Of a DNA stretch of 64,000 bases, positions 1-64,000 are shown piece by piece. This stretch comes from Pelagomonas calceolata. Taxonomy: Eukaryota. The position numbers and the translations under genes were made by a program. The stretch lies in assembly GCA_918797485.1 (NCBI GenBank), contig CAKKNE010000003.1, forward strand, positions 3,658,001 through 3,722,000, read 5' to 3'. How positions within the stretch are numbered: position 1 is the first letter of the stretch; the number at the start of each line of letters is the position of its first letter. Under the pieces are notes generated by a model. It did no database searches. It saw nothing but the letters and a program-made list of their open reading frames with translations, and had not been told where the DNA came from.

Positions 1-204
1 CAGCGGGCATATCGACGCGCGGCATCACCATCTATCGCATTCTGCGCTTCGCTGGGACCTCTCTGCGTGGGAATTCATCGCCTGCTTAAGCGCTAGCGCT
101 TGCCGCAGGCCGCAAGCCACAACACCCAGGTTGACCAAAAAGAAAGCAATCGCTGCGGCGTCGGCGCGGTCGGCGCGGACCGATATATTATAGCGATAGT
201 CGCG

Positions 205-1995
205 ATGGCCACGCCGCTCGCCGCCGGCAGCGACGCCACGCCGCTCGCCACGGCCAGCGAGCAGCTCCGCGCGAGCAACGGCTCGTCGGCGCTCGCCGCC
301 GCCATCGCCGCGGCCGAAGCCAAAAACGTGCCGCCGCCGCCGGCCATGCCCTCGGTGACCGCCGGGGGAGCCGCCGCGGCGCCGCCGGCGATGCCACCGA
401 TGACCACCCCGGGCGCCGCGGCGCCGCCCGCGGCCTCGACGCCGAGCGCAGCCGGCGGGTCGCAGGCGGCACCAAGGCCGCCGGTCACGGCGCCGACGCT
501 GCCCTCGCTGGGCGCCGCGGCCGCCAAAGCGCCAGTAACATTAGCGCGGCGCGTCCAGCCGGCGCCCGTCGCCAAGGATTCTGATGATGACGACGACCTC
601 GACATCCAGGCCTCGACAAAATCACTGAAAGACGCTCCTGTAGAACCGCCCCCGCCGCCCGGCAGTCGTATTACGGTGCGCTTCAGCGACGGTATTGATT
701 ATGGCGGCACCGTGCAAAAACTGCTAGATGGAAATAAAGCATTTGTGCTGTACGACGACGGCCAGAGCGAGGCCGTGCAATTTCCTGACAGTGACGTGAA
801 AATTACGCGCGTCGGCCCGGGCCCGCCGAAGCGCGTGCCGTTGCGAGCGAGGCTGGCGACGGCCGTCCCCCCTTCGGATGAGGATAGCGACGACGACGCT
901 TTGGATCGAGCGGCTCTGCTGTCCAAGCCGGTGGCTTGGCCCGGCGACAAGGCGCCGTCGAAACCTCGTACGAGGGGTCGGAAGCGGCCCGTTGTCCAGA
1001 AGGACGACGATTCTTCTTCAGACGCGTTGGAGGACATTATTTGCGAGGCGTGTAAAAGAGGCGACGACGAGGCGAATCTCATCGAGTGCGACGCGGGTTG
1101 TGGAAGGTGGCGCCACCTGCGGTGCTGCGCGCCACCCTTAGATACAGTACCAGAAGTTTGGGCCTGCCCGGCTTGTTCAATGCCGAGAGAAGAAGGCGTC
1201 GCGTGCAGAGGCGATGTGGTATTTGCCAAGTTCGCGCACTACCCCTGGTGGCCCGCGACGATTCGATCCCTGAAGACGGATACTGTTAGAATCTCGAAGC
1301 AGCCGCAGCGGCGCGGCCAGCTCACCGGGGTGCATGTGGACGTCTTGTATGTTGGGAGAGACGTGAACGCGACCGTCGACGCGTTAAGGTGCGTGCCCTT
1401 CGAGAGCGGTCTCGCTGAAATGCGGAGCTACGCGCGCGCGACCAAGGGGTCCTTCGACAACGGCGACTGCCCGCGCGACGCGTTCCGCGAAGCTGTTCAA
1501 CTAGCTGTAGATAAGTGCGCGGCGCGCAAGGCCGCTCGCAACAACAGTACTGATGTAGCCCAGTACAAGCAGGCTCTCCTGGACAAGTGCGGCGTCGCGT
1601 CGAAGCTACTCTTAGTACCTGATACCGATGATGATGAGCCCGTGCAGATGACAGCGGCGCCGCCGGTGCCCTTTGCGCAACAACCTTTAGCGAGACCCGT
1701 GATCGCGCAGCCGAAGAAACGGTCGACGGCCTCGGGTCGCGAGTCCACGTCGTCGCGGGACGGGCACCTGTGGTACGCGGCGATGTTGAGGGTGGGCATC
1801 GACGAGGCGACGGCCCTGGAGGCGGTCCGCGAGCGCCTCGACTGCTCCGAGGCCTTCGCGAAGCAGGTCGTCCGGCAGAAGGCTCAACGCCGCGCGTCGA
1901 CGTCCCTGAAGACGTCGCCGACCGAGGACGACTACGCGAAGCCGCGCGTGCAGCTGCGCGCGACCTCCAAAAGGCAGCGGGGGCTGCCCGCCTAG
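205..1995 (+). CDS. Chromatin-reader protein with Tudor-like, PHD finger and PWWP domains
   Basis: PHD pattern CEACK...LIECDAGCGRWRHLRC...WACPAC; PWWP GDVVFAKFAHYPWWPA; Tudor-like GSRITVRFSDG..YGGTV...VLYDDG; first ATG at 205. Confidence 0.8.
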   Translation: MATPLAAGSDATPLATASEQLRASNGSSALAAAIAAAEAKNVPPPPAMPSVTAGGAAAAPPAMPPMTTPGAAAPPAASTPSAAGGSQAAPRPPVTAPTLPSLGAAAAKAPVTLARRVQPAPVAKDSDDDDDLDIQASTKSLKDAPVEPPPPPGSRITVRFSDGIDYGGTVQKLLDGNKAFVLYDDGQSEAVQFPDSDVKITRVGPGPPKRVPLRARLATAVPPSDEDSDDDALDRAALLSKPVAWPGDKAPSKPRTRGRKRPVVQKDDDSSSDALEDIICEACKRGDDEANLIECDAGCGRWRHLRCCAPPLDTVPEVWACPACSMPREEGVACRGDVVFAKFAHYPWWPATIRSLKTDTVRISKQPQRRGQLTGVHVDVLYVGRDVNATVDALRCVPFESGLAEMRSYARATKGSFDNGDCPRDAFREAVQLAVDKCAARKAARNNSTDVAQYKQALLDKCGVASKLLLVPDTDDDEPVQMTAAPPVPFAQQPLARPVIAQPKKRSTASGRESTSSRDGHLWYAAMLRVGIDEATALEAVRERLDCSEAFAKQVVRQKAQRRASTSLKTSPTEDDYAKPRVQLRATSKRQRGLPA

Positions 1996-2028
1996 GGACT
2001 TCCCCCTCCTTGCTAAGTGTACTCCTTA

Positions 2029-2665
2029 CTAACAGGCCTTCTTCTCGCTGTTGTTGCGCAGCCGCCCGTAAATTTGAGGCAACGAGACCACTACCGCGAG
2101 GCGCAGGAACGCGCTCGTATCAATACGAGACGCGTCCGCGGCGAGTGCGAGGTATATAACGAGCTCCAGGACGCATATGGTCGCACCCAGGAAGTCGCCC
2201 ATAACGCCGCCGAGGACCGACTGGCCGTAGGCGCCGGCGACGACCGTTCCCACCGCCGTCGCGGCGAGGACACGCATAGCAGCCTCAACGGGCAGCAGTC
2301 CGAGCGCGATGATCATGGCCGACACGATGGCCCCAAGCACGCGCCACGGGCCGAGAAGGCGACGGCTATCCCCAAACCAGTTGTAGAACTCCCCTTTGGC
2401 CTGTGTGCGAGATAGACCGTCACCGCCACGCCGTCGAGCAGATGATTTCCGCACCGCCTGTAACGTCGGCGTCGTCCACCACGTACTCGTAGAAAAATAC
2501 CAGCGGCGCCGCGGACGCCCGCGCCACACTTTGCGCGACGACGATCGCGGGGCCCGCGCCCGCCGACGCGCCGACGGCCCAGACCGAGGGCCCGAGGGCC
2601 GCGATCGTCGCGCACTTGGCCAAACACCAAAGGCCCGCGCCGACCGTCGCGTACGAGCCGCTTCC
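2029..2665 (-). pseudogene. cobS: Cobalamin synthase (CobS)-like C-terminal half, 2 exons (intron 2401-2464); N-terminal half not found
   Basis: Spliced product GSYATVGAGLWCLAK...AQSVARAS...DDAD|AKGEF...LGGVMGDFLGATICVLE matches the CobS C-terminal GGxTGDxLGA..E pattern and is hydrophobic; there is an in-frame TGA just upstream of GSGSY. Confidence 0.55.
2401..2456. mobile_element. Degenerate introner family A copy in the cobS-like gene
   Basis: CTGTGTGCGAGAT...GATTTCCGCACCG; donor 8 nt outside; flanks CCTTTGGC/CCTGTAAC (5/8). Confidence 0.6.
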
Positions 2666-2799
2666 CCGTCACCCCGTTTGTGCAGCATTCGACCCAATGT
2701 TCGGGTAGAAAGGAACTGCACATGAGCTGTTGGTAACCACCAGGCGGGTTATAAAGTTGTTTTCTGTGTGCCCATTCGCCGGGGGAACAGGAGGGGTAG

Positions 2800-3090
2800 C
2801 TATTTTCTGCTCCAACCAAAATCGAGCGTTCGGCCGCCCGACGAGCGGTGTTGCGAGAGCTCGGCTATCACGGCGTCCTTCTCGGCTATCACGGCATCCT
2901 TGTTGGCCAGCGCGGCGTCCTTTTCGGCCAGCGCGGCGTTCAATCGCTCGACCTCCTTGGCCAGCGACGCTTCGAACGTGTCGGCGGTCTCGCCCGACGC
3001 AGCTTCCTTGACGCCCCGTAGCGATGGCGGCGCGACGGCGCCGGCCGCCGCCAGCGCGACGGCGAGCAAAATAGTTTTTATGCGTGCCAT
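2800..3090 (-). CDS. Small protein with signal peptide and heptad coiled-coil repeats
   Basis: MARIKTILLAVALAAAGA signal-like start; AEKDAALA/NKDAVIA/EKDAVIA repeats. Confidence 0.45.
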   Translation of the reverse strand: MARIKTILLAVALAAAGAVAPPSLRGVKEAASGETADTFEASLAKEVERLNAALAEKDAALANKDAVIAEKDAVIAELSQHRSSGGRTLDFGWSRK

Positions 3091-3344
3091 CTTCGTGTTA
3101 TGTCAGCTACAATTGTTGGCTGTTTTTTCAATGAGGGCGAAACTCAAGGTTTCTTCCTCCTGGCTCTCTCGGTGGAGTAGTCGATAGGCGATGAGGGCTA
3201 AGTCAAACCCTGCTCGATGATCGGCGCGCCGCGCCGCCTCTTCTGCGCCACTTGACGATTATTTGGCAGCTGCACGAAACCCGCGAGTCCTGGTGCCAAG
3301 CGTAGATGACGGTATAGATACGACTTAATTTCGATTTAATACGA

Positions 3345-6300
3345 CTAGTTCGACGCCGCCGCACGCCGTCGTTCCCGCTCCCGGCGGTCGACCTCGCGGC
3401 CGACCGCCTTCGTCAGCTCCTCCACGAGCAAGATGGGCAGCGAGAACTTGGCGACGGTGATCCAGTTCGCCTTCGTAAGCGGCGCGAGGCCGAAGAGGCC
3501 GCGGAGCCACGGCGCATGTAATAGGAACATATGCAGCGCGACGGGCAAGGCGACTCCGGCGAGGAGCCAAGGATTGGCCCACGGCGCGACGCGCAGCAGC
3601 GAGTGGTCGAGCGACACGGCGCTCAGCGCCTTGAGCCTGCGCGGACGTCGACCGGTGAGCTCCAGCCGGCACGCCGTCGAGCAGAAACACATGAATACAG
3701 TGTCACGTCGACGGTGTCGAGGCACGCCATCGAGCAGACACGGCGTAGTTGCGTCGACGGCGTGGGAGGGAGCGACATGATGCACCAAGAAGCGGGACGC
3801 CGCGCGACTCACATCTCCATCGCGACGAGCGTCGTCAAGGCTAGAGTTTGCGCGGTGGCCTTGACAGCGCCTTTCGCGCCGAAGGCCCCAGCACAAGCAT
3901 CGCTCCCCGCCTGTGTGGAAATCAACCAGTGTGTCGGGTGCACCCGACAATTCTTCACTAAGTCATTTCTCGGCGATGACGTGGCCGCGCTGGCTCCGTC
4001 GAGCGGTGAGGAACCGGCATCGCCACGCCATCGAGCAGGCGTCGCGTCGATGGCGTGGAGGACGACGCGACGATTCAGCACGAACGCGCCGTAAAAGCTT
4101 GATTTCCACACAGCTCCCCGCGTTGATGGGAGCGAAGTCGGCCCACGCCGGCTCCTTCAGGTCGCACGACGCCCACGACCGCAGCCGCTGTCGACTTACA
4201 CCGCGATCCTTGAACTCGTTGAGGAACACTTGGATCGTCGCGAAGCCCACATAAGCACCGGTGATGGCATATCTACCAAGTAACCACGGCGTCAGGATCG
4301 GCGCCTTCGGGTCTCTGGGCGGTCTGGACATCGCATCAGGATCGGGCGGATTAAACCCTAAGGCAGTGGCGGGCGGCCCATCAGTGACGAGGTTCACCCA
4401 CAACAACTGCAGCGGCGTGAGGACGTCCGGCACGCCGAGACACGTAGCACCGAAGACAGTAGCGACCTCGCCGAAATTACAACTCAACAGAAAGCAGACA
4501 AATGCTTGCATGTTCTTGTAGATCCCGCGACCTTCTTCCACGGCGGCCACAATGGTAGCAAAATCATCATCCATGAGGATCATGTCCGCCGCTTGCTTGG
4601 CCACCTCCGTGCCCGCGATGCCCATCGCCACACCGATAGAAGCTTGCTGGAGCGCCGGAGCGTCGTTGACGCCGTCGCCCGTCATCGCCGTGACGTCGCC
4701 GTGCGCGTCGGCCAGCAGCTTGATGATGCGCTGCTTGTCGGCCGGCGCCGTCCTACAAAACACGCCGTCGCCCGCGGACGGCGCGAGCAGGTCCTTGCGC
4801 CGGCCCTCCGCTTCGGCCGAGTCGTCCGCAAAGAACGCATTGCCCTCCCAGGCGCGCTCGTCGCTCTCCAGAATACCCAATTCCTTCCCGATGGCGACGG
4901 CCGTCTCCTTGCTGTCGCCGGTGATCATGAAGACTCTCACCCCAGCTGACTTGCATCGCGCTATCGCTCGCTTCGCCTCCGGGCGCGGGGGATCCCGAAT
5001 GCCCGCGACGCCTTCCAGGATCAGATCGGACTCAAACGCCTCGTGGGCCGCGGGCCCGCCCCGTTCCACGTCCTCCCACGCGGTGACGTCCTTCGTCGCG
5101 AGCGCGAGGCACCTCAAAGGTCGAGACGCCATCGCCGTGACTTTCTCAATGAGCGCGGATCGCGTCGACTCGTCCAATGAAACAACAGACCCGTCCTCCC
5201 GGCGCACGCGCGTGCACCGCGCGATGACCGAGTCCGGCGCGCCCTTGACATATAACGACGTGGCATCGCCGCGCGTGCAGACCGTGGACATGGACTTACG
5301 TCCTCTATCAAACTCCAACGTCGCCTTCCGCTCGAAGGCGTGGCGCCAGGACAGCGCCGCCCGCTGCCAGGCGCCGGCCTGCTCGTACCCGGCCGGCTTT
5401 CGGAACGGGGGCGGTCCTAGTTTTTCGGCGAGGACGCGCAACGCGCATTCTGTTGGCTCGCCGACTCGAACAAATTCGCCCGAATCCTCGTCCCTTGCCA
5501 ATTGCGCGTCGTTGCACAGCGCACAGACGGACGCGCACTGCAATAATCGAACGTCGGCACAACCATTGCGCTCTTCAAAGCCTCGCACGTCACCGTCGGT
5601 CGGATCGTACGAGCCACCTGTCACTTCCAATTCGTCAAAAGTGCCCGACGACGGAATTAACAAAGAGACGACTGTCATCGCGTTCGTCGTGAGCGTGCCC
5701 GTTTTGTCACTACAAATGACCGACGTGCATCCCAGCGTCTCGACGGAGGGCAAGCGCCTTACGACGACGCGCCGCGCGGCCATCCTTCTGGTTCCTAGAG
5801 ACAAGCATAGGGTGATAACAGCAGGCAACCCCTCGGGGATGGCCGCGACGCCCAACGCCACGGCTCCTTTGGCGTAATGGGCCGCGCCCTTGAGTCGGTT
5901 CCCGCCAAACACCGGAGACCCGAACCTCGGCACGGAGGCCGCGAACGTCGCCGCGCAGATGCCGCCGATGACCAGTGTTAATTGAGAACCGAACTCGTCG
6001 AGCTTTTTTGCGAGGGGCGTCTTCTCCCTATCGGCTCTAGCTGCATCTACGCCCGCTTGCACTCTTCCTATCTGCGTCGACATGCCTGTGGCGACCACAA
6101 CACCGGTCGCGTGGCCCCGCGTCACGACCGTGCCCGCAAATACAATGTTCGACCGGTCGGCCAGAGGCGCCTTTTCATCAGATACAACATCGAGATCCTT
6201 GGACGTGGTCACGCTTTCGCCCGTCAGCGCGGCCTCGTCGGTCGAGAAGGCCGACGTCTTGAGTTGGAGCAATCTACAATCAGCAGGTACCTTGTCCCCG

Positions 6301-7014
6301 ACCCTCAAATACACGACATCACCAGGAACTAATTCGGACGCCTGGACCTCGCCGTCCCAGGCGCTGTTGCGTCGCACGCAGCACCTTGCTGGTTGTAATT
6401 TCTCCAATGCAGCTAGCGCACCATCTGCCGAGGATTCTTGCCAGACACCTACTGCGGCGTTCGACATCAGGATCAAGGATATGACCACGGGGTCGACCCA
6501 GGCCGTCGGGTCCTCGGCGTCGAGCATGCCTAGTACTGCTGATAGCACCGCGACGCCCACCTGCGCGACCGAACGGCCTCGAAATCGGAAAAGAAACCAC
6601 CCACGTCATCGTGAGATGGACACGAGTCGCGTCGATGGCGTGAAGGCGCCTCTACACAACGGGACGCCGAGATCGCACGAGTATCTGCACGAGTCGATCG
6701 TCGAACTGGTCCAAAAGCATCTGCCACTGCGTCCTCTTCGCAGCTTGGACGAGGACGTTCCTTCCCGACACTTCTCTTCTTCTTGTCACTTCGGCCTCGG
6801 ATAGACCGGCGTCCGGTTTCGCCGCGAAGCGCGTCACAGTGTCCGTGGCCGTCCAGGCGTGGGCACTTTCGGCCTCGGCGACGGTGGGCAGTGCCGGCGC
6901 GGCCGCGGCCGCGGGCGCGGGCGCCGCGGATCCGCCGCGCAGCGCGAGTGGCCGCAGCGCGCGCCGCCGCGGCAGCGCTGCGGCGAGGCCCGCGCATAGC
7001 AGCAATGCGCGCAT
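3345..7014 (-). CDS. P-type IIA (SERCA-like) Ca2+-ATPase, 4 exons (introns 6561-6678, 3911-4121, 3637-3812), with N-terminal signal-like presequence
   Basis: Motifs LTGES, AAIPEGLP, CSDKTGTLT, KGAP, MITGD, MTGDGVNDAPAL, LLWVNLVTDGPPATALGFNP; splicing restores the frame through MEM|LKALS. Confidence 0.93.
3911..4113. mobile_element. Introner / MITE family A, 203 bp, 15-bp TIR, perfect 8-bp TSD CTCCCCGC (3903-3910, 4114-4121)
   Basis: CTGTGTGGAAATCAA...TTGATTTCCACACAG interrupting the Ca-ATPase CDS. Confidence 0.92.
6561..6678 (-). mobile_element. Introner-like intron, family B
   Basis: Aligns end to end with 41989-42109 in infB. Confidence 0.7.
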
Positions 7015-7382
7015 GGCTGCCGGGCTGCTACGCGTGTGTCTGCAGGTAGGGACGCTACAAATGCAGCCTGCTAGCGTTCGCGCCAGTCAGGCCTACCGCG
7101 AACTGGATGCTGCTGCAGAGGACTGCAGCTCGCACAACCTGCTCGCACTACTGCAAAAATGCAATGCAATTGCAGGGCAAAAAGCTAGTGTGCCGATACG
7201 CTAGCTTTTGTCGAGGCCTTGCACAAGGTTGTGGATGGATACCAGGGCGTAGCGCTGCCTGTCGTGCCGTAGACAATGCCTGACAACGTCCTTTGACTGC
7301 TGCGCTGCCATAGCCGCTGTTTGCAGTCGTGTCACGGCTGCTCTCCCTGTCCAGCTGTATCATAGCTGCTCGGTTTGCATCC

Positions 7383-8468
7383 ATGCGACGCGCACTGGTC
7401 TGTCTCAGCTGCTGCGCCTTCGCAGCAGCGTTGGTCGCGCCGCCACAGCAACGGACGACGCGCACGGAACTTCACGCGGAGTCGCGCTTCTGGTCCTACG
7501 ACGGTGTGGACGTCCACTACGCCGTCGAGCAGGCGACGAAACCATCAGATGCGGTCGTCGTCTTCGGCCCGGGATTTGGAGCGGGCGCGTTCCAATTTGA
7601 AGACGTCTGCAGACACGTGGCAAATGGAGGCGTCGACGCGATCGCGATGGACTGGCTCGGCCAAGGGCGCTCGTGGCCCGAGGGCGACATGGCGGGGCGG
7701 AACTTTGGGGTGGAGACGTGGATCGCGCAACTGACGGCGTTCGTCGAGCAGCTCGACTACTCCCAGGTCTACGTCGCGGGCAACTCGATTGGGGGCCTCG
7801 TGGCGGCGTCCGTGGCCGCGCGGTCCGATAAAGTCGCGGGCTGCGCTTTGCTGAATCCGACGCCGTTCTGGAGCTTCTGGGGTGTAAATGGATGCCCGCT
7901 CTGGTCCGGCGACCTGCCGGGGCCGGCGCCCTTCGAGGCTTTTGGAGGTGCGTGGTTCGACGCTTTGAGGGATGAAAAGACGGTCCAGTCGTTGCTGAGG
8001 CAGGTCTACGCGGCGCCGGCCCGGGCCGACGACCGGCTGGCGCGGGACATTTGTACGAGTGCGGCGCATCCCAACGGGCCGCGCGTGTTTGCGTCGATCT
8101 TGTTCGCGGGACGAGCAAAAGATGAATTCGACGACGTCATGCGACGGCTGGGCGAGAAGGACCTCAAAACGTACCTCGTCTATGGGCGGGAGGACCCCTG
8201 GGTCCGGCCCATCTGGGGCCAGCGGGCGGCGCGGCGCTTCGCCGAGGCCGGGCGGACGGCGCCGTACTACGAGCTGTCGCCGGCGGGCCACTGCGTGCAC
8301 CACGAGGCGCCACACGCCGTGGCGGCCTGCGTGTTGAAGCTTATTCGCGGCGTCGACGTGCCTGTGTCCGTGCAAGAGGACCACGGGCCCCGGATAGCTA
8401 TCGAGGAGCGGGGTCCGGCGGCGCCGCGCGGGATTCTTGAGCGCGTCGCGGCGGGGGCGTGGGGGTGA
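7383..8468 (+). CDS. Alpha/beta hydrolase (pheophytinase-like), probably plastid-targeted
   Basis: PGFGAG, GNSIGG nucleophile elbow, YGREDPW, AGHCVHHEAP. Confidence 0.85.
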   Translation: MRRALVCLSCCAFAAALVAPPQQRTTRTELHAESRFWSYDGVDVHYAVEQATKPSDAVVVFGPGFGAGAFQFEDVCRHVANGGVDAIAMDWLGQGRSWPEGDMAGRNFGVETWIAQLTAFVEQLDYSQVYVAGNSIGGLVAASVAARSDKVAGCALLNPTPFWSFWGVNGCPLWSGDLPGPAPFEAFGGAWFDALRDEKTVQSLLRQVYAAPARADDRLARDICTSAAHPNGPRVFASILFAGRAKDEFDDVMRRLGEKDLKTYLVYGREDPWVRPIWGQRAARRFAEAGRTAPYYELSPAGHCVHHEAPHAVAACVLKLIRGVDVPVSVQEDHGPRIAIEERGPAAPRGILERVAAGAWG

Positions 8469-8785
8469 CGTAAGGTTCGGAAATTGTTAGTTGCGCGTCG
8501 GCGGCGCCGTCGTCCGTGGTGATGAGGCGTGATCGGGATAACTGGGCGGCTCGTCGGCGGCGCGTCGGCACTTGAGGCGGCTGCGAAAACACCGGCGCGC
8601 ACCGGATTCCGTTTCGGGGGCACTCTATGATTGTCCTTCCCTTCCGAATGCTCCGTTACGAAAAAGGACACTGACACCCGCACGCGAGGCAATGATTGCA
8701 GCCTCGCGCACCGGGCTCTCCGATAGGATTTGGCTGCATAGCGGTGCACCGTTGCAACGACAACAACGCAGAAAGCATTGCAAGG

Positions 8786-10062
8786 ATGCTCGCACTGCGC
8801 ACGCTGCAGCGCGGCGCGCCGCGATGGCTGGCGACGCGCGCCGCCTCGACGACACCGGTAGCGCTGGTCGGCTGCGGCATGCCCGGCCGCGGCATGGGCT
8901 GGTATCACGTGGCACGCGGCGTACAATGAATTCCCGCGCGAGCTTCACGATTTGTCCGCAGGCCAAGCAGATTCTGGACGGAGACGTGCCCTCGGCCACG
9001 TTGACCGACATCGTCGAGCCCTGGTTCCTCGGGGGAGGAAAGGACGGCCCCGGCGGCGCCGAGTTCGCCGCCTTCAAAGCCGAACACGAGGGCAAGGTGC
9101 GGTTCCACGCGAGCATCGCGGACATGCCAAAACCAGATGGGAAGATGATGGCCATGGCGCGGACGCGGCGTCTTTTGCACGCCGCGATGGCGTCGACGCG
9201 CGTCGCGGCCGCGCAGGTCTGCACGCGCACGGCGGACATGCCCGGCTACGTCGACGAGCTCGTGGACCACGGCGTGTCCCACGTCTTCCTCGAGAAGCCG
9301 GGAGCCCCGACGGTAGATGAATTAGGACGCATGAAGGACGACTGTGCCAAAAAGGGCGCGACGATCTGGATGGGCTTCAATAAAAATGTGACGGCCTACG
9401 TGACGAAGGGGCGCGAGGCCCTCGCGAAGGTGCCCGGCGGCGACTTCACGCTCGTGCACCACAACGCGTACAAGGCGGACGAGCTCGGCGAGTGCTTCGA
9501 AAGGAACGCGGAGGGCATGCTCAAGAACATGGCCATCCACGAACTCGCTTTGTTGGTCACGTTCTTCGGCGTCAACTCCGAGACCCTGTCGGACGTCGTC
9601 GCCGACAAGGCCTACTCGGACCTGCGGACGGAGAAGGGTCCGTCGTCCGGCGACGACTTCACGGACTTCTCTCGCATCGGATTCACGGTCACGACGAAGG
9701 CAGGAGCCAAGGTCAGCGTCTACGCCGACCGGTGCGGCCTGGAGCTGCCCGACGGCGCGATGGCGGACGGCGGGATGATGTACTCGTCCGTGTCGAAGCT
9801 CGGGATCATCCAGTCGCGCGACATCATGCCGGATGCCGACCTCGTGGCCACGGTCGAAGCTAGAAGCAAGGAGAACCCGGACTGGATGCCCTACTTCCAC
9901 CTCCAGCACGACGACTACATCACGCTGAAGGAGCGGTGCACGGCGCACATCGCGTCTGGGGCTTCGGGCGACCCGGAAGGCATCGCGACGATCCAGGTCG
10001 GCTACGACACCTTGAAATTGGCGGAGACGCTCAAGCCCTTGCTCGAGAAGCAGCTCCTCTAG
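8786..10062 (+). CDS. Gfo/Idh/MocA-like NAD(P)-dependent oxidoreductase, 3 exons (introns 8909-8961, 9157-9216)
   Basis: VALVGCGMPGRGMGWYH|AKQIL; FLEKPGA; MAIHE; mitochondrial-like N-terminus. Confidence 0.8.
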
Positions 10063-10167
10063 AAGGCTCCCCACGCCGTCGACGCGACAGACGTGTCTGC
10101 CCCCGACCCAAGACTAACTCCCGCCCTCGTGTATAACATTTCCCATCGAAGGCTAGTTACGCAGGGA

Positions 10168-10884
10168 CTAGTCGTCCTCCTCCATCCACGTCCCCTTCTT
10201 CGCCATGGAGTCCGCGTCCCACGGCAGCGTCACGCAGGCCACTTTTCCCAGAATGGTCCAGCCGTCGTAGGCGTCGTCCATCCTTCGGATGGAGCAGTTG
10301 CCGTTCGCATCGGCGTAGCAGAAGAAGGACCGGTCGCTGAAATCGATTTCGCCCCGGTCGATGATCACGAGGCATTCCTTCTCGTCGATCATCAGTCCGA
10401 GTGAGCCGGACGAGGCCACAATAGCGACGGGATCCAACGCGCCGCAAATGAGATCAGAACCGGGCATCGCCACGACGCCGTACTCGGCACCATGAGCATC
10501 CGGAAAGTCAAATAACCAGAGGCCGTCCTGCTCCGGCGGCTCGGGCGCCATCGGGACCGCGGTCACCTCCGCTTGTGTTAAGCCGGGGTAGATCCCTGCT
10601 ACACGGACGATGCGCGGCCACAGCACGCCGTTATCTAACTGGTCCAAAGGTAAAAAACAAGACGCTTCCCCATGCAACCCTTCCCCGACGCTCTGGACCT
10701 CCGCCTGGGGCGCGGAGGCAAACGGTGACTCGTCGGCCATGGTCAACGCGGTCCCGGCCTCTCCATAACGACTCGTGTCCCAGCCGCCCGCCGGCTCGCT
10801 TCGTAGGATTGTCCTTCGTGGCTGTCTTGCGACGGGCGCTTGGAGCGCGGCGGCGCCGGCGAGGAGTAAGGTGGCGCGCTGCAT
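10168..10884 (-). CDS. Hypothetical protein with bipartite plastid-like presequence
   Basis: 238-aa ORF; signal-like MQRATLLLAGAAAL followed by an Arg-rich transit-like segment and a globular remainder. Confidence 0.7.
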   Translation of the reverse strand: MQRATLLLAGAAALQAPVARQPRRTILRSEPAGGWDTSRYGEAGTALTMADESPFASAPQAEVQSVGEGLHGEASCFLPLDQLDNGVLWPRIVRVAGIYPGLTQAEVTAVPMAPEPPEQDGLWLFDFPDAHGAEYGVVAMPGSDLICGALDPVAIVASSGSLGLMIDEKECLVIIDRGEIDFSDRSFFCYADANGNCSIRRMDDAYDGWTILGKVACVTLPWDADSMAKKGTWMEEDD

Positions 10885-11337
10885 GGTGAATTAGTTTGTG
10901 GGGCTCCCGGAGCGAGTGCTTCACGGCTGCGGGCGCTGCACACACTGTCGTCGCCACACGCTGGCTGGTGTCCGTACAGCGGGACGCGCGTCAATGTGCA
11001 AAGCCCTGGAGCTGTGCGGTAACTCCCGCCAACCCTGGCTAGCTGTGCTGTGTTTTAGCACCGGCCTCGCCCGCAAAAACACTGACATGCAAGCTGAGTT
11101 ATCTAGCGTCGACACACTAGCCCTAATGTCAAGGACATTAGGTCCTATCTCGTCAAGGACCTAGGCAACTCGATGGTAGCTGCCTATGGCAACCGGGGAG
11201 GAATGGGGTCGGACTCGGCGGAGTCCGAGACGAGCTCCGAGACGCGCGCGACAGTAGACGCTCCGTCCACTAGTCCTAGCACCGTAACGAACAATAACCC
11301 GCCAGACGCCATCGCCGCAATAACAATCAAGAGATAA

Positions 11338-12733
11338 TTACGCACACCGGCCCAGCGCAGAAGACACCAGGAACTCGCGGTACGCCAGGGGGCCCTCGCG
11401 CGACGCCCACAATGCCGCCGCGTCCGCCTCCGAGACGTCGAGAGCCTTGCGATACGCGTCCACATCCTTCACCTCGAGCTGCGACGCCTCCACTCTAGAA
11501 ACATAAGCGCGAGCCGCGTCCGTACACCCATCCAAATCCAAACCCAATAAAAGCTTGCAGGTCCGCGTCTCCGGCATGGCCCAGGCCAGGTCATCGGGCG
11601 GCCTTTTATAAAGTTTCCGACACCGTCGCTGCAATCTCTGATCATCATGGGAATGATTGGACAAAAGTACTTGCAAGCACTCGGCAATACTACCACGGAC
11701 CCGACCCGCGAAATCGGAAGGAGTCTCATCAGCTTCCTTGGACGTCACATCCAGGAACTCCACTTCCATGCCGTGATGCAGATCAAAGGTAGCCCGTATG
11801 AAGTGCCAGACCATGTTGCTTGGATCATTCGTAGGGTCATATGAAGAACGATGGTAGCGCACGGCCACGGGCTGCACCGTGTGCCCCAATCGGAACGCGC
11901 CGTCCTTGAACGCCAACACTTGTCTCCCGTCGGACGTCTGGCCCTCGGCGAAGACTAGGAACTGGGGCGCGTCTTTCTCAGACAATTTCGACGTCATGTC
12001 CTGCCCAGCCTTCGCCCTTGATTCTGAGGACGACTTGTCCACGAGCACGAACTCCAAAGCGCGCAGCACGGACGCGACCATGGGGATCGACGCCTGCGTC
12101 GAACGACAGCGTCGCGAATCTGCCTCCGTTCACTCGCGAGACGCGTAGATTGTCATGCGGCCGCGTCGACGGCGTCGCGGTGGCGTGGCCGACGCCATCG
12201 ACGCGAACTTGAAGTTCGGAAACGGTCAGAAACAGACGCTGAGTCACCACTGTTTCGATCTCCGCCATGCCACACGGCGTCAGGATCGAAGTGAGGTAAA
12301 AAGTTTCCACAAATGAGACGTGATTGGAGCAGATGATTTTGGCTTCCGGCGATGGTTTTCCGGTCTGTTGGATGTAGTGGTAGCCTAAGCAGAAGAGGCC
12401 CGCTCGGATGCCTCTCATGGCTATCGCGAGGAGACAGCGGCGGCCGCAGGACCGCGCCGGCAAGCACGCCGCCAGGGCGGCCGTGCAGCCCGTCGAGGTG
12501 AACACGACGATGAAGAGCACGATGCGCGTCAGGGCTAGCGGGAGGATGAGCAGCGTGTAGAGCGACCGGAGCGGAGTGCCACATAAAGGCGTGCTCCGGT
12601 TCCTGAGAGAATCTCGCTCGTTATCTTTCAACGGAAAGGCGCCGCTCTTGACGGCCTCGAGGACTTCTTCTCGTGTCTTCGTAGGTGCCGAGGCGGCGGC
12701 TCGCGACGGTGCGGCGCCGACAGGCATTGGCAT
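11338..12733 (-). CDS. Lysophospholipid acyltransferase (LPCAT/LPEAT-like, PlsC family), 2 exons (intron 12094-12250)
   Basis: CSNHVSFVE, VFAEGQTSDG, FKDGAF, VQPVAVRY; splice gives EIET|ASIPMV. Confidence 0.85.
12094..12250 (-). mobile_element. Introner-like intron, family C
   Basis: Start GTGGTGACTCAGCGTCT and internal GACGCCGTCGACGCGGCCGCATGA shared with 58949-59104. Confidence 0.65.
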
Positions 12734-13242
12734 TCGCCTCGACGGCGTGCGGAGCAGCTGCAAAAGTGCGTGGTATTCGTGTCGTAGAGCGATGCGATTA
12801 GCTAGCACCTTCGTCGCGCCGCAGGGCTGCCCACGAGTTTGGACTGTTGGCAGCCCAAATCCGAGCGTGCGGGGGGTTTGGAGCTTTCCCTCCGGTAGGG
12901 ATGCGGTGCAACCAGGCGTTTGAATGAAGGCGTGTGGGGAGTTGTTCACGCGTGCGCTAGTGTGTGTCGACGCTAGGTTAATCACACAGCCTGGCAATCG
13001 GGCGATTTTAGCACTGCACGCGCACGCACGGTCATTCTGGCATTGCGTGCATCGAACTGCTAGCCTAGGTCTACGCTGCCGCGGCGAACCACAGCTTCGC
13101 GCTTCTCACTGCGCAAGACAGCCTCACTGCAGCAGCAGCTTGCACAGGCGGCGCCGGGCTAAGTCGACGCTGTCGCAGCGCAACAACAGCGCACAGAACA
13201 GCAACAGCCTCACTGCAGCAGTAGCGCCGTGCCGCAGCAGCC

Positions 13243-14226
13243 ATGGCCGAAGCGCCGGCGCCCGCGCCCAGCGCCGAGGATGAATTAGCCACGAAAATAT
13301 TAAGGCAGGTCGAGTACTACTTCTCCGACGACTCGTACCCATTCGACGACTACATAAAGAGCCAAGAGACCGATGGCTGGACGCCGCTGGCCACGATCGC
13401 GGCCTTCAAGAAGATGGTCTCGTATACCACTGATTTGGACGTCATCCGCAGTGCCCTCAAAGCGTCGGACGCCCTCGACCTCGATGATAGTGGAGAGAAC
13501 CTGAAACGGCGCTATGTCACGCCCGACCAGGACCCGCACAAGGAACGCATAGTGCACGCGTCGGGCTTTGGCGTCGACGGCGGCAAGGAAGCCGTCGAGA
13601 CGAATATAGGGAAGGCCCTGGAGCGCTTCGGGAGCGTGGAGGACGTCCGCGCTCTTAGGAATTTGTCCCAGGATGGACGATTGTTGGATGGGAGCGCCTT
13701 CGTGCGCTTCGCCAAAAAGGAGGACGCCGAGAGCGCGGTCGAGATGTCGGGCTGCGTCATTTCCGGACGGAAGATCGGGCTCATGACTTCTGTGGACTGG
13801 TTCACGCGACTGGAGAAGAAGCGCGCGTCCATGAAGAAGAAGCGCGAGGAGAAGGACAAAAGGCCGCCGGTACCGAAGAAGGAAAATATTCCGGGCTGCG
13901 TCTTGCGGTTTGAGAAGTTGGAAAGTGTCCCGGAGTGCTCCCGGGAGGACCTTCGCAGTTGCTGCGAGAAGGCCGGCGGTCAGGTGAAGTACGTCGAGTT
14001 TTCGCGCGGCGACGCGGTGGGACACGTGCGGCTCGGCGCGCCGGGCATCCTCGAGAAGCTGACGTCTGAGCCGTCCATCAAGGATACGAAGGTCACTGCT
14101 TCTGTTCTCGATGGAGACGCCGAGAAGGACTACTACGCGCGCCTCGAGGAGACGGCCGCCGCGTCGCGGAAGCGGGGCGGCGGACGGCGGGGCGGTGGGA
14201 GGCGGGGCAAGCGCCAGCGCAACTAA
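13243..14226 (+). CDS. La (SS-B) RNA-binding protein: La motif, RRM and xRRM
   Basis: ILRQVEYYFSD..DGW..L.TIAAFKKM; GSAFVRF; basic C-terminus. Confidence 0.9.
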   Translation: MAEAPAPAPSAEDELATKILRQVEYYFSDDSYPFDDYIKSQETDGWTPLATIAAFKKMVSYTTDLDVIRSALKASDALDLDDSGENLKRRYVTPDQDPHKERIVHASGFGVDGGKEAVETNIGKALERFGSVEDVRALRNLSQDGRLLDGSAFVRFAKKEDAESAVEMSGCVISGRKIGLMTSVDWFTRLEKKRASMKKKREEKDKRPPVPKKENIPGCVLRFEKLESVPECSREDLRSCCEKAGGQVKYVEFSRGDAVGHVRLGAPGILEKLTSEPSIKDTKVTASVLDGDAEKDYYARLEETAAASRKRGGGRRGGGRRGKRQRN

Positions 14227-14233
14227 AACATTC

Positions 14234-15885
14234 TTACTTGAAGATACCATCGAGTAGAGGGTTCGACAGTAACCTTTGGGGATCATAGGTCGCGCGAGCG
14301 TCCGCGAAGTGCGTCAGCGCGTCATCACCCAGGCGCTTCTTCAACCGCTCCTGGACGCGCGCGTCGCCCTCGACCTTCGCCCAGTGCTCGAGGGCACCAT
14401 AAACAGGCCAGAGGTCGCTTTCGCACCTCCCCTTGTACTGCCGGAACGCGTCGCCGATGCTCTTCCGCACGCGCTCGTCGTCGGAGGGTAGGTACCTGCG
14501 AGAGACAACCTCTGATGGAGCCGAGGCGCGTCGATGGCGTGAGAGAGACGCCGTTTACGGTACATGATAATCCCGACCCAGCTAAAGAGCGCGTCCTCCG
14601 TCGTCGACCGCGCCGGGGACAAGAGAGAGGAAGAACCGGCCGTCCAGCGCTGCTCTATCGGTGCTGGGGCGGGAATACCTTCACTTTCAATAATGTCGAG
14701 CAGTCTCAGCATGTAGCGCATGTCCTTCCCGTCCGGTGCTGACCGCGTGCCGGCGGGGAAGCAGCACTCGTTGACCCACTGCTGGCCGCCACATTCAAAA
14801 TTCAGTTTCGTGGACGAGTCGCCGACGTGCGTCCCTTGCGACCGCCTCCAGAACTCCGCCTCCGCTCTATTGATCTTCTTCACATGTTCTAGGTCGAGCG
14901 GCTTGACGGCTAGGAGCGCGTCGCGCAATTCCGCAAATCCTAGACCCTCTCCATCGTCGCCACTCACGTCTTTCAACAACGACCGGAAGGGCTCGAGGCG
15001 ATACTCCATGTCATGCCTAGGTTCGTAGCCCTGGCCCGCGCCCAAGACGCCGTCGACCGTCGGGTTATTGGACACGACCACCACAGCATCGGCGAACGGG
15101 ATCCACATGAACCGCACATGCCTATTATCTTGTATGAGTTCCGCGTGTCTCTGTATAACCTCCTGCCTCGTCAGAACTTGCGTCCTTTCCCGCAGCAGAT
15201 GCTTGGGAACACATCGTAATGTCAAAGTCAAAGTGACACCTAGTAATCCAAGAGAACAGGGAAACGCATGAAAGTCCGCATCTCCACGTTTTTTTGTGAC
15301 GACGCCCTGACCAGGAGTGGCGACGGTCATCTCCAGAACATGCTCGTCGACGGGCGGCAGACACGCCCCCGTCCCGTGCGCGCCGGCGCCCACGAAGCCG
15401 CCGACTTGTTGCGCCGCGATCGAGGCCAAATTCTCGAGCGTCAAATTGTGGGGCTCGAGAGCTTCGAGCACCTGCTCGACGCGACACCCGGCCTCGACGG
15501 TGACTGTTCTGTTTTCGACATCCACATTTAACACCTTATCTAACAGAGCCAGGTTGATGAGGGAAGACCCGTCCTCCGCGAACGCGAGGCCGTTCGGCGA
15601 CAGGGCCCCTCCCACCGGCCGGATCCGCTCGTTCCTTGATGCATGCTCGGCCACGATCTGTATCGCTTCGTGGCGCGTCTCGGGCGTCTTCACATGCACC
15701 GAACAGGCGTGCGTGCCGGACCAGTTGACGACGTTTTCTAGCTCGTCCTCTTCTGCTTTTGTTTGTGTCGCGAGGAGCAGCGCCGCCGCCGCGGCGAGCG
15801 GCGTCCAATTCGAGGGTCCGGACGCGGCGGTCGTGCGCGCATGGCGCAGCGGCGCCGCGCGCGCGACGCGGAGCAGCAGGAGCAT
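14234..15885 (-). CDS. GLDH: L-galactono-1,4-lactone dehydrogenase (mitochondrial FAD oxidoreductase), 2 exons (intron 14496-14563)
   Basis: NWSGTH, PVGGALSPNG, GAHGTGA, FECGGQQWV, PAPAPIEQRWT, SWVGIIM|YLP, HWAKVE, DPQRLLSN. Confidence 0.92.
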
Positions 15886-16515
15886 GACGAATGCGTCGAC
15901 GGCGTACCCGCGTGCAGCCTGCAGCAGCTCGTGCGTTGACTGCGCGCAGCGATTCTCTGGCGTTTTCTTCTCCTGGGCGTTGCTGCACCAATGGATGAGT
16001 GCGTTTTAATGCAAAACCTCGCACGTTGACGATTTTTGCAGAGCATTCAACAACGACGCAGACAAGCATGCTTGCTAGTGTCTTACAGCTCTAGCCCGGC
16101 GCCAACTCAGCGCAAAGGACGATCCCACCGAGATATAGACGACGGAGGCCTCTTCTATTCAAGTAAAGTCCCCCGGCAGCGCGCGCGTCGGCGGGTGACG
16201 CGCGGAGTCCCTCGTTATACGACGGCGCCTTCCGGTCCTTGCCGTCCTTAGGTTATCTTTCGCGTCGATGGCGCCTGGCTGCACCTAAGTTCGCTGTTCT
16301 CGTTATCCGGATATTGAGCTAGTTATAACCCACTAGGCATCCCTAGATCATGAAGTAGCGCTTGCGCAGTGTGGTTTTGGTGCTGGGCAGTGTGGCGGCA
16401 GCCGGTGGGACCAGCCGGCGCGGAGATCCTGGTGGCCTTGGGGCGTTGAGAACTTGGCAAGGGTTCTGGTGGCCCTTGTTGGGCAGCCCAAGGGACCAGC
16501 GGCGGCTAGGAGGCC

Positions 16516-18405
16516 ATGGCCTTCCCCGCTCTGAGGCGCGCTTTGGTGGCGGTCGCGCTGTGTCGCGTCGTGGACGGCTGTGACTGCTGGGGGTGGTGGA
16601 CCTGCACCTGCTCTTGGAATTTTTGCACCTGCGCCGCAGCGCCGGCGCCGGCGCCCGCGCCCGCACCGGCGCCGGCTCCGGCGCCAGCCCCGGCGCCGGC
16701 GCCAGCCCCGGCCCCGGCGCCGGGCGACGACAACTCGGGTTCGGTCGGGGCGACCAGCGGCTCCTTCGTGTACGTCGATCAAGCGAAGAGCTTCGACGAC
16801 GCGCGCGCGTACTGCCGCGCGAACTATCACGACCTCGCGTCGATCCACAGCTCCAGCGAGAATGCGGTAGTAGCGGCGCTTTGTCCCGGTGAATCATGCT
16901 GGATCGGGGGCTCCGACGCGGCCCAAGAGGGCACGTGGACCTGGTCGGACGGCACGGCGTGGGACTACGAGACCTGGAGAAGCAATCAGCCCGATAATTG
17001 GAATAATGATGAAGACTGTCTACAAATTAGATCCGATGACAAGTGGAACGACGGTAGTTGCAATGCCGATGATGATCAACCGTTCGTGTGCGAGACGCAG
17101 GTGGCGGCTGATTACGCTCAATGCATGCAGTGGTTCGGCAGCACCGAGTACGGTGGCGGATACGACCATTGCTGTTTCCGCCTTGACAACAACGCGCTCA
17201 CGTGCCCGACGTGGGAGTCACGCTGCTCGGATCTAGTCAGCGGCGAGGCAGACTACGCTCAATGCATGCGATGGGCTGGCAGCACCGCGTACGGTGGGAA
17301 ATACGACCATTGCTGTTTCCGCCTTGACGACAACGGGCTCACGTGCCCGACATGGGAGTCGCGATGTGAGGCGCTCACGCTGGTCCGGGTCCCGGCGCCG
17401 GGCGACGGCGGCGGCGGCGGCAAAAAGAAGGGCGGCGGCAGCGCCGCCGCCGGCGCCATCGTAATGGGGGTCGGCTTCGCCATCTTCTTAGGCTGCTGCC
17501 TGGCGGCGGTGCTGGCGGAGCAGTGCCGCAAGCGCGCGGCGGAGCGCGACCAGGTCGCGCCGGCGCCGGCGCCCCGGGTCGAGCTCCCACCGCGGTGCGC
17601 GCGGCCGGCGGCCGCGCAGCGCCCGCGCGGCCTGAGGATCGAAAGCGTGGCGGCGACGGAGGCCACCCTCGCGTGGGAGCAGGGCTCCGCGGTGAGCTTC
17701 GAGGTGCAGTGGCGCAGGACCGGGGGCGCCTGGCAGCCGGGCGCGACCGTCAGGAGGAGCAAGGCGCGCGTGACCGATCTGGACGCCGGCGGCGCCTACG
17801 CGTTTCGCGTGCGCGCCTTCGGCGGCGACTGGTCGTACGAGGTCTCGGCGCGGCTGGCGGCACCGGCACCTCGCGCGCGGCCGGCGGCCGCGCAGCGCCC
17901 GCGCGGCCTGAGGATCGAAAGCGTGGCGGCGACGGAGGTCACGCTCGCGTGGGAGCAGGGCTCCGCGCAGAGCTTCGAGGTGCAGTGGCGCAGGACCGGG
18001 GGCGCCTGGCACCCCCGGTGCCTACGCGTCAGGAGGAGCAGGGCGCGCGTGAGCGATCTGGACGCCGGCGGCGCCTACGCGTTTCGCGTGCGCGCCGACG
18101 GCGGCGACTGGTCGTACGAGGTCTCGGCGCGGCTGGCCGCACCGGCGCCGACGCCGGAGCCCCGGGCCGAGCCCGCGCCCCGGGCCGAGCCCGCGCCAGA
18201 GCGTTCGAGCGAAACAGACGAGTGCCCCGTCTGCCTCGAGCGGGCGCGCGATACCGCGTTCATGCCGTGCGGGCACCGGGTCTGCGCCGAATGCGCCCGC
18301 ACACTCTCCGGGACGGCCTGGAGAGGATCGGGGCCGAGGGGCGATAGTGAGTCCCGGTGCCCCGTCTGCCGCCAGCCGTTCACCGGGACTCTCCGGCTCT
18401 TCTGA
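16516..18405 (+). CDS. Type I membrane protein: signal peptide, (AP)n stalk, C-type lectin, 2 Cys-rich repeats, TM, 2 FN3-like repeats, C3HC4 RING
   Basis: CTL: ARAYC..LASIHS..WIGG..WSDG..QPDN..EDC..WND..C; TM AIVMGVGFAIFLGCCLAAVL; RING CPVCLE...PCGHRVCAEC...CPVCR. Confidence 0.85.
   Translation: MAFPALRRALVAVALCRVVDGCDCWGWWTCTCSWNFCTCAAAPAPAPAPAPAPAPAPAPAPAPAPAPAPGDDNSGSVGATSGSFVYVDQAKSFDDARAYCRANYHDLASIHSSSENAVVAALCPGESCWIGGSDAAQEGTWTWSDGTAWDYETWRSNQPDNWNNDEDCLQIRSDDKWNDGSCNADDDQPFVCETQVAADYAQCMQWFGSTEYGGGYDHCCFRLDNNALTCPTWESRCSDLVSGEADYAQCMRWAGSTAYGGKYDHCCFRLDDNGLTCPTWESRCEALTLVRVPAPGDGGGGGKKKGGGSAAAGAIVMGVGFAIFLGCCLAAVLAEQCRKRAAERDQVAPAPAPRVELPPRCARPAAAQRPRGLRIESVAATEATLAWEQGSAVSFEVQWRRTGGAWQPGATVRRSKARVTDLDAGGAYAFRVRAFGGDWSYEVSARLAAPAPRARPAAAQRPRGLRIESVAATEVTLAWEQGSAQSFEVQWRRTGGAWHPRCLRVRRSRARVSDLDAGGAYAFRVRADGGDWSYEVSARLAAPAPTPEPRAEPAPRAEPAPERSSETDECPVCLERARDTAFMPCGHRVCAECARTLSGTAWRGSGPRGDSESRCPVCRQPFTGTLRLF
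16637..16722 (+). repeat. (Ala-Pro)n coding hexanucleotide repeat
   Basis: GCGCCG-type tandem units. Confidence 0.9.
17107..17367 (+). repeat. Two-copy Cys-rich coding repeat, period 141 nt
   Basis: ADYAQCMxWxGSTxYGGxYDHCCFRLDxNxLTCPTWESRC twice. Confidence 0.9.
17599..18148 (+). repeat. Two-copy FN3-like coding repeat, period 276 nt
   Basis: Near-identical DNA copies starting at 17599 and 17875. Confidence 0.9.
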
Positions 18406-18497
18406 CCCCTACACCTCCGACCGACCTTTCCGTTATTTCGTCTGAATATCGCCCCCTTAATACTTGAACCGTTCAGTGCCCGAGAACATTAAATAAG

Positions 18498-20531
18498 TTA
18501 CGCGGCGTCGCGCCAGGATTCCGCAAGCGCGCGCTCGACCATGGCCTCCTCCTCGGCCGCCGACGTCGGCGGCACTAGCGGCCCCGCCGACGAGCCCTCC
18601 CCCTCGAAGGACGCCGCGAGCTGGGCCGATTGGCGCGAGGAGACGGCGAGCTGGTACTGATCCTCGGCCGCGAGCTGGAGCGCGAGGGCCTCGTCGTCGG
18701 CGGTGGGCGCGGAGGCTCCGGAGAGCGGCGCGCCGGCGTCGAAGAGGAACGCCGCGACGTGGGCTTGGTCGTCGCCGCCGGGAGACGTCACGCCGCCGAG
18801 CTTCTCGAGGAGCTCGTCGGCGCACCGCTGGCGGTTGTAGAGGGCGTGGCCGTCGAGGCCCTCGCGGCCCGTGAGCATCTTGCGGTGGCAGAGCTGCAAC
18901 TCGCAGACGTGCTGCGTCCTGTCAGCCCGGAGCACCAGGTTCACCATGACGTCCCTCCACTTCGAGGGCGGCGGATGGTTGATGCGGTCCTTGACGCGGA
19001 CGACCGTCACTTCCTTCGATTCTTCGAGGCGTCTAAGGAGGTCCGTCAAATCCTCGAGCGTGTCACAAATTATCATGTCGCGGACGACGTCGCAGACGCG
19101 GGACGTGTCGCGCGGCGCCTCGGGCTGCAGGGCGCACTTTTCGACGATGCGCGAGGCCGACTTGAGCGGCGGGCGCTTGCGCTCGACGCGGCGGCCCGCC
19201 GCGGTGGCCGCGGCAACGAGGGCGCCGACCGCGGCGTCGAACGCGGGCGCCGCCGCGGCCGCGTCGACGAGCAGCGGCACGACGCGCGTCGCACGCTGCC
19301 TGATCGGCGTCGCCGCGCCCGGAAACGACCGCACCGCCGCGTCGTACCGGGCCTTGGCGTCGCGCTCGGACTCGGCGACGGTCGCGAAGATGGACTCGTA
19401 GACGCCCGCGAAGAACGCCGTCGCCTGCGCCGACACCTCGCGGAACGTGTCGGCGCCGACGGCTGCGACCTCCGCGGCGATGGCGGCGTCGACCCGCGCG
19501 GCGAGGTGCGGGCACTCGCGCTCCAGCGCGGCGGTCTCGGGCAGCTCCTGCTGCGCCCGGTTCGCGAAGTGGTAGTCGGCGGCGAGCTCGGGGCGTTTGG
19601 CGAACTGGACGAAGCGCCGGAGCGCGCCGTCGGGCATGGGCGCGTCGACGCGGCCGCTGGCCGCGGCGCGCAGCTCCTCCGCGCGCCGCCGCGCCGCCGC
19701 CGCGTCCGCGTCGTCCGGCGCGACGCCGAGCGCGAAGGCGTAGTCGAGGTGGTCGTAGAGCTCCTTGAGCGGCGTCGCGGCGGCGGCCGTAAGCTTCCGG
19801 AGCTTCGCCCGCGCCGCGCCCACGGCCTTCGAGTGCTCCTGGTCCAGGCGGGACTCCGTTCGCCGCAGTCTCCGCATCCGCGCCTGGTGGAGCGCGATGC
19901 CGTACCGCGGCGCCTGGTCGAGCCACGCGCGGCACGCGTCGGCGACCTGGTGGAGCGCCTCGCTTTTTATGGAATTGAGGCCCAGGTCCCGCAGCACCGC
20001 CTCCGGCTCCGCCGCGGTCGCGAGGTCCGCGCCCGTGACCCCGGCGCGCTCGAAGGCCGTGGTGACTTTCGTGGCCGTGCGCGCGTCGAGCAGCCCCCCT
20101 CCAAATTCTTCGCGCACCTGCTGCAGGAGCTGCTCCGCGGTCCACTCGTTGACCGGCCGGCCCTTGCGGTCGGCCAACTTTTTGCAGTGGGCGCGGTGGA
20201 GCGCCAGGACCTGGTCGAACGCGGCGCGAACGGCCCGGCGTTCCCGGAAGCCGGGCGGCACGCCGCGCGCGTCCATGAGCGCGCCGACCGCGTCGGCCTC
20301 GACGCCGTCGCCGTCGCAGGCCGCGACGAGGGCCGCGCCCGTCGTCCGCGAGAAGCGGGCGACGGTGCGGTCGTCGACCTTGTTCGCGCGCAGGTGGAGC
20401 GCGAGCGCCGCGGCCGTCCAGTACCGCGGCGGCCGCGTCTTGCTGGCCTTGGCCGCGTCCTCCGCGTGCACGCGCCGCTGCCGGTGGCGGTCGCCGCAGG
20501 CCTTGACGCAGGCCCGGCAGGCCTTGATCAT
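18498..20531 (-). CDS. SAM-like + RelA/SpoT-type nucleotidyltransferase-like domain + 2 UIM-like motifs; start uncertain
   Basis: LKSASRIVEK...DVVRDMI...VRVKDR...WRDVMVN...HVCELQ; VNEWTAEQL...FERAGVTGADL; DDEALALQLAAED and EEEAMVERALAES. Confidence 0.7.
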   Translation of the reverse strand: MIKACRACVKACGDRHRQRRVHAEDAAKASKTRPPRYWTAAALALHLRANKVDDRTVARFSRTTGAALVAACDGDGVEADAVGALMDARGVPPGFRERRAVRAAFDQVLALHRAHCKKLADRKGRPVNEWTAEQLLQQVREEFGGGLLDARTATKVTTAFERAGVTGADLATAAEPEAVLRDLGLNSIKSEALHQVADACRAWLDQAPRYGIALHQARMRRLRRTESRLDQEHSKAVGAARAKLRKLTAAAATPLKELYDHLDYAFALGVAPDDADAAAARRRAEELRAAASGRVDAPMPDGALRRFVQFAKRPELAADYHFANRAQQELPETAALERECPHLAARVDAAIAAEVAAVGADTFREVSAQATAFFAGVYESIFATVAESERDAKARYDAAVRSFPGAATPIRQRATRVVPLLVDAAAAAPAFDAAVGALVAAATAAGRRVERKRPPLKSASRIVEKCALQPEAPRDTSRVCDVVRDMIICDTLEDLTDLLRRLEESKEVTVVRVKDRINHPPPSKWRDVMVNLVLRADRTQHVCELQLCHRKMLTGREGLDGHALYNRQRCADELLEKLGGVTSPGGDDQAHVAAFLFDAGAPLSGASAPTADDEALALQLAAEDQYQLAVSSRQSAQLAASFEGEGSSAGPLVPPTSAAEEEAMVERALAESWRDAA

Positions 20532-20957
20532 ACCATCAGCCTCGACTCCGTCCACCACCTGAGAGCACCATAACGCGCCAAAGGGCTGCCATGCAACGCA
20601 GGCGCTGCCTCGGCCTGCGAGCAGAGCTTTGGGCAGTCGAATTGTTTTTTAGGCGTCCGCCGGCCACCCGTCGCGCGCCCGAGGCCTGAGGGAGGCGTCG
20701 GATCGAGTCGAACGAAAGGCAACTTTCGATCTACTAGCCCTCGTTCTGCCGGCCGACAACGCCGCCGGCACGCGAGCTGCCCGCCGAATCCAGCCGGCGA
20801 CTCGGCAGCCTCCCAGTTGCGTCGGGCCCATCGCCAGCAGGGCAACCGACCAGCGGGCTTCGCTCCGACCGCCGCCCGCGCGCAAGCACAGCGTGAGGTA
20901 AGCCATCCAAACCGGGCAGCCCCCCACGCCGCCACACGGGACGCACCGCGCACCACC

Positions 20958-23360
20958 ATGGGCGGCGGCGGCTCCAAGACCGCCCCCGAGGGCGAAAATG
21001 AGGAGGACGAGCTGCCCAGGGAGACGGAGGACGACAAGAAGGACCCGAACAACAAGCCGCTGGACGTGGGCAAGGATTTTGGGGGACCCTGCAAGAAGCG
21101 CAAGTGCACCGATGTGCTCTGTACATTACTCTTAGCCTTCGCGTGGTTCTGCATGACGGTCGTGGGCTTGGCCTGCATTCCTGGGAGCCCGATAGAAGGC
21201 ACTATGGGCCTGCAGAAGGGCAACCCCTACAAATTAATTAATGGCATCGACTACAAGGATCGCGTCTGCGGCATCGATTCAGATGTCAAGGATAGATTAA
21301 AATTGTACTACTTACCGACCGGCTCCGGAGTCTGCATCAAGAAGTGCCCGGAAAAGCAGAATGCGCAAGCGTTTCATTGTACGGACGATGCTCAAGAAAA
21401 ATTGGACAAAATCGACAGAACACAGACGGGCTGGGAGGTGCTTTATGTGGCCAAGGGCTTCGAGATGGTCAAGGAGTGCAACGACCCGAAGTGCAGCGAC
21501 CCGCAGTCGCTGCGGCGGTGCCAGTGCTGCGCGCCGTACTACCCGACGAACGACGTCATGAATTATTGTGTGAGCGAGCAAGCCCAAGCGGTCGCGGCGG
21601 CGGCCGGCGACCAGGCGGCCCAGCAGGCCGCCGACGCCACGAAGCCGTGCGACCCGACGCCGCCGCCGGTTGCCGGCGCGACAAAAGCACCCACACCGTT
21701 ATGTGGCGCGGCGTTGGCCGCCGAATCCCAGGAGCGGGACTACACCGAAAAGATGTACGCCGACATGATGGTGAGCATGTGGTACATCTTTGGCTTTGGC
21801 TTTTTTGGCGCGATATTTGTGGGCTTCGTGTATACCTTCATCCTCAGGATTCCTGGCGTATTAGCATTAGTCGTGTGGGGCATCATCGTCGCCGTCGGCG
21901 TCTTCTGGCTCGCCCTGGCGGCCATGTGCTACCAGACGTCGGTGGCCTGGAAACAAGATGAAGATCGCGACGCGAACCAGGCGAACGGCATGCTGTACTT
22001 GGCCTACTTCTGCGCCGCGCTCTGCGCGTTGTGGGCCTGCACGATCTGCTGCCTGCGGAAGCGCATCGCGCTGGCGATTGGCATCACGAAAGAAGCCGCG
22101 AAGTGCATCGCGACGATGCCGATCATCATCGCGCGCCCGCCGCGTCCAATTTTGAGCCCTGTCGGACCGCGCGGTCGCCTCGACGCGATCTTCATGGGTC
22201 GCGGCGATGGCGTAGGGCTCACACGCCATCGACGCGACTCGTCAGACTCGTTCGCGCCGCTTCGACGGCGTCCCGAGCCACGGACCGCGCGCAGGTCTTC
22301 CCCGTCGTCCAAGTCATGGCGTTGATCGTCTTCGTCATCCCCTGGTTCATCTACTGCCTCTTCCTCGCTTCCAGTGGAGAGATGGAGACGGTCAAGGGCG
22401 CGCGGCAGATGGTCTACGACGAGACGACCTTTAAAGCAGGGTGGTACATGATATTTGTGTACTTCTGGAGCTCGGAATTCATCATCGCGCTCGGACAGAT
22501 CATCCTCGCGCTAGCCGTATCAACATGGTACTTCACGCGCGACAAGGGCAAGATCGGCAATTCGACCGTGATCTGGAGCTTCAGACAAGGCGCGTGGTAC
22601 CACTGGGGCACGGCGGCCTTCGGCAGTCTCATAATAGCCATCATCAAGACGATCCGAGCGATGATCAAGTACATCCAGAAGAAGTGCAAGAACATCAAGA
22701 ATCCCGTGGCCAAGAAGATCGCCATGGCGGTGCTCTGCTGCATCGACTGCTGCATGTGGTGTGCGTGACCCAGTGTACCACTTTGATCGGGACGCGGCCG
22801 CCGCGATGGCGTCGACGTGGCCGCCAGAGAGCACACACTGTCGTTCCCCCACAGGCATCGAGAAGTGCATGAAGTTCATCAACAAGAACGCCTACATCCA
22901 GACGGCGATCTTTGGGTACCACTTCTGCAAGGCGGCGAAGTGCGCGTTCTTCCTGATTCTCAGGAATATTGCTCGTATTATGGCGCTGTCGATCGTGTCC
23001 GGATTCGTGCTGCTCCTGGGCAAACTCGTGATCACCGCTGGAGCTACATTTTTATGCTATGTGTGCCTGGCCTACACTCCAGTAAGCGACGAATTGAACT
23101 ACATCTGGCTTCCATTAGTTTTCACGGCTATAATAGCCTTCTACGTCGCCGCGATGTTCAATGAAGTGTGGGGCATGGCCATGTCGACGATCTTGCAGTG
23201 CTTCTGCGCCGACGAGGAAATTTATAAAGGAGACAAGGACGCGATGTACGCCGGGTCCGACCTCAAGGCGACGGTCTCGAACTCCAACAAGGGCAAGTTC
23301 GCGAAGAAGTCCAAGGTCGCGGCGGCGCCGGCCGAGGACGAGGGTGACGCGGTCATCTAG
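20958..23360 (+). CDS. Choline transporter-like protein (CTL/SLC44), 3 exons (introns 22131-22294, 22761-22854)
   Basis: KRKCTDVLC, GIDYKDRVCG, YHWGTAAFGSLIIAI, CIEKCMKFINKNAYIQTAIFG..FC. Confidence 0.92.
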
Positions 23361-23706
23361 GCCCTCCCCTCGCGTAAGGGGGGTGCTTGACTGCTCTAGG
23401 CCGCTTGGCCGCCTCGCCTCGGCGCCCGAGGCCCTCCCCGCGGGGGAATCGACAGCTATAGCGTGTGCAGCGTATGGTTACGGTGCTAGGACTAGCGTAT
23501 GCGGCGCTAGCGGCATGTAAGATACTAGCAAGCCAAGGCCTGCAGGCGAGCGGTGGCTCTGCGCGGAGCGCTTAGCTGTGCAATATACCGTGCAAATAAC
23601 ATACCTTGGTGCAAGCCTGCCTTCATATCGCTGTAGTCACAACGCCCACAGCTGCACGCACAAAAGCCTGAGCATCGCCCTGCAGCGTGCAGCTTGTGCA
23701 GCACAG

Positions 23707-26700
23707 ATGCCGCGACCGGCCAAGCGCCCGCGACCGCAGGACGCCCGCGAGCAGCAAAGAGACGCCGCCGCATCGGTGTTGGAACGGAGCGCCTACAACT
23801 ACGGCAGTGGACGCGCCGCGAAGGTCGAGGCCTGCGCGCGTGCCGTGCGCGCCGCTTTACTGGAAGCGCCGCTGCGGCCCGCCGGCGCGCCGGCCAAATT
23901 AATGCTGTGCGCCCCGAAGGGGCTGAAAAACGAACATGCGGCCTGCGCCTTCGCGGCGCCCGCGAAGGTTTCCGTTGTTGGCTCGTGGCTCCTGCGGACG
24001 GGCCTCAAGCGCCAGGCGGAGATGGACCTCGCCGTCGAGCTGCCCGACGCGTTAATAACAATAAAGGACCTCGCGAACGGGCGCTACCTCGCGAAGCGTT
24101 GTGCTTATTTAGAACAGTGTGCTGAGGTGCTGCGGGAGGCCGGATACCAGGTCACGAAGGTTGCGTTCCAGCGGGACGCGAGACGGCCTATCCTCGAAGT
24201 CTCAGATGATGAGGGCGGCGCCGTGAAAGTCATGGTGGCGTGGCAGGCGCCGGCGAAGGCGCGCCTGCTCCTGGCGCCGAGCCGCAACAACGTTCGCGCC
24301 GCCGACGGTTCGTGCGTCCAGCCGACGCCGGCCTACAACGCGGCGCTACTCGGCGACGCGGCCCTGGACCGCCATTTACAACTCCTCCACGGCGCGTGCT
24401 CGGCGGACGCGGCGGTCGTCGACGCAAGCGTGCTGCTGAAGGTGCGGCGCGGCGCGCGAATCACGACGCGACGCCGTCGCCTCGATGGCGTGGCGGGTGC
24501 ACACACTCACGGGTCGATCCGCGCGCAGGCGTGGCTCCGGGCCGAGGACCAGCTTAGTAGGGACGACGGCCCGGGCGGCTTCCTGGCGGCCATGGTCGCC
24601 TACCACTGCGCCTCCTCTGTAAGGCCGCCGGATCACATCGACGCCGCTCTGTCGTTGTTCCGCGATTCCCTAAAATTTCTGGCGGGCAACGAGTGGAGCT
24701 CGTCGCAAGTCACGCTGCGCGGGGCGTCGTCCGCCGACGCCGCGTGGCCCCTGCCGTCTCTGGTCGACGGCGACATTAATTTAGCGGCGTCTTTATCGTT
24801 AGCGGCGGCCGCGGAACTCTCGGACTGCGCGACGCGCGCCCTGGAGGCGATTCGGCGCGACGCGCCTCCTGGCGCGTTTTCACTGTTATTCACTCCGAGA
24901 AGTAGGCAGTACGACCTGTCCGTGAAGGTCCCTCTGTTGGGTGGCGACGACGCCTACGCCGCGTCCCTCGCGACGGACGAGGACGACGCCAGCATCCTGG
25001 GCCTGACCGTCGCGCAAGCCGTCGGGCGGCGCGTCTGTGCTACCGTGGAGCGAGCTTTAGCTGGTCGACTGCGCCGGCCGCCGCGCTGGGATTGTGACGG
25101 CGACGCCATCACCATCGGCGCGTCGCTCTCGACGGACGCCTGGCGCCAGGTCCTCAAGGGCGGCGCGCCGCCGACGGACGAAGGACGAAGTTTCAGAGCG
25201 TTCTGGGGCGACCGGTGCCAGGCGCGGCGGTTTAAAGATGGGCGGGTTTTGGAGGCGGTCGTGCGCATGCTGCGTCCCCTTGGCTTCGCACGCGGCGATG
25301 GCGTCTTCATAAGGGTCCACGCACACAGGTCTGGGAGCCGCCCCAAAACTGCATCGGCGACGGCTGGAAGCGCCTCCTCCCGCAGAGGAGCCTCGCCCAC
25401 GCCCTGGCGCGCCACGAGCCCCGGCGGCCGGCGTCGCTCGACGGCGCCCCTCCAGGTTTAATGAGGGACGACGCCGGCCACGTCTCCGACGCGCGGACGG
25501 CCTTCGAGGCCCTCGCGACCGTACTACGGAAGGGCGACGGGCCGCTGCGCGTGGACCACGCGTCGCCATCGTCACCGCACCTGCGCGGGACGAGCTGGCG
25601 CGTCATACGAGCGAACGCGAAGAGCGGCGTCTTGGAGTGCCTCGACGGCGTCGTGCGGTTCGCGCCGTCGGACGCCTGGGAGAAGCTGCCTTCCGAAGCG
25701 CGGGACGCGGCGTCATTGAGTCTGCTGGCGAAGATAGTTCCTGATGCCCAATTGTTTGCTGGAGATGATACAGTGAGGCCGCATCTCTTAGTGAGCTACA
25801 GGGGCTACGCCATGCGGTTGGCTCCTCGGTTGATCACGCGGAAGAGTCCCCGGAGCGACGATCTGGCGCACCTGCACCACTCTCTATTACGTTCTCTAGC
25901 AACAAAACAGCCTTGCATGCCGGACGCGTGTCGGCTATTGGTGAGGTGGTGCCACGCGCAGTGGTTATCTGATTACGTCCAGCAGGAGCACCTGGAGTTG
26001 GTCTGCGCGGCGGCGTTTGCGCCTTTGGCAAGTAACTCGGGCGTGGGCGAAGTGCCGGCGTCCGCGCGCTCCGGTTTTGTCGCGTGCCTGCGAGTCCTGG
26101 CGACGCACGACTTCTCGAATGCCGCTCTGTACGTGGACTTGCGGCGCTGTGCGGACGACGCGCGGCCTGCGTCACTGGCTGAAAGGGCCTCGCTCGTTGC
26201 TACGTCGAATCGAATCGCCGCCGACTACGCCGACGACGTCACACCGTGCGTCGCGAGTGGCGCACTCGCGAGGAACGCTTTCCTGGCGCCACCAGAAGCA
26301 GTGGTGTGGCACTTGCTAGTGGACGGGGCAAGAGCCGCTCTCCAAACCCTCGAGGACGATGACGCGCTGTGGGGCTCGCAAGGCGGTAAGGCGGCGAGGC
26401 AGGCGGCCGGAGCGTTCGTTGTATTGCGGGGCGACGTCGTAAATACTGGAGACGACGTCCGCGGCCCGCGGGCGCTGCGGCCGCGAGAATCGTTCAGGAA
26501 CCTGGGCGACGCCGATGCGGGCGCCTTCGTCCAGGAGGGGCCCGCGGACGCCTTCGCGCGGAAGTGTCGGGAAGCGTTCGGGGATGTAGCGCTATTCCTG
26601 CGCGACGCGCGCGAGCCGAAGCGGATGGCGGTCGTCTGGCGCCCTGGTTTCGACGGCGACGCGCGCCAGGTGCTTCGAGCCGTCGCGGCGCTCGGGGTGT

Positions 26701-26732
26701 CCGTCGTGAAGCGGGTGGAGGTCGTTGGGTAA
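23707..26732 (+). CDS. NOL6: Nucleolar protein 6 / Nrap (Utp22)-like, 3 exons (introns 24442-24528, 25261-25328)
   Basis: VVGSWLL...DL..E.P..L...KD..N.RY..KR..YL; L.P.RNNVR; PTPAYN; FRAFWG...RRFKDG..LEAV|VW. Confidence 0.85.
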
Positions 26733-26748
26733 TGTTTCTATCAATTAC

Positions 26749-28338
26749 TCATGAAATCCCCTCCGGAGCCGCCGCCCGCAGCGCCACGACGACTGCGGTG
26801 ACGTTGTCCCTGGACCCGCGGTCGTCGACGGCTGCTGAACACACGCCCGCTGCCGCGCGCACGGGGTCGCCCGCGTTTTCTACAAGTCCCTTCCGCACGA
26901 CGTCTACCGCCTCGTCGCTGGAAAAAACGTCGTACAGCCCGTCGCAGGCGATCAGGGCGAAGTCGCCTTCGACCGCACGATGCGTGACCTCGGGCTCGGC
27001 CAACACCATCCTTGGCCCGGCTTCTGCGGGCGCGGGTTCGTTTGGCCTCACTAATTCGTGCACTGGCCTCTTTAGCTCGGCATCGCCGAAGGCTCGTGAG
27101 ACGGCGAGCTCACCCATCACCCGTTTATGGATCACGAACCCTCCCGCGTCCCGTATCCTCTGCGCCTCATCCGCCCTCGCGGGCGTCTGGTCCTCTGAAA
27201 GCTGGGCGCATCCCGACGCCGTCGCGAGGCAACACCGACTATCACCGACATTCGCGCAGCTCATTATCGATTGCCCGAAGACCAACAAAATGCAGGCCGT
27301 GGACCCGGCCCGGTTCGCGGGATTCGTGGCCAGGAACGCCGCGTCGCACTGCAGGCAGGCATCTCGTAAAGCCGCATTGATAGTGGTCTCTGCGTTGCTC
27401 CAGTCAGACTGGGCGTCCAAGCTTCTCCTGACGTACCCATGCAGCTCGTCCTTCAGGAACTGCGCGCAGGCGTCGCCGCCGTGGCCGTCGTACACAGCGG
27501 CGTAGTATACCGGCCGTAACGCTTGTGGTAGATTGCTACACCGCAGATCATGCACGATTGTGGTACGATCCTCCATGGTCCGCCGCGCGCCTTTCAGCGA
27601 GCACACGCCGACGTCGAAGCGGCAGAGCTCCAGACCGGTGCGGCCCAGCAGCACCTTGTCACCTATTCGTAATCGATGTGGACCAGCATAGGGCCCGACG
27701 CGCCGCACGTACGTGCCGTTGGTACTACCAAGATCGACCAAGTAGTACACACCACCACGCTTCTGGACTTTGCAGTGCTGCCGGGACAGTTCCCTGTCTT
27801 CAACACACGCATCGCACGACTGAGCCCTCCCGATCATCAAGGCCTCCCGCACGTCCAGCGTCCGCCCCTGCAGCGGCCCCTCGCGGCAGTACAGCGCGAG
27901 CGGCGCGTCGCGGGACACCGCGAAGATCGAGGACCCGCAGCCAAATTCACAACCCGTTCGCAGAGGGTAGTCGACAGATTCTCCCGTGGAGCACCGGACC
28001 GCCACGACGCCGTTCCCGGGTTCTAACACGAGCACATTGTCCTGGCACCGGAAGGTGCCGTGATTCGTTTCGCAAAGCGTCGCGTCCGAGGCGACTTGTA
28101 TATGATTTTGCGCGCCGCGGCCGACCGTACCGTGATCTCCGATCACAAAGCCCCTACGAGGAGCGTCGTTCGACAGCGTCGTGAAGCGCAGGACTGCCGC
28201 GCCGCGGACGGGCGTGGCGCGGGCGTGGCGCTCCGCGGCTGCCCTTTGGAAGGCCGCGTCGACGGCGTCTGTTGTCGGTTGAGTGGGCAGCGCCAAACTC
28301 GGCACGGCCGGTGCGGCGCTCTCAAGCATGGATGCCAT
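26749..28338 (-). CDS. FHA-domain PP2C protein phosphatase
   Basis: FHA IGR...DRELSRQH...DLGSTNGT (plus a degenerate first FHA); PP2C MEDR, VYDGHGG, ANVGDSR, LAVSRAFGD, ACDGLYDV, SRDNVT. Confidence 0.92.
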   Translation of the reverse strand: MASMLESAAPAVPSLALPTQPTTDAVDAAFQRAAAERHARATPVRGAAVLRFTTLSNDAPRRGFVIGDHGTVGRGAQNHIQVASDATLCETNHGTFRCQDNVLVLEPGNGVVAVRCSTGESVDYPLRTGCEFGCGSSIFAVSRDAPLALYCREGPLQGRTLDVREALMIGRAQSCDACVEDRELSRQHCKVQKRGGVYYLVDLGSTNGTYVRRVGPYAGPHRLRIGDKVLLGRTGLELCRFDVGVCSLKGARRTMEDRTTIVHDLRCSNLPQALRPVYYAAVYDGHGGDACAQFLKDELHGYVRRSLDAQSDWSNAETTINAALRDACLQCDAAFLATNPANRAGSTACILLVFGQSIMSCANVGDSRCCLATASGCAQLSEDQTPARADEAQRIRDAGGFVIHKRVMGELAVSRAFGDAELKRPVHELVRPNEPAPAEAGPRMVLAEPEVTHRAVEGDFALIACDGLYDVFSSDEAVDVVRKGLVENAGDPVRAAAGVCSAAVDDRGSRDNVTAVVVALRAAAPEGIS

Positions 28339-28828
28339 GGTCACCTACCAAGGTGCCGTGCGGCTGCCCGGCGGCGCGTTTGGGCGTGCGCGGCTGCCCC
28401 CCAAGCACTTTAAAAGGAGCTCTGCCCCGCACTTTTGAATCGTTGCGCTGTTTTCCCTTCTCTAGCGGTACGGGGAGGGCCTCCAGGGCTCTTGTGAAGC
28501 TCCGGACGCCCACGCTCGCGGCCGCTCGAAAGTCCACAAGTCGCGCTGGCGTCCACGCACAGCTTGTTCGACGACGCGACTCGCGACTCGCAACTTATTG
28601 GACGCACCGAAACATCGCAAGAATACACTGCGATAGCTGCGACCGCACTCGCCTGCAATTTGGTCTCGCTCGCGCACGAATTGGGCAAGCCACTGCAGTG
28701 TCACAAGCTAGCGCTGGACATATCACGCGCACGCATCGCGACAAGCCGCTGCATTGTCACAAGCAGCATCGGCACGTCACGCCACGACGCCACGGATTGT
28801 GACAAGTCGCCGCATAAGCATTCATAAG

Positions 28829-29758
28829 ATGTATGCCTACAGCGTCATCGCGCTGCTGCACGCAGCGAGCGCCATGACCTCGACGCTGCCGCCCACGACG
28901 ACGACGCCGGTGCCACAGACGACGCCACACATACTCACGTCCGCGGAGATCGTGCGGCGCGCGCCCTCGAAAGGAAACGATCGAAGACCCGTCGTCGTGC
29001 TCCACGGCCTGTTAGGACAGAAGCGAAACTTTCGATCGTGGTGCGCCGCCCTCGCAGAAGCGGTACACCACAAGCGTAGGATAGTCACGCTCGACTTGCG
29101 AGGCCACGGCGACAGCCCGCACGGCCCGTTAGAGTACCCGAGCATGGCTTCGGACGTCCTCGCGACGCTCGAATCACTCCAAATCCAAGAATGCTGCCTC
29201 GTCGGGCATAGCATGGGCGGGAAGGTCGCCATGGCGTGCGCCTTGAGGGCTCCTGCGCTAGTGAAGGAGTTATGTGTATTGGATATGGCGCCAGCTTCTT
29301 ACAGTACGGCGGACGGCTCGAACTGGAAGAAGAACCGCGAGCTCATCGACGCTTTACAAAACTTGGATCTGGACGCGTGTGCGGGTGATCGGAAGCGCGC
29401 CGATTCCTTGCTGGCGCAGCGGGTGCTCGACCCGAACCTACGGGCGTTTGCTCTGACGAACCTGCAACTCCGCGACGAACAGCTGAGCTGGCAGTTCGAC
29501 CTCGATGGCATCGTGCGCGATCTGGACAACATCGCGCGCTGGCCCACTCTACCTGGCACTTACAACGGTGATACATTATTCGTGAAGGGCCAACGATCGC
29601 GCTACGTGCGGTCCATACACCTCCAGGAGATCAGTTCAAAATTCCCTCGGTTTACATTACAATCGATCGACGACTGCGGCCACTGGGTCCACGCGGAGAA
29701 GCCGCAGGAGACTTGTGATGTCGTGCGCGAGTTCCTCGACCGCGACGAAGTGGGGTAA
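28829..29758 (+). CDS. ABHD11/YbfF-like alpha/beta hydrolase
   Basis: LHGLLG, DLRGHGDS, GHSMGGK, DMAP, CGHWVHAEKP. Confidence 0.9.
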   Translation: MYAYSVIALLHAASAMTSTLPPTTTTPVPQTTPHILTSAEIVRRAPSKGNDRRPVVVLHGLLGQKRNFRSWCAALAEAVHHKRRIVTLDLRGHGDSPHGPLEYPSMASDVLATLESLQIQECCLVGHSMGGKVAMACALRAPALVKELCVLDMAPASYSTADGSNWKKNRELIDALQNLDLDACAGDRKRADSLLAQRVLDPNLRAFALTNLQLRDEQLSWQFDLDGIVRDLDNIARWPTLPGTYNGDTLFVKGQRSRYVRSIHLQEISSKFPRFTLQSIDDCGHWVHAEKPQETCDVVREFLDRDEVG

Positions 29759-29995
29759 GTTTGTATGTGTATATCTGCGCGTCGACGGCGTGCTCGGCCC
29801 TGATTTTACGAGGAGGCACGGGTTTTTGCAGGCCTCATTTTCAAGCACAGAGAGCCAAAGCGGTCGATACAGTGGTCATAGACGACTGTACGCAGGCATT
29901 TTCGATCACTGCAAAAGGTGCGCGCCACAGCTCCTCGCGCCAAGGCCGTAGCAGCGCAGCCACACAGAGCAGCACACAATGCATTTGTAGCACAC

Positions 29996-31567
29996 ATGCA
30001 CGCCACGCTGGGGGCGACGCTGGTCGCCGCAGCAACCGCCTACACGCTGGAACCGTATACAATACACAACAACAACCTAGAGCGCGCAACTTATAACAAA
30101 ACGAAGGCCCGCGGCGGCACATACGACCCGAAAGCATCAATACATTGGGTGCCGCAAGCGACAGACGACACGAGCGAAGCGTACCACGCCGCCCAGACCT
30201 TTTCCACCGATAGAAAAGCGTCCCTCGAATTTGTCCACATTCATAAATGTGGAGGGATGACCTTCAATCGCGTGGCACCACGTTTTGTGTGCGGGACCTC
30301 CAACTGCCGCAACAGTACGTGCTGCGTCGTGCGGCCCCACAATCCGTCTTTGTATGAATTGGAGTACAGACCGAGGTACGGTGCTGCTTTTGAAGAGCTC
30401 GACGCCTATCGACTGCCCTGGTCAACACCACACGTGTACAAGGCGGCGATGGCGCGCGAACCTTTTTCGAGGTATCGTTCGGAGGTCGGCTTCGAGTGTT
30501 CCTACAAGCACGCGGGAAGGCCGCCTTCCTACGGCGAAGCGTTACGTCTACCCTACTGGCGATGGCACGCGCAACGCAACCGCATCAGTCAAGGTTTAGT
30601 TCATGGCGCCGTGCTCAGTAATAGTGGAAGGACGGGAGCCGCGTTCGCGGGGTTGAGAAAAGAGGCGATGGAGGACGGGCTGCGGGCGTTCGCGTTTCTC
30701 GGAATCGTCGAAGCGTATGACGCGTCGCTCTGTTTGCTGGCGCGGACCGTCTCTCCTCAACATGTCTGTGAAGCCTGCTGCGCGCATGCCAAACATCCCG
30801 TCGTGAATGGTAATACGAATGGAAGCTGCGTCGCGCCGTCGACGAAAGAAGACGAAGCGCTGTACGCGTCGATGCACGCCGCCGACGCCCAGGTCTATGA
30901 GGTCGTGAAGCGCATTTTTGAGCAGCGCTGGCGCCGCGCGATGCGCGAGGGCTGGGGTGGCACTCCACAAAAGTGCGGTTGTGAGTTCGTGGCGGGTCCT
31001 TGTTTGAGAGATGCCTATGGCCGCTGCATCCCGTCGGATTGCGAGTCGTACCACGACGGCTGCAACACGTGCTCCATACAAAACGGCCGCCTCGACGCGT
31101 GCACGGAGAAGTTCTGCGAGAAGCCAGGGCCGCCGCGGTGCCTCGATGTCGTGGGCGGCCCGACGGGCGACAAGGAGCAGGACGCCTGCTGCGGCGGCGG
31201 GTCAAGTTGCGGCTACGTTTATGTGGAAGGCAAGGGCTGCGTCCACGTCACTGATGCGTGTCTGAAGGACGCCTATGACCGCTGCATACCAGAAAATTGC
31301 GCGTCCTACTTCGACGGGTGCAACACGTGTTCGGTCGGCGCGAAGGGACTTGGGTGTACGTTGATGTACTGCGAAACGCCTAGCGAACCGAAATGCCTCG
31401 ACGCCGACGACAGACCGCGTCTCCCGCTCTGGGTCGTCGGAGCCGTCCTGTTAGGTGCGCCGCTCTGGTGCGTCTGCGCCGTACCGCTGCTGGCGTGCCT
31501 CGGGAACTGTCTCTTCGGGGATTCATGGAGGTTCGCGGCGCGCCGGCGGCGCGTCCCGGAGACGTAG
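29996..31567 (+). CDS. Membrane-anchored sulfotransferase-family protein with two Cys-rich DGCNTC repeats
   Basis: FVHIHKCGGMTF (5'-PSB-like), AREPFSRYRS (3'-PB-like); repeats CLxDAYxRCIPxxCxSYxDGCNTC; C-terminal TM. Confidence 0.7.
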   Translation: MHATLGATLVAAATAYTLEPYTIHNNNLERATYNKTKARGGTYDPKASIHWVPQATDDTSEAYHAAQTFSTDRKASLEFVHIHKCGGMTFNRVAPRFVCGTSNCRNSTCCVVRPHNPSLYELEYRPRYGAAFEELDAYRLPWSTPHVYKAAMAREPFSRYRSEVGFECSYKHAGRPPSYGEALRLPYWRWHAQRNRISQGLVHGAVLSNSGRTGAAFAGLRKEAMEDGLRAFAFLGIVEAYDASLCLLARTVSPQHVCEACCAHAKHPVVNGNTNGSCVAPSTKEDEALYASMHAADAQVYEVVKRIFEQRWRRAMREGWGGTPQKCGCEFVAGPCLRDAYGRCIPSDCESYHDGCNTCSIQNGRLDACTEKFCEKPGPPRCLDVVGGPTGDKEQDACCGGGSSCGYVYVEGKGCVHVTDACLKDAYDRCIPENCASYFDGCNTCSVGAKGLGCTLMYCETPSEPKCLDADDRPRLPLWVVGAVLLGAPLWCVCAVPLLACLGNCLFGDSWRFAARRRRVPET

Positions 31568-31737
31568 ACTCGTCCTGTCGCGCCGCCAACATTCCCGCGG
31601 GCCTCAGCCAACGTCGTGGACCACCGTCGCTGCTCTGCACCGTCCGAGCGCCCGGCCGAATCGTGAAGCCGCGTCGTCTACCCCGCCAGCACGCCATCGC
31701 CGCGAAGTACTACTGTAACATGTGTCCTTAGTGACTT

Positions 31738-32844
31738 CTAGGCCTTCTTGTCCTTCTTCTTCTTGGTGACAAAACCAAGGTGCACCTCCGCCACGGACTC
31801 GGGCGCGACTCTATATTGGACCACGGACGACCCGTCGGGACCTTGGACGGTACCTCTTTCTAAAGTCAGCGCGACGACGCCGCCGTTCGCGATCTTCGTA
31901 TCCCGAGCGTTGAACGGGTTGGCACCGACCGGCAGGAATTCCCGGAAAAACCCGCGAAAAAACAACGAGTGCCCGCCGACGACGACCGGCTTGTCCTGCT
32001 GCGACGCCCACTCGGCAAAAGCTTGCAACCGCTCCAGACCGCGTCCTCGCAATCTTTTATTTCCTGAGTTGAGGGACGGGTCCCACCGGTCGGCATGAGC
32101 CAATCGAGCTGGGACTCCACTCCCTAAGTGCCTTGGCGCTTTGTGGGGCGGTGTTATTGAGAGAGTATCGACATTGGTAGAAATTTCTTGTAGAGATGTC
32201 AAACACTGGATCTTCTCGTCGGACGAGTCCAGGCGGTTCTTCAGTCCCAACAGTATCGTCTGCGCCGCCCTCCGCAGGTTGGAAGAACAAACAACACTCT
32301 TCGACGGGTCGCGCATGGCCTGGACGTCCCCCAAATGTTCGCCCCGATAATTCTCTATCAGGTCGTTCAGCTCGCGCGCTTGGGCCAGCCCTTCCTCGTT
32401 CAAGGGGCTATCATATAATACGGAATCGTCGTCGAGCCGCAAGAGTAACAAAGTCTCCCGCAGTAGAGCATGAACAGCCTTGAAGGGCACGAGGATCTTG
32501 GGGCCGACGTTAAATATGAGATTCCAGGCACTTTCGCCATGACGGACAAAAATGATCCTTGTACTAGTCTTGTCCTTCGCTGTCGCTACGGTGGCCGGGT
32601 CCGGCCGGCCCTTCTTGGACCATTTTTTATCTCTTCCTACCAACATCATGGCTGTTCCGCGTGTGTAGAGAGCTAGTTTCCTGAATAATACAGCTCTGCC
32701 TTGTGGGTCAAAGAGTAACGTGCAAGCCACTACGACACAAAACCCGACGCCTAGAGCCGCTAGCGCGGGTCGTTCCGGCTCGAGCGGTAGGACGGCGAGG
32801 CCGGAGACGAGGCCCGAGAGGTGGTGGGCCGCTCTGGGGCCCAT
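31738..32844 (-). CDS. Histidine phosphatase / phosphoglycerate mutase family protein with N-terminal TM
   Basis: IFVRHGES.WN, DSPL...G, SNLRRAAQT, GGHS. Confidence 0.85.
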   Translation of the reverse strand: MGPRAAHHLSGLVSGLAVLPLEPERPALAALGVGFCVVVACTLLFDPQGRAVLFRKLALYTRGTAMMLVGRDKKWSKKGRPDPATVATAKDKTSTRIIFVRHGESAWNLIFNVGPKILVPFKAVHALLRETLLLLRLDDDSVLYDSPLNEEGLAQARELNDLIENYRGEHLGDVQAMRDPSKSVVCSSNLRRAAQTILLGLKNRLDSSDEKIQCLTSLQEISTNVDTLSITPPHKAPRHLGSGVPARLAHADRWDPSLNSGNKRLRGRGLERLQAFAEWASQQDKPVVVGGHSLFFRGFFREFLPVGANPFNARDTKIANGGVVALTLERGTVQGPDGSSVVQYRVAPESVAEVHLGFVTKKKKDKKA

Positions 32845-33297
32845 GGCTGCGTTTTGGCTCTTTGGAGCGTCGCGGCGGCACCGTTTCGCGCGGCGCTGCA
32901 GCGGGCAGTGACGATGAGCCTCTGTGCGCTGCGGCGGCGCACGCGGCACGCGTGGTCAGGCGCTCTGCTCGTTTCCACAGCCTTGCCTGCGTGCTAGTGT
33001 CTTAGTACGCTAGCCCGGGTCGTGTCTTTCCGCTAGTGGTGTTGTGAGAGGCGTCCTCGTACGCCTGCGGACATCTTCGACGCGTCTCGGGCTTCACTCG
33101 AGGCTCGATATAGCAGTGACGGCATTGCCGGATTCGAGGGCCTAGCTCCCGTATTCGTGGCTCTTGAATCGTCGGGAACACGGCATCCCTTCGACGACAT
33201 CCATTCCCAGCGCACTGACCAGCAGAGACGCGTTCGCAGCGCGCCAAGAAGCGTAGCCACCAAGCTCTCAGGGCCACAAGCCAAAGCTCACGCAACC

Positions 33298-34603
33298 ATG
33301 CCGCGCGCGGCCCTCCTGCTGGCTTCCGCGACGGCCCTGCTCGCGCCGCAATCGACGATCAAGCAGACGCGGCGCCACTCCACAACATTAAACCCCCTCG
33401 AGCAGCTCGCCGAGCAGGTCCGCGGCCCAGTGTCAAAGTGTCTGCGCGACGCCGTCGACGCGACACGGTTCCACACAGGCCCAGATCAAGGCCTACGAAG
33501 CCTCCGCCGCCGCCATCGCCGCGACCATCAGCGCCAAGGTAGCAGAAAAAGGCGACCGCATGCCCGACGGCATGGTTCCTATAGTACAAGAATTCATGCG
33601 TACTTATCTGGATGTGGTAGCAAAACAAAAACGGGACCCCATGGAGAAGGTTCCGGTGCTAAAGGAGTACCTCGGGTTGGTCGAAGATCAACTCGATGAA
33701 CCTTTTGTGTTCGCTCCTTATCATGAGGCGTGGACGGAGGAAAACGGGGCACCGATCGACCATCTCAAGATGGACACGGCGTTCATGGAGCCCATGCTCG
33801 ACCCGAACGATTCGGTACTGCTCGGGAGTGAGCGTGTCAAGGACATTGAGGCGTTATTAGCGAAAGGTGACAATGTGGTCCTACTGTCGAATCATCAGAC
33901 CGAGGCGGACCCGAGCTGCTGGTCCTTTGCGCTCCATGAAAATCATGAGCGGCTCGAGCGAGATATGATCATGGTGGCCGGCGACCGCGTGACGACGGAT
34001 GTCGTGGCGGTACCTTTCAGCAAAGCTCGCAATTTATTATGTATCTACTCGAAGCGCCACATCGACAACCCGCCCGAGGAGAAGCCCAAGAAGATGCGCC
34101 ACAACGCGAAGACGATGACGGCCATGCTCCGCCTCTTCAAAGGAGGTGGGAAATGCATCTGGGTCGCGCCGTCGGGAGGGCGCGACCGACCGAACAGTGA
34201 CGGCGTCTACACGCCGGCTGCCTTCGACCCGAAGTCCGTAGAGATGTTCCGGCTCATGTCCGCCAAAGCTGCTGATAAAACCACGCATTTTTATCCAGTA
34301 GCGATGATGACGCACCGACTCTTCCCGCCGCCGAAAACGCTCACGCCGGGCGCGTTGGGCGAGCCGCGAAGGGCCATCCGCGGCTCCGTGAACATCGCCA
34401 TCGGCGAACCTATTGATTTCGACGAAGTGACACGGGCCGGTTGTTTAGTTGATGACTTCCCGCCGGGCTGCGTCGAGGATAGGGAAGATGCGGCGCAAGT
34501 CGCGGCGGAGTACGCGCACCTCCAGGTGTCGCAGCTGTACGCGGACTTGGTCAAGGACGCGAAGGACCGGGGGTCGCCGTACTACTCCGCGGACCGGTAC
34601 TGA
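33298..34603 (+). CDS. Plastid glycerol-3-phosphate acyltransferase (ATS1-like), 2 exons (intron 33418-33478)
   Basis: LLSNHQTEADP, VAGDRVTTD, PFSKARNLLCIYSKRHI, WVAPSGGRDR. Confidence 0.93.
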
Positions 34604-34790
34604 GAAGTGGGGCGTAAGTGGGTATATCTAGACGCCTTGCCGCGGCGATGGCGTCTCGGGGGCGTCCCTTCGACGAGTTATCACGAGTTCTGATTTTTCT
34701 AGTGCGTCTATACCGTTATTCGCCGTAAAAATAGTCATCGCGCTCGGTGCATCGCGAGTCGTGACGCTGCCAGCCTAACAAGTTTGAACC

Positions 34791-36006
34791 ATGAAGCTCA
34801 TCTTAGCCGTCGCGACCTCCGCCTATGCTTTCACAGGCCCCGCGGCCCGCCTCCCGTCGGCCAGCGTGGGCCGCACGCTGCAGGTCAAGGCACAGCCCAC
34901 CATGCTCCTCGGCGGCCTCCGCGCGCGCGCCAACAACCTCGTCCCACGCGGCGTCCGCGAAGTTCAGCAAGACCCGGGGAGTCTCGCGACGAAACCGCAA
35001 AACCCAGCGAGCCTCGCAGGTCGCCACGAAAGCCGAAGCCGCGGAAGTCTCGACGACGGAGAAGAAGGGCTTCCTGGGCGGCTTGGATGTGCCCCTCCTG
35101 GCCTACTTCTTCTTCTGGTACCTCGGCAACTACTACTACAACATCTCGAACAAGACCGCGTTGAAGGCGGCTGGTGGTGCCTTAGGGTACCCCATGACCA
35201 TCTCAACTTTACAACTGGGCGTCGGGTCGTTGTATGCCCTCTTCCTCTGGGCCGCGCCGGACGCGAGAAGCTTCCCGAAGGTCAACACCAAGGACATCAT
35301 TGCCCTATTACCGGTGGCGTTCTGCGCCGCCGGCGCCCACGCGGGCTCCGTCTTCGCCCTGTCCGCCGGCGCCGTCAGCTTCGGCCAGATCGTCAAGGCG
35401 GCCGAGCCGGCCTTCGCGGCCGTCGTCGGCACGAAGCTCTACGGCAAGAAGATCTCGAAGGCCAAGTGGCTCTCGCTCATCCCCGTCATCGGTGGTGTGT
35501 GCTTAGCATCGTTAAAAGAACTGGACTTCGCCGTGAGCGCCCTCATCGCAGCCTGTACGGCCAACGTCTTCGCGGCCTTCAAGGCCAACGAGAACGCCAA
35601 GGTGATGGCCGCGCCGGGCCTCAAGGACCGCTTGGGCTCCGTCGGCAACCAGTTCGCCCTGACGACGATCCTGGCCTTCCTCATGTCGATCCCCGTCGTG
35701 GTGTTGAAGGGCGAGCCCTGGAGCGGCTTCGTGCAGCTCTGGAAGACGAACCCCGTCGTGAGGTTCAACGTTTTGGCGTCGGGCCTCTGGTTTTATGGGT
35801 ACAACGAGCTCGCGACGATGACGATCAAGAAGACGTCCGCGGTCACGCAGTCCGTCGCGAACACCGCCAAGCGCGTCATCGTCATCGTCGGCGTCGCGAT
35901 TGTGATGGGCGAGTCCTTGAATCCCCTCAAGCTCGCGGGCTGCGCCATCGGCATCGGCGGCGTCTTCCTCTACTCCGTTATCGACCAGCTCCTCGCGAAG
36001 AAGTGA
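34791..36006 (+). CDS. Plastid triose-phosphate/phosphate translocator family, 2 exons (intron ~34941-35019; donor could be 34953)
   Basis: FWYLGNYYYNISNK, AVSFGQIVKAAEPAF, YGYNELA, SVANTAKRVIVI; signal ending SAYA-F. Confidence 0.92.
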
Positions 36007-36265
36007 ATGAAGTGAGGGGCCGCGCGCGCGCCGGGGGCGGCGCACTAAGGATAAATAACTGGAGCGCCGCGTCGAAGGCGTACCGCGGGGTCAGAAGAGT
36101 CCCAGAGAATCCACTGCAAACCACAAGGGCACCAAGGAGTACGAGCACAGGAGCTCTAGTATGTCTAAGTAGCGGTGCGTGACAACAAAAAGTGGCAGCA
36201 GAGGTGCTTCAGACAGCCGTGGTGCGACGCCAGCGGCGCGACGCCGCCGCTGCTGCGCCAAAAAA

Positions 36266-38804
36266 ATGAATCAAGACGACCGCTACCGGAACGACTACCC
36301 CAGCGGTGCGTACCAGTCCAGCGGCCTGCACACAGCGCAGCGGGCGGGCGGCGCGACCTACGCCCGCCCCGCCGGGCCGACGCCGCCATCGATGCCGCCC
36401 CCGCCGCCTGCAATAGTGCAAAATCCGGTACCTTACCGACCGTCGAGAGCCGTCGCCATACTACGAGGCGATTCAGATGATGCCGGCCCCCTAAACCCCG
36501 ACACGTCGATCAACAGAGACACATCAAAAGACTGGATCTGTGAAAGTTGCGAGAATTTGAACTTCTCGGCGCGACGGGAGTGCAAACGATGTAGTAAACC
36601 ACGACCGGCGCGGCCTCGTTACGCGCAAACGAAATTGAGCAAGAACCCCTGGTCGCACCGAGACGTTACCAGAGACTGGCGCTGCCCGGCTTGTGACAAC
36701 GTGAACTACGCGGGACGAGACAGATGCAATAGATGTGCAAGGCCCCAACCGGCTCAAGTGAAATACGTCCACCAGCCGACGATTCCCAAGGACGTCTGCC
36801 CCACGATCAAACTCGGGCTGCCGCAACCGAAGGTCGAGGAGAAGAATCCCGAGTGGGACGGGCGAGGCGGGGGGTTGGGGCCTTTATTACCACAAAAACG
36901 GTCCCATCCTTCCCATTCTACGCGAGATCCGGAAAAAGATTGGCGCTGCCCGCTCTGCAACAACGTCAACTTTTGCGGGCGCGTCCACTGCAACAAGTGC
37001 CGAGCTATTATACCTTTTGACGGCTACGAGGCGATCCACGGGTCCGCGGCTCCGTGTCGTGAATGAACTTGAACTTGCTGGGGTCGCGGCGACGCCGTGA
37101 CGCGGTGCCACGCTGCCGTGGTCGCGTCGATGGCGTCGAGGCGATGCCACACCGCCGTGACGCCGTCGACGCGATGCCATCGTGACGCCGTCGCCGCGGC
37201 CGTCAGAGTTCCCACGCAGGTCGTCCGACGGCTACGAGAAAATTCGACCGATACGGGAATTGCGTCCCCCAAAGCAACCTCGTAGACAATCGGCCTTCGA
37301 CTGGGTCTGTGCTGGTTGTACGAATGTCAACTACTCCGGTCGACTGGCGTGCAATAAATGTCAAAGACCCGTGACCGCCGCGTGCCGGCTGGTGACGCCG
37401 AAGGGCGAGATCGCAAAAAGGGACCAGGACGACGTCGGGTTGCTCGAGCGGCAAGTGACGGAGCAGGCTCCCGTTATGATAGAAAGGGGCCCACCGGCGC
37501 CCGCTTATTTATCAGATGAGGCGCTGGCTCTCGCTGCCCAGAACGCGGAGACGCTCGAGAGCGCTTTGGACATCGCCTCGCGCGCCAAGGGCCCTCGGGC
37601 GCTTGAAGGTGCTGCGAGAAGGCTGGCGAAAGCGCCCGACGGGAGACGGTGCGACGTGCGGCGAGATCATAGGTTTTTGTCGTTCTTAAGGGCTCTGCGG
37701 ACAAGATTGATCGATGACGAACTGGGTCCGTCGGAAACGGCGAATATTGTGGTGGCATTAGCTTCGTTGGGTTGTTGTTCCGGCGGTCTGGACCGGGACG
37801 GCCGCGCTTTTGAGGGAAGAGCTTTTGCATCAATTGGAAGACGGGCGAGCGTTTCCATCGAGACCTACGATTCTGCCGCTCTCAGCTCATTGTTGTGGGC
37901 CTTCACAACATCAAAGCAGGAGCTCGCGTGCCTCGCAAAGGCTTCCGAGCGCTTCGTGACCATCGAGGCGTGGGACGCGCCTTCACTCGCGAACGCGTGC
38001 TGGGGCCTCGCTTCCCTAAACGCGCCTCTAGACTGGTCCCGCGCTTTGAGAAGGGCGCGGGCCGTCGACGCGTCCGGTGGGGACCTCGCCAAGCTCGTCT
38101 GGGCCCTCTCTACCAATAACCAGGACGTGTCGGCGCTCGCGAACAAGGTGGGCGACGTAACGACGTGGCCGCCCTCCGCCGTCGCGCGCCTCGCCGTCGG
38201 GTTGTGTGCAGGAGATCATACAAAGGTGCTGCTCAAGGTCGCGGCGCACCTGCGGGAGAGTTTGTCGGACTACGCTTCGTCTGAGTTGGTCGACGTGGCA
38301 TACGCGCTGTCGAAAGCGGACGCGCGGGCCTTCCGGCCGGCTATTGATCTGGCCCTCGCCGACATCGACGCTTCCTCGTTGGACTGTGACGCGCTCGCTC
38401 GCTTGTTCGAGGCGCTTAGCGCTGCGGAGCCGCCCGCGGACGTCGTCTCGAAAGCTGTTCATGCGGCTTGTGATATGAAGCTGTGGCGGCCGGCGGCGCT
38501 CGTGACTGTCGCGGGCCGCGCGACGGACGCGGCCCTGCTGGACGCGCTGGTTGGGGCTTCTCTGGCGCTCCGCGATCGCTTCGACGGCGCGCAGCGGCGG
38601 CAATTACGGGAGGCCCTCGGCGCGCGCCTGCCCGCGGATTTTGACAAGGCCGACGCCGCGGTCGCGGACGAGCCGCTCCCCGAGTCCGCGGCGCCGCCGC
38701 CGGTCGTCGCGAGGCCGCCGCCGCCGCCGTTGATAACCGGGCCGTCGCTGCTGCCCGCGTTTTTGCAGGACAAGTTGCGTGGGGACTTTCTGGGGGGTTT
38801 TTAG
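36266..38804 (+). CDS. Protein with four RanBP2-type zinc fingers and a helical-repeat (RAP/OPR-like) region, 2 exons (intron 37042-37219)
   Basis: Four DWxCxxCxNxN(F/Y)xxRxxCxxC motifs; repeats such as LSSLLWAF, LANACWGLA, LAKLVWAL. Confidence 0.8.
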
Positions 38805-38975
38805 GTGTTGTGTTTTTGTAGCCATGACCTCCGTTGATTAGCACGGGTTTCTCAGGCTTCAGGCTATCAAGGCATATTTTATTGAGTCTCGCCCCCAATC
38901 GCGAGGGTTTGGACGGTTTAACCGGTGAGAGACGTATCTCTGCGCTGTCGGCGGCGCCGCAAACCCCGGCGCGGA

Positions 38976-40103
38976 ATGTGGCCCGGAGATATCATTGACG
39001 TCGGCAGGGACAGCGCGCCGACCTTCGCTGATCGAGATAACGACGGAGACCTGGATCTTGTCGTCGGAGAAGGGGATGGTAAACTTTTGTACTACCGTAA
39101 CGTGGGCACGCCGTCGCAGCCGAAGTTTGAGAAGGTCGACGACGAGAGCCCTTTTGACGGCATCGACGTCGGCGAGAGAAGAAGTGCGAGCGCGAAGGCA
39201 GCGTCGACGGACTACAGCAGGCCGTCCGCAACGTTCATCTGTACTCGCGCAAGGAGACGCCCCTGGAGAAGATCCGCGTCTGGGTGGATTATGTATCGAT
39301 ACCGCAGAAAAATCGGAGCGTCCAGAAACTGGCCATCGCGTCGCTCCCGACGTTCGCCAGTTGCTGTGATTATTTCGTAGTGGTCGCGCCCGATGCCACT
39401 CACCAGAACACCGGCTGCGCGTGCAACTCGCAAAGCTATCGGCTCCGCGCGTGGTGTCGCGCCGAGATCATGAGCTGCTGGGCGCGGAACGGCACCAAGG
39501 ACATGTACTACAACACCAACGAGGCACTGAAACCATTAGTGGTCCGCGCCCGGCGTCTTGCGAGGCGGCGATGGCGTATCCTCATCACTTCCCGCGCAGG
39601 TGAGCGACGAGATCCTGGCCGAGGCGCTCGATGTGATGAACGGGGAGTTTTCGTGCTGTCGCCTCGGCCATCCGAACGAGGAGCCTTGCGACCGCGAGCA
39701 GCTCATGCTCCCGCTCCTAGGATTGTACGCGGACGTTTATCGAGACCGCGAGGGCAAAAGTGCCGCCGCCTACGCGTTCATCGAGCCGCGAAAGCACCAG
39801 CTGTTCCCGGAGACGTTCGAGTACACGCACCGAAGCCCGGACGGCGTCGAGACGACGACGACCCAGGCGCTGTTCGGCGACCTCGTTGCGGCCGTCGAGT
39901 ACGCGACGGACCAGGATCTGGGCGACGGCTTGCCTACCCTCGCGCCCGACTTCGCGCCCGGGACCCACGCGCAGAGTCACCGGCTCCACCACGCCAAGCA
40001 CGGCTCCAAGCACGGTTCCAAGCACGGGAGCGGCTCTTTCGCGGCGCTCTTCAGCTCGACAAGCGGCTCCGTTCGCGGTTCCGTCGGCGCGCCGGCGCCC
40101 TGA
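38976..40103 (+). pseudogene. FG-GAP repeat fragment out of frame with a HET-like domain; intron ~39542-39599
   Basis: APTFADRDNDGDLDLVVGEGDG.L.YYRN in one frame; VWVDYVSIPQ...AIASLP...YRLRAWCRAE in another; frame change near 39175. Confidence 0.5.
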
Positions 40104-40556
40104 GCCTCCCCAGATATAGACCTCCCTCCCTCCCTCCTGAGTTCCTCTGAATATAACATAGTCCCTCACTGTCGCGGAGCCAACTTGCCCATAGTCCCTC
40201 ACCAACTCCTTGGCTCACGGGAGCCGCGCGGAGCCAATTTGCCCCACCCACACGGAGGCATGCACGGGCAGCCCGGACGAGTCGTAGACAGACCAAACCC
40301 CTCGCGTCGACGCGTCCAGCGCTCGATCAAAATCGTGCGGGGCCGGCACTCGTCACAGCTGGAGCTCAACGAAGTAGGCTTGACGCAAGCCCAAACCGTG
40401 ACCGCTGGACGTCCGCAGCGCTCCCGGTAGTCATTTCTCGGCCCGAGCGTCCGGCGCGCCAACTCGCATTGCTCGAGGAGCCGTGCCTGTCCGGTTGCAC
40501 TCAGAGCTCGCCCTAGTTGTAGTGCAGCGCGAGGCGAGTAAAGCACCGCTGTAGCC

Positions 40557-43532
40557 ATGGCGCGACGACGACGAATAATAGCCGCCGCAGCGCTCGTATG
40601 CACTTCCGCGCTCGTGCCGCTGCAGGCGCCGAGGCCGCGACGGACCGTCTCGCGCTACTCCGAGGCCGTCGACGAGGACACGTTGCTCCCGTCCGGCGAC
40701 GCCGCGGCCGCCGCGGACACCGACCGTCGCCCGCGCAACGGCAACAGACAAAACCAAGGGGGAGGCCGGGGCCGCATCATCCAGCTCTCGAACCCGATGC
40801 GACTGGTGAGGAAGCAGAGGCCCGGCGGTGATCGGCGAGGCCCCCCGGGCGGACAGCGGCGCGGCGGGCCTCCGCAAAGGGTCGGGAGCACGGGCGGACC
40901 GGTCGCCGACGTCCCGAACCCGGACAAGACCCCTGGCCGCAGATTCGCGAACAAGGCCGATAAACCCGACTATGATAAGAGGAAGCCCACGCGGCGGACC
41001 TTCGACGCGCCTCAAAGAAGAAGTGGCAACAACCGGCCCGTGCAGTTCCGGGGGGCCCGCGGATCGCTCAAGAGGAAGCGCAACCGCGACGACCGCGAAG
41101 CCAAACAAAAAGAAGCCATAAAACCCGTCATTGTGCCAGATGAACCGATCTCCGTCGGTGCGTTAGCTGAATTGCTCGAGAAGAGTGGAGCGGAAGTGGT
41201 CAAGCACCTCATGCTCAAGATGGGCGTGTTGGCCGCGGTCACGCAGAACGTCGACGGCGCGACGGCTCGGTTGGTGGTGGAGGGCTTTGGAAGGGAGTGG
41301 GCCGCGTCCGCCGACGAAATTGATGATGATGACGAAGATGATGAGGACACTAATGACAGCGGCCCGGCCCTCGCCCTGTCGTCGGGCATCGCCATCGACG
41401 AGGATGATCCTGATTCATTACAACCTAGATCTCCGGTCGTAACAATTATGGGGCACGTCGACCACGGCAAGACAAGTCTCTTGGACGCTCTCCGCGAGGC
41501 CGACGTGGTGAGTGGAGAGGCGGGCGGCATCACCCAAGGAATAGGTGCTTATGTGGTGCCAGTCAAAGATAGGGCCGTGACGTTCATCGACACGCCGGGC
41601 CACGCGGCGTTCACGGAGATGCGCGAGCGGGGTGCGAACGTCACGGACATCGTCGTGTTAGTGGTGGCGGCGGACGACGGCTGCAAGGAGCAAACTGTCG
41701 ATTCGCTCGCTTGTGCTAAGTTGGCGGGCGCCCCAGTTGTTGTAGCCGTCAATAAAATGGACGTCGAGGGCGCCGACGCGCAGCGCGTCGAGGGCGAGCT
41801 CATGTCCTACGATTTAGTACCGGAGAGCGCGGGCGGCGACACGCTCGTCGCGCGCGTCTCTGCCAAGGAGAAGACCGGGCTGGATGAACTCCTCGAGAAG
41901 GTCCTCTTACAAGCGGACCTGTTGGACCTCAAGGCCAATCCCGACCGGCCGGCGACGGGCACGGTCATCGAGGCGGGCGTGGAGAAGGGTCCGTATCTCC
42001 GCGTCCCGTGATTCAGAGGCGGTTTCACTTCACTCAGACGCTTCGTTTCCTGGAATCATGGCGGTGGGTGTTTTTTTTATGCGATTTCGAGTGAATTCGG
42101 GCCGCGCCGGGGCCGCGTTCCGAGAGGTACTGGTGAAGTTACGATAACGGCGCCGGAGAGCGGTCCCGACCGGTCGTACGTGGTCGTGGGCCGCCCGTCG
42201 ACGCCTGCACGCCGTCGCCGCGCTCCGCGACGCCTGGAGCCGCCGCGCGGGCCTCGCGGCGACCGCGGTGGGGCCGGGACGCCGTCGCGGCGTCGTGCGT
42301 CGCCCGCCACGCCGGTGTCGTGATGTCGGCGCGGCGGCGCGGCGGCGCGGGCCTCGCGCCGCTCGATGCGGTCCGCGGGGCCGCGCCAGCGCCTCGCGCG
42401 CGCAGCCGAGCGCGCGTGTCTGCCCCAAGGAGCCTCCACACACACTGCCTCCACACACACGGCTGCTTCGCGAGGCTGGGGCTGCCTCGACGCCATCGAC
42501 GCGGCCGCATGAGAGTCTTCCCATCTCCGCGAGAGAGATTCCTGAATGCGTCCGTGCCGCGCAGGGCTCGGGGTCTGCGCCACGACGCTTGTCGAGAGAG
42601 GTACTCTCAAGGTGGGCGACGTCTTCACGGCCGGTGCCGCGTGGGGCAAGTGCCGCGCGCTGCAGGACGAGTTCGGCAACTCTCTGGAAGAGGCGGGCCC
42701 GAGCACGCCGGTGCGACTGGTAGGCTGGACCACGGGTGCCGACCGAGCGCCCCGCGCGGGCGACGCCTTGAGCGTGGTGCCGGACGAGCCTACGGCGCGC
42801 AAACTCGCGGACGCTAGAAACGAGCTGGCCAATCAGGCCCGGGATGCGAAACTGCGCGCCGCGTCGTCCTCAGGCTTTGACAAGTTCATGGCGAACCTGG
42901 GCGGCGAGGGCATCAAGGAAGAACGCACCTTCCCAATTGTACTTAAGGCTGACACCGCCGGTTCCGTGGAGGCCATCACGTCGTCCCTGGAGGGCCTCGA
43001 CGTTCAAGACGACGTTTCCAGAGTGAAGGCCAAGGTGATCTACAGCGGTGTCGGGGACCTGACCAAGTCCGACATCGCCGTCGCGTCGGTACAAGGTGCT
43101 TTTGTGGTCGCGTTCAACGTCGGGAGCAACGCTGCGGCCATGGACGAGGAACGTAGATTGTCGGGTGCTGTTCGTACCAATTACTACTCTGTAGTATATG
43201 ATGTCTTGGAGGAGATCGAGGGCAAGCTCCAGAAGGTACTTAGTCCGACGCCGGACGGCGAACTCGTCGGCACCGCAGTCGTCAAGCAGTGCTTTGATAT
43301 CGGTAAGCTTGGGAAGGTCGCGGGCTGCGGCGTCGAGACGGGCTGGATCCGCAAGAGCGCGAACATCCGCGTCATGCGCGGCGACGCGATCATGTACCAA
43401 GGTCGCCTGCGCACGCTGCGCAGCGTCAAGGTCGACGTCGAGCGCATCGACGCGGGCTCGGACTGCGGCCTGTCGTTCCGCGACTGGGAGGAAGTGGAAG
43501 TGGGGGACATCGTGGAGGCGTATGAGGAGTAG
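40557..43532 (+). CDS. infB: Plastid translation initiation factor IF-2, 2 exons (intron 41989-42564)
   Basis: [43 protein letters not shown] restores the frame; [12 protein letters not shown]. Confidence 0.95.
41989..42564 (+). mobile_element. Composite (nested) introner-derived intron, 576 nt
   Basis: 5' 120 nt is family B; ~42487-42535 resembles family C. Confidence 0.6.
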
Positions 43533-43845
43533 GTCTTGGCGTAAGAAACTCCTATATAAATAACTTGAAAGCCGCCTAGTACTGGGTGCGACTTTATATA
43601 TACAGACGGGCACAGAATCGAAACCTGCGAGCACCAGCGACTGCACTATGACCCCCGGAGATAGGAACCGGTATTAGATTCATGATCGACCGACTTGACC
43701 ATTCTCCAAAAAATCCCGCAAGCTGGGCGTACCGTCGTCATGCGTGAAAGGTATTTGAAATGGGGCTCGGGATTTTTTTTCTGCGCCTAGCAGCGACGAC
43801 ATGATCGAGATGAAGTATACTGACGGTGGTTACATTTATCAACGA

Positions 43846-43927
43846 CCGACTTTTTTTTTACCAGTCAGTCAGTCAGTCATCAGTCAGATCTAGTCAGTCC
43901 GAGTCAGTGACCGACTTTTTTTTACCA
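43846..43927. repeat. Direct repeat CCGAC(T)nACCA flanking a degenerate (AGTC)n tract
   Basis: Seen directly in the AT-richer spacer between infB and the LHC gene. Confidence 0.75.
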
Positions 43928-44008
43928 TGCTCCAGTGCGCGGAGAAAGACCACTCCAGCACGCCCGCCGCCGCGAAGACTCAACCCCAACTATTACTCCC
44001 CCGCATAT

Positions 44009-44683
44009 CTAGAACGGCGCGTACGGCAAATTCCCCGAGTAGTCCGCCGCGAAGCCGAGTTTGGTGAGCGCCGGCACCGAGCCCTCCGTCAGCCGCGCCG
44101 AAACAAACCCGGCCATGCCGAGCATGGCCAAGCGCCCGTTCGCGAGCTCCATGTCCCGCTTCTTCTTCAGCGTCGCGGCGTCGTACTTGTCCTCCAAAGC
44201 ACCTTTGGTCGTGCCCGTCAGCCGGACCTTGCCGGGCGTGCCGCCCATCACGTAGTGCGGCTTCTGCGCCTCGAAGACGGACTCGATGCCGCCAATAGCG
44301 GCGACGATGGCCTGCTTGCCGTCGAAGGGCATCTTGTCCCACGCCTCCAAGAGGCCGCCCTGGCCCAGGCTTTCGAAGGTCGTGCCGGACATGTCGATGG
44401 CGCCGGGCCAGTGGACGCCGAGGCCCGTCACGACGCAGCCCGCGAAGGCCGCCATGGCGACGCGGCAGTGCTTGATCTCGGCGGCCCGGAACCACAACAA
44501 AGTCTTGTCGTTGACTTTTTCGGCCAATTTAAGGGGGTCGAAGTAGCCGACCGGCGCCTGGATGCCGTCGTCGCCGATGATCGCGCGGTCGGCCGCGAGC
44601 GCCGTGCCCGCGGGCGCCGCGGACGGCGCGACGAAGCCGGCCGCCACGGGCGCGAGCGCGAGGCAGAGGGCGAGCTTCGCCAT
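44009..44683 (-). CDS. Light-harvesting fucoxanthin-chlorophyll a/c binding protein
   Basis: GYFDPL, RAAEIKHCRVAMAA, ELANGRLAMLG; signal ending VAAG-F. Confidence 0.95.
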   Translation of the reverse strand: MAKLALCLALAPVAAGFVAPSAAPAGTALAADRAIIGDDGIQAPVGYFDPLKLAEKVNDKTLLWFRAAEIKHCRVAMAAFAGCVVTGLGVHWPGAIDMSGTTFESLGQGGLLEAWDKMPFDGKQAIVAAIGGIESVFEAQKPHYVMGGTPGKVRLTGTTKGALEDKYDAATLKKKRDMELANGRLAMLGMAGFVSARLTEGSVPALTKLGFAADYSGNLPYAPF

Positions 44684-45292
44684 GCTCTCCCGGTGTGACC
44701 TGCGGGCGCGCGTCGTTAGCGTTAAGCATGTGTGTCGATCGGTCGCTCCGACAGTCGGAGCGGTACCGCGTCTGAAGCCGTGCGACACGACGACCAGCCG
44801 CGCCGCTGCCAGTGCCGCCGCTTGCAGCTTCCGTGCCTCGCAGAGCTCAGCCGGTCGCGCCACGGCGCCGCCGCGCCGGGCAGAGCTCATGCCAGGAGGG
44901 CAGCTGTACTCCCCCGCAGCGGATCGGCTGAGCAAACGGTTTTCGCAGGACGTCGCAGGCATATACGGAGATCACGCCTCTGCAATATGAAGGCCTCAGG
45001 CACCGGCACACACGAGAAAATTGGCTCGCAATCTAACTTGGCGTCGAATCAAGATGGCGGGTTTTGCCGATTTCTTTCGCGACCGTTCCATGCGCGAAGT
45101 GGTCGTTTGATCACTCGCAACAGCGCTGCTTAGCGACGGGTCCAGTAGCGAGGCTCCACTTGGAGAGGCTGCAGCAAAGCAGGCAGAGCGGCGACCGCGA
45201 GCGCACGCAGACAAGCGGTCACTCCATCGACGCGACACGCTTGCACAGCGCTCCAGGAAACGGTCGGCACCAGTGCTTCGGTGCGCCCAGCT

Positions 45293-46162
45293 ATGGCGCC
45301 GCGAGGAGCTCTCATCATGGTGGCACTCTGCATCCCTGTCGCGCCGCTGGTGATGGCGCCGTCGCGCCGCGTCGTCTACAAGGCCGGCGCGCCGAGAAAC
45401 ACACTGAGGTATGACACCTTACGGGTGCGACGGCGGCAGGTCGTCAAGGCGCGCCAGCCGTCGATGATTTTCGGTTTACAAAGGATGTTCAACTGGCTCA
45501 CGCCGACGGACATCGGCGCGGCCGTCATCTGCACGTACTTCGTCATCCGACGGCTGCGGATGATCGACAGCGACCCGACGGCCAACACGGCAGACGAGGA
45601 CGAAGAGGACGGCGCGGTCAATAGGGGAAATAAACTCTTCAAGAAGCTCAGCGGGGCGAACTACAACTACGTCGCGCAATCTGACGAGGACCTGGCCGCG
45701 CTACGGACGATGTGCTGCAAAAAGTGCGGGTTCACGATCTTCGTAGCTAAAGATAGACTGAAGCGCCACTTCGTCAAGGGCTTGGAATGTCTCCAGTGCG
45801 GCGCGAAGGCGCCCGACTTCTACAACGAGAACGACCCTGACGATCCCGTTAATTTTGAAGGAGCCACAGTGGAGTCCGCGGACGGCTACAAGCCGGACCC
45901 CGTCAAGATCGCGCAGCGCAAGGCCGAGATCGAGGCCGCGGAGCTCGCGGAGCTGGCGGCGCTGGCGGCGGAGAAGGAGCAGATGTCAAATTACGATGCC
46001 GTCGAGGACGACGTCGACGACATGGCGCCTGCACCGGTCGCCGAGGAGGCGCCCGTGGCCGTCGCCGAGGCGCCCGCGCCCGCACCCGCGCCGGCACCCG
46101 CGCCGGCGCCGGCGCCGAAGCCTCCGGTGGACGACGACATCTTCGGCGAGCTGGGCATCTAG
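45293..46162 (+). CDS. Putative plastid membrane protein with a rubredoxin-like CxxC...CxxC module
   Basis: CKKCGFTIF...CLQCGA; one TM; acidic/(AP)n tail. Confidence 0.65.
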   Translation: MAPRGALIMVALCIPVAPLVMAPSRRVVYKAGAPRNTLRYDTLRVRRRQVVKARQPSMIFGLQRMFNWLTPTDIGAAVICTYFVIRRLRMIDSDPTANTADEDEEDGAVNRGNKLFKKLSGANYNYVAQSDEDLAALRTMCCKKCGFTIFVAKDRLKRHFVKGLECLQCGAKAPDFYNENDPDDPVNFEGATVESADGYKPDPVKIAQRKAEIEAAELAELAALAAEKEQMSNYDAVEDDVDDMAPAPVAEEAPVAVAEAPAPAPAPAPAPAPAPKPPVDDDIFGELGI

Positions 46163-46280
46163 TGGCGGGTAACAAACAGACAGATTACGAGTGAAACCGG
46201 GCGATGCGTAGTAGAGGCGGTGCGCCGCGCCGCGTCGACGGCGTCGATGGTCGCGGAAAGCGCGCCGCCGCCGCGACCGG

Positions 46281-46814
46281 TCACTCGGTCGCGTCCAGCA
46301 GCGCCGTCAGACACTGCAGCGCCAAGGACGATTCTGTAGCCACGTCGTGCCGCAGGAGCTGCGCCAATAGCGACCCCGGCGCATCCCTAGAAGGCATCAC
46401 CGGGTCGGCGCGGTGCGCGTGGCGGCAGCCCCGCCCCCGCCGACACCCGCCCGGCTCGGTGAAGAAGCGGCACACCGGCACATTTGCGACGTCGTGAGAA
46501 TACGAACATTCCGCGCCTCGCCGGCACCGGCCGCCGTGGAGCATCGCCAGACAAATTTTCTGCGGCTGATGTTTCTTGGCAGGAGGCTCGTCGGAATCGT
46601 CGGAATCGTAGGCCGCCAGCGCCGCCAGGCCACAGGGCGGCTTCGCGGCCTCGGCGTCGCGCGCGAGGCGCGCCCGCGACGGCCAGCGCGCTTTCCGTTG
46701 CTCGCGCCAGCGCTTCACGTCCTCCGGGTCCGTGCCGAGCAGGATATTGAAGCGCGCGCCCTCGACCTCGACGTCGGCGAAGCCGCGGCCGGCGTACTGC
46801 GGCGGCACGGCCAT
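46281..46814 (-). CDS. NUFIP1-like CCCH zinc-finger protein
   Basis: PEDVKRWREQRKARWPS; two C-x8/9-C-x5-C-x3-H fingers; SLLAQLL C-terminus. Confidence 0.75.
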   Translation of the reverse strand: MAVPPQYAGRGFADVEVEGARFNILLGTDPEDVKRWREQRKARWPSRARLARDAEAAKPPCGLAALAAYDSDDSDEPPAKKHQPQKICLAMLHGGRCRRGAECSYSHDVANVPVCRFFTEPGGCRRGRGCRHAHRADPVMPSRDAPGSLLAQLLRHDVATESSLALQCLTALLDATE

Positions 46815-47065
46815 TCTGGCTGGGCCTGCTCTCACTGCCACCTGGCTTATGCGCTCGCGAGTTAGCAGCGCTGCGCTTGCTTCAGGCTTCGTATAATCGA
46901 TGCTGGGGCTAGCCCGAACGTGGCTAGACAGCGTAGCGCTGCGTTTGGCGTTTGACCTCGGCGCCGCTGCCGCGCTGCTCGGCGCCCGGCCGAGTAAATG
47001 GGCTCTAGCTCGGCCAAATCGCTCGCATTGCTCTAAAAAATTCACCAGTAATAGCAGACAACCGT

Positions 47066-48283
47066 ATGGCAGCCCTCACCGAGCCGTGGTCCAAGCGCCA
47101 CAAGGCTGTCACAAGAAATGATCGAGAGGGACTACAGTACAACCTCTCGAACTCGTTCGCGCAGCCGACGAGCCAGGCCGAGCTCGAGCGGCTCGCGCGC
47201 GAGCGCGGCGACGACGAATTAATCGCCGCGTACCGCGACCACCCTTTAGGTTATACGCCGAACGGCGGATCGCGGGACTGCCGCGCGGCCGTCGCGGACT
47301 CCATCTTCAGTGCGTGCCAAGCGGACGACGTATTGATCACTGCGGGCGGCCAGGTCGCTTTACAAACAGTGGCGTTTGCTTTACTGGAAGCGACCAGTTC
47401 GTTTGTACGCGGTTACGAAACGCCCAGGTCGCACGCCGTCGTGTTCACCCCCTCCTACCAGTCGTGCCAGGAGGCGCCATTACACGCCGGTGCCGCCGTC
47501 AGGAAGGTGCGGTTGACGCGCGCGAACGGCTGGGACATCGATCTTACTGATCTGGAGATCGCGTGCCGCGCCGACACGAAGCTTATCCTTATCAACCAGC
47601 CCTGGAACCCCGCGGGCACGCTTGTGTCGCGCGAGAAGCTCGAGGGCATCGTTGAGATCGCGCGGCGACACAATGCGTGGATCCTGGCTGACGAGATCTA
47701 CCGCTTCCTCGAGCACGACGCTGCGACTCGCCTGCCCGCCATCGCCGATATATATGAGAGGGGAGTGTCCATAGGAGCTTTATCAAAGCCCTTCGGCGCC
47801 GGCGGCGCTTCGCTCGGTTGGATTGCCTGTCGCGACGCCGAGGCGCGCCAGGCTTTCAAGGACGCAATGTATTTCGGGACGGCGTGCCCAGCGCGCGCGA
47901 GCGAGCTCCAGGCTCTGATGGTCCTGCGGGCGCGCGATGTTTTACTAGAAAGGAATTTGGGCATCATACGGCGGAACCTAGAAATCGTCGAGCGCTTCCT
48001 CGGCGAGAATAGTGACCTGTTCTCGTACGTCAAACCGACGGCGGGGTGTGTCCTGTGGGTCGAATTCAAGGGCCCGCTCACCTCGACGGAGCTCGGCGCC
48101 GCGCTCGCCGAAGCGGGCATCTCCATGAAGCCCTCCTACTGCTTCACGCCCGATCCGGACGACGGCGTCGACCAGTACTTTCGCATAGGGTTCGGCGAGG
48201 AGAAGGTGCCCGCCGCAATTGAAGCTCTGGCGCGATTCGTGGAGGCGAAGAGAAATGAGTGGGGCTTTCCACGACGTGCGTAG
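47066..48283 (+). CDS. PLP-dependent aminotransferase class I/II
   Basis: INQPWNPAG, ADEIYR, GALSKPFG...GW, FRIGFG. Confidence 0.9.
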   Translation: MAALTEPWSKRHKAVTRNDREGLQYNLSNSFAQPTSQAELERLARERGDDELIAAYRDHPLGYTPNGGSRDCRAAVADSIFSACQADDVLITAGGQVALQTVAFALLEATSSFVRGYETPRSHAVVFTPSYQSCQEAPLHAGAAVRKVRLTRANGWDIDLTDLEIACRADTKLILINQPWNPAGTLVSREKLEGIVEIARRHNAWILADEIYRFLEHDAATRLPAIADIYERGVSIGALSKPFGAGGASLGWIACRDAEARQAFKDAMYFGTACPARASELQALMVLRARDVLLERNLGIIRRNLEIVERFLGENSDLFSYVKPTAGCVLWVEFKGPLTSTELGAALAEAGISMKPSYCFTPDPDDGVDQYFRIGFGEEKVPAAIEALARFVEAKRNEWGFPRRA

Positions 48284-48300
48284 TGTGTATAAAACTAATG

Positions 48301-49185
48301 TTAAGGCGCAAAGTTCGGCGGCGGCTTGAACTGTGGCGGACCACCATACGGGTCTGGACCACCGGTCGCTGGTTGCGTCGTCCCGATCAAGTTGTGGAGG
48401 CCGAAGCCGATCTCAGCACAAAATTCCGCCGTAATTTCCTTCTCGTCGTCCTTGAACTTCTCCTTCAGCTTCTCCCGCGCGGCCTCGAAGTCGTCGGCGC
48501 TGCAGCCGATCGCCACAAGGGCTCGTTTCAGCAGGTCCAGGGGTTTCTCGTCGCTCTTCCCGGCGTTAAAGTCCTCGATCTTCTTCAGCTTCGGGTCCGT
48601 AGCTGTCTGGCCGCGCACGTGCGAGCCGCCCAACGGTGCTGCTGCACCCGGCTTGATATCGCTATGTCTACCAGTAGCGCAGCCCTTGATCTGCATGAAG
48701 CTCTCCCAGTCGTAGGCCTTCTTCTGCGGACAACAGGACCAGTATTTTGCGGTTTCGTGGAAGACGGGCGGCTTCGTGTGGTGGCGGCAGGCATCATCGC
48801 TATTCGCCCTTTCCGTGTACTTTTTGTTGCACCCAAACAGCTTGCACGCGCGACAGCGATCCAAAGGATCGAGCATGTCGTTGTTCACGGTCTGCATCGG
48901 TTTGGGGGCTGCGGGTGCGGACCCGAACTTCACATATAGGTCAGCCCTATCATGAACTTTTTCACACACGGTCGTGTGCGGCTGCAAGACTTGGCGCATC
49001 TCGGTTTCTAAACGGTACTGCGACGCGACCATTTGATTTTCAGGATGCTTGGCGTTGTACGACTTGATGAAGGTGTCCATCAAATTGGAGCAGGGCCCCA
49101 TTTCCCATTTCTTCGGTAAGGTGATTTTCAGAGTTTGTCTCAATGATTCGGCCGCCGGTTCCTCGTAGTGGATGAAGACCTTCAT
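48301..49185 (-). CDS. CHORD-domain protein with ubiquitin-like N-terminus
   Basis: CKLFGCNKKY...CRHH...PVFHETAKYWSCC...F..IKGC..GRH. Confidence 0.85.
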   Translation of the reverse strand: MKVFIHYEEPAAESLRQTLKITLPKKWEMGPCSNLMDTFIKSYNAKHPENQMVASQYRLETEMRQVLQPHTTVCEKVHDRADLYVKFGSAPAAPKPMQTVNNDMLDPLDRCRACKLFGCNKKYTERANSDDACRHHTKPPVFHETAKYWSCCPQKKAYDWESFMQIKGCATGRHSDIKPGAAAPLGGSHVRGQTATDPKLKKIEDFNAGKSDEKPLDLLKRALVAIGCSADDFEAAREKLKEKFKDDEKEITAEFCAEIGFGLHNLIGTTQPATGGPDPYGGPPQFKPPPNFAP

Positions 49186-49618
49186 GGCTGCTGTTGCTGT
49201 GCTGCGCTGCTGTGCGAATGCCGATGTCTGCTGTGCGACGGCGTGCGGCGCCTGGGCAAATGCGGAGGCTTGTGTGTGCTTTGGTGTGCTGCGCAGCGCG
49301 ACGCCGTGCACGATGCTGGATCGCTGCCGGTGTGTGCTGGCGAGAACGTGTACGCCAACGACGCGTCCGGATTGCCTAGTGAGCGCTGCGGCTAATGGCG
49401 TCGTCGTCGATCGAGGCGTGAGTTATCGGTACAGGTAAGGTACCTTATACTTCGTTGGTAGGGGGCGCCGGGAGCGTTGGCCGAGGGCTCGTAATCAGCC
49501 GCCATCCGCGCGGTCCCACGGCCGCACGCGTCGTCCGCAGGGCGCAAGCGATCGGAGCATCACGCTGCGCACCCGAAAACGCCGGTGGACAGCACTGGGG
49601 CAGCCCTAGCTAGCCACC

Positions 49619-51025
49619 ATGCCAGACACGCCGTCGACACGAGGCCGCGCCACCGTCCGGACGCCGGTCAGCGGCGGCAGCGATGATACGTGGAGCCCCG
49701 AACGAACGCCCGACGTCCGCCCGACGACGGGCGCGAGCGTCACCTTCGGCGAACCGAGCGGCGACCAGTGGGGCGACTACGACACCTTCTCTCCTGAATC
49801 TAGACCGATGACCGGCGTGTCGAGGCCTACGACCGGGAAATCGCGGCCCTGGACCGGCGGATCGGAAATGACGCGCATGTCGTCCAGAGCGATGACCCCA
49901 CATACGCCCGGCCATCTCTCGCGCAAGGACAGCGGCTGGACGGCTCGGACGACGGGCACGGCCCACACCACCGCTACGCACACGTCCGACTACTCGGCAT
50001 GGGGTATGTACTCAGAGGGCTTTGCGGAAAGCGAGCCGCCCGAGAGCTGGCGCGACAAGGTCCTCGAGGCCTGGCGCGTCCCGCCGCTCTGGAGCACGCA
50101 GATGCGGAGCGACACGCACAAGCACCTCGAGGACTGCACGTTACTTCGCGTGAACGCGCAGACCGCTCGAGACGGGCCTTATAGACATCGCATATCGATC
50201 GAGGAGGCCGACGACGTCTGGGCGCCGCACTTGTATCTGTACGTGTTCCCGGAGCACCCGGAGGGCTCCGTCGCCAAGGGCATCGCGCGGCGCTACGTCC
50301 TCGACCGCGCGGAGGAGCCGCATCGATCTAGATTAAGGTGGGAGCGCGACGCGAAGCCCCAAACAAGGGACACGGAGCCGAGCTGGTGTGCGCCGCGAGG
50401 CGAGTTCAAGTCCTTCTTCGCGCTGCCGGAGCCGCAGCCGGGCCTGTCGGAGTTTCATATCGATTGGACGTCCGCGCCGGATCGGTATATGGTTTCTACG
50501 GAATACCGGCCGGCGGCGGCCTGGCTGCGGTGTTTTAGGTTTTTTGCCTACAAGGCGACGAAGTTCCATTTGTTAGAACGAGTGTGGCCCCACGGCAGCG
50601 AGCTCACGACATCTTATAGACTCGTAGCAGGGCACGAGTGTCCTGTCAATGCGCACTGGCGGTGTTTGTTTGCCTTCTTCGCTTTTGACAGTTGTGTGCC
50701 GAACGCCAACCAATATACCATACAACAGTCCGTGGATGGGTATGATCGGCTACGGGTGGGCATGACGGCGTCCATCAGGCCTGGTGAGTGGGATCCAAAT
50801 GACCTCAAATTCTATGCGTATGACGTTCCTGTCCCTGGTACTGCCAAGTTCTCCGTCCAGTACCGCGTTCGCGACGGCACGAACATGGAGTGCGAGCAGA
50901 ACCGGTTGAGTATTGACCACGCCGTGGGCCCATGGGTGGAAAAGTTCGTCTTCTACGGGTACCCGGCGCCGACGATAGAGCTCGAGGCGCCGAAGGACGA
51001 GGAGCTGTACGAGGCGTCGGCCTAA
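49619..51025 (+). CDS. Hypothetical protein with RPxTG-rich N-terminus
   Basis: 468-aa ATG-initiated ORF with coding-like composition; no family recognised. Confidence 0.65.
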   Translation: MPDTPSTRGRATVRTPVSGGSDDTWSPERTPDVRPTTGASVTFGEPSGDQWGDYDTFSPESRPMTGVSRPTTGKSRPWTGGSEMTRMSSRAMTPHTPGHLSRKDSGWTARTTGTAHTTATHTSDYSAWGMYSEGFAESEPPESWRDKVLEAWRVPPLWSTQMRSDTHKHLEDCTLLRVNAQTARDGPYRHRISIEEADDVWAPHLYLYVFPEHPEGSVAKGIARRYVLDRAEEPHRSRLRWERDAKPQTRDTEPSWCAPRGEFKSFFALPEPQPGLSEFHIDWTSAPDRYMVSTEYRPAAAWLRCFRFFAYKATKFHLLERVWPHGSELTTSYRLVAGHECPVNAHWRCLFAFFAFDSCVPNANQYTIQQSVDGYDRLRVGMTASIRPGEWDPNDLKFYAYDVPVPGTAKFSVQYRVRDGTNMECEQNRLSIDHAVGPWVEKFVFYGYPAPTIELEAPKDEELYEASA

Positions 51026-51030
51026 GTGTG

Positions 51031-52170
51031 TTATTTTTTACTCGTCGGCGGCGTTTCGCGGGCGGCGAGCGCGGCTCGCGCGTTTCGCAGGAATTCCTCA
51101 ATCCCCGCTGTGACCGGGTGCGTGCCGCCCATCAAGCGCCTTGCGATCCGTGCCGTGTCTTCGAGCGTCGTCACGGCCTCGCGGAGATCGTCGAGCGTCG
51201 CGCCGTCGGCCCGGCAGAGCGCCTCCGCGTACATCGACCGCATCCTGAGCGTGGCGTCATTACTATCGCCGAGAATACGTCGTGCCACAGGAACCACTTT
51301 GCGTGATAGTGACTTGACTTCTTCGAAGCGCGATAGATCCTTAAGGGACGACGCGTAGTTGTTGGCCGCTCGGAGGGTGCTCTCATGCTCCTCGCCCAGT
51401 AACTTCAAACGTCCGGAGTATACATCCCGTTTGATCTGCAGTGCCCGCTCATGCCGTCCCAGGCTTGCATACGTTGTCGCGAGATTGCTCTGCACGTCAA
51501 GAAGGACCCCTTCTGGTACGTGAAGGCGCCGCATCATAGACAAATTAGCCTCTTGCACGGACAACGCGTCGTTATAGTGGCCTGCCGCGTATAAACCGCC
51601 TGCGAGCTGCCTCATCGACAAGAGCCAAAATCTATCCGTCTCCGGCCGGCCCATGTATGTCTTCCAGCACGCCCATCCGAGCGCGCACTTCACGACGCCG
51701 TGGTATTTTTGCTCACACAAGCTGCACGTGTGCCAACGATCAAATCTCTCACCAAACGCCTTGGCGTCCAGATTGTTCTCCTCGGCTTCCGCGACCAAAA
51801 TCTTCGCCTGCTCCGCCAAGCACGACACGTGCGCGAAACCCGCTGTCCCACGGCACGCGCACCCGCGCACGAGGCCCTCCTTCGTTTTCCAATGCAAAGC
51901 TTGCGTGCAGATGTAGCACGTCTGGCCCTTGGTGTCGTCCGCGCACGCCTCCGCCGCGACCGCGACTGCCTCCGAGTACTTCTTATTTGCGTTGTATTGT
52001 TCAGCGCCACCAGCCTTTTTTATTGGTTTGCAGAGCTGGTCATGGCCGCCCTCTTTCCAGTGCTGCACCTGGCATTCAGCCCCACAGTAGCGGGTGCTGC
52101 AGCGGCCGCATTTCTTGCCCAAGGATAAGCCAAGCTCGGTGGCGCAGACGGCGCACTGCGTGAGGATCAT
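51031..52170 (-). CDS. zf-MYND + RINGv + TPR (kinesin light chain-like) protein
   Basis: CAVC...CGRC...YCGAECQ..HW..H..C; CYIC...CACRG..GFAHVSCL...CSLC; TPR helices. Confidence 0.88.
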   Translation of the reverse strand: MILTQCAVCATELGLSLGKKCGRCSTRYCGAECQVQHWKEGGHDQLCKPIKKAGGAEQYNANKKYSEAVAVAAEACADDTKGQTCYICTQALHWKTKEGLVRGCACRGTAGFAHVSCLAEQAKILVAEAEENNLDAKAFGERFDRWHTCSLCEQKYHGVVKCALGWACWKTYMGRPETDRFWLLSMRQLAGGLYAAGHYNDALSVQEANLSMMRRLHVPEGVLLDVQSNLATTYASLGRHERALQIKRDVYSGRLKLLGEEHESTLRAANNYASSLKDLSRFEEVKSLSRKVVPVARRILGDSNDATLRMRSMYAEALCRADGATLDDLREAVTTLEDTARIARRLMGGTHPVTAGIEEFLRNARAALAARETPPTSKK

Positions 52171-52431
52171 CTTCTATATGGTCAAATCGCTCGGGGCTGC
52201 CCTACGCTGCCCTACGATGCCCTGCTGGCTCGGCTGCTTTGTTTGCTAGTGTGTTACTGCCGCTAAGCTGCGGTCGAATTAATTATTGAGCCGTCGTGAT
52301 CGATCGTGCGTAGCGTTCGCTGCAGCATCTGGGCCGCGTAGAACAACCTTTACCGACCGCTGCTCCACGTCGCGGATCGACGCGATCCCACGTTGCAGCA
52401 GACAAGAGATCGAACCACAGCTAAAAAAGGC

Positions 52432-54009
52432 ATGGCACCTCGCAAGCTCACCCCACCCGTATTGGGGGCCGACGCGTCGCAAAAAGCCGTCGCCGCGCTG
52501 CGCAAGCACCTCTCGGCCCAATTGTCTCCAGTTTTATGCGTCGAGGACGCGGCGCTCGCCGCGCGCTGCCGCGCGATGGCATCACGAGAGTCGGCACTGC
52601 ACGCGTCGCAACCGGACGCGCGCCAGGAGGCCTTCCCGCTCGACGGTCCTGACTGGTCGCAACTGCGCGAGGACCTCACGGCGCTGGCGGAGAGGACGCT
52701 GCGGCGGCTCGCGCCCGACGTGCCTCGGTTGCCGCTCGACGCGAGATTGTGCCTGCGGCGGTACCCGCCCGGGCACACGGGCCAGCGGCTGGGCGCTCAT
52801 GTGGATGATACGCTGTGTACGTTACTTTGGGCGTCGACGCCGGGGCTCGAAATTCTAGCTCCGCAGGATGATGCCGCGTGGAATGGTGCTGACGTGGCCA
52901 AGGTGGGTCTGCCCACGATGGGCCCGCCGCCGAAGGTCGTCCAAGAAGACGACTGGGCCACGGTGACGCCGCCTTCTGCCGATTGCTTCCTGTTTACGCC
53001 TGGGAATGGGTGGAGCGGTATCGTGACGTCGGTGCCCTTGCGCTCGCCCACGTTGCATCGCGTGGCCGTCGGCGGCGACGTCGAGCGCCTGTCGCTGCCT
53101 TTGCTGGTGAGCGTGCGCGGCGACTACGGGTCGGCGTTGAATTCGGTGGGCGAGGCGCTGCGGCAAATATCGCTGGACGGTGCTGCGAAGGCGGCCGAGG
53201 ACCGCCTGTCGCCGCTCACGGAAGTCCTCGGCGTCGAGCTGCTGCAGCACCTCGACGCCGAGTCGCTGTGCCGGCTCAACATGTGCGCGCGGTTCTTCGG
53301 CGAGGAGCACGCGACGACGCGGCGGTCCCGCTGCGAGGACGCGGCGCGGGAGCGGGCGCTCGATTTGATGCAGGGACACGTGACGGGCCTGTGCGTCTTG
53401 GAGGGCGTGAGCTCCGTCAGACAGCTCGGGCAGCAGGTGTTTCGTGCGTTCCTCGTTGCATTCTATAAAAGCCTCGCGAGGGAGCAGTGTCGAACATTTC
53501 CGTACCTGCCGGACGGCCGACGAATACCCAAGGGTCGCTGGCCGAAGTGGCGCCAAGACTTCCAGGGCTGGTTTCACACCCTGGACGCCTTCGAGGCGGG
53601 TCCGGTGGCCGCGTATGCCGCCGCGGAAGCTTTGCGCGGGCTGGCTATGGCCGTCACCGGCGGCAGCCCTCCACAGGCTGTGCTCGACGCCGCTCGCGAG
53701 GCCGCGGATAGAGCTCTCCTCGCGAGGCCGGGCGAACTTCGAGTCTGGGTAGACACACGGCGGGACCTTCCGCATGATGACGGGCGCATCGCGGCGCTCG
53801 TGGCGGGCCAGGGCGGGAGGTGGGAGCGGAATTACGACTCGGATGATTACTCGGATGATTCGTACGACACAATGTTTTTCGGGACCGCGACCTTCCCGAG
53901 TCTGCGGCACGCCGTCGAAGTGAAGGACGCGCTCCGCGCGGACGAGGCCGTGGAATGCCTGAGCGTGCAATATTTGGACTGGGAAAGACTGAATTACCTC
54001 CTCAGCTAA
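52432..54009 (+). CDS. 2OG-Fe(II) oxygenase-like domain fused to F-box-like and C-terminal RRM-like regions
   Basis: LRRYP...LGAHVDDTLCTLL...GLEI...TLHRV...ERLSLP; LLQHLDAESLCRLNMCARFF. Confidence 0.7.
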   Translation: MAPRKLTPPVLGADASQKAVAALRKHLSAQLSPVLCVEDAALAARCRAMASRESALHASQPDARQEAFPLDGPDWSQLREDLTALAERTLRRLAPDVPRLPLDARLCLRRYPPGHTGQRLGAHVDDTLCTLLWASTPGLEILAPQDDAAWNGADVAKVGLPTMGPPPKVVQEDDWATVTPPSADCFLFTPGNGWSGIVTSVPLRSPTLHRVAVGGDVERLSLPLLVSVRGDYGSALNSVGEALRQISLDGAAKAAEDRLSPLTEVLGVELLQHLDAESLCRLNMCARFFGEEHATTRRSRCEDAARERALDLMQGHVTGLCVLEGVSSVRQLGQQVFRAFLVAFYKSLAREQCRTFPYLPDGRRIPKGRWPKWRQDFQGWFHTLDAFEAGPVAAYAAAEALRGLAMAVTGGSPPQAVLDAAREAADRALLARPGELRVWVDTRRDLPHDDGRIAALVAGQGGRWERNYDSDDYSDDSYDTMFFGTATFPSLRHAVEVKDALRADEAVECLSVQYLDWERLNYLLS

Positions 54010-54042
54010 GAATGTTTGTGAACGTATAAATTACCCAACCAC

Positions 54043-55359
54043 CTACTTCGCCCGGAAGCCCTGGACCGTGTCGACGAAGAACTTCGCGTGCGGTTCAGGC
54101 GTGTCGGCCTCGATGCCGTGGCCGAGGTTCATGACGTGGCCGTTGTGCGCGCCCGCTTGCAAGATTTTTTCCGTCTCCTCCTTGATCTTCTCCAGGGGCC
54201 CGTCCCTCAATAGTTTCGGGTCCAAGTTCCCCTGCAAGGCCAAATGATCCGGCATCTTCGCTCTGACGTCCGCGAAATCAACCGTGTAGTCGAGCGACAC
54301 GCAATTGACACCCGTAGTAGCCAACAGATCCAGGAACTGGCCGTCCTTGGAATGGATATCAGGGGCCATGTAGATAATCACGGGCGTCGTCGGGTGTTTG
54401 GCTTTGATGGCCTCCACCACCCGCTTCTGGTACGGCATCGCGAACGTCTCGTACTGGTCCTTGGGCAGGTGCCCGGCCCACGAATCAAACACCTGGATGA
54501 CCTGGGCGCCCTGGTCGACCTGGTAGCAGGCGTAGTCGCCGATGTTGTCCGCGAGCTTCGACAGGATGCCGTGGAGCAGCTCCGGGTTTTCCTCGCGCAT
54601 CTTTTTGACCTCCGCAAATCCCGAAGTGGTCCCCGTCTTGCCCTCGACGAGGTACGAGGCCAGCGTGAAGGGCAGGCCCACAAACCCAAGGACCGTCGCC
54701 TTGTTGCCGACCTCTTCTCGCAGCTTGCCGAGGACCTCGCCGACGAACGGGCACGCGGTGGTTGCGTCGAACTCCCCTTTACCCTTGAATTTCGCCAGGT
54801 CCGCCTCCGTGCGGATCGGCGGGATGGAGATGGCGCCGCCTTCCGAGATCTGGAACTCGACGCCCATGGCCGGTAGGGGCGTGAGGATGTCGGAGAAGAG
54901 GATGACGCCGTCGACCTGTGTGGAAATCAAATTTTACGGCGCGTTCGCGACCTCCAAGCCATCGGCGCGACGCCTGCTCGATGGCGTGGCGATGCCGGTG
55001 CACCCGACTCACTGTTTGATTTCCACACAGCCGTCGACGCCGTACGCGCGGAAGGGCTGCAGGGAGATCTCCAGCGCCGCCTCGGGGATCTCGGACCGCT
55101 CCCTAAAGGTGGGATACTTGGCCACGAGGTCCCGGTACACTTTCATGTGGCGGCCCGCTTGCCTCATCATCCACACGGGCGTCCGTTCTACTTTCTCGCC
55201 GCGCGCGGCGCGCAGCAGCAGCGGCTCATCTGTGGCTGCAGCTTCAGTAACCACAGCCGTTCGCGGCCTTGCCCTGGCGCCGCGGGCCGGGCCGGTCGCC
55301 AGCGCGCTGGCGCATGCGACGCACGCCAGCGCGCGCATCGCTATCCTTCGTACAGCCAT
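54043..55359 (-). CDS. hemE: Uroporphyrinogen decarboxylase, plastid-targeted, 2 exons (intron 54916-55038)
   Basis: [45 protein letters not shown]. Confidence 0.96.
54916..55030. mobile_element. Introner family A, 115 bp, perfect 8-bp TSD CCGTCGAC (54908-54915, 55031-55038)
   Basis: Same TIRs; reverse complement aligns to 3911-4113 with internal gaps. Confidence 0.92.
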
Positions 55360-55714
55360 TTGGACTGAGGTCACGGCTCGAGTATCAAGCAAGTGAGACT
55401 TCAGGCTGGGGTCGGGTCGCCGAACGCGCAAAGTATCTCTCCGGGTGGTTTTGCAGGTCTACAGTTGGCGCTACACAAAGTGGGGGGCTCTTTCGGCCTT
55501 AGCACTCTAGCTTAGCACTCTAGCTCAGCCAGGCTTACTGCCGGCGCGCTTATTGTGCTGCATCCATTATCACAAAGCCGGTCGAGCACGTGCGCAGCTC
55601 TAAATACTGCTGCGAGGCAGTACGACCGCGAGCCGCGACAGATAACAGCTCGGAAGCTAAACCAGCTCGGAGAGCATTTGTGCTCTCTCTGACACAAATC
55701 GAAACAAATCGAAG

Positions 55715-56050
55715 ATGTGGCAAGTACGAGCAGCAGGGCTGTTAGGCGGCAGCAGCGTCGCCGCCGGCGCCTACGGCGCGCACGGTCTCAAGGTTTCCGA
55801 GGAGTACAAGACGATCTGGCGGACGGCCGTGCAGTACCACCAGTTCGCCGCCGTTTCTTTACTCGCCGCGGCCGCCGTGCCGTCGGCGAGGGCGCGCCTG
55901 GTCTCGGGAGTCGGCATATTGGCCGGGGCCGCCGCCTTCTCCGGCAGCAACTACGCCGTCGCATTCTACGAGGACCGGTCCCTCGCGAAGCTCGGGCCCT
56001 ACGGAGGGATGAGCCTGATCGGCGGCTGGCTGGCGCTCACCGTCCTGTAG
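55715..56050 (+). CDS. TMEM256/DUF423 small membrane protein
   Basis: GAYGAHGL, WRTAVQYH, FSGSNY, PYGG..LIGGW. Confidence 0.88.
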   Translation: MWQVRAAGLLGGSSVAAGAYGAHGLKVSEEYKTIWRTAVQYHQFAAVSLLAAAAVPSARARLVSGVGILAGAAAFSGSNYAVAFYEDRSLAKLGPYGGMSLIGGWLALTVL

Positions 56051-56069
56051 TGATATAAGAAACATGTAA

Positions 56070-59000
56070 TTACTTCAGCTGGTAGTGCCGGATCCCCACC
56101 TTCTCCGCGAACACCTGATTGAGCACCTTTTCGCAAGTCTCGACATCCCCCCTGGGCACCAATTTCTTCAGCCTTTTGTCCCGGAACACGTTCGCCTCGA
56201 GATCGTTTTCCGGAAAGGAGTACGCCTCCTTCTTCAGCTTCAGCGCCGAGCAAATCTCCTCGACGCGGTCAAGCCGGTAGGGTGGTCCTGGCTCAGAGAA
56301 CGCGTCGGACTGCGCGTCGACCAAGCGCACCACGCATGACGCGCCCGGGATCACCTCGCACTTCTTAACGGCCTCGTACGGGTCGGCCGCGTCCAGCACG
56401 GCGCGAGGGCACCGGCCCCGGAACAGGGGCAGGATGTGGTTTCCGCCGTCGACGTAGGATTTCCGCGCGAGGAACGACGTAGGCCGCGTCGGCTTCTGCA
56501 GGATCGGCAGCACCGCGAAGAATATGTCGTCGGCGTCGAGCCGCGGCGTTTGGCCCTTCACCAGGGGATCAAACCTTCGGACTTCGAAGACCGCCGTCAA
56601 GTGACCTGTGTGGCAATCAACCAGTGAGTATTACGGTCCGGGAACGACGTCGCGTCGATGGCGTGGGGCGCCCGAATTTTGATTTCCGCGCAGCTCGAGA
56701 CCCCCGGGTTTATCCCTAAATCGTCTAAAGCCATCCTGGAACGTCGGCGCGTTGTAGGGCTTCTCCCAGTCGTGTTTCAGCGTGAACCTGTGTGGAAATC
56801 AAATGTCGGGCGCCCCACGCCATCGACGCGATGTTGTCGCCGTGGCCGCGTCGGATCGATAGCGAAACCTAGCTCACTGGTTGATTTCCACACAGGCGCG
56901 CACTGCGCGTCGTCGGCCACGGAGGGGTCCTGGAAAAATAGGCCCGGGGGCGTCAAGACGGTAATAACCTTGTAGACGCTCGGCGGGTCCTTGCCGCTGT
57001 TAAACAATCCTTTCCTCTTCGAGGGGATGTTCCGCAGGCCGTCCACCGCTATAGAAAAGCCGAGGTCCGGCGCGTACGACGCGATGCGACGCATGTCTAA
57101 GAAATGCGAAACGCCGTTCTTGAATATCTCCGCCATGGCCTGCTCCACGTCGCCGCCCGCGTCGGCGACGTGGCCCGAACATAGCCCAGGGTCGCGCCGC
57201 CGCCTGCGCCGCTTGAACAGCTCGCGGTCGAGCGCATTTATAGAGCATCTCGAAGAGTCGTACGCGCCCGAATTATACGGCGGCGCCGGACTGTCAAGAC
57301 CCAGCGCGGCCCACCGTTGTTTAGGCACCGTCGCCCTTGAAAGGACCTCGAGGCCATCAGAAGACGTCGGCGCCGGCTGCACTCGCACTAAAACAGAACA
57401 GCCGAGCCATTTCTTATTGTTATTGAGGTCGTCCCAGCGCAGTGTCTGAATGTGGGGGTGCGGCCGCGTGAAGATGGGAAGTTGCCAGCCACCCTGGTTG
57501 AGGCAGTAGCCCTGGGACTGTTCATCGGCCGGTTGGGCCTTGTTGTCGCCCGGGGCGTGGAACAGATTTAACAGAGTGTAGCCCAGGCATCGGGCTTTCC
57601 TTCCGGAAGGTAAATCTTCGTCCAGCGCGTCGATGCGAATCAGCAGCGTACTCGTCGGGTCGAAGGCAGCTCTACGGAACTCCGCCACGAGGTCGAATCT
57701 CGGCGTGAAGCGCTTGCCATCCGCATCACAAAGCTTGACCACATCATCTTGTACTTTTTCGCCCTGGGCGTAGAGTCTTACTGTAACTCGGGACGCGCCT
57801 GCAGAATCAGGCAGCCCGCGGATGCCGTCGACAAACACGTCTACGCCAGAACCATCAGAGAAGGGTTCTGTGGCAGCGGGCCTTTTCGTATCCAGGAAGC
57901 CGTGCTCATCATTTATAGCCTCGTCATTCTCCTCTTGAGGCGCGTCCTCCTCATCCTCCGAGCTTTGCACGATGTTCCTTGTCCAGGCATCTTCCGGGAT
58001 CTGGACGCCGGGGTCGTCTGAGTCTTCTGACGAGGAGGAGGACGACGAGGACGAGGATGACGATGAGGCCGCCCGCACCGACGACGGCCGTTTAAGTGGA
58101 GGAGGCGCTTTCACTGGAAGTTGTGCCGGAGGCACGTGGACATCCTTAGCGGTACCGCCCCAGACCGCATACCTATCACCCCTTCTCATACAGTCGACTT
58201 TGTGAGGAGGTAGAGGCGCGAGCGCGTGGAAGATGCGCACCCTTACATCGCTCTTGTATTTCGACGGTGGCCAATTATCATCGCTCTTCCAGGGCCCCTT
58301 CTGCAACGGCAGCTTCCAGGCTCCTGATCTCAACTGTCCAGAAGAGAAGGGTTCCGGTGACGCGCTACCGACACACGTAAAGTCCTCTCCGTCCAATTCG
58401 CGCGACGCCTGCACCTCGAGCACCAACCGCAATCGTTTCGACGCGCCACACACGTACAACGACGGTTGATCAGCAAATGAACAAGACCCGTCATCAGACG
58501 TCCGCGCACATCTAGTCGCTCGAGACCGACCCAGCGCACCTCCACATGGATTCTTGCCGTCATACAACGCGTAGACGACGCGGACGCGCCTGTATTCCTC
58601 TGAACCAACGAAGCCGTCGAGCACGACCCCGAAACCCGTACTAGGGTCGTACGGCATTTTTTGAGGGGCGTACGGATCGAGAGCGACGTCGGCCGTGTCC
58701 ACCTCCCGCTGCAACGCTTTTTCGACGCGCAAGGCCTGGATCCTTCTTCTCTGAGCCTCGAGCCAGTAGTCGTGCTCCCGCTTTTGCCTCGCCTCGTGGC
58801 CCTCTCTGTCCAGTCGATCTCTTAACTCAAGAAGCTGCTCCCGTCTCCTACACTTCTCCAACTCAAAGTCCAACGCCACTAGTTCCTTCCTTTGCGACGC
58901 GTCGAGGGGGTCCTCGTCCTTGGGCTGCGGCGCGGGGGCTTGCGCGACCTGCGCGGCATCGCGTGATCACGACGACGGCGTCGAGGCGGCGTGGCATTGC

Positions 59001-60196
59001 GTCGAAGCCATCGACGCGACCCACTCTCACAATATGCGTAGGCTCTCGTGCGGCCACGTCGACGGCGTCACGGCGATTGTCTCAAGTAGACGCTGAATCG
59101 GCACCGGCGTCTTCGGCCGTCTAGAACTCTTGGGCGTCACGTGCCGCTCTTTGAGGCGTTGCACTTCCGTGAGCAGCTGGGCGTTCTCCCTCCGCAGCGT
59201 CTCGACGGCCTCGCGCGACTGGCGCGCCGTCTCCTCTTTGAAACGTCGCAGCTGGTCGTCGAATTTTTGTTGTTGCTGTTGTTGCTGCAATTGCATCATC
59301 TGGAATTGTAAGAGAGAAGAATCCTGGTGCTGCGCGGGCTGGGGCGGCGGCGGCGCGTAGTATGAGGGCGGCGGCGCGTAGCCGTACGGAGGCATTCCAG
59401 GATACGTCTGCTGGAAGCCGTAGGGCGGCGGCTGCTGCTGTTGTGGTGGCATCGACGGCGTCGGTTGGCGCGGCGTCGGTGCCTTAGGCGTCGGCTGTCG
59501 CGGCGTCGGCACTCGTGGAGTAGGCGCCTTCGGAGTCGGCGGCTGGGGCGTCCGCGGCCGCCCGGCGCCCTGCAACAGACCGCGAGGGTCGCCCTCCAGC
59601 CACGCGTCCAATAATTCGGCGGGCGACCAGTCCTCGCTGGCGCGCGACGGCGGCGGGCGCGGTTCAGCTTCCGCTCGCAGCTCCGCTATACGTCTTTCTT
59701 GAGCAGCGATCCCCGCCGGCGACGCGAGCTCCCCGATTAATGTCTGGAGCGCCTCGCCCGACGACGGTCTCGGATCAGGTGCCGTGCGCACGCGCAGCGA
59801 GTCCCGCGTCTCGGACAGCGTGCGCTTCACGGAGCGCGCCGACCGCGCCGTCGCCATCGGTTCCTCTTCAACAACGTGGGCCGCCCGCTCCAACGCCGCC
59901 ACCTCCTCGGCCAGGGCGGCGCGCTCGGCCGCTCGCGCCGCCGTCTCGCGGTCCAGTCGCGCGAGGTCCTCGGATTGAGCTTTGCGCAGTTCATCCAATC
60001 TTTCACGGCCGACGCCGGCCAGCTCCCGCCGCAGTCGATCCCGCTCGGCCGCAATCGCGAGCTCGCGCTGGTGGCGCTGCACGAGCTCTTCCTCTAGGGC
60101 TGATAGAGCTTCCTGTTGAGGCGCCAGGCGGTCCTCGTCCCTCGCTTGCAGCTCGAGGGTCGCCTGGTGCGAGGCGAGGACGTCGGGCGAGAGCAT
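56070..60196 (-). CDS. Large coiled-coil protein with C2-like domains (CCDC17-like), 4 exons (introns 58949-59104, 56788-56903, 56606-56701)
   Basis: The three hand-predicted splices join the ORFs in frame (KTP|VAQ; DAQ|FTL; PGG|HLT); repeated PYDP..GF.V..D and G.WQLP motifs. Confidence 0.7.
56606..56693. mobile_element. Introner family A, diverged TIRs, TSD 5/8
   Basis: CTGTGTGGCAATCAA...TTGATTTCCGCGCAG; donor GT 8 nt outside the element. Confidence 0.82.
56788..56895. mobile_element. Introner family A, TSD 6/8 (GCGTGAAC/GCGCGCAC)
   Basis: Perfect 15-bp TIRs; donor GT 8 nt outside the element. Confidence 0.88.
58949..59104 (-). mobile_element. Introner-like intron, family C
   Basis: Start GTGCCGATTCAGCGTCT and internal GACGCCGTCGACGTGGCCGCACGA; 156 nt versus 157 nt for the LPCAT copy. 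Confidence 0.65.
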
Positions 60197-60707
60197 GGTT
60201 TGGGTTATGGGTCCATCGTTGGGCAGCCCGGCTGCTATTGTGCGGCTGCCAACCGATTGCGCATGGCGCTGCGACGTCGGTTCCCCGAGGCCTCCGTGGA
60301 GCCCTTCCTGGGCCTCCGGAGGGCTCTTCGGTGTGGAGAAACGGGTGGGCGAGCTTTGTGCGTTCAGCTAGCGGTAGTAAGACACTAGCAAGCGGACTTT
60401 GCCAACTGGTTTTTGGGCCGTCGTCGTACGCCCCGGGAAGCGCGCAGCGGCGTCGCCACACCACTTCGTGAGACCGCTACGATACGGGAGACCGCGGCTG
60501 GCGCGTTTCTGGGGCCGCGCGGGCCGTTTACGAAGAGCACGCTGGGACGCACTGGAGCGCTGTTGCGAGCCGGCGCGGCGCCCGCCGCACGCCAAAACCG
60601 CAGCGCGGCCACGCCACACACCCACGCCGCCGCCGCCGCCGCAAGCGCGCCGCAATCTGCCGCGCCGCGCCGCCATAACACCGACGCCCGCCGCAGGTCG
60701 CGAGACG

Positions 60708-61715
60708 ATGGCCTCCTTCGCCGGAAGTTCGAAGGACACGGTCGCCGACTTGTTAGTAGACAAGTCCGCCTCCCCGCCGCCCGGCGCCAAGCCCGCGAAG
60801 GCCCCGGACACGGAAAAAAAACACTACAGCAACAACAACGACGGCGAGACGATGGAGGCTTTACTAGAAGGGAGTGGCGGCCCCGACACGCCCCGCGTGG
60901 AGTCGAAGAAGCACCTGCCGCCGCCGCCCGACGCCATGGTCGGCGGCGAGGTGGGCCTGACGACGGACTCGCAAGCACCCTTCGTCCCGTCGATCGCCAT
61001 GGTCACCGAGAAGCCCTCGGACAACGGCAACCTCACGAACCAGGACATCGAGCCGAGCGACGTGTCGCCGCAGCACATTAGTACCAAACGCATGTTCGAC
61101 GACAAGCCCTGCGGCGTCGAATCTGAACCCAATGATGGCCACCCGCCGAAGCGGTCGCGGGCGGACCTCGACGACTCTCGTGTGAAAGCGGCTCTAGATG
61201 AGACGGCGCCCTCGAACGACGTCCAGCAGCCGCCGTCCAAGAAGCAGGTCTTGGATGCGGCGAACAAGCAGAGCCACGTGCTCCAGGACGCGGCGTCGCC
61301 GCCGCAGCAGAAGTTCGCGCGGAAGCACTTCGATCCCACGGACAACGCCCTCAAGGACTCCGTCGTGCTGGAGCACCCGCTGAGCGGCGAGAAGGCGCCG
61401 CGGCCCGAGAAGCCGATTCCCGTCATCGCGCCGTCGACCGCTCCCATCGCCGGTGTGAAATCCGAGACGACGAACCGCGTGAAGAAGCTCCAGAACGCGA
61501 CGAACCAGCCCAGCGGCGCGGGCATGACGTCGACCGAGATCAACAAGCCCGTCGCGTCGCACGTCGCGCGGGCGGCGCCGGCCGTCGGCGCGGGCCTCGA
61601 CTCCGCGACGCAGCATCACGTCAAGAAGGGCGTCGCCGACACGTCCGTGACGGCGTCGGCTCATCGGGCGGCGATGGGCGGGACCGACGCGTCGGCGTGC
61701 ATGAAGTGGGACTAG
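60708..61715 (+). CDS. Hypothetical low-complexity hydrophilic protein
   Basis: ATG at 60708; P/S/D/K-rich ORF. Confidence 0.55.
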   Translation: MASFAGSSKDTVADLLVDKSASPPPGAKPAKAPDTEKKHYSNNNDGETMEALLEGSGGPDTPRVESKKHLPPPPDAMVGGEVGLTTDSQAPFVPSIAMVTEKPSDNGNLTNQDIEPSDVSPQHISTKRMFDDKPCGVESEPNDGHPPKRSRADLDDSRVKAALDETAPSNDVQQPPSKKQVLDAANKQSHVLQDAASPPQQKFARKHFDPTDNALKDSVVLEHPLSGEKAPRPEKPIPVIAPSTAPIAGVKSETTNRVKKLQNATNQPSGAGMTSTEINKPVASHVARAAPAVGAGLDSATQHHVKKGVADTSVTASAHRAAMGGTDASACMKWD

Positions 61716-61784
61716 CTCTCGAACTGCCGCCGCCTTCCCCCCCCTCGTTCTAAGGCGCGCGGTTCGATGTAGCTAGTAGTGTCC

Positions 61785-62741
61785 TTACGACGTTTCGCGG
61801 GCGGCGAGCGTTTCGCGCGCGGTTCGCAGGGAAATCCCAATTCCCTCTACAAGCGGGTGCGCGCTCCCGAACACGCGCTGAGCCCTCGGTTCCGCGTCCT
61901 CGAGCGTCATCACGGCCTCGCGGAGATCGTCGAGCGTGGCGTCGGGGTTCTTGTAGGACACCTCCGCGTAGATCTTCTTCATTTTGAGCGTCAGTCTATG
62001 TCCTTCTCCGAGGACACGTCGCGCCACGGGGATCGTATTGCGGATCAGCGCCTTGGCCTCTTCGAAGTGCTTCAGAATAAGAAGGTTTGCGTGGTTGTTG
62101 GCTGCTATGAGAGTCTCTTCATCTCTCTCGCCTTTGAGCCTCAAATATCCAGAGTATACGTCCCGCTCCAATTGTAGGGCCTCTTCAAGCCGTCCGAGCA
62201 CTTGATACGAGTTCGCAAGATTGCTCTGCACCATGAGCATTTGGTCTTCTGGCGCGCCAAGGCGCCGCATCATAGCCAACTGGGCCTCTTTCACTGACAA
62301 TGCGTCCTCGTTGTTGCCTGCAGAGGATAAGCCGTTCCCAAGCTGCGTCATCGCCATTTTCCGAGTTTCATCCGCTTCGGGCCGTCCTACGTAGGTCTTC
62401 CAGCACGCCCATCCGAGCGCGCACCGCGCGACGCCGTGGTACCGTTGCTCGCACAGACCGCATATATACCACCGCAAAAATCGTGGCCCGCTTCTGCGCT
62501 CGACCGCGACCTGCGCCTGCCGCGCCAAGCACGACACGTGCGCAAAACCGTTTTCGCCTCGGCACGAGCATCCGCGCACGAGGCCCTCGTCCTCATCGCC
62601 CTCGCCGTAACAGATGTAGCACGTCTGGCCCGCCGTGTCCTCCGCGCACGCCGCGACCGCGGTCCGAACAGCATCAGCATAGTGCTGGTCGGCTTGGTCC
62701 GCCGCCAGTAAGGAAGGCACTGCAGCGACGAGCTCGGCCAT
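61785..62741 (-). CDS. RINGv + TPR protein (paralog of 51031-52170, lacks MYND)
   Basis: CYIC...GLVRGCSCRG..GFAHVSCL; ALGWACWKTY; ATLDDLREAV.TLED. Confidence 0.85.
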   Translation of the reverse strand: MAELVAAVPSLLAADQADQHYADAVRTAVAACAEDTAGQTCYICYGEGDEDEGLVRGCSCRGENGFAHVSCLARQAQVAVERRSGPRFLRWYICGLCEQRYHGVARCALGWACWKTYVGRPEADETRKMAMTQLGNGLSSAGNNEDALSVKEAQLAMMRRLGAPEDQMLMVQSNLANSYQVLGRLEEALQLERDVYSGYLRLKGERDEETLIAANNHANLLILKHFEEAKALIRNTIPVARRVLGEGHRLTLKMKKIYAEVSYKNPDATLDDLREAVMTLEDAEPRAQRVFGSAHPLVEGIGISLRTARETLAARETS

Positions 62742-62933
62742 GGTCTCGCCCACCACTGCTGAATAGATGGTGTTCGATGGGCAGCTGTACGATGGGCGGG
62801 CGCGGCCTTGGTCACGGATAGATCACAGAATCAAATCGCAGAGCCATGGCCCAGGGTTCGGGGTTCGAGTCGATCTACGCGCTCCCGCTCCCCCGGGACC
62901 CGTCCGCCGGGCGAGGACTGCTCAGGATGGTCT

Positions 62934-63920
62934 TTACGCGCTCCCCGGCGACGGCGTCTCGCGGGCGGCGAGGGTGGCTCGCGCTTTTCGCAGACGGCGC
63001 TCAATCCCCACTGTGACCGGGTTTGCGCCACCGAACACGCGCCGCGCGGTCCGTTCAATCTCCTCCATCGTCGTCACGGCCTCGCGGAGATCGTCGAGCG
63101 TCGCGCCGTTGTCTTTGTAGAGCGCCTCCGCATAATACCACCTCATCCTGAGTGTGGTCTCGTCATTCTCTCCGAGAACGCGTCGCGCCACCGGCATCGT
63201 CTTGCGCAGCACCGACTTGGCTTCTTCCAAGCGCTTTACCCGAAGAACGGACGCCGCGTAGTTGCTGGCTGATATGAGGGTATGTTCATTTTCCTCGCCG
63301 TGAAGCTTCAAATATCCAGAGTAGACGTCGCGTCGCATCCGCAGGGCCTCTTCATGCCGTTTCAGCGCTTGATACGTGTTCGCAAGATTTCCCTGCACGG
63401 CGAGAATTGCGTGACGAATTGCGTGACGGTCCTCTGGTGCGCCATTGCGTCGCAGCATAGACAACTCGGCCTCGTACACGAGCAACGCGTCCTCGTGGTG
63501 TTCTGCAGCGGATAAACCGTTGGCAAGCAGCGTCATCGCGCTCCCCCGAGCCCAATCATCCTCCGGCCGCCCCAAATACGTCTTCCAGCACGCCCACCCA
63601 AGCGCGCACGCCACGACGCCGTGGTATTTTTGCTCGCACAGGCCGCACGTGTCCCACCGCATCCACCCCCTATGGGCGCGCTCGACCGCGACCTGGGCCT
63701 GCCGCGCCAAGCACGACACGTGCGCAACTCCGGCCGCCCCGCGACAGGCGCACCCGCGCACGAGGCCCTCTTCGTCGTTGCCGTCCATACAAATGAAACA
63801 CGTCTGGCCCGCCGTGTCGGCCGCGCAGGCAGCGACCGCGGTCCGAACAGCACTAGCATAGTGCTGTTCGGCTTGGTCAGCCCTCAGCAGCGGCGGTACT
63901 TCAGCGACGAGCTCGGCCAT
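62934..63920 (-). CDS. RINGv + TPR protein (tandem paralog)
   Basis: Same motifs and same MAELVA.VP.LL.ADQA start as 61785-62741. Confidence 0.85.
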   Translation of the reverse strand: MAELVAEVPPLLRADQAEQHYASAVRTAVAACAADTAGQTCFICMDGNDEEGLVRGCACRGAAGVAHVSCLARQAQVAVERAHRGWMRWDTCGLCEQKYHGVVACALGWACWKTYLGRPEDDWARGSAMTLLANGLSAAEHHEDALLVYEAELSMLRRNGAPEDRHAIRHAILAVQGNLANTYQALKRHEEALRMRRDVYSGYLKLHGEENEHTLISASNYAASVLRVKRLEEAKSVLRKTMPVARRVLGENDETTLRMRWYYAEALYKDNGATLDDLREAVTTMEEIERTARRVFGGANPVTVGIERRLRKARATLAARETPSPGSA

Positions 63921-64000
63921 GGTCTCGCCACCACCGCTGCAATCGATGATGTTCGATGGCTTCGATGGACAGCTGTACGATGGCAGGCGCGGCGTGTTCA

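Follow-up and report, generated by a model that had tools for sequence, protein, structure and literature searches.

A short DNA word carried by probable introner-derived introns and found behind genes in Pelagomonas calceolata

Introns of the window

The window (the whole stretch of 64,000 nucleotides of Pelagomonas calceolata DNA that was analyzed) holds 21 introns, a total which may be slightly higher, given a motif-free gene-model candidate at 2661-2842 and a count that leaves out 5'-UTR introns. All 21 intron starts of the original prediction are correct, the two approximate ones lying exactly at 39542 and 34941. RNA reads (one sample, positions 1,000-20,999; 15 of 75 joints listed) confirm at least five introns, those starting at 2401, 3637, 3911, 8909 and 9157. 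The other 16 are supported by reading-frame continuity; Pfam matches were found on the flanking exons in ten of these genes and in the gene with intron 9157, and homologues of the gene interrupted at 54916 are intron-free and contiguous across the site. The gene model was tuned by two-fold cross-validation. The word monitored here, hereafter the motif, has the core CGA(T/C)GGCGT.

Four window introns have a 15-bp TIR and a fifth has a decayed one; none was found in the 16 others. The GC-AG intron at 3911-4121 (minus strand, RNA joint) comprises a full-length introner of family A (203 bp, 3911-4113) and one copy of its 8-bp TSD (3903-3910 and 4114-4121). The TIR lies at 3911-3925 on the plus strand, its partner at 4099-4113, and the central cassette, made up by two inverted motif copies and assigned to no strand, at 4024-4057. 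The RNA joint skips 211 nt and 9 letters fit both sides, the donor GC falling within the TSD, the acceptor AG within the TIR. Internally deleted introners, each with one motif, reside on the minus strand at 54916-55038 (family A, element 54916-55030, exact motif, TSD 54908-54915 and 55031-55038, in a uroporphyrinogen decarboxylase gene), 56606-56701 and 56788-56903 (both family B). The GT-AG intron at 2401-2464 (minus strand, RNA joint) is, judging from its sequence, a decayed A-like introner of the TIR family, with one motif at 2428-2436.

Class II introns of the window lack the TIR, and their TSD identity is mostly 1-5 of 8. Some pairs are homologous to each other, and the motif copies in them are thus not independent: about 100 bp of the class II intron at 6561-6678 (minus, one motif) are homologous to the first part of a 576-nt composite intron in an IF-2 gene (41989-42564, plus, three motifs, Pfam on exons), and about 50 bp of the class II intron at 37042-37219 (plus, three exact and several degenerate motifs) to the class II intron at 58949-59104 (minus, two exact motifs). 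One motif was found in the class II introns at 9157-9216 (plus, GC-AG, RNA joint), at 14496-14563 (minus, FAD lactone oxidase gene) and 33418-33478 (plus, acyltransferase gene), the latter two with Pfam matches on exons, and at 22761-22854, 25261-25328 and 39542-39599 (all plus, supported by the reading frame). Three motifs occur in the GC-AG class II intron at 22131-22294 (plus, choline transporter-like gene, Pfam on exons) and in the intron at 3637-3812 (minus, P-type Ca-ATPase gene, RNA joint and Pfam), which has a class II 5' end. The introns at 12094-12247 (minus, acyltransferase gene) and 24442-24528 (plus, Nrap-domain gene), both with Pfam matches on exons, carry an inverted motif pair and two overlapping inverted motifs, respectively. 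The class II introns at 8909-8961 (plus, 53 nt, RNA joint) and 34941-35019 (plus, triose-phosphate transporter family gene, Pfam on exons) have no core, even allowing one mismatch; since they splice or read through without it, the motif is dispensable.

The downstream exon starts with GT or GC in 20 of the 21 introns (background 0.17), as left behind by a donor that comes from the TSD. Together with the TIR/TSD elements, this supports the suggestion of a common transposon origin: the introns here are likely nearly all insertions of non-autonomous DNA transposons (introners).

The motif inside and outside introns

As predicted, the core resides in 19 of the 21 introns and is absent from 8909 and 34941. 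It counts 31 sites in 2,761 intron bases (11.2/kb), and 29 in the other 61.2 kb of the window (0.47/kb). Dinucleotide-preserving shuffles of the introns (5,000) gave a mean of 0.39 core sites (maximum 5) and at most four introns with a site; length-matched sets of non-intron windows (5,000) gave a mean of 1.25 (maximum 8). The enrichment over a composition-matched background is therefore real, and chance occurrence of the core in introns is ruled out (31 sites vs. 0.39 expected). CGATGGCGT alone is found 18 times in introns, 4 times in the rest of the window. Positions -5 to -1 upstream of the core are also constrained (C in 29, G in 24, C in 25, G in 21 and T in 21 of the 31 sites), and the motif unit thus spans about 14 bp. 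The exact core is kept in 14 of the 16 TIR-less introns, in line with the claim that it persists where TIRs are unrecognisable, and the 12 bases on either side of it show little likeness to families A and B. Both orientations are present in 6 of the 19 motif-bearing introns. The 11 single-site introns have no strand bias (6 sense, 5 antisense), and two window introns hold several antisense sites.

The claim that the motif marks introns holds for the window, less so elsewhere. In 120 related contigs (281 kb, from 4 of the 64 parts of an environmental collection), which may come from other species, the exact core was found in 22 of 63 non-focal introns, all gene-model predictions (a near setting of the model gave 5 false calls in 21), so that the window is high by comparison. 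The motif is also found in the flanks of window genes, at six sites in 3' and three in 5' flanks.

The excess in 3' flanks is marked (6 vs. 0.10 expected in the window, 9 vs. 0.54 in related contigs), and GATGGCGT is the top 8-mer detected de novo there (9 of 122 segments vs. 0.38). The motif sits 10-47 bp from gene ends with no element around, and the 3' sites cluster close behind stop codons. In the window, cores lie 11 bp (10073-10081, minus), 24 bp (11306-11314, minus), 25 bp (29783-29791, plus), 39 bp (31691-31699, minus, in a convergent gap) and 43 bp (34646-34654, plus) behind the stop codon, and at 46236-46244 (plus) in a convergent gap. RNA reads place the core at 10073-10081 in the 3' UTR of its own gene, in antisense; this UTR is apparently unspliced (RNA ends at 10145). 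None of the 15 3' sites of window and contigs matches an element beyond the motif at p<0.05, in a test that missed one element remnant (L112); another site (L042) probably lies in a mis-predicted intron. The excess in 5' flanks is weaker (3 vs. 0.16 and 4 vs. 0.58), with other words in the leading ranks, and a promoter motif was discarded on these grounds.

In exons, with protein sequence fixed, the C variant is over-represented (18 vs. 7.1 in the window, 29 vs. 15.1 in related contigs), and the caveat on its occurrence in GC-rich exons was right for this variant. The T variant is not enriched (1 vs. 1.9; 8 vs. 4.6, maximum 9). CGACGGCG is first of 32,768 8-mers by z, its twofold excess matching that of other CpG-rich 8-mers, and the exonic signal was treated as a general CpG preference.

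Introner families and their decay

Complete introner copies in the environmental contigs amount to 102, at 102 distinct sites (de-duplicated on 30-nt flanks; none removed). Young introners are 203 bp long and feature 15-bp TIRs and an 8-bp TSD. Three 203-bp interiors (A, B and C) share one TIR. In A and B the motif sits at the centre as inverted pairs; 65 of 69 copies of A and 19 of 21 of B have it with no more than one mismatch, and it is, as claimed, common to different families. It is missing in all 4 copies of family C, which have the same TIR and yet intact TSDs (4/4); transposition thus does not require it. Motif-bearing A and B copies outnumber C copies 98 to 4.

The TSD is perfect at 8 bp in 41 of 90 copies, with no peak at 3-7 or 9-11. 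TSDs of 8 bp fit hAT-type elements, a trait shared by the introners here, and are made by other superfamilies as well. The hAT and BED entries PF05699, PF02892 and PF04937 are absent from the part of the published annotation examined. No autonomous element was found among the TIR matches without partner in the environmental contigs, and viral contigs gave 0 matches to either TIR or cassette. One unpaired TIR match (L023) leads, read by eye, to a bZIP-LOV-like host gene. The 71 assessable TIR elements are inserted in coding sequence (69) or introns (2), none in non-coding flanks. In coding insertions the donor is on the gene strand. The duplicated target supplies a GT (56) or GC (15) donor, the TIR end the AG acceptor.

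In family A almost every deletion is private, with 48 patterns among 49 copies. TSD divergence is greater in the shorter copies (rho 0.30, n=82). Deletions begin 30-34 bp inside one element end and spare the motif; a shared left breakpoint falls at a palindrome centre, independent of gene orientation. As 6 of 67 endpoints are shared, some deleted forms may have moved. At least one core is kept in 45 of 49 deleted copies vs. 32-34 under random placement (0/3,000 runs). Against an end-anchored null, a core is kept in 48 of 53 copies vs. 41.6 (p=0.002), and in 18 of 23 heavily deleted ones vs. 11.8 (p=0.002); retention of both cores (34 vs. 30.0, p=0.06) is not significant. The core retained is unrelated to gene orientation (24/26 of 29 and 19/17 of 22), and single intronic copies are split 10:7 by strand, with no bias.

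The motif is also better conserved than other bases. In family A copies, rare substitutions away from gaps are threefold fewer in cores (9/1,122 vs. 114/4,308 elsewhere, p=6.5e-5), and singletons are fewer there too (6/1,122 vs. 62/4,308, p=0.015). The deficit holds for G/C sites alone and in copies with aged TSDs, its minimum being a broad trough without a sharp edge. No compensatory, double-sided change was found in 11 hairpin pairs, and no shared RNA fold in 12 introns (z-scores from -3.9 to +1.4, 3 below -2); an RNA hairpin function was discarded on this basis.

Introner elements of Aureococcus anophagefferens were reportedly described by Huff, Zilberman and Roy in 2016. In the parts of the sources consulted (PMC10228655, PMC7789003), they resemble those studied here in the pelagophyte host, in being short, non-autonomous elements that bear TIRs and constant-length direct repeats, and in carrying one splice site and co-opting the other, in both orientations, upon insertion into coding sequence; unlike here, no cross-family internal word, kept after decay and in 3' flanks, was found described. 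For P. calceolata itself, the sections seen of Guerin et al. 2022 (PMC9481584 / 10.1101/2021.10.25.465678) report 956 putative introner elements in a 63% GC genome, an intron length peak at ~210 bp, GT and GC donors, AG acceptor and conserved TIRs, in agreement with the present data, but describe just the ends and mention neither an internal motif nor the length of the TSD, a decay series or an older class. Introner surveys (Gozashti et al. 2022, PMC9860276; 2025, PMC12130899) list, in the portions examined, Pelagomonas and Aureococcus families of 62-209 bp, the Pelagomonas ones being scored '?' for TSD and TIR, and the word 'subterminal' has 0 occurrences in both main texts. The Emigrant/Lemi1 MITE (PMC1636448, seen in part) is likewise a TIR element with a short word repeated in its interior; here, by contrast, the word occupies the centre, a sister family sharing the TIR lacks it, and it is maintained also outside mobile elements. 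The literature examined in part (including PMC11282704) yielded no account of the motif, which does not establish its absence from print.

Possible origin and role of the motif

The constraint on the motif is independent of element mobility and the motif occurs outside elements. That it outlasts the decaying element and recurs behind genes points to a binding site kept by the host, not to a mere transposon leftover, and on sequence grounds the ~14-bp word could well be, if still tentatively, a putative host DNA-binding site which introners bring along and which is retained once they have inserted. Some introner families would carry a word read by a host DNA-binding protein on DNA in either orientation, and the lack of strand bias supports the DNA-level role originally proposed. 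Selection on the host side may keep the word after the death of the element, its sparing suggesting purifying selection. The candidate job would be that of a general chromatin or transcription-unit organiser binding the non-coding gaps inside or just behind genes, for example by setting nucleosome register or by aiding 3'-end formation in a compact genome. A nucleosome-linker CG signal of Dnmt5 type was reportedly described by Huff and Zilberman in 2014. Autocorrelation revealed no CG periodicity in the window, in related contigs or around elements and motifs, nor CG density phased to the motif, and the nucleosome idea is thus without sequence support here. An insertion bringing the site would be better tolerated, and able to shrink to 55-120 bp. 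It is conceivable, if somewhat improbable, that the word is a sort of passport, a site for a host chromatin or terminator factor normally marking transcription-unit ends and captured by pelagophyte introners, whose carriers would be tolerated in genes and could shrink, the site staying selected as the lasting core of each intron.

A rather unlikely alternative is neutral spread, with ectopic gene conversion or template switching between element copies concentrated at the word, which would be copied, duplicated and repaired from other copies and have no function. Mosaic elements that join an A left end to a B right end (L050, L034) and local amplification of the word (L036, 262 bp; window intron 37042) would fit, although 14 bp of identity is short for gene conversion, and in 3' flanks and class II introns the likeness to A or B is confined to the word itself. 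Two near-palindromes rich in CpG overlap the word, and 8-mers of this kind occur at about twice the expected frequency even in coding sequence with protein sequence fixed, where, however, the T variant is not enriched; the orientation-independent breakpoint at a palindrome centre indicates a strong mutational bias, whereas the 3' sites cluster just behind stop codons.

The two alternatives initially offered, a shared transposase-binding site and a selected signal, are not mutually exclusive, the motif being spread by introners and, judging from these data, also kept afterwards. The former as the reason for the motif, its conservation only reflecting which lineages could keep moving, is unlikely and not favoured, because family C moves without the word, and the word is kept in private deletions, TIR-less introns and element-free 3' flanks. 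The hAT-like TSD length, the sharing of the word by different families, the excess of A and B over C and the shared endpoints of possibly mobile deleted forms would agree with a transposase site; the cassette is yet central, not terminal, and neither an autonomous element among the unpaired TIR matches nor, in the annotation part examined, a hAT/BED entry was found. MITE transposases can bind subterminal repeats cooperatively, according to the part seen of the Lemi1/Emigrant study (PMC1636448).

Quite improbable is a signal at the RNA level, enhancing splicing from within introns and serving 3' processing downstream of genes, which might account for seven sites with a one-sided gene end, all in sense orientation and no more than 44 bp from the stop (p=0.016, a subset picked after looking), and for young elements holding both orientations, so that one copy is always sense, but not for unbiased single intronic copies, a retained core that does not follow gene orientation, the antisense site at 10073-10081 and the lack of a common fold.

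That pelagophyte introns derive from DNA transposons is already known. The decay series, from 203 bp to ~55 bp, in which the TSD acts as clock, shows introners becoming ordinary-looking introns, and a strand-indifferent word that outlasts the element and recurs behind genes offers a direct handle on the fate of such introns and on why hosts tolerate hundreds of them. Neutral copying, if real, would be an unusual mechanism of motif spread. Were the word a true host site, this would be a case of transposon-born introns kept for a DNA-level function, and, if it acts as a passport, most introns of the genome would be held by one DNA-level signal.

A recurrent word in the window introns

Both ends were set for all 21 introns of the window, five by RNA joints (one sample) and the rest by the restored reading frame. 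The core CGA(T/C)GGCGT, originally noted in nearly all of them, is found at 31 sites in 19 introns, against 0.39 expected from dinucleotide shuffles (maximum 5 in 5,000) and 0.47/kb in the remaining window. The pattern is real and strong. Five positions upstream of the core are constrained, the variants CGCGT-, CGCGG- and CTGCT- preceding it. The other claimed features were also borne out: single-copy window introns carry the word 6 times in sense and 5 times in antisense orientation; inverted pairs occur, one central in family A elements (positions 114-147), two in family B, none in family C; the exact core is retained in 14 of the 16 introns lacking a TIR. A candidate 22nd intron (2661-2842, minus strand) is motif-free, is predicted at all gene-model settings, and would fuse 3090-2029 into one frame; the RNA joints shown do not include it.

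The window is eukaryotic, gene-dense and 63.5% GC. Its uroporphyrinogen decarboxylase has its nearest named homologues in Chrysophaeum taylorii (71%) and Pelagophyceae sp. CCMP2097 (68%), which places the host among the pelagophytes; its GC content and the features of its introns agree with those of Pelagomonas calceolata in available excerpts of Guerin et al. 2022 (PMC9481584). Host genes are ordinary (Pfam matches, 11 exons). A family of related genes, featuring zinc-finger-like and repeat segments, recurs at 51031-52150, 61785-62741 and 62934-63920 (two in tandem) and in metagenome loci L001 and L067, to which DNA identity is 77-79%. In coding sequence, CG dinucleotides exceed a synonymous-codon null by 6-7%, and multi-CpG 8-mers are about twofold in excess, which amounts to a preference for CpG at the level of codon pairs; no periodicity is visible.

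Introner families and the origin of introns

The introns starting at 3911, 54916, 56606 and 56788, and a decayed fifth at 2401, have a 15-bp TIR beginning CTGTGTGGAAATCAA and an 8-bp TSD, the TIR supplying the AG acceptor and the TSD the GT/GC donor. Huff et al. 2016 reportedly found pelagophyte introners that have TIRs and direct repeats and co-opt splice sites. The transposon origin of such introns is known biology: introners with these features are described in the accessible text of Guerin et al. 2022 (PMC9481584), and pelagophyte introners also in that of Gozashti et al. 2022 (PMC9860276) and 2025 (PMC12130899).

Scanning metagenome contigs with one element end gave 121 stretches in 4 of 64 parts (about 2,100 estimated in all). 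The 120 loci analyzed yielded 102 complete elements, other matches having no partner TIR or running beyond the contig edge. Each element resides at a distinct site; TSD length has its sole peak at 8 bp, and 41 of 90 TSDs are perfect (12 elements with a poor partner TIR excluded). Once element and TSD are removed in silico, 69 of the 71 sites that can be assessed lie in coding sequence and have the donor on the strand of the gene; flanks were too short in 31. One TIR is shared by three interiors, A (73 copies), B (25) and C (4), and full length is 203 bp for each.

The 16 other window introns (class II) lack the TIR, and outside the motif resemble A or B only at weak scores. Fifteen of them have the word C.GYGT(C/A), with its first base at positions 7-11, and the pairs 6561/41989, 37042/58949 and 41989/12094 are homologous over 50-100 bp, so that class II introns look like older families. 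The start word is strand- and position-specific, following the first 8-10 bases (positions 7-17, as in 9157, 25261 and 39542). Found also at L005:2259, L021:1698, L021:4530 and L033:1017, it aligns with the TIR start of young elements, and may represent either the end of an old element or an extension of the donor signal. For 20 of the 21 introns the exon that follows starts with GT or GC, against a background of 0.17 (p=6e-15); this is the fossil predicted from donor co-option. TIR/TSD elements, class II homologies and exon starts thus make the proposed transposon origin of nearly all window introns well supported, for class II by inference.

A second GT lies four bases into the TIR (54916, 56606, 56788; L040:6868, L046:994, L075:911). 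Its use would lengthen the product by 12 nt in frame, a situation that the part available of Gozashti et al. 2022 (PMC9860276) describes for an Aureococcus-like genome. It is often picked by the gene model; at 54916 homologues favour the TSD donor. One CpG-rich variant of the TIR end, shared by four unrelated introns (3637 3' end, L001:5254, L046:994, L046:8084), suggests an earlier form of the TIR or convergent change from AT to GC. Thousands of poly(A) RNA-seq reads that stem from other family A copies map to both strands of 3911-4113, at a depth of about 375 where nearby sequence has 10-70. The RNA pool is rich in element sequence, which intron retention may explain.

Retention of the word and copies behind genes

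Deletions of at least 8 bp are found in 49 of 69 family A copies, in 48 different patterns. Left breakpoints gather at 30-34 in either gene direction, and this strong bias, mutational or transposition-linked, led to the use of two nulls. Under random placement, at least one core is retained in 45 of 49 A copies vs. 32-34 expected (0 of 3,000 runs), and in 16 of 18 B copies vs. 11.1. Under the end-anchored null, applied to all 73 A copies, at least one core is retained in 48 of the 53 deleted ones vs. 41.6 (p=0.002) and in 18 of 23 heavily deleted ones vs. 11.8 (p=0.002); retention of both cores is not significant (34 vs. 30.0, p=0.06). Inside the left end, at about 22-40 bp, each family has its own palindrome or short hairpin (in A at positions 23-38, window 3933-3948, and at the corresponding place in B and C). 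Its centre is where most left breakpoints lie: of 76 deletions, 31 start at 30-34, independently of gene orientation.

Rare substitutions (in at most 2 copies, at least 6 bp from a gap) are less frequent in cores than in other internal sequence (0.008 vs. 0.027 per site, p=6.5e-5), as are singletons (0.005 vs. 0.014, p=0.015); the deficit holds at G/C sites and is weaker at A/T sites. TSDs are older in shorter copies (rho 0.30, p=0.006). No double-sided change was observed in 11 inverted pairs, nor an RNA fold common to the introns compared; what is kept is therefore the sequence and not a hairpin.

The word also resides in the 3' flanks of window genes (6 sites), at 2.4/kb where coding sequence has 0.39/kb. 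A gene model with the window as its training set (in cross-validation close to the chosen setting: introns 16 true, 5 false, 5 missed; stops 32/35) places 45 sites of the related contigs in predicted introns (3.0/kb), 9 in 3' flanks (0.70), 4 in 5' flanks (0.22) and 56 in coding sequence (0.32). Shuffles give 0.10 against the 6 sites of window 3' flanks, and 0.54 against the 9 of related contigs. GATGGCGT is the best 8-mer found de novo in 3' flanks (9 of 122 segments vs. 0.38), and lies outside the top 18 in 5' flanks. All but one of the 15 3' sites are within 47 bp of the nearest coding end, and all 7 that have a gene on just one side are in sense orientation (post hoc). None of the 15 matches an element beyond the word; by eye, L112 is an element remnant and L042 probably intronic. 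The exact core is present in only 22 of 63 predicted non-focal introns of related contigs, which counts against generality. In 5' flanks of window and related contigs the top words are GGCTGCCC/GGCAGCCC (21 of 165 segments vs. 1.8) and CTAGTGTC (9 vs. 0.33), candidate promoter elements.

Possible roles of the word

Introners insert into exons, are spliced out cleanly, and are then worn down around a central word. The best explanation, a tentative one, is that a host protein reads the word on DNA as a putative binding site, since erosion would spare the word in copies past mobility, and the word recurs behind genes in copies free of any element and has no strand preference in introns. Neutral ectopic copying, which the mosaics L050 and L034, local multiplication of the word and a CpG-rich palindrome bias all favour, is unlikely. 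A subterminal transposase site is rather improbable. The motif was expected in different families, and within one mismatch it is found in 65 of 69 A and 19 of 21 B copies (8 short copies of uncertain family excluded) and in most class II introns; the expectation fails for C, with the same TIR (0 of 4). Since all four C copies have intact TSDs, the motif is dispensable for the movement of an element with this TIR, which speaks against the suggested shared transposase-binding site. The C copies (L009, L012, L083, L099) are all full length, vs. 15 of 39 A/B copies with intact TSD (p=0.03); shrinkage may depend on the motif. An RNA signal is the most doubtful reading, given the lack of strand preference in introns.

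The related species encodes, according to a supplement row, a SNF2-methyltransferase fusion of the Dnmt5 type, but no CG periodicity was found. An internal word common to several families is not mentioned in the portions of the literature available, although the logos in Figure S3 of Guerin et al., their Supplementary Data 3 and the paper of Huff et al. may bear on this; retention that looks selective, and the copies in 3' flanks, seem not to have been described before. If a host protein does read the word, its job might be, as a guess, to order chromatin or 3' ends in the few non-coding gaps that a compact genome leaves.

Follow-up and report, generated by a model that had tools for sequence, protein, structure and literature searches.

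Introner elements of Aureococcus anophagefferens were reportedly described by Huff, Zilberman and Roy in 2016. For Pelagomonas calceolata, the accessible text of Guerin et al. (2022; 10.1101/2021.10.25.465678 / PMC9481584) counts 956 putative introners and gives an intron-length peak of about 210 bp, GT or GC donors, AG acceptors and conserved TIRs. In the accessible part of a later dataset (Gozashti et al., 2025; PMC12130899, dataset sd07), the P. calceolata family fam2 has 340 introns (gt:281 gc:42), a 202-bp TIR element, a splice mode termed 'co-opt 5' carry 3'' and the label hAT, given on a RepBase hit. Both a mode in which the target-site duplication (TSD) supplies the donor and a mode that adds 12 nt are described in the available portion of Gozashti et al. 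(2022), and the 8-nt classes of Polarella are called 'similar to' A. anophagefferens in that of another account (10.1101/2020.10.14.339549). The TIR introner mechanism and its presence in P. calceolata are already known, in agreement with an earlier sequence-only reading of the present DNA, which had placed it with the pelagophyte introners. The present case is a clean, RNA-verified example of a transposon that creates introns and leaves proteins unchanged, and what it adds is modest.

We analysed one stretch of P. calceolata DNA, 64,000 nucleotides long (the window), from whose first letter positions are counted; it is eukaryotic DNA of about 63% GC. Its hemE product falls, at 90% identity, into a cluster with a protein named Pelagomonas calceolata. 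Our main reading, with a probability of roughly 0.93, is that the element at 3911-4113 (copy B) is a non-coding TIR repeat, spliced out with one 8-nt duplication through the AG of its TIR and the GC of the duplication, and probably put in place by a cut-and-paste transposase whose gene lies elsewhere.

Element copies in the window

The 15-nt TIR matches the window 8 times at two mismatches or fewer, against 0.01 expected from shuffles. The matches form four pairs: copy B, copy C (54916-55030, 115 nt), copy D (56606-56693, 88 nt) and copy E (56788-56895, 108 nt). Their 8-nt flanks agree at 8/8 positions in B and C, the two duplications that had been called perfect, at 5/8 in D and at 6/8 in E. 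Copy A (2401-2456, 56 nt) is degenerate, with 3/15 mismatches at the right TIR end and more than four at the left, and can still be assigned to the family from one TIR, from the internal motif and from flanks that agree at 5/8. Copy B is laid out as follows.

3911..4113, copy B, 203-nt non-autonomous TIR element with 15-nt TIRs, of the family's modal full length
3911..3925, plus strand, acceptor-side TIR, whose end ...CACAG on the minus (gene) strand is the 3' splice site
4099..4113, minus strand, donor-side TIR, containing an in-frame GT (the option that adds 12 nt)
4114..4121, minus strand, upstream 8-nt target-site duplication, whose opening GC serves as donor; removed by splicing
3903..3910, minus strand, downstream copy of the duplication, which stays in the exon
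4023..4058, internal inverted repeat with 12-nt arms, containing a motif that recurs across the window; predicted hairpin

The copies had been taken for one element family. The TIR is indeed common to them, but the family is not homogeneous: B and C have their interior in common (79% over 101 nt), D and E a different end (88% over 50 nt). The element had also been called self-contained; its TIR does carry the AG, but it encodes nothing and takes its donor from the host target sequence. The predicted RNA fold of the element (z -5.3) was set aside as a sign of function because it mostly reflects the TIRs.

In copy A the intronic duplication (2457-2464) begins GT and the exonic one (2393-2400) begins GC, a contrast found at 2 of 63 one-sided metagenome sites and reversed at 1; improvement of a GC donor to GT after insertion is a possible explanation.

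Several other genes of the window were noted. Three paralogous RINGv-TPR genes, one with MYND, lie on the minus strand (51034-52173, 61788-62822 and 62937-63998); they are 67-86% alike in DNA blocks and have relatives in metagenome loci L054 and L121. On the plus strand, a single ORF (16510-18402) combines C-type lectin, fibronectin III and RING domains and has repeats of roughly 140 nt inside it (17106-18172). A RelA/SpoT-region protein (18501-20648) and a protein with a Rubisco-assembly-chaperone C-terminal domain (10171-10890) are encoded on the minus strand.

Splicing of the copies

PolyA reads of one sample (runs X21, X22 and X24) were aligned over two stretches of the window, and contigs of two other samples (X12 and X13), taken by guess to be RNA, were added. 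Copies A to E lie in four host genes, all on the minus strand.

2401..2464, minus strand, intron A, 64 nt, GT-AG, copy A with its upstream duplication, in a CobS-like gene; 43+48 reads
3637..3812, minus strand, second intron of the ATPase gene, 176 nt, GT-AG, lacking TIRs and carrying the internal motif of the family; seen in 39+29 reads and a contig
3813..3902, minus strand, downstream exon of the ATPase, carrying on from the retained duplication 3903..3910
3911..4121, minus strand, intron B, 211 nt, GC-AG, in the gene of a SERCA-type ATPase; 34+32 polyA reads and one other-sample contig
4122..6560, minus strand, upstream exon of the SERCA-type P-type ATPase (Pfam E1-E2_ATPase, Cation_ATPase_C; 82% to protein P0121)
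54916..55038, minus strand, intron C, 123 nt, GT-AG, in hemE (Pfam URO-D); 127+66 reads and an other-sample contig
56606..56701, minus strand, intron D, 96 nt, GT-AG, in a gene without Pfam family; 20+21 reads and an other-sample contig
56788..56903, minus strand, intron E, 116 nt, GT-AG, in the same gene as D; 11+24 reads and an other-sample contig

All five copies that were said to interrupt four unrelated coding sequences are introns in RNA. All five joints run from a donor at the first base of the upstream duplication to an acceptor at the TIR end; the donor is GC in copy B and GT in A, C, D and E, as had been proposed for the ATPase and hemE. The two junctions foretold from sequence, 3911-4121 and 54916-55038, both appear exactly in the polyA reads; the skip at B has a 9-letter placement ambiguity, within which 3911-4121 with GC..AG fits. 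Copies B and D use their 'left' TIR as acceptor end and C and E their 'right' one, so both orientations of the element work. Plus-strand splicing of the five copies is ruled out by host-gene orientation and RNA strand.

Removal without a scar, which the sequence-only reading had deduced, is borne out by protein comparison. Frames join in 5/5 copies once the element and the upstream duplication are taken out, and in the SERCA ortholog (82%) the flanking matches are separated by 5 residues, the scarless form, and not by 9. For site C, 120 hemE proteins were examined, of which 17 fell outside the pattern; among the 103 matching it, 99 have the scarless spacing and 4 lack the anchor.

These data also bear on the alternative donor already considered for copy B, a GT inside the TIR that would add four residues (12 nt, AGSC). 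As the main form it would be in frame, the GC donor context of B is weak by consensus, and a 12-nt-adding mode appears for an Aureococcus sp. family in the available part of Gozashti et al. (2022, Fig. 2F legend). Yet the 211-nt skip is found in 66 reads and a contig, the corresponding 199-nt skip is absent among the 15 joints listed, and the ortholog has the scarless length; as the main form this donor is ruled out by joints and ortholog length together, and we regard it as very improbable. Minor use of the 199-nt skip at copy B may still occur, since 139 weaker joints lie beyond those listed. The stretch with copies C to E has 7 weaker joints beyond those listed.

A transcript spliced without a scar looks identical to the transcript of an empty allele, which limits what the joints can say, and the RNA sample and the window DNA may come from different strains; exon reads show almost no differences from the window sequence. 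A seawater metatranscriptome (X15), whose contigs are short, had no joint at the three sites examined.

Judged from a consensus of loose ends, thousands of polyA reads at 3910-4095 derive from one other locus, where a family copy is retained in the RNA. On what appears to be the transcribed strand, the upstream duplication there seems to begin TT and not GT or GC. In a DNA run, depth is in the thousands over the element and about 5 on the flanks, which is not a measure of copy number. The CobS-like (cobalamin synthase) algal gene at 2032-2748 on the minus strand has a weak Pfam hit, just below cut-off, and strong expression in the polyA reads; it could be linked to B12 remodelling.

Copies in metagenomes

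The 21-nt left end, with an exact left TIR demanded, was used as query against 4 of the 64 parts of a metagenome collection and yielded at least 121 stretches, or an estimated 2100 or so for the whole, so that the further copies expected of a TIR search do exist. Pairing with a right TIR ending CAG succeeded for 83 of 122 matches (99 with looser pairing), the other 39 being left out for a contig edge, a short flank or a decayed right end. The paired elements are 54-262 nt long, with a mode of 203 (12 copies). Flank identity is maximal at k=8, where it reaches 82%, and lies at 21-32% for other k; perfect duplications number 35 of 83. Together with the RNA joints, these sites uphold the division of labour in which the TIR contributes the AG and the 8-nt duplication, with its first base, the donor.

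Three groups, with 24, 4 and 3 members, can be told apart among copies 175-210 nt long; they have the TIR in common and each include 203-nt copies, although their interiors are only 45-53% alike in global alignment. The two further subfamilies of about 203 nt (L061, L166, L122 and L167; L138, L154, L062 and L065) differ in that one has a doubled hairpin motif and the other none. Within the group of copy B, the 11 full-length copies average 93% identity (89-96%, the range copy B itself shows to other full-length members) and none are identical, so that the claim of recent activity holds in the evolutionary sense and not for current activity.

Viral contigs contributed 53 loci with one exact TIR end each, taken as chance. 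One TIR end lies at the edge of a 2.7-kb proteobacterial MAG contig (L174, 2653-2673), which is probably stray algal DNA.

The donor rule

GT or GC stands at base 1 of the duplication in at least one orientation at 81 of 83 sites, against a background of 31%. We called a site clean if its duplication matches at 7/8 or better (n=52). Every clean site has a donor at one end at least, and 8 have donors at both, where 5.0 two-ended sites are expected under a one-sided filter (p=0.12). The one-sided clean sites, whose donor orientation is read from the dinucleotide and not from gene models, divide into GT and GC donors at 35:9, against a background share of 31%.

The same introner could instead owe its donor rule to a hAT-like transposase that prefers GT...AC targets, most insertions then being born spliceable. 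The 8-nt duplication fits such an enzyme; target motifs are tabulated for Hermes GTGNNCAC and hobo GTTTAAAC (PMC2577343); the matching P. calceolata family is labelled hAT, by RepBase blastn hit, in the accessible part of a published table; and over all 83 sites there is an excess of two-ended ones, 18 (of 81) against 7.8 under a one-sided filter (p=0.0006). The clean duplications are nevertheless either-or: independent symmetric ends predict 9 donorless and 17 two-ended sites, where 0 and 8 are seen. The element terminus, moreover, is CTGTG and not the YARNG of hAT, and the ORFs scanned (those of the window and 74 of 141 locus ORFs) included no transposase. We think this account unlikely; the clean sites do not favour a palindromic GT..AC target as a complete explanation. 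Some symmetric preference may contribute, since the two-ended excess over all 83 sites leaves room for it; that excess comes from the drifted sites (10/31).

In the set with looser pairing (99 of 122), the right TIR has lost its AG in 9/39 cases on the donor side and in 1/39 as acceptor (p=0.014), sides being assigned from the dinucleotide; the single acceptor-side loss was apparently mis-parsed. This one-sided decay and the either-or pattern of donors suggest that selection shapes the surviving insertions.

In the mechanism that we prefer, a DDE transposase acting in trans with an 8-nt staggered cut would mobilise the element. Since each TIR ends in CAG, an acceptor would be available in either orientation. 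Given a GT or GC at the start of the target, read on the transcribed strand, the spliceosome would remove the element and one duplication and leave the mRNA exact; exonic insertions that begin otherwise would probably be purged, and spliceable ones persist. Because exonic insertions would persist mainly with such a start, the donor rule would reflect selection more than symmetric preference. Later, deletions would shorten the interior, and the TIR on the donor side would drift along with the duplication inside the intron, the acceptor AG being kept. The branch point may also sit in the TIR, where TTGAT, which resembles the branch-point consensus, may be a candidate by its sequence.

Mode of spread

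No transposase was found among the 69 window ORFs and 74 of the 141 long ORFs of metagenome loci, no autonomous partner with the same TIR in the window or in 120 short loci, and no long TIR pair among the metagenome loci, the longest being 262 and 294 nt. No empty site appeared when the joined flanks of the 83 sites were compared with metagenome loci and window DNA.

The lack of a transposase or autonomous copy among the ORFs and loci scanned is consistent with RNA-based reverse splicing, or gene conversion between introns, as the route of spread, the flank matches then being splice-site similarities, as is the presence of the internal motif in introns without TIRs. Against such spread, the 8-nt duplications are specific to their sites and not the same from locus to locus, both orientations are in use, and the TIRs are perfect; we give it hardly any credence, and retain insertion by a transposase encoded elsewhere as likely.

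Three hemE proteins (P0129, P0132 and P0134) run through site C and break off later, where the window has no intron; one of them is 94% identical to the P. calceolata protein. They would fit unspliced DNA of a close relative that lacks copy C and carries another insert, a hint of lineage-specific insertions.

Internal motif and possible relics

A 17-nt internal motif has 18 matches in the window against 0.07 expected, 4 of them inside TIR copies and 14 outside. The outside matches lie near 6626, 10072, 12191, 14525, 22198-22238, 24476, 31690, 33448, 37121, 42489, 45220 and 59004, and in 3637-3812; these TIR-less sites are often intron-like stretches, some with a TIR-like acceptor end (e.g., near 33478 and 37220). 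A family profile gives weak window matches (E 1e-4 to 0.024) at 3647-3786, 6601, 7514, 22182, 37106 and 42297, where five shuffles gave 0-1 matches and the window read in reverse gave none. Intron 3637-3812 has profile matches of E 1e-4 and 3.5e-3. TIR-less motif carriers may be older introner relics, 3637-3812 being the one checked in RNA. All six RNA-confirmed introns in the two stretches are family members or motif carriers.

The six of six introns, the 18 motif matches against 0.07 and the three 203-nt subfamilies lead us to a tentative wider proposal, which we rate as somewhat improbable: most introns on P. calceolata chromosome arms, TIR-less ones included, would come from one TIR lineage, whose subfamilies of unrelated interior successively kept to a length of 203 nt, or 211 nt counting the duplication, perhaps that of one nucleosome repeat, and survived through a one-sided GT/GC filter. 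That filter, and not genomic GC, would then give the roughly 14% GC-AG introns of the species, which the available text of a pangenome preprint ascribes to genome GC content. Duplication-recruited GC donors account for 9 of 44 clean one-sided sites; such recruitment would offer an alternative explanation of these introns.

Comparison with known systems

The repeats are spliced introns in unrelated genes (5/5 copies, four genes), and their splice sites are fixed relative to the element ends, the AG at one TIR end and the donor 8 nt outside the other, as in introners. They are also MITE-like, being non-coding, 54-294 nt long and many in number, with a 15-nt TIR and an 8-nt TSD. The MITEs of the hAT superfamily likewise have short TIRs and an 8-nt duplication and are non-coding. 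We do not file the element as hAT, the type that the sequence-only reading had drawn from the duplication: the 8-nt length fits, but the terminus CTGTG lacks the hAT motif YARNG (given in the accessible part of PMC3014272), and no transposase is linked to it. TSD length and TIR sequence together provide a handle for finding the family's transposase.

Compared by mode alone and not by sequence, the element resembles two systems, as far as the accessible accounts go (10.1101/2020.10.14.339549; PMC10228655). The introners of A. anophagefferens carry one splice site and take the other from the duplication, in either orientation, and classes 6, 8 and 10 of the Polarella glacialis ILEs have 8-nt duplications that start with the donor, again in either orientation. 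The same holds here.

The subfamily structure and the either-or donor statistics were not found in the accessible portions of the published P. calceolata introner accounts searched. The fam2 table (PMC12130899), in its available part, gives no TSD, whereas the element here has one of 8 nt. No occurrence of the TIR string turned up in the published supplements or literature searched, so likeness to fam2 rests on features. On those, P. calceolata fam2, and also fam3 and fam39, are the nearest known families in the accessible part of the same source (PMC12130899); fam2 agrees with the present element in species group, length, TIR and splice mode.

What the first reader, a model, noticed from the sequence alone, without database searches (positions are those of the whole stretch)
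18498..20531. Eukaryotic SAM / RelA-SpoT-like synthetase / UIM protein
Seen: the motif order K-x3-R-x2-EK, D-x2-R, RVKDR, WRD-x3-N, H-x-CELQ resembles the RelA/SpoT synthetase (nucleotidyltransferase) fold. There is no HD hydrolase domain and no visible plastid presequence. SAM-like segments lie upstream and two ubiquitin-interacting-motif-like helices lie downstream. Established: canonical algal RSH proteins are plastid-targeted, and bacterial small alarmone synthetases include defence toxins. Inference: a cytosolic nucleotide second-messenger or effector enzyme gated by oligomerisation and ubiquitin.
Basis: partly seen in the sequence, partly recalled or inferred. Interest (0 to 1): 0.72.

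Follow-up and report, generated by a model that had tools for sequence, protein, structure and literature searches.

The report
Algal SAM-coupled alarmone synthetase, swappable effector
A marine microbial eukaryote has a transcribed gene that joins two predicted clustering (SAM) domains to a bacterial-toxin-type "alarmone" enzyme with its catalytic residues intact; relatives swap this enzyme for another or attach it to receptor-like sensors, so it likely works as a cytoplasmic defence effector, which is untested.

Summary
Real, unspliced, weakly transcribed 677-aa gene (18498-20531, minus strand). Residues 412-578 are a RelA/SpoT-superfamily synthetase: Pfam above cut-off; AlphaFold pLDDT 94.7, top 11 structural matches all RSH synthetases. 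It is not a plastid RSH or RelA/SpoT. It has the D-x2-R signature of the bacterial RelV/exported-synthetase/Apk branch, which scores 46-80 bits against the family profile versus 10 or less for RelA/SpoT. Two SAM folds are supported structurally. The tail holds one UIM-like and one MIU-like helix, at pattern level only, and some alleles lack it. The enzyme module belongs to a large family (1,752 clusters at E<=1e-10) fused to LRR, ankyrin, TIR, kinase or ectodomain-transmembrane parts, with no hydrolase seen. Close relatives put a PARP domain behind the same SAM pair and share this locus's upstream DNA. The gene also shows a paralogue-derived tract and near-identity across otherwise diverged lineages. 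Best reading: a clustering-activated pyrophosphokinase effector of protist defence (about 50%). Product, trigger and ubiquitin binding are untested.

The parts
18498..20531 (-). Whole ORF, 677 aa (P0001): SAM-SAM-helical linker-family helical subdomain-RSH synthetase-MIU/UIM-like tail
   Evidence: one probable RNA contig covers 18485-20545 without a skip; sense poly(A) reads at the 3' end
20187..20435 (-). SAM domain 1 (res 33-115), predicted
   Evidence: AlphaFold model; VIA-align Z 9.0, rmsd 1.8, 72 of 75 residues against 3bs7; SARM1/TIR-1 SAMs Z 7.5-8.2
19908..20159 (-). SAM domain 2 (res 125-208), predicted, weaker
   Evidence: VIA-align Z 7.1, rmsd 2.2, 67 aligned against 1x40; an integrase N-terminal domain ties at Z 7.0
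19782..19904 (-). Long linker helix (res 210-250); similarity to the PARP-bearing relatives ends at about res 228
19299..19664 (-). Family-specific helical subdomain (res 290-411) with near-invariant F307 and Y378; not matched in the bacterial relatives; candidate autoinhibitory or substrate-binding part (inferred)
18798..19298 (-). RSH synthetase domain (res 412-578), D-x2-R type: K457, R461, K465, D481, R484, K514, W525, E544, Q546, H562, Y565
18999..19052 (-). Tract (res 494-511) that matches receptor-type paralogues rather than this gene's closest relatives; likely gene conversion
18669..18698 (-). MIU-like helix (res 612-621), pattern only
   Evidence: no Pfam hit
18507..18560 (-). UIM-like helix (res 658-675), pattern only; duplicated in 9 of 16 close relatives aligned
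20536..20592 (-). Out-of-frame upstream ORF (ATGs at 20592 and 20571). The 20571 ATG corresponds to the start of the membrane-anchored PARP-type relatives; this allele lacks their hydrophobic hairpin
20563..20906 (-). Upstream DNA whose read-through matches the N-terminal read-through of PARP-type proteins P0165 and P0188, linking them to this locus

Best explanation
The gene encodes two predicted SAM domains joined to a RelA/SpoT-superfamily synthetase domain with intact catalytic residues, and it likely works in the cytoplasm as a clustering-activated defence effector that would move pyrophosphate from ATP onto a purine nucleotide. Shown here: the fold (by prediction and search), the conserved active-site set, the RelV/Apk-type signature, lack of a hydrolase domain, transcription, and module shuffling among relatives. 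Inferred: (1) the enzyme is kept off, possibly by the family-specific helical subdomain; (2) an upstream signal drives SAM-SAM clustering, as in SARM1, or in sister proteins an LRR, ankyrin or extracellular sensor does so; (3) the active enzyme makes an alarmone-like product and drains ATP, arresting or killing the challenged cell. My odds on the product: (p)ppApp or mixed 45%, (p)ppGpp 25%, an RNA end or other acceptor 25%, inactive 5%. The MIU/UIM-like tail is an optional, locus-specific add-on that may tie the protein to ubiquitinated cargo.
For: Fold: model pLDDT 94.7; Foldseek top rows all RSH synthetases, best E 8.6e-6; VIA-align ranks 1-11 all RSH synthetases, Z 13.2 to 7.9. Active site: D481, R484, K514, E544, Q546 correspond to SaEAS D121, R124, K154, E182, Q184 and Apk1 R330, K353, E382 (PMC12691689); 135 of 145 relatives keep all 13 key residues. 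Branch: profile A1 hits 10 of 401 proteobacterial genomes, all D-x2-R proteins; 14 such bacterial or phage proteins score 46-80 bits and RelA/SpoT at most 10.1; quick tree separates family plus D-x2-R proteins from RelA/SpoT at 100. Characterised members of this branch act on nucleotides and are toxic in the cytoplasm. Defence-like context: 53 of 148 relatives carry LRR, DUF285, decapeptide, ankyrin or HEAT repeats, 2 TIR, 3 kinase, 0 HD (hand count); receptor layouts P0010, P0012, P0197, P0007, P0109, P0138. Effector swap: the same SAM pair precedes a PARP domain in P0165 and P0166, whose kin share this locus's upstream DNA. Rapid exchange: conversion-like tract; 5 of 86 fourfold sites differ in this gene against 26 of 50 in the neighbouring transporter gene on contig L002, p 1e-9. 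Precedent: RelA_SpoT is an effector domain of fungal NLRs (PMC4986451).
Against: No activity, product, trigger or phenotype is shown. The acceptor site differs from every characterised enzyme I could compare: W525 replaces the base-stacking Tyr (0 of 145 have Tyr) and Met/Leu replaces the His/Asn four residues on, so the acceptor may not be a free nucleotide. By structure score the best matches are housekeeping RelP (Z 13.2) and Rel (12.1), above SaEAS (10.0) and Tas1 (9.9). The tree is a quick one with a long-branch warning and lacks RelP/RelQ, CapRel, fungal and plastid enzymes. SAM support for repeat 2 is middling and there is no Pfam SAM hit. Repeat, kinase and receptor fusions fit ordinary signalling as well as defence. 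95 of 148 relatives show no repeat domain (many are fragments). The chimeric relatives and L002 come from metagenome assemblies and could be mis-assemblies. No PADLOC model matches the domain. Transcription is low, from one sample of raw reads.
Confidence: 0.5

Rival explanations
1. A non-toxic second-messenger enzyme: receptor-like members make a low, reversible cytosolic (p)ppGpp/(p)ppApp signal for nutrient or surface sensing, removed by a stand-alone hydrolase, much as receptor cyclases do.
For: Ectodomain-TM-synthetase and TM-kinase-synthetase layouts. The nearest cellular bacterial relatives are RelV/VpEAS-like, and VpEAS makes (p)ppGpp. Unplaced stand-alone hydrolases (divSpo) are listed for Aureococcus and Emiliania (PMC3153485).
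Against: Effector swapping with PARP, conversion tracts and near-identity across diverged lineages suit conflict more than housekeeping signalling. No cytosolic target of such a signal appeared in my literature searches.
Confidence: 0.22
2. A macromolecule-modifying toxin: it pyrophosphorylates a 3' end of tRNA or another RNA, like CapRel or FaRel2, and shuts down translation when clustered.
For: Changed acceptor site (W525, M529) and a conserved 120-residue helical extension before the catalytic core; in FaRel2 an N-terminal helical extension binds tRNA (PMC11782079). CapRel ranks third structurally, Z 11.4.
Against: FaRel2 has the D90-x2-G93-x-R95 arrangement, which 0 of 145 family members have at that place. 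The characterised D-x2-R enzymes in the papers read act on free nucleotides.
Confidence: 0.2
3. A degenerate or near-silent copy: a catalytically dead scaffold, or an allele crippled by loss of the membrane anchor and by an out-of-frame upstream ORF.
For: The start used by the membrane-anchored relatives is out of frame here; RNA depth is low; the canonical Syn1 and Syn2 arginines are missing at their usual places.
Against: The same N-terminus occurs in 14 of 16 close relatives aligned with the frame and catalytic set kept. The missing arginines are replaced by R461 and R484 exactly as in active EAS/Apk enzymes.
Confidence: 0.08

Closest known systems
RelV / VpEAS exported alarmone synthetases (Vibrionales) and SaEAS (Streptomyces; PDB 8VX3)
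   Same: K-x3-R-x2-(E)K, D-x2-R, K-[DN]-R, R-D, E-x-Q and H-x2-Y motifs in register; no hydrolase; best cellular bacterial hits of the family profile. That the unnamed 257-268 aa hits are RelV/VpEAS-like is my inference from size, motif and N-terminus.
   Different: No Sec signal; G-loop W-R-D-x-M instead of Y-R-D-x-N; extra 120-residue helical subdomain; fused to SAM, LRR, TIR, kinase or TM modules; eukaryotic gene.
Apk1/Tas1 and Apk2 (p)ppApp synthetase toxins; phage polyvalent-protein RelA/SpoT domains
   Same: D-x2-R active-site layout; Tas1 has the highest sequence identity (21%) among structural matches; best BFVD hits are phage RelA/SpoT proteins, E 7.8e-8, 27% identity; the phage PHB04 protein aligns at HHalign 96.5% and has Met at the M529 place.
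   Different: No secretion or capsid domain and no adjacent immunity or hydrolase gene; control would have to be in cis or by clustering.
Fungal NLRs with an N-terminal RelA_SpoT effector (PMC4986451); divRel synthetases of fungi, Dictyostelium and diatoms (PMC3153485)
   Same: A eukaryotic, hydrolase-free RelA/SpoT domain used as a swappable effector beside repeat sensors.
   Different: No NACHT or NB-ARC domain in P0001 or in 148 relatives scanned; SAM, LRR and receptor layouts instead. Whether the fungal or diatom domains belong to the same branch was not tested.
SARM1 / TIR-1 (tandem SAM plus nucleotide-consuming enzyme)
   Same: Tandem SAM domains ahead of an enzyme; SARM1/TIR-1 SAMs are among the top structural matches, Z 7.5-8.2. 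SARM1's mechanism is recalled, not read here.
   Different: The enzyme is a pyrophosphokinase fold (or a PARP in relatives), not TIR; no ARM domain; analogy only, no homology claimed beyond the SAM fold.
Plastid RSH1-RSH4 of plants and algae (PMC6881373, PMC10107265)
   Same: Synthetase fold in a nuclear gene of a probable alga.
   Different: No HD, TGS or ACT domain, no visible targeting peptide, different active-site signature.

Membership tests
RSH synthetase (SYNTH) superfamily | Pol-beta-like SYNTH fold | tested here: met
   top 11 VIA-align rows are RSH synthetases; best Z 13.2, rmsd 2.8, 150 aligned
RSH synthetase (SYNTH) superfamily | Pfam PF04607 above curated cut-off | tested here: met
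   30.4 bits against 27. Only 6 of 148 relatives pass it
RSH synthetase (SYNTH) superfamily | Catalytic Asp, Glu-x-Gln and Syn1 lysines | tested here: met
   D481, E544, Q546, K457, K465 align with RelA/SpoT; 98-100% conserved in 145 relatives
RSH synthetase (SYNTH) superfamily | ATP-dependent 3'-pyrophosphoryl transfer | not testable with these tools
   needs an assay
Long RSH (RelA, SpoT, Rel, plastid RSH1-4) | HD hydrolase domain and TGS/ACT region | tested here: not met
   0 of 148 relatives have an HD, TGS or ACT hit at E<=1e-4
Long RSH (RelA, SpoT, Rel, plastid RSH1-4) | Syn1 R-x-K and Syn2 D-x4-R arginines | tested here: not met
   Arg at 455 in 6 of 145 and at 486 in 0 of 145
Long RSH (RelA, SpoT, Rel, plastid RSH1-4) | Plastid-targeting presequence (algal forms) | tested here: inconclusive
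   no hydrophobic signal segment by hydropathy; no targeting predictor available
RelV/EAS-Apk (D-x2-R) branch | D-x2-R after the catalytic Asp, K-x3-R-x2-(E)K helix | tested here: met
   (SaEAS D121/R124)
RelV/EAS-Apk (D-x2-R) branch | Groups with these proteins by profile score and tree | tested here: met
   quick tree, long-branch warning, limited outgroups
RelV/EAS-Apk (D-x2-R) branch | G-loop Y-R-D-x-N (SaEAS N169, Apk1 N370) | tested here: not met
   W525-R-D-x-M529; Tyr in 0 of 145, Asn at 529 in 1 of 145. Hence a sister family, not RelV, EAS or Apk itself
RelV/EAS-Apk (D-x2-R) branch | Export signal or secretion/capsid domain, or adjacent immunity gene | tested here: not met
   neighbours are a lectin-RING gene and a choline-transporter-like gene
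tRNA-modifying toxSAS (CapRel, FaRel2) | D-x2-G-x-R motif; cognate antitoxin | tested here: not met
   no PADLOC hit for P0001
Fungal NLR with RelA_SpoT effector | NACHT or NB-ARC domain | tested here: not met
SAM domain | Five-helix SAM fold | tested here: met
   repeat 1 Z 9.0, rmsd 1.8, 72 aligned, 17 of the top 17 rows SAM-type; repeat 2 Z 7.1, less secure
SAM domain | Pfam SAM profile match | tested here: inconclusive
   none at E<=10; divergent SAMs can be missed
SAM domain | Self-association or polymer formation | not tested
   no job was run on the SAM pair
UIM / MIU ubiquitin-binding helices | Acidic-hydrophobic-x2-Ala-x3-Ser (UIM) or acidic-Leu-Ala-x2-Leu (MIU) pattern | tested here: inconclusive
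   one match each to recalled patterns; 193 and 67 of 10,000 shuffles; no Pfam hit
UIM / MIU ubiquitin-binding helices | Ubiquitin binding | not testable with these tools
   needs a pull-down

The most novel reading that the evidence does not exclude
Marine protists run an undescribed innate-immune branch built on a bacterial toxin enzyme: receptor-like (LRR, FG-GAP or cysteine-repeat ectodomain, membrane span, synthetase) and SARM1-like (SAM-SAM-synthetase) proteins make a pyrophosphorylated nucleotide in the cytosol on attack, and this locus carries interchangeable effector alleles, alarmone synthetase or PARP, that pass between otherwise diverged lineages.
Probability: 0.3. Interest if true: 0.9.

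Novelty: new variant of a known kind. Interest (0 to 1): 0.7.

Why it matters
In the papers read, eukaryotic alarmone synthesis is a plastid affair, apart from scattered unplaced synthetases and fungal NLR fusions that were not assayed. Here a large family of RelV/Apk-type synthetases sits in sensor- and receptor-type proteins and mostly falls below the Pfam cut-off (6 of 148 pass), which may be why it was overlooked. If active, it would give a cytosolic source of (p)ppNpp-type nucleotides in eukaryotes and a testable defence effector in marine plankton. A locus that may hold either a synthetase or a PARP behind the same SAM pair offers a direct test of effector polymorphism. The enzyme domain can be assayed at once in E. 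coli.

Tried and rejected
No whole genome was held, so paralogue number and the presence of a hydrolase gene elsewhere were not tested; the window holds no second copy. Predicted homodimer of the enzyme core: no verdict, score 0.00, alignment not used; it counts neither way. ESM Atlas: no usable hit for the whole protein; for res 405-582 unnamed clusters, two of the best three mostly eukaryotic on few records, a lead only. No relative was found in viral contigs, nor by tblastn of res 420-582 in plasmid or phage records at E<=0.01; a peptide-pattern scan of metagenomes with the SAM alignment confirmed none of 600 candidates, and a DNA pattern found one contig. The two SAM repeats do not align to each other by BLASTP. 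A SAM-like stretch that I suspected in P0016 was not supported by Pfam or HHalign. NCBIfam and PADLOC gave nothing for P0001. Foldseek alone gave no significant match for the SAM model. Cluster look-ups gave almost no organism names, so the family's range is not established. I first equated N531 with SaEAS N169 and withdrew it after the alignment: the matching residue is M529. Rejected: shadow ORF of a GC-rich opposite frame (conservation and sense reads); bacterial contamination (eukaryotic spliced neighbours; same gene order on L002); plastid RSH. L025 and L030 were not extracted, and L020 was left out of the tree. The Tas1 structure paper was not held. Paper search used too strict a phrase and is uninformative.
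Full report
1. The gene. The finding is a 677-codon ORF on the minus strand, 20531 to 18498. It lies tail to tail with a C-type lectin-TM-FN3-RING gene and head to head with a choline-transporter-like gene. Neighbouring genes are spliced (CT..AC, GC..AG and GT..AG joints), so the host is a eukaryote. The identical protein is in NCBI and UniRef on a 5.39-Mb contig. Its relatives come from marine metagenomes. That the host is a pelagophyte alga is my recall from GC content and gene style; no call names it. Stranded poly(A) reads from four runs of one sample (6-12% of each run read) lie on the sense strand at depth 0.1-8.9 over 18438-19071 and near zero further upstream. A contig of a probable RNA run covers 18485-20545 without a skip, and three contigs of a second study cover 18481-20604 with two small holes; both runs drop to zero in part of the intergenic DNA. 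So the gene is transcribed at a low level and appears unspliced.

2. The enzyme domain. Pfam RelA_SpoT scores 30.4 bits against a cut-off of 27. An AlphaFold model of res 290-582 from 114 sequences has pLDDT 94.7. Foldseek's listed rows are all RSH synthetases (best E 8.6e-6). VIA-align ranks 1-11 are all RSH synthetases: RelP Z 13.2 (rmsd 2.8, 150 aligned), Rel 12.1, CapRel 11.4, SaEAS 10.0, Tas1 9.9. The catalytic Asp481, Glu544-x-Gln546 and Lys457/Lys465 align with RelA and SpoT. Of 145 relatives aligned over the catalytic part (median identity 43%), 135 keep all 13 key residues; they were selected by similarity, which favours conservation.

3. Which branch. Canonical enzymes have D-x4-R (FaRel2 D90, G93, R95; PMC11782079, passages). 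P0001 has D481-x2-R484, and 0 of 145 relatives have Arg at the canonical place. SaEAS has D121 (inactivating when mutated) and R124, matched to Apk1 R330 (PMC12691689, passages and section 5). A profile of 11 close sequences hit 10 of 401 proteobacterial genomes, one being the centre genome; RelA and SpoT, present in 5 of 5 genomes checked, were not among the hits. A deep profile scored 14 bacterial or phage D-x2-R proteins at 46-80 bits and RelA/SpoT at most 10.1 (8 of 9 listed). A quick tree of 62 rows put the 40 family rows together (99) and with the 14 D-x2-R proteins, apart from 8 RelA/SpoT rows (100), with a long-branch warning. One of these proteins lies in phage PHB04 between a portal gene and a small ORF plus an annotated (p)ppGpp hydrolase, which resembles the Apk2 operon (PMC10083569, passages). 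The best BFVD matches are phage RelA/SpoT proteins. The family differs from this branch in the acceptor loop (W525-R-D-x-M529 for Y-R-D-x-N) and in a 120-residue helical subdomain with near-invariant F307 and Y378. It is therefore a eukaryotic sister family, not RelV, EAS or Apk. A donor or direction of transfer is not shown.

4. The flanking modules. The model of res 25-250 (4 sequences, pLDDT 75) matches SAM domains: repeat 1 Z 9.0, rmsd 1.8 over 72 of 75 residues; repeat 2 Z 7.1; SARM1/TIR-1 Z 7.5-8.2. Foldseek and Pfam gave no significant SAM hit. The tail has one MIU-like and one UIM-like helix by recalled patterns (67 and 193 of 10,000 shuffles), with no Pfam hit. Among 16 close sequences aligned, 9 have two UIM-like copies, 3 have one, 3 end before the tail and 1 is cut short. 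Ubiquitin binding is thus a plausible local feature, not a family trait.

5. A large shuffled family. The profile found 4,297 clusters at E<=0.001, 1,752 at 1e-10 and 331 at 1e-30 among 1.84 billion representatives. The weak tail probably includes bacterial proteins, and no taxonomy is given. I scanned 148 of the best 150 (the other two). By hand count at E<=1e-4: 24 LRR, 15 DUF285, 11 decapeptide repeat, 4 ankyrin, 1 HEAT (53 with any repeat), 3 kinase, 3 EF-hand, 2 TIR, 1 WWE, and 0 HD, TGS, ACT, NACHT or NB-ARC; some hits lie under curated cut-offs and many proteins are fragments. Only 17 of 148 hit RelA_SpoT at that level and 6 pass its cut-off. Eleven of 148 have a membrane-like segment outside the domain. 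Receptor layouts include signal-FG-GAP-TM-synthetase (P0010, P0012), FG-GAP plus cysteine repeats-TMs-synthetase (P0197), DUF285-TM-synthetase (P0007), LRR-TM-synthetase (P0109) and TM-kinase-synthetase (P0138). One member comes from EukProt.

6. Effector swap and exchange at this locus. P0165 and P0166 share the SAM pair at 80-83% identity but continue into a PARP domain and begin with a hydrophobic hairpin. The N-terminal read-through of P0165 and P0188 matches the DNA upstream of this gene, 20563-20906, and matches contig L002 better still (P0188 res 1-94, 84%). L002 has the same gene order as the window. The simplest reading is that PARP and synthetase versions are alternative forms at one locus; duplication with the promoter is not excluded. 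P0175 joins the hairpin N-terminus to the synthetase, and P0171 joins the SAM pair to a paralogue-type C-terminus; both are from metagenome assemblies and may be chimeras. In the window the start used by the anchored forms is an out-of-frame upstream ORF. Residues 494-511 of P0001 match the receptor-type paralogues (79%) better than 13 close relatives (53%) in the 15-residue window from 500, and only 1 of 16 close sequences has this tract. A diverged paralogue is present in DNA of the same organism label (877-base contig, 31 differences over 194 bases). On L002 the transporter gene differs at 26 of 50 fourfold sites and this gene at 5 of 86 (p 1e-9; about 50% expected at saturation). That points to recent exchange between lineages, unless L002 is mis-assembled.

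7. Mechanism. Shown: fold, active-site set, branch signature, absence of hydrolase, transcription, shuffling. Inferred: ATP-dependent pyrophosphoryl transfer in the cytosol, held off in cis and switched on by SAM clustering or by a fused sensor, giving an alarmone-like product and ATP drain. Enzymes of this branch are toxic in the cytoplasm without their export signal, which fits low expression and the upstream ORF. I put 0.5 on the defence-effector reading, 0.22 on benign signalling, 0.2 on RNA-end modification and 0.08 on a dead copy.

8. What is known. Atkinson 2011 (PMC3153485, passages) lists unplaced synthetases in fungi, Dictyostelium and two diatoms, and unplaced hydrolases in Aureococcus and Emiliania. 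Dyrka 2014 (PMC4986451, passages) reports RelA_SpoT as a swappable effector of fungal NLRs. Avilan 2019 (PMC6881373, passages) and the review PMC10107265 (passages) treat long, plastid-type RSH. Zhang 2012 and Iyer 2017 (PMC3482391, PMC5512222, passages) describe the domain in bacterial toxins and phage polyvalent proteins. Ten searches of the held library (most results seen as listings only) returned no paper describing this family, SAM- or receptor-fused synthetases, or a synthetase/PARP swap. Subscription journals and supplements were not covered. Earlier AI notes of this scan describe similar fusions in other protists; they are unchecked and are not counted as support.

9. Verdict. Observation confirmed with one correction on the tail; interpretation partly supported. 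A new variant of a known kind: a eukaryotic, sensor-coupled offshoot of the RelV/Apk synthetases. Interest 0.70.

Noticed in passing
window 16516-18405 (+): Neighbouring gene with C-type lectin, a membrane-like segment, two FN3 repeats and a RING finger: a receptor-like E3 ligase, tail to tail with the finding, GC-rich like it (71%), transcribed, with variant reads and loose ends that suggest alleles or paralogues. A RING ligase beside a protein with ubiquitin-binding-like helices may be chance.
   Followed up: partly
window 20545, run X4: The probable RNA contig goes on for 60 letters that do not fit the stretch, starting just after an AG on the minus strand; a second run's contig continues unspliced to 20604. 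Alternative 5' exon, other allele or assembly artefact; unexplained.
   Followed up: partly
P0165, P0166, P0184, P0187-P0189: Hydrophobic hairpin-SAM-SAM-PARP proteins; the catalytic domain looks by recall like the mono-ADP-ribosylating PARP7/12/14 type. Worth its own study as the alternative effector.
   Followed up: partly
window 20520-20531 (res 1-12): The N-terminus carries three cysteines in a basic helix, at the place of the juxtamembrane cysteines of the anchored relatives; lipid modification could replace the lost anchor (inference).
   Followed up: no
L004:5077-7342 (phage PHB04): Unannotated synthetase-bearing gene behind the portal gene, followed by a 69-codon ORF and an annotated (p)ppGpp hydrolase: an Apk2-like operon.
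   Followed up: partly
L005:2716-4548: Two tandem RelV/EAS-like synthetase genes with N-terminal signal-like segments on a Photobacterium replicon.
   Followed up: no
BFVD rows 14 and 17: Weak structural matches in giant-virus proteins (Hyperionvirus, E 2.8e-3; Fadolivirus, E 1.2e-2).
   Followed up: no
window 22131-22294: A GC..AG intron in the transporter-like gene, well supported by reads.
   Followed up: no
P0018, P0157, P0137, P0215: Family members with two synthetase modules and DUF285 repeats, with a 5'-nucleotidase C-terminal domain, with WWE plus LRR, and with TIR plus HEAT repeats.
   Followed up: no
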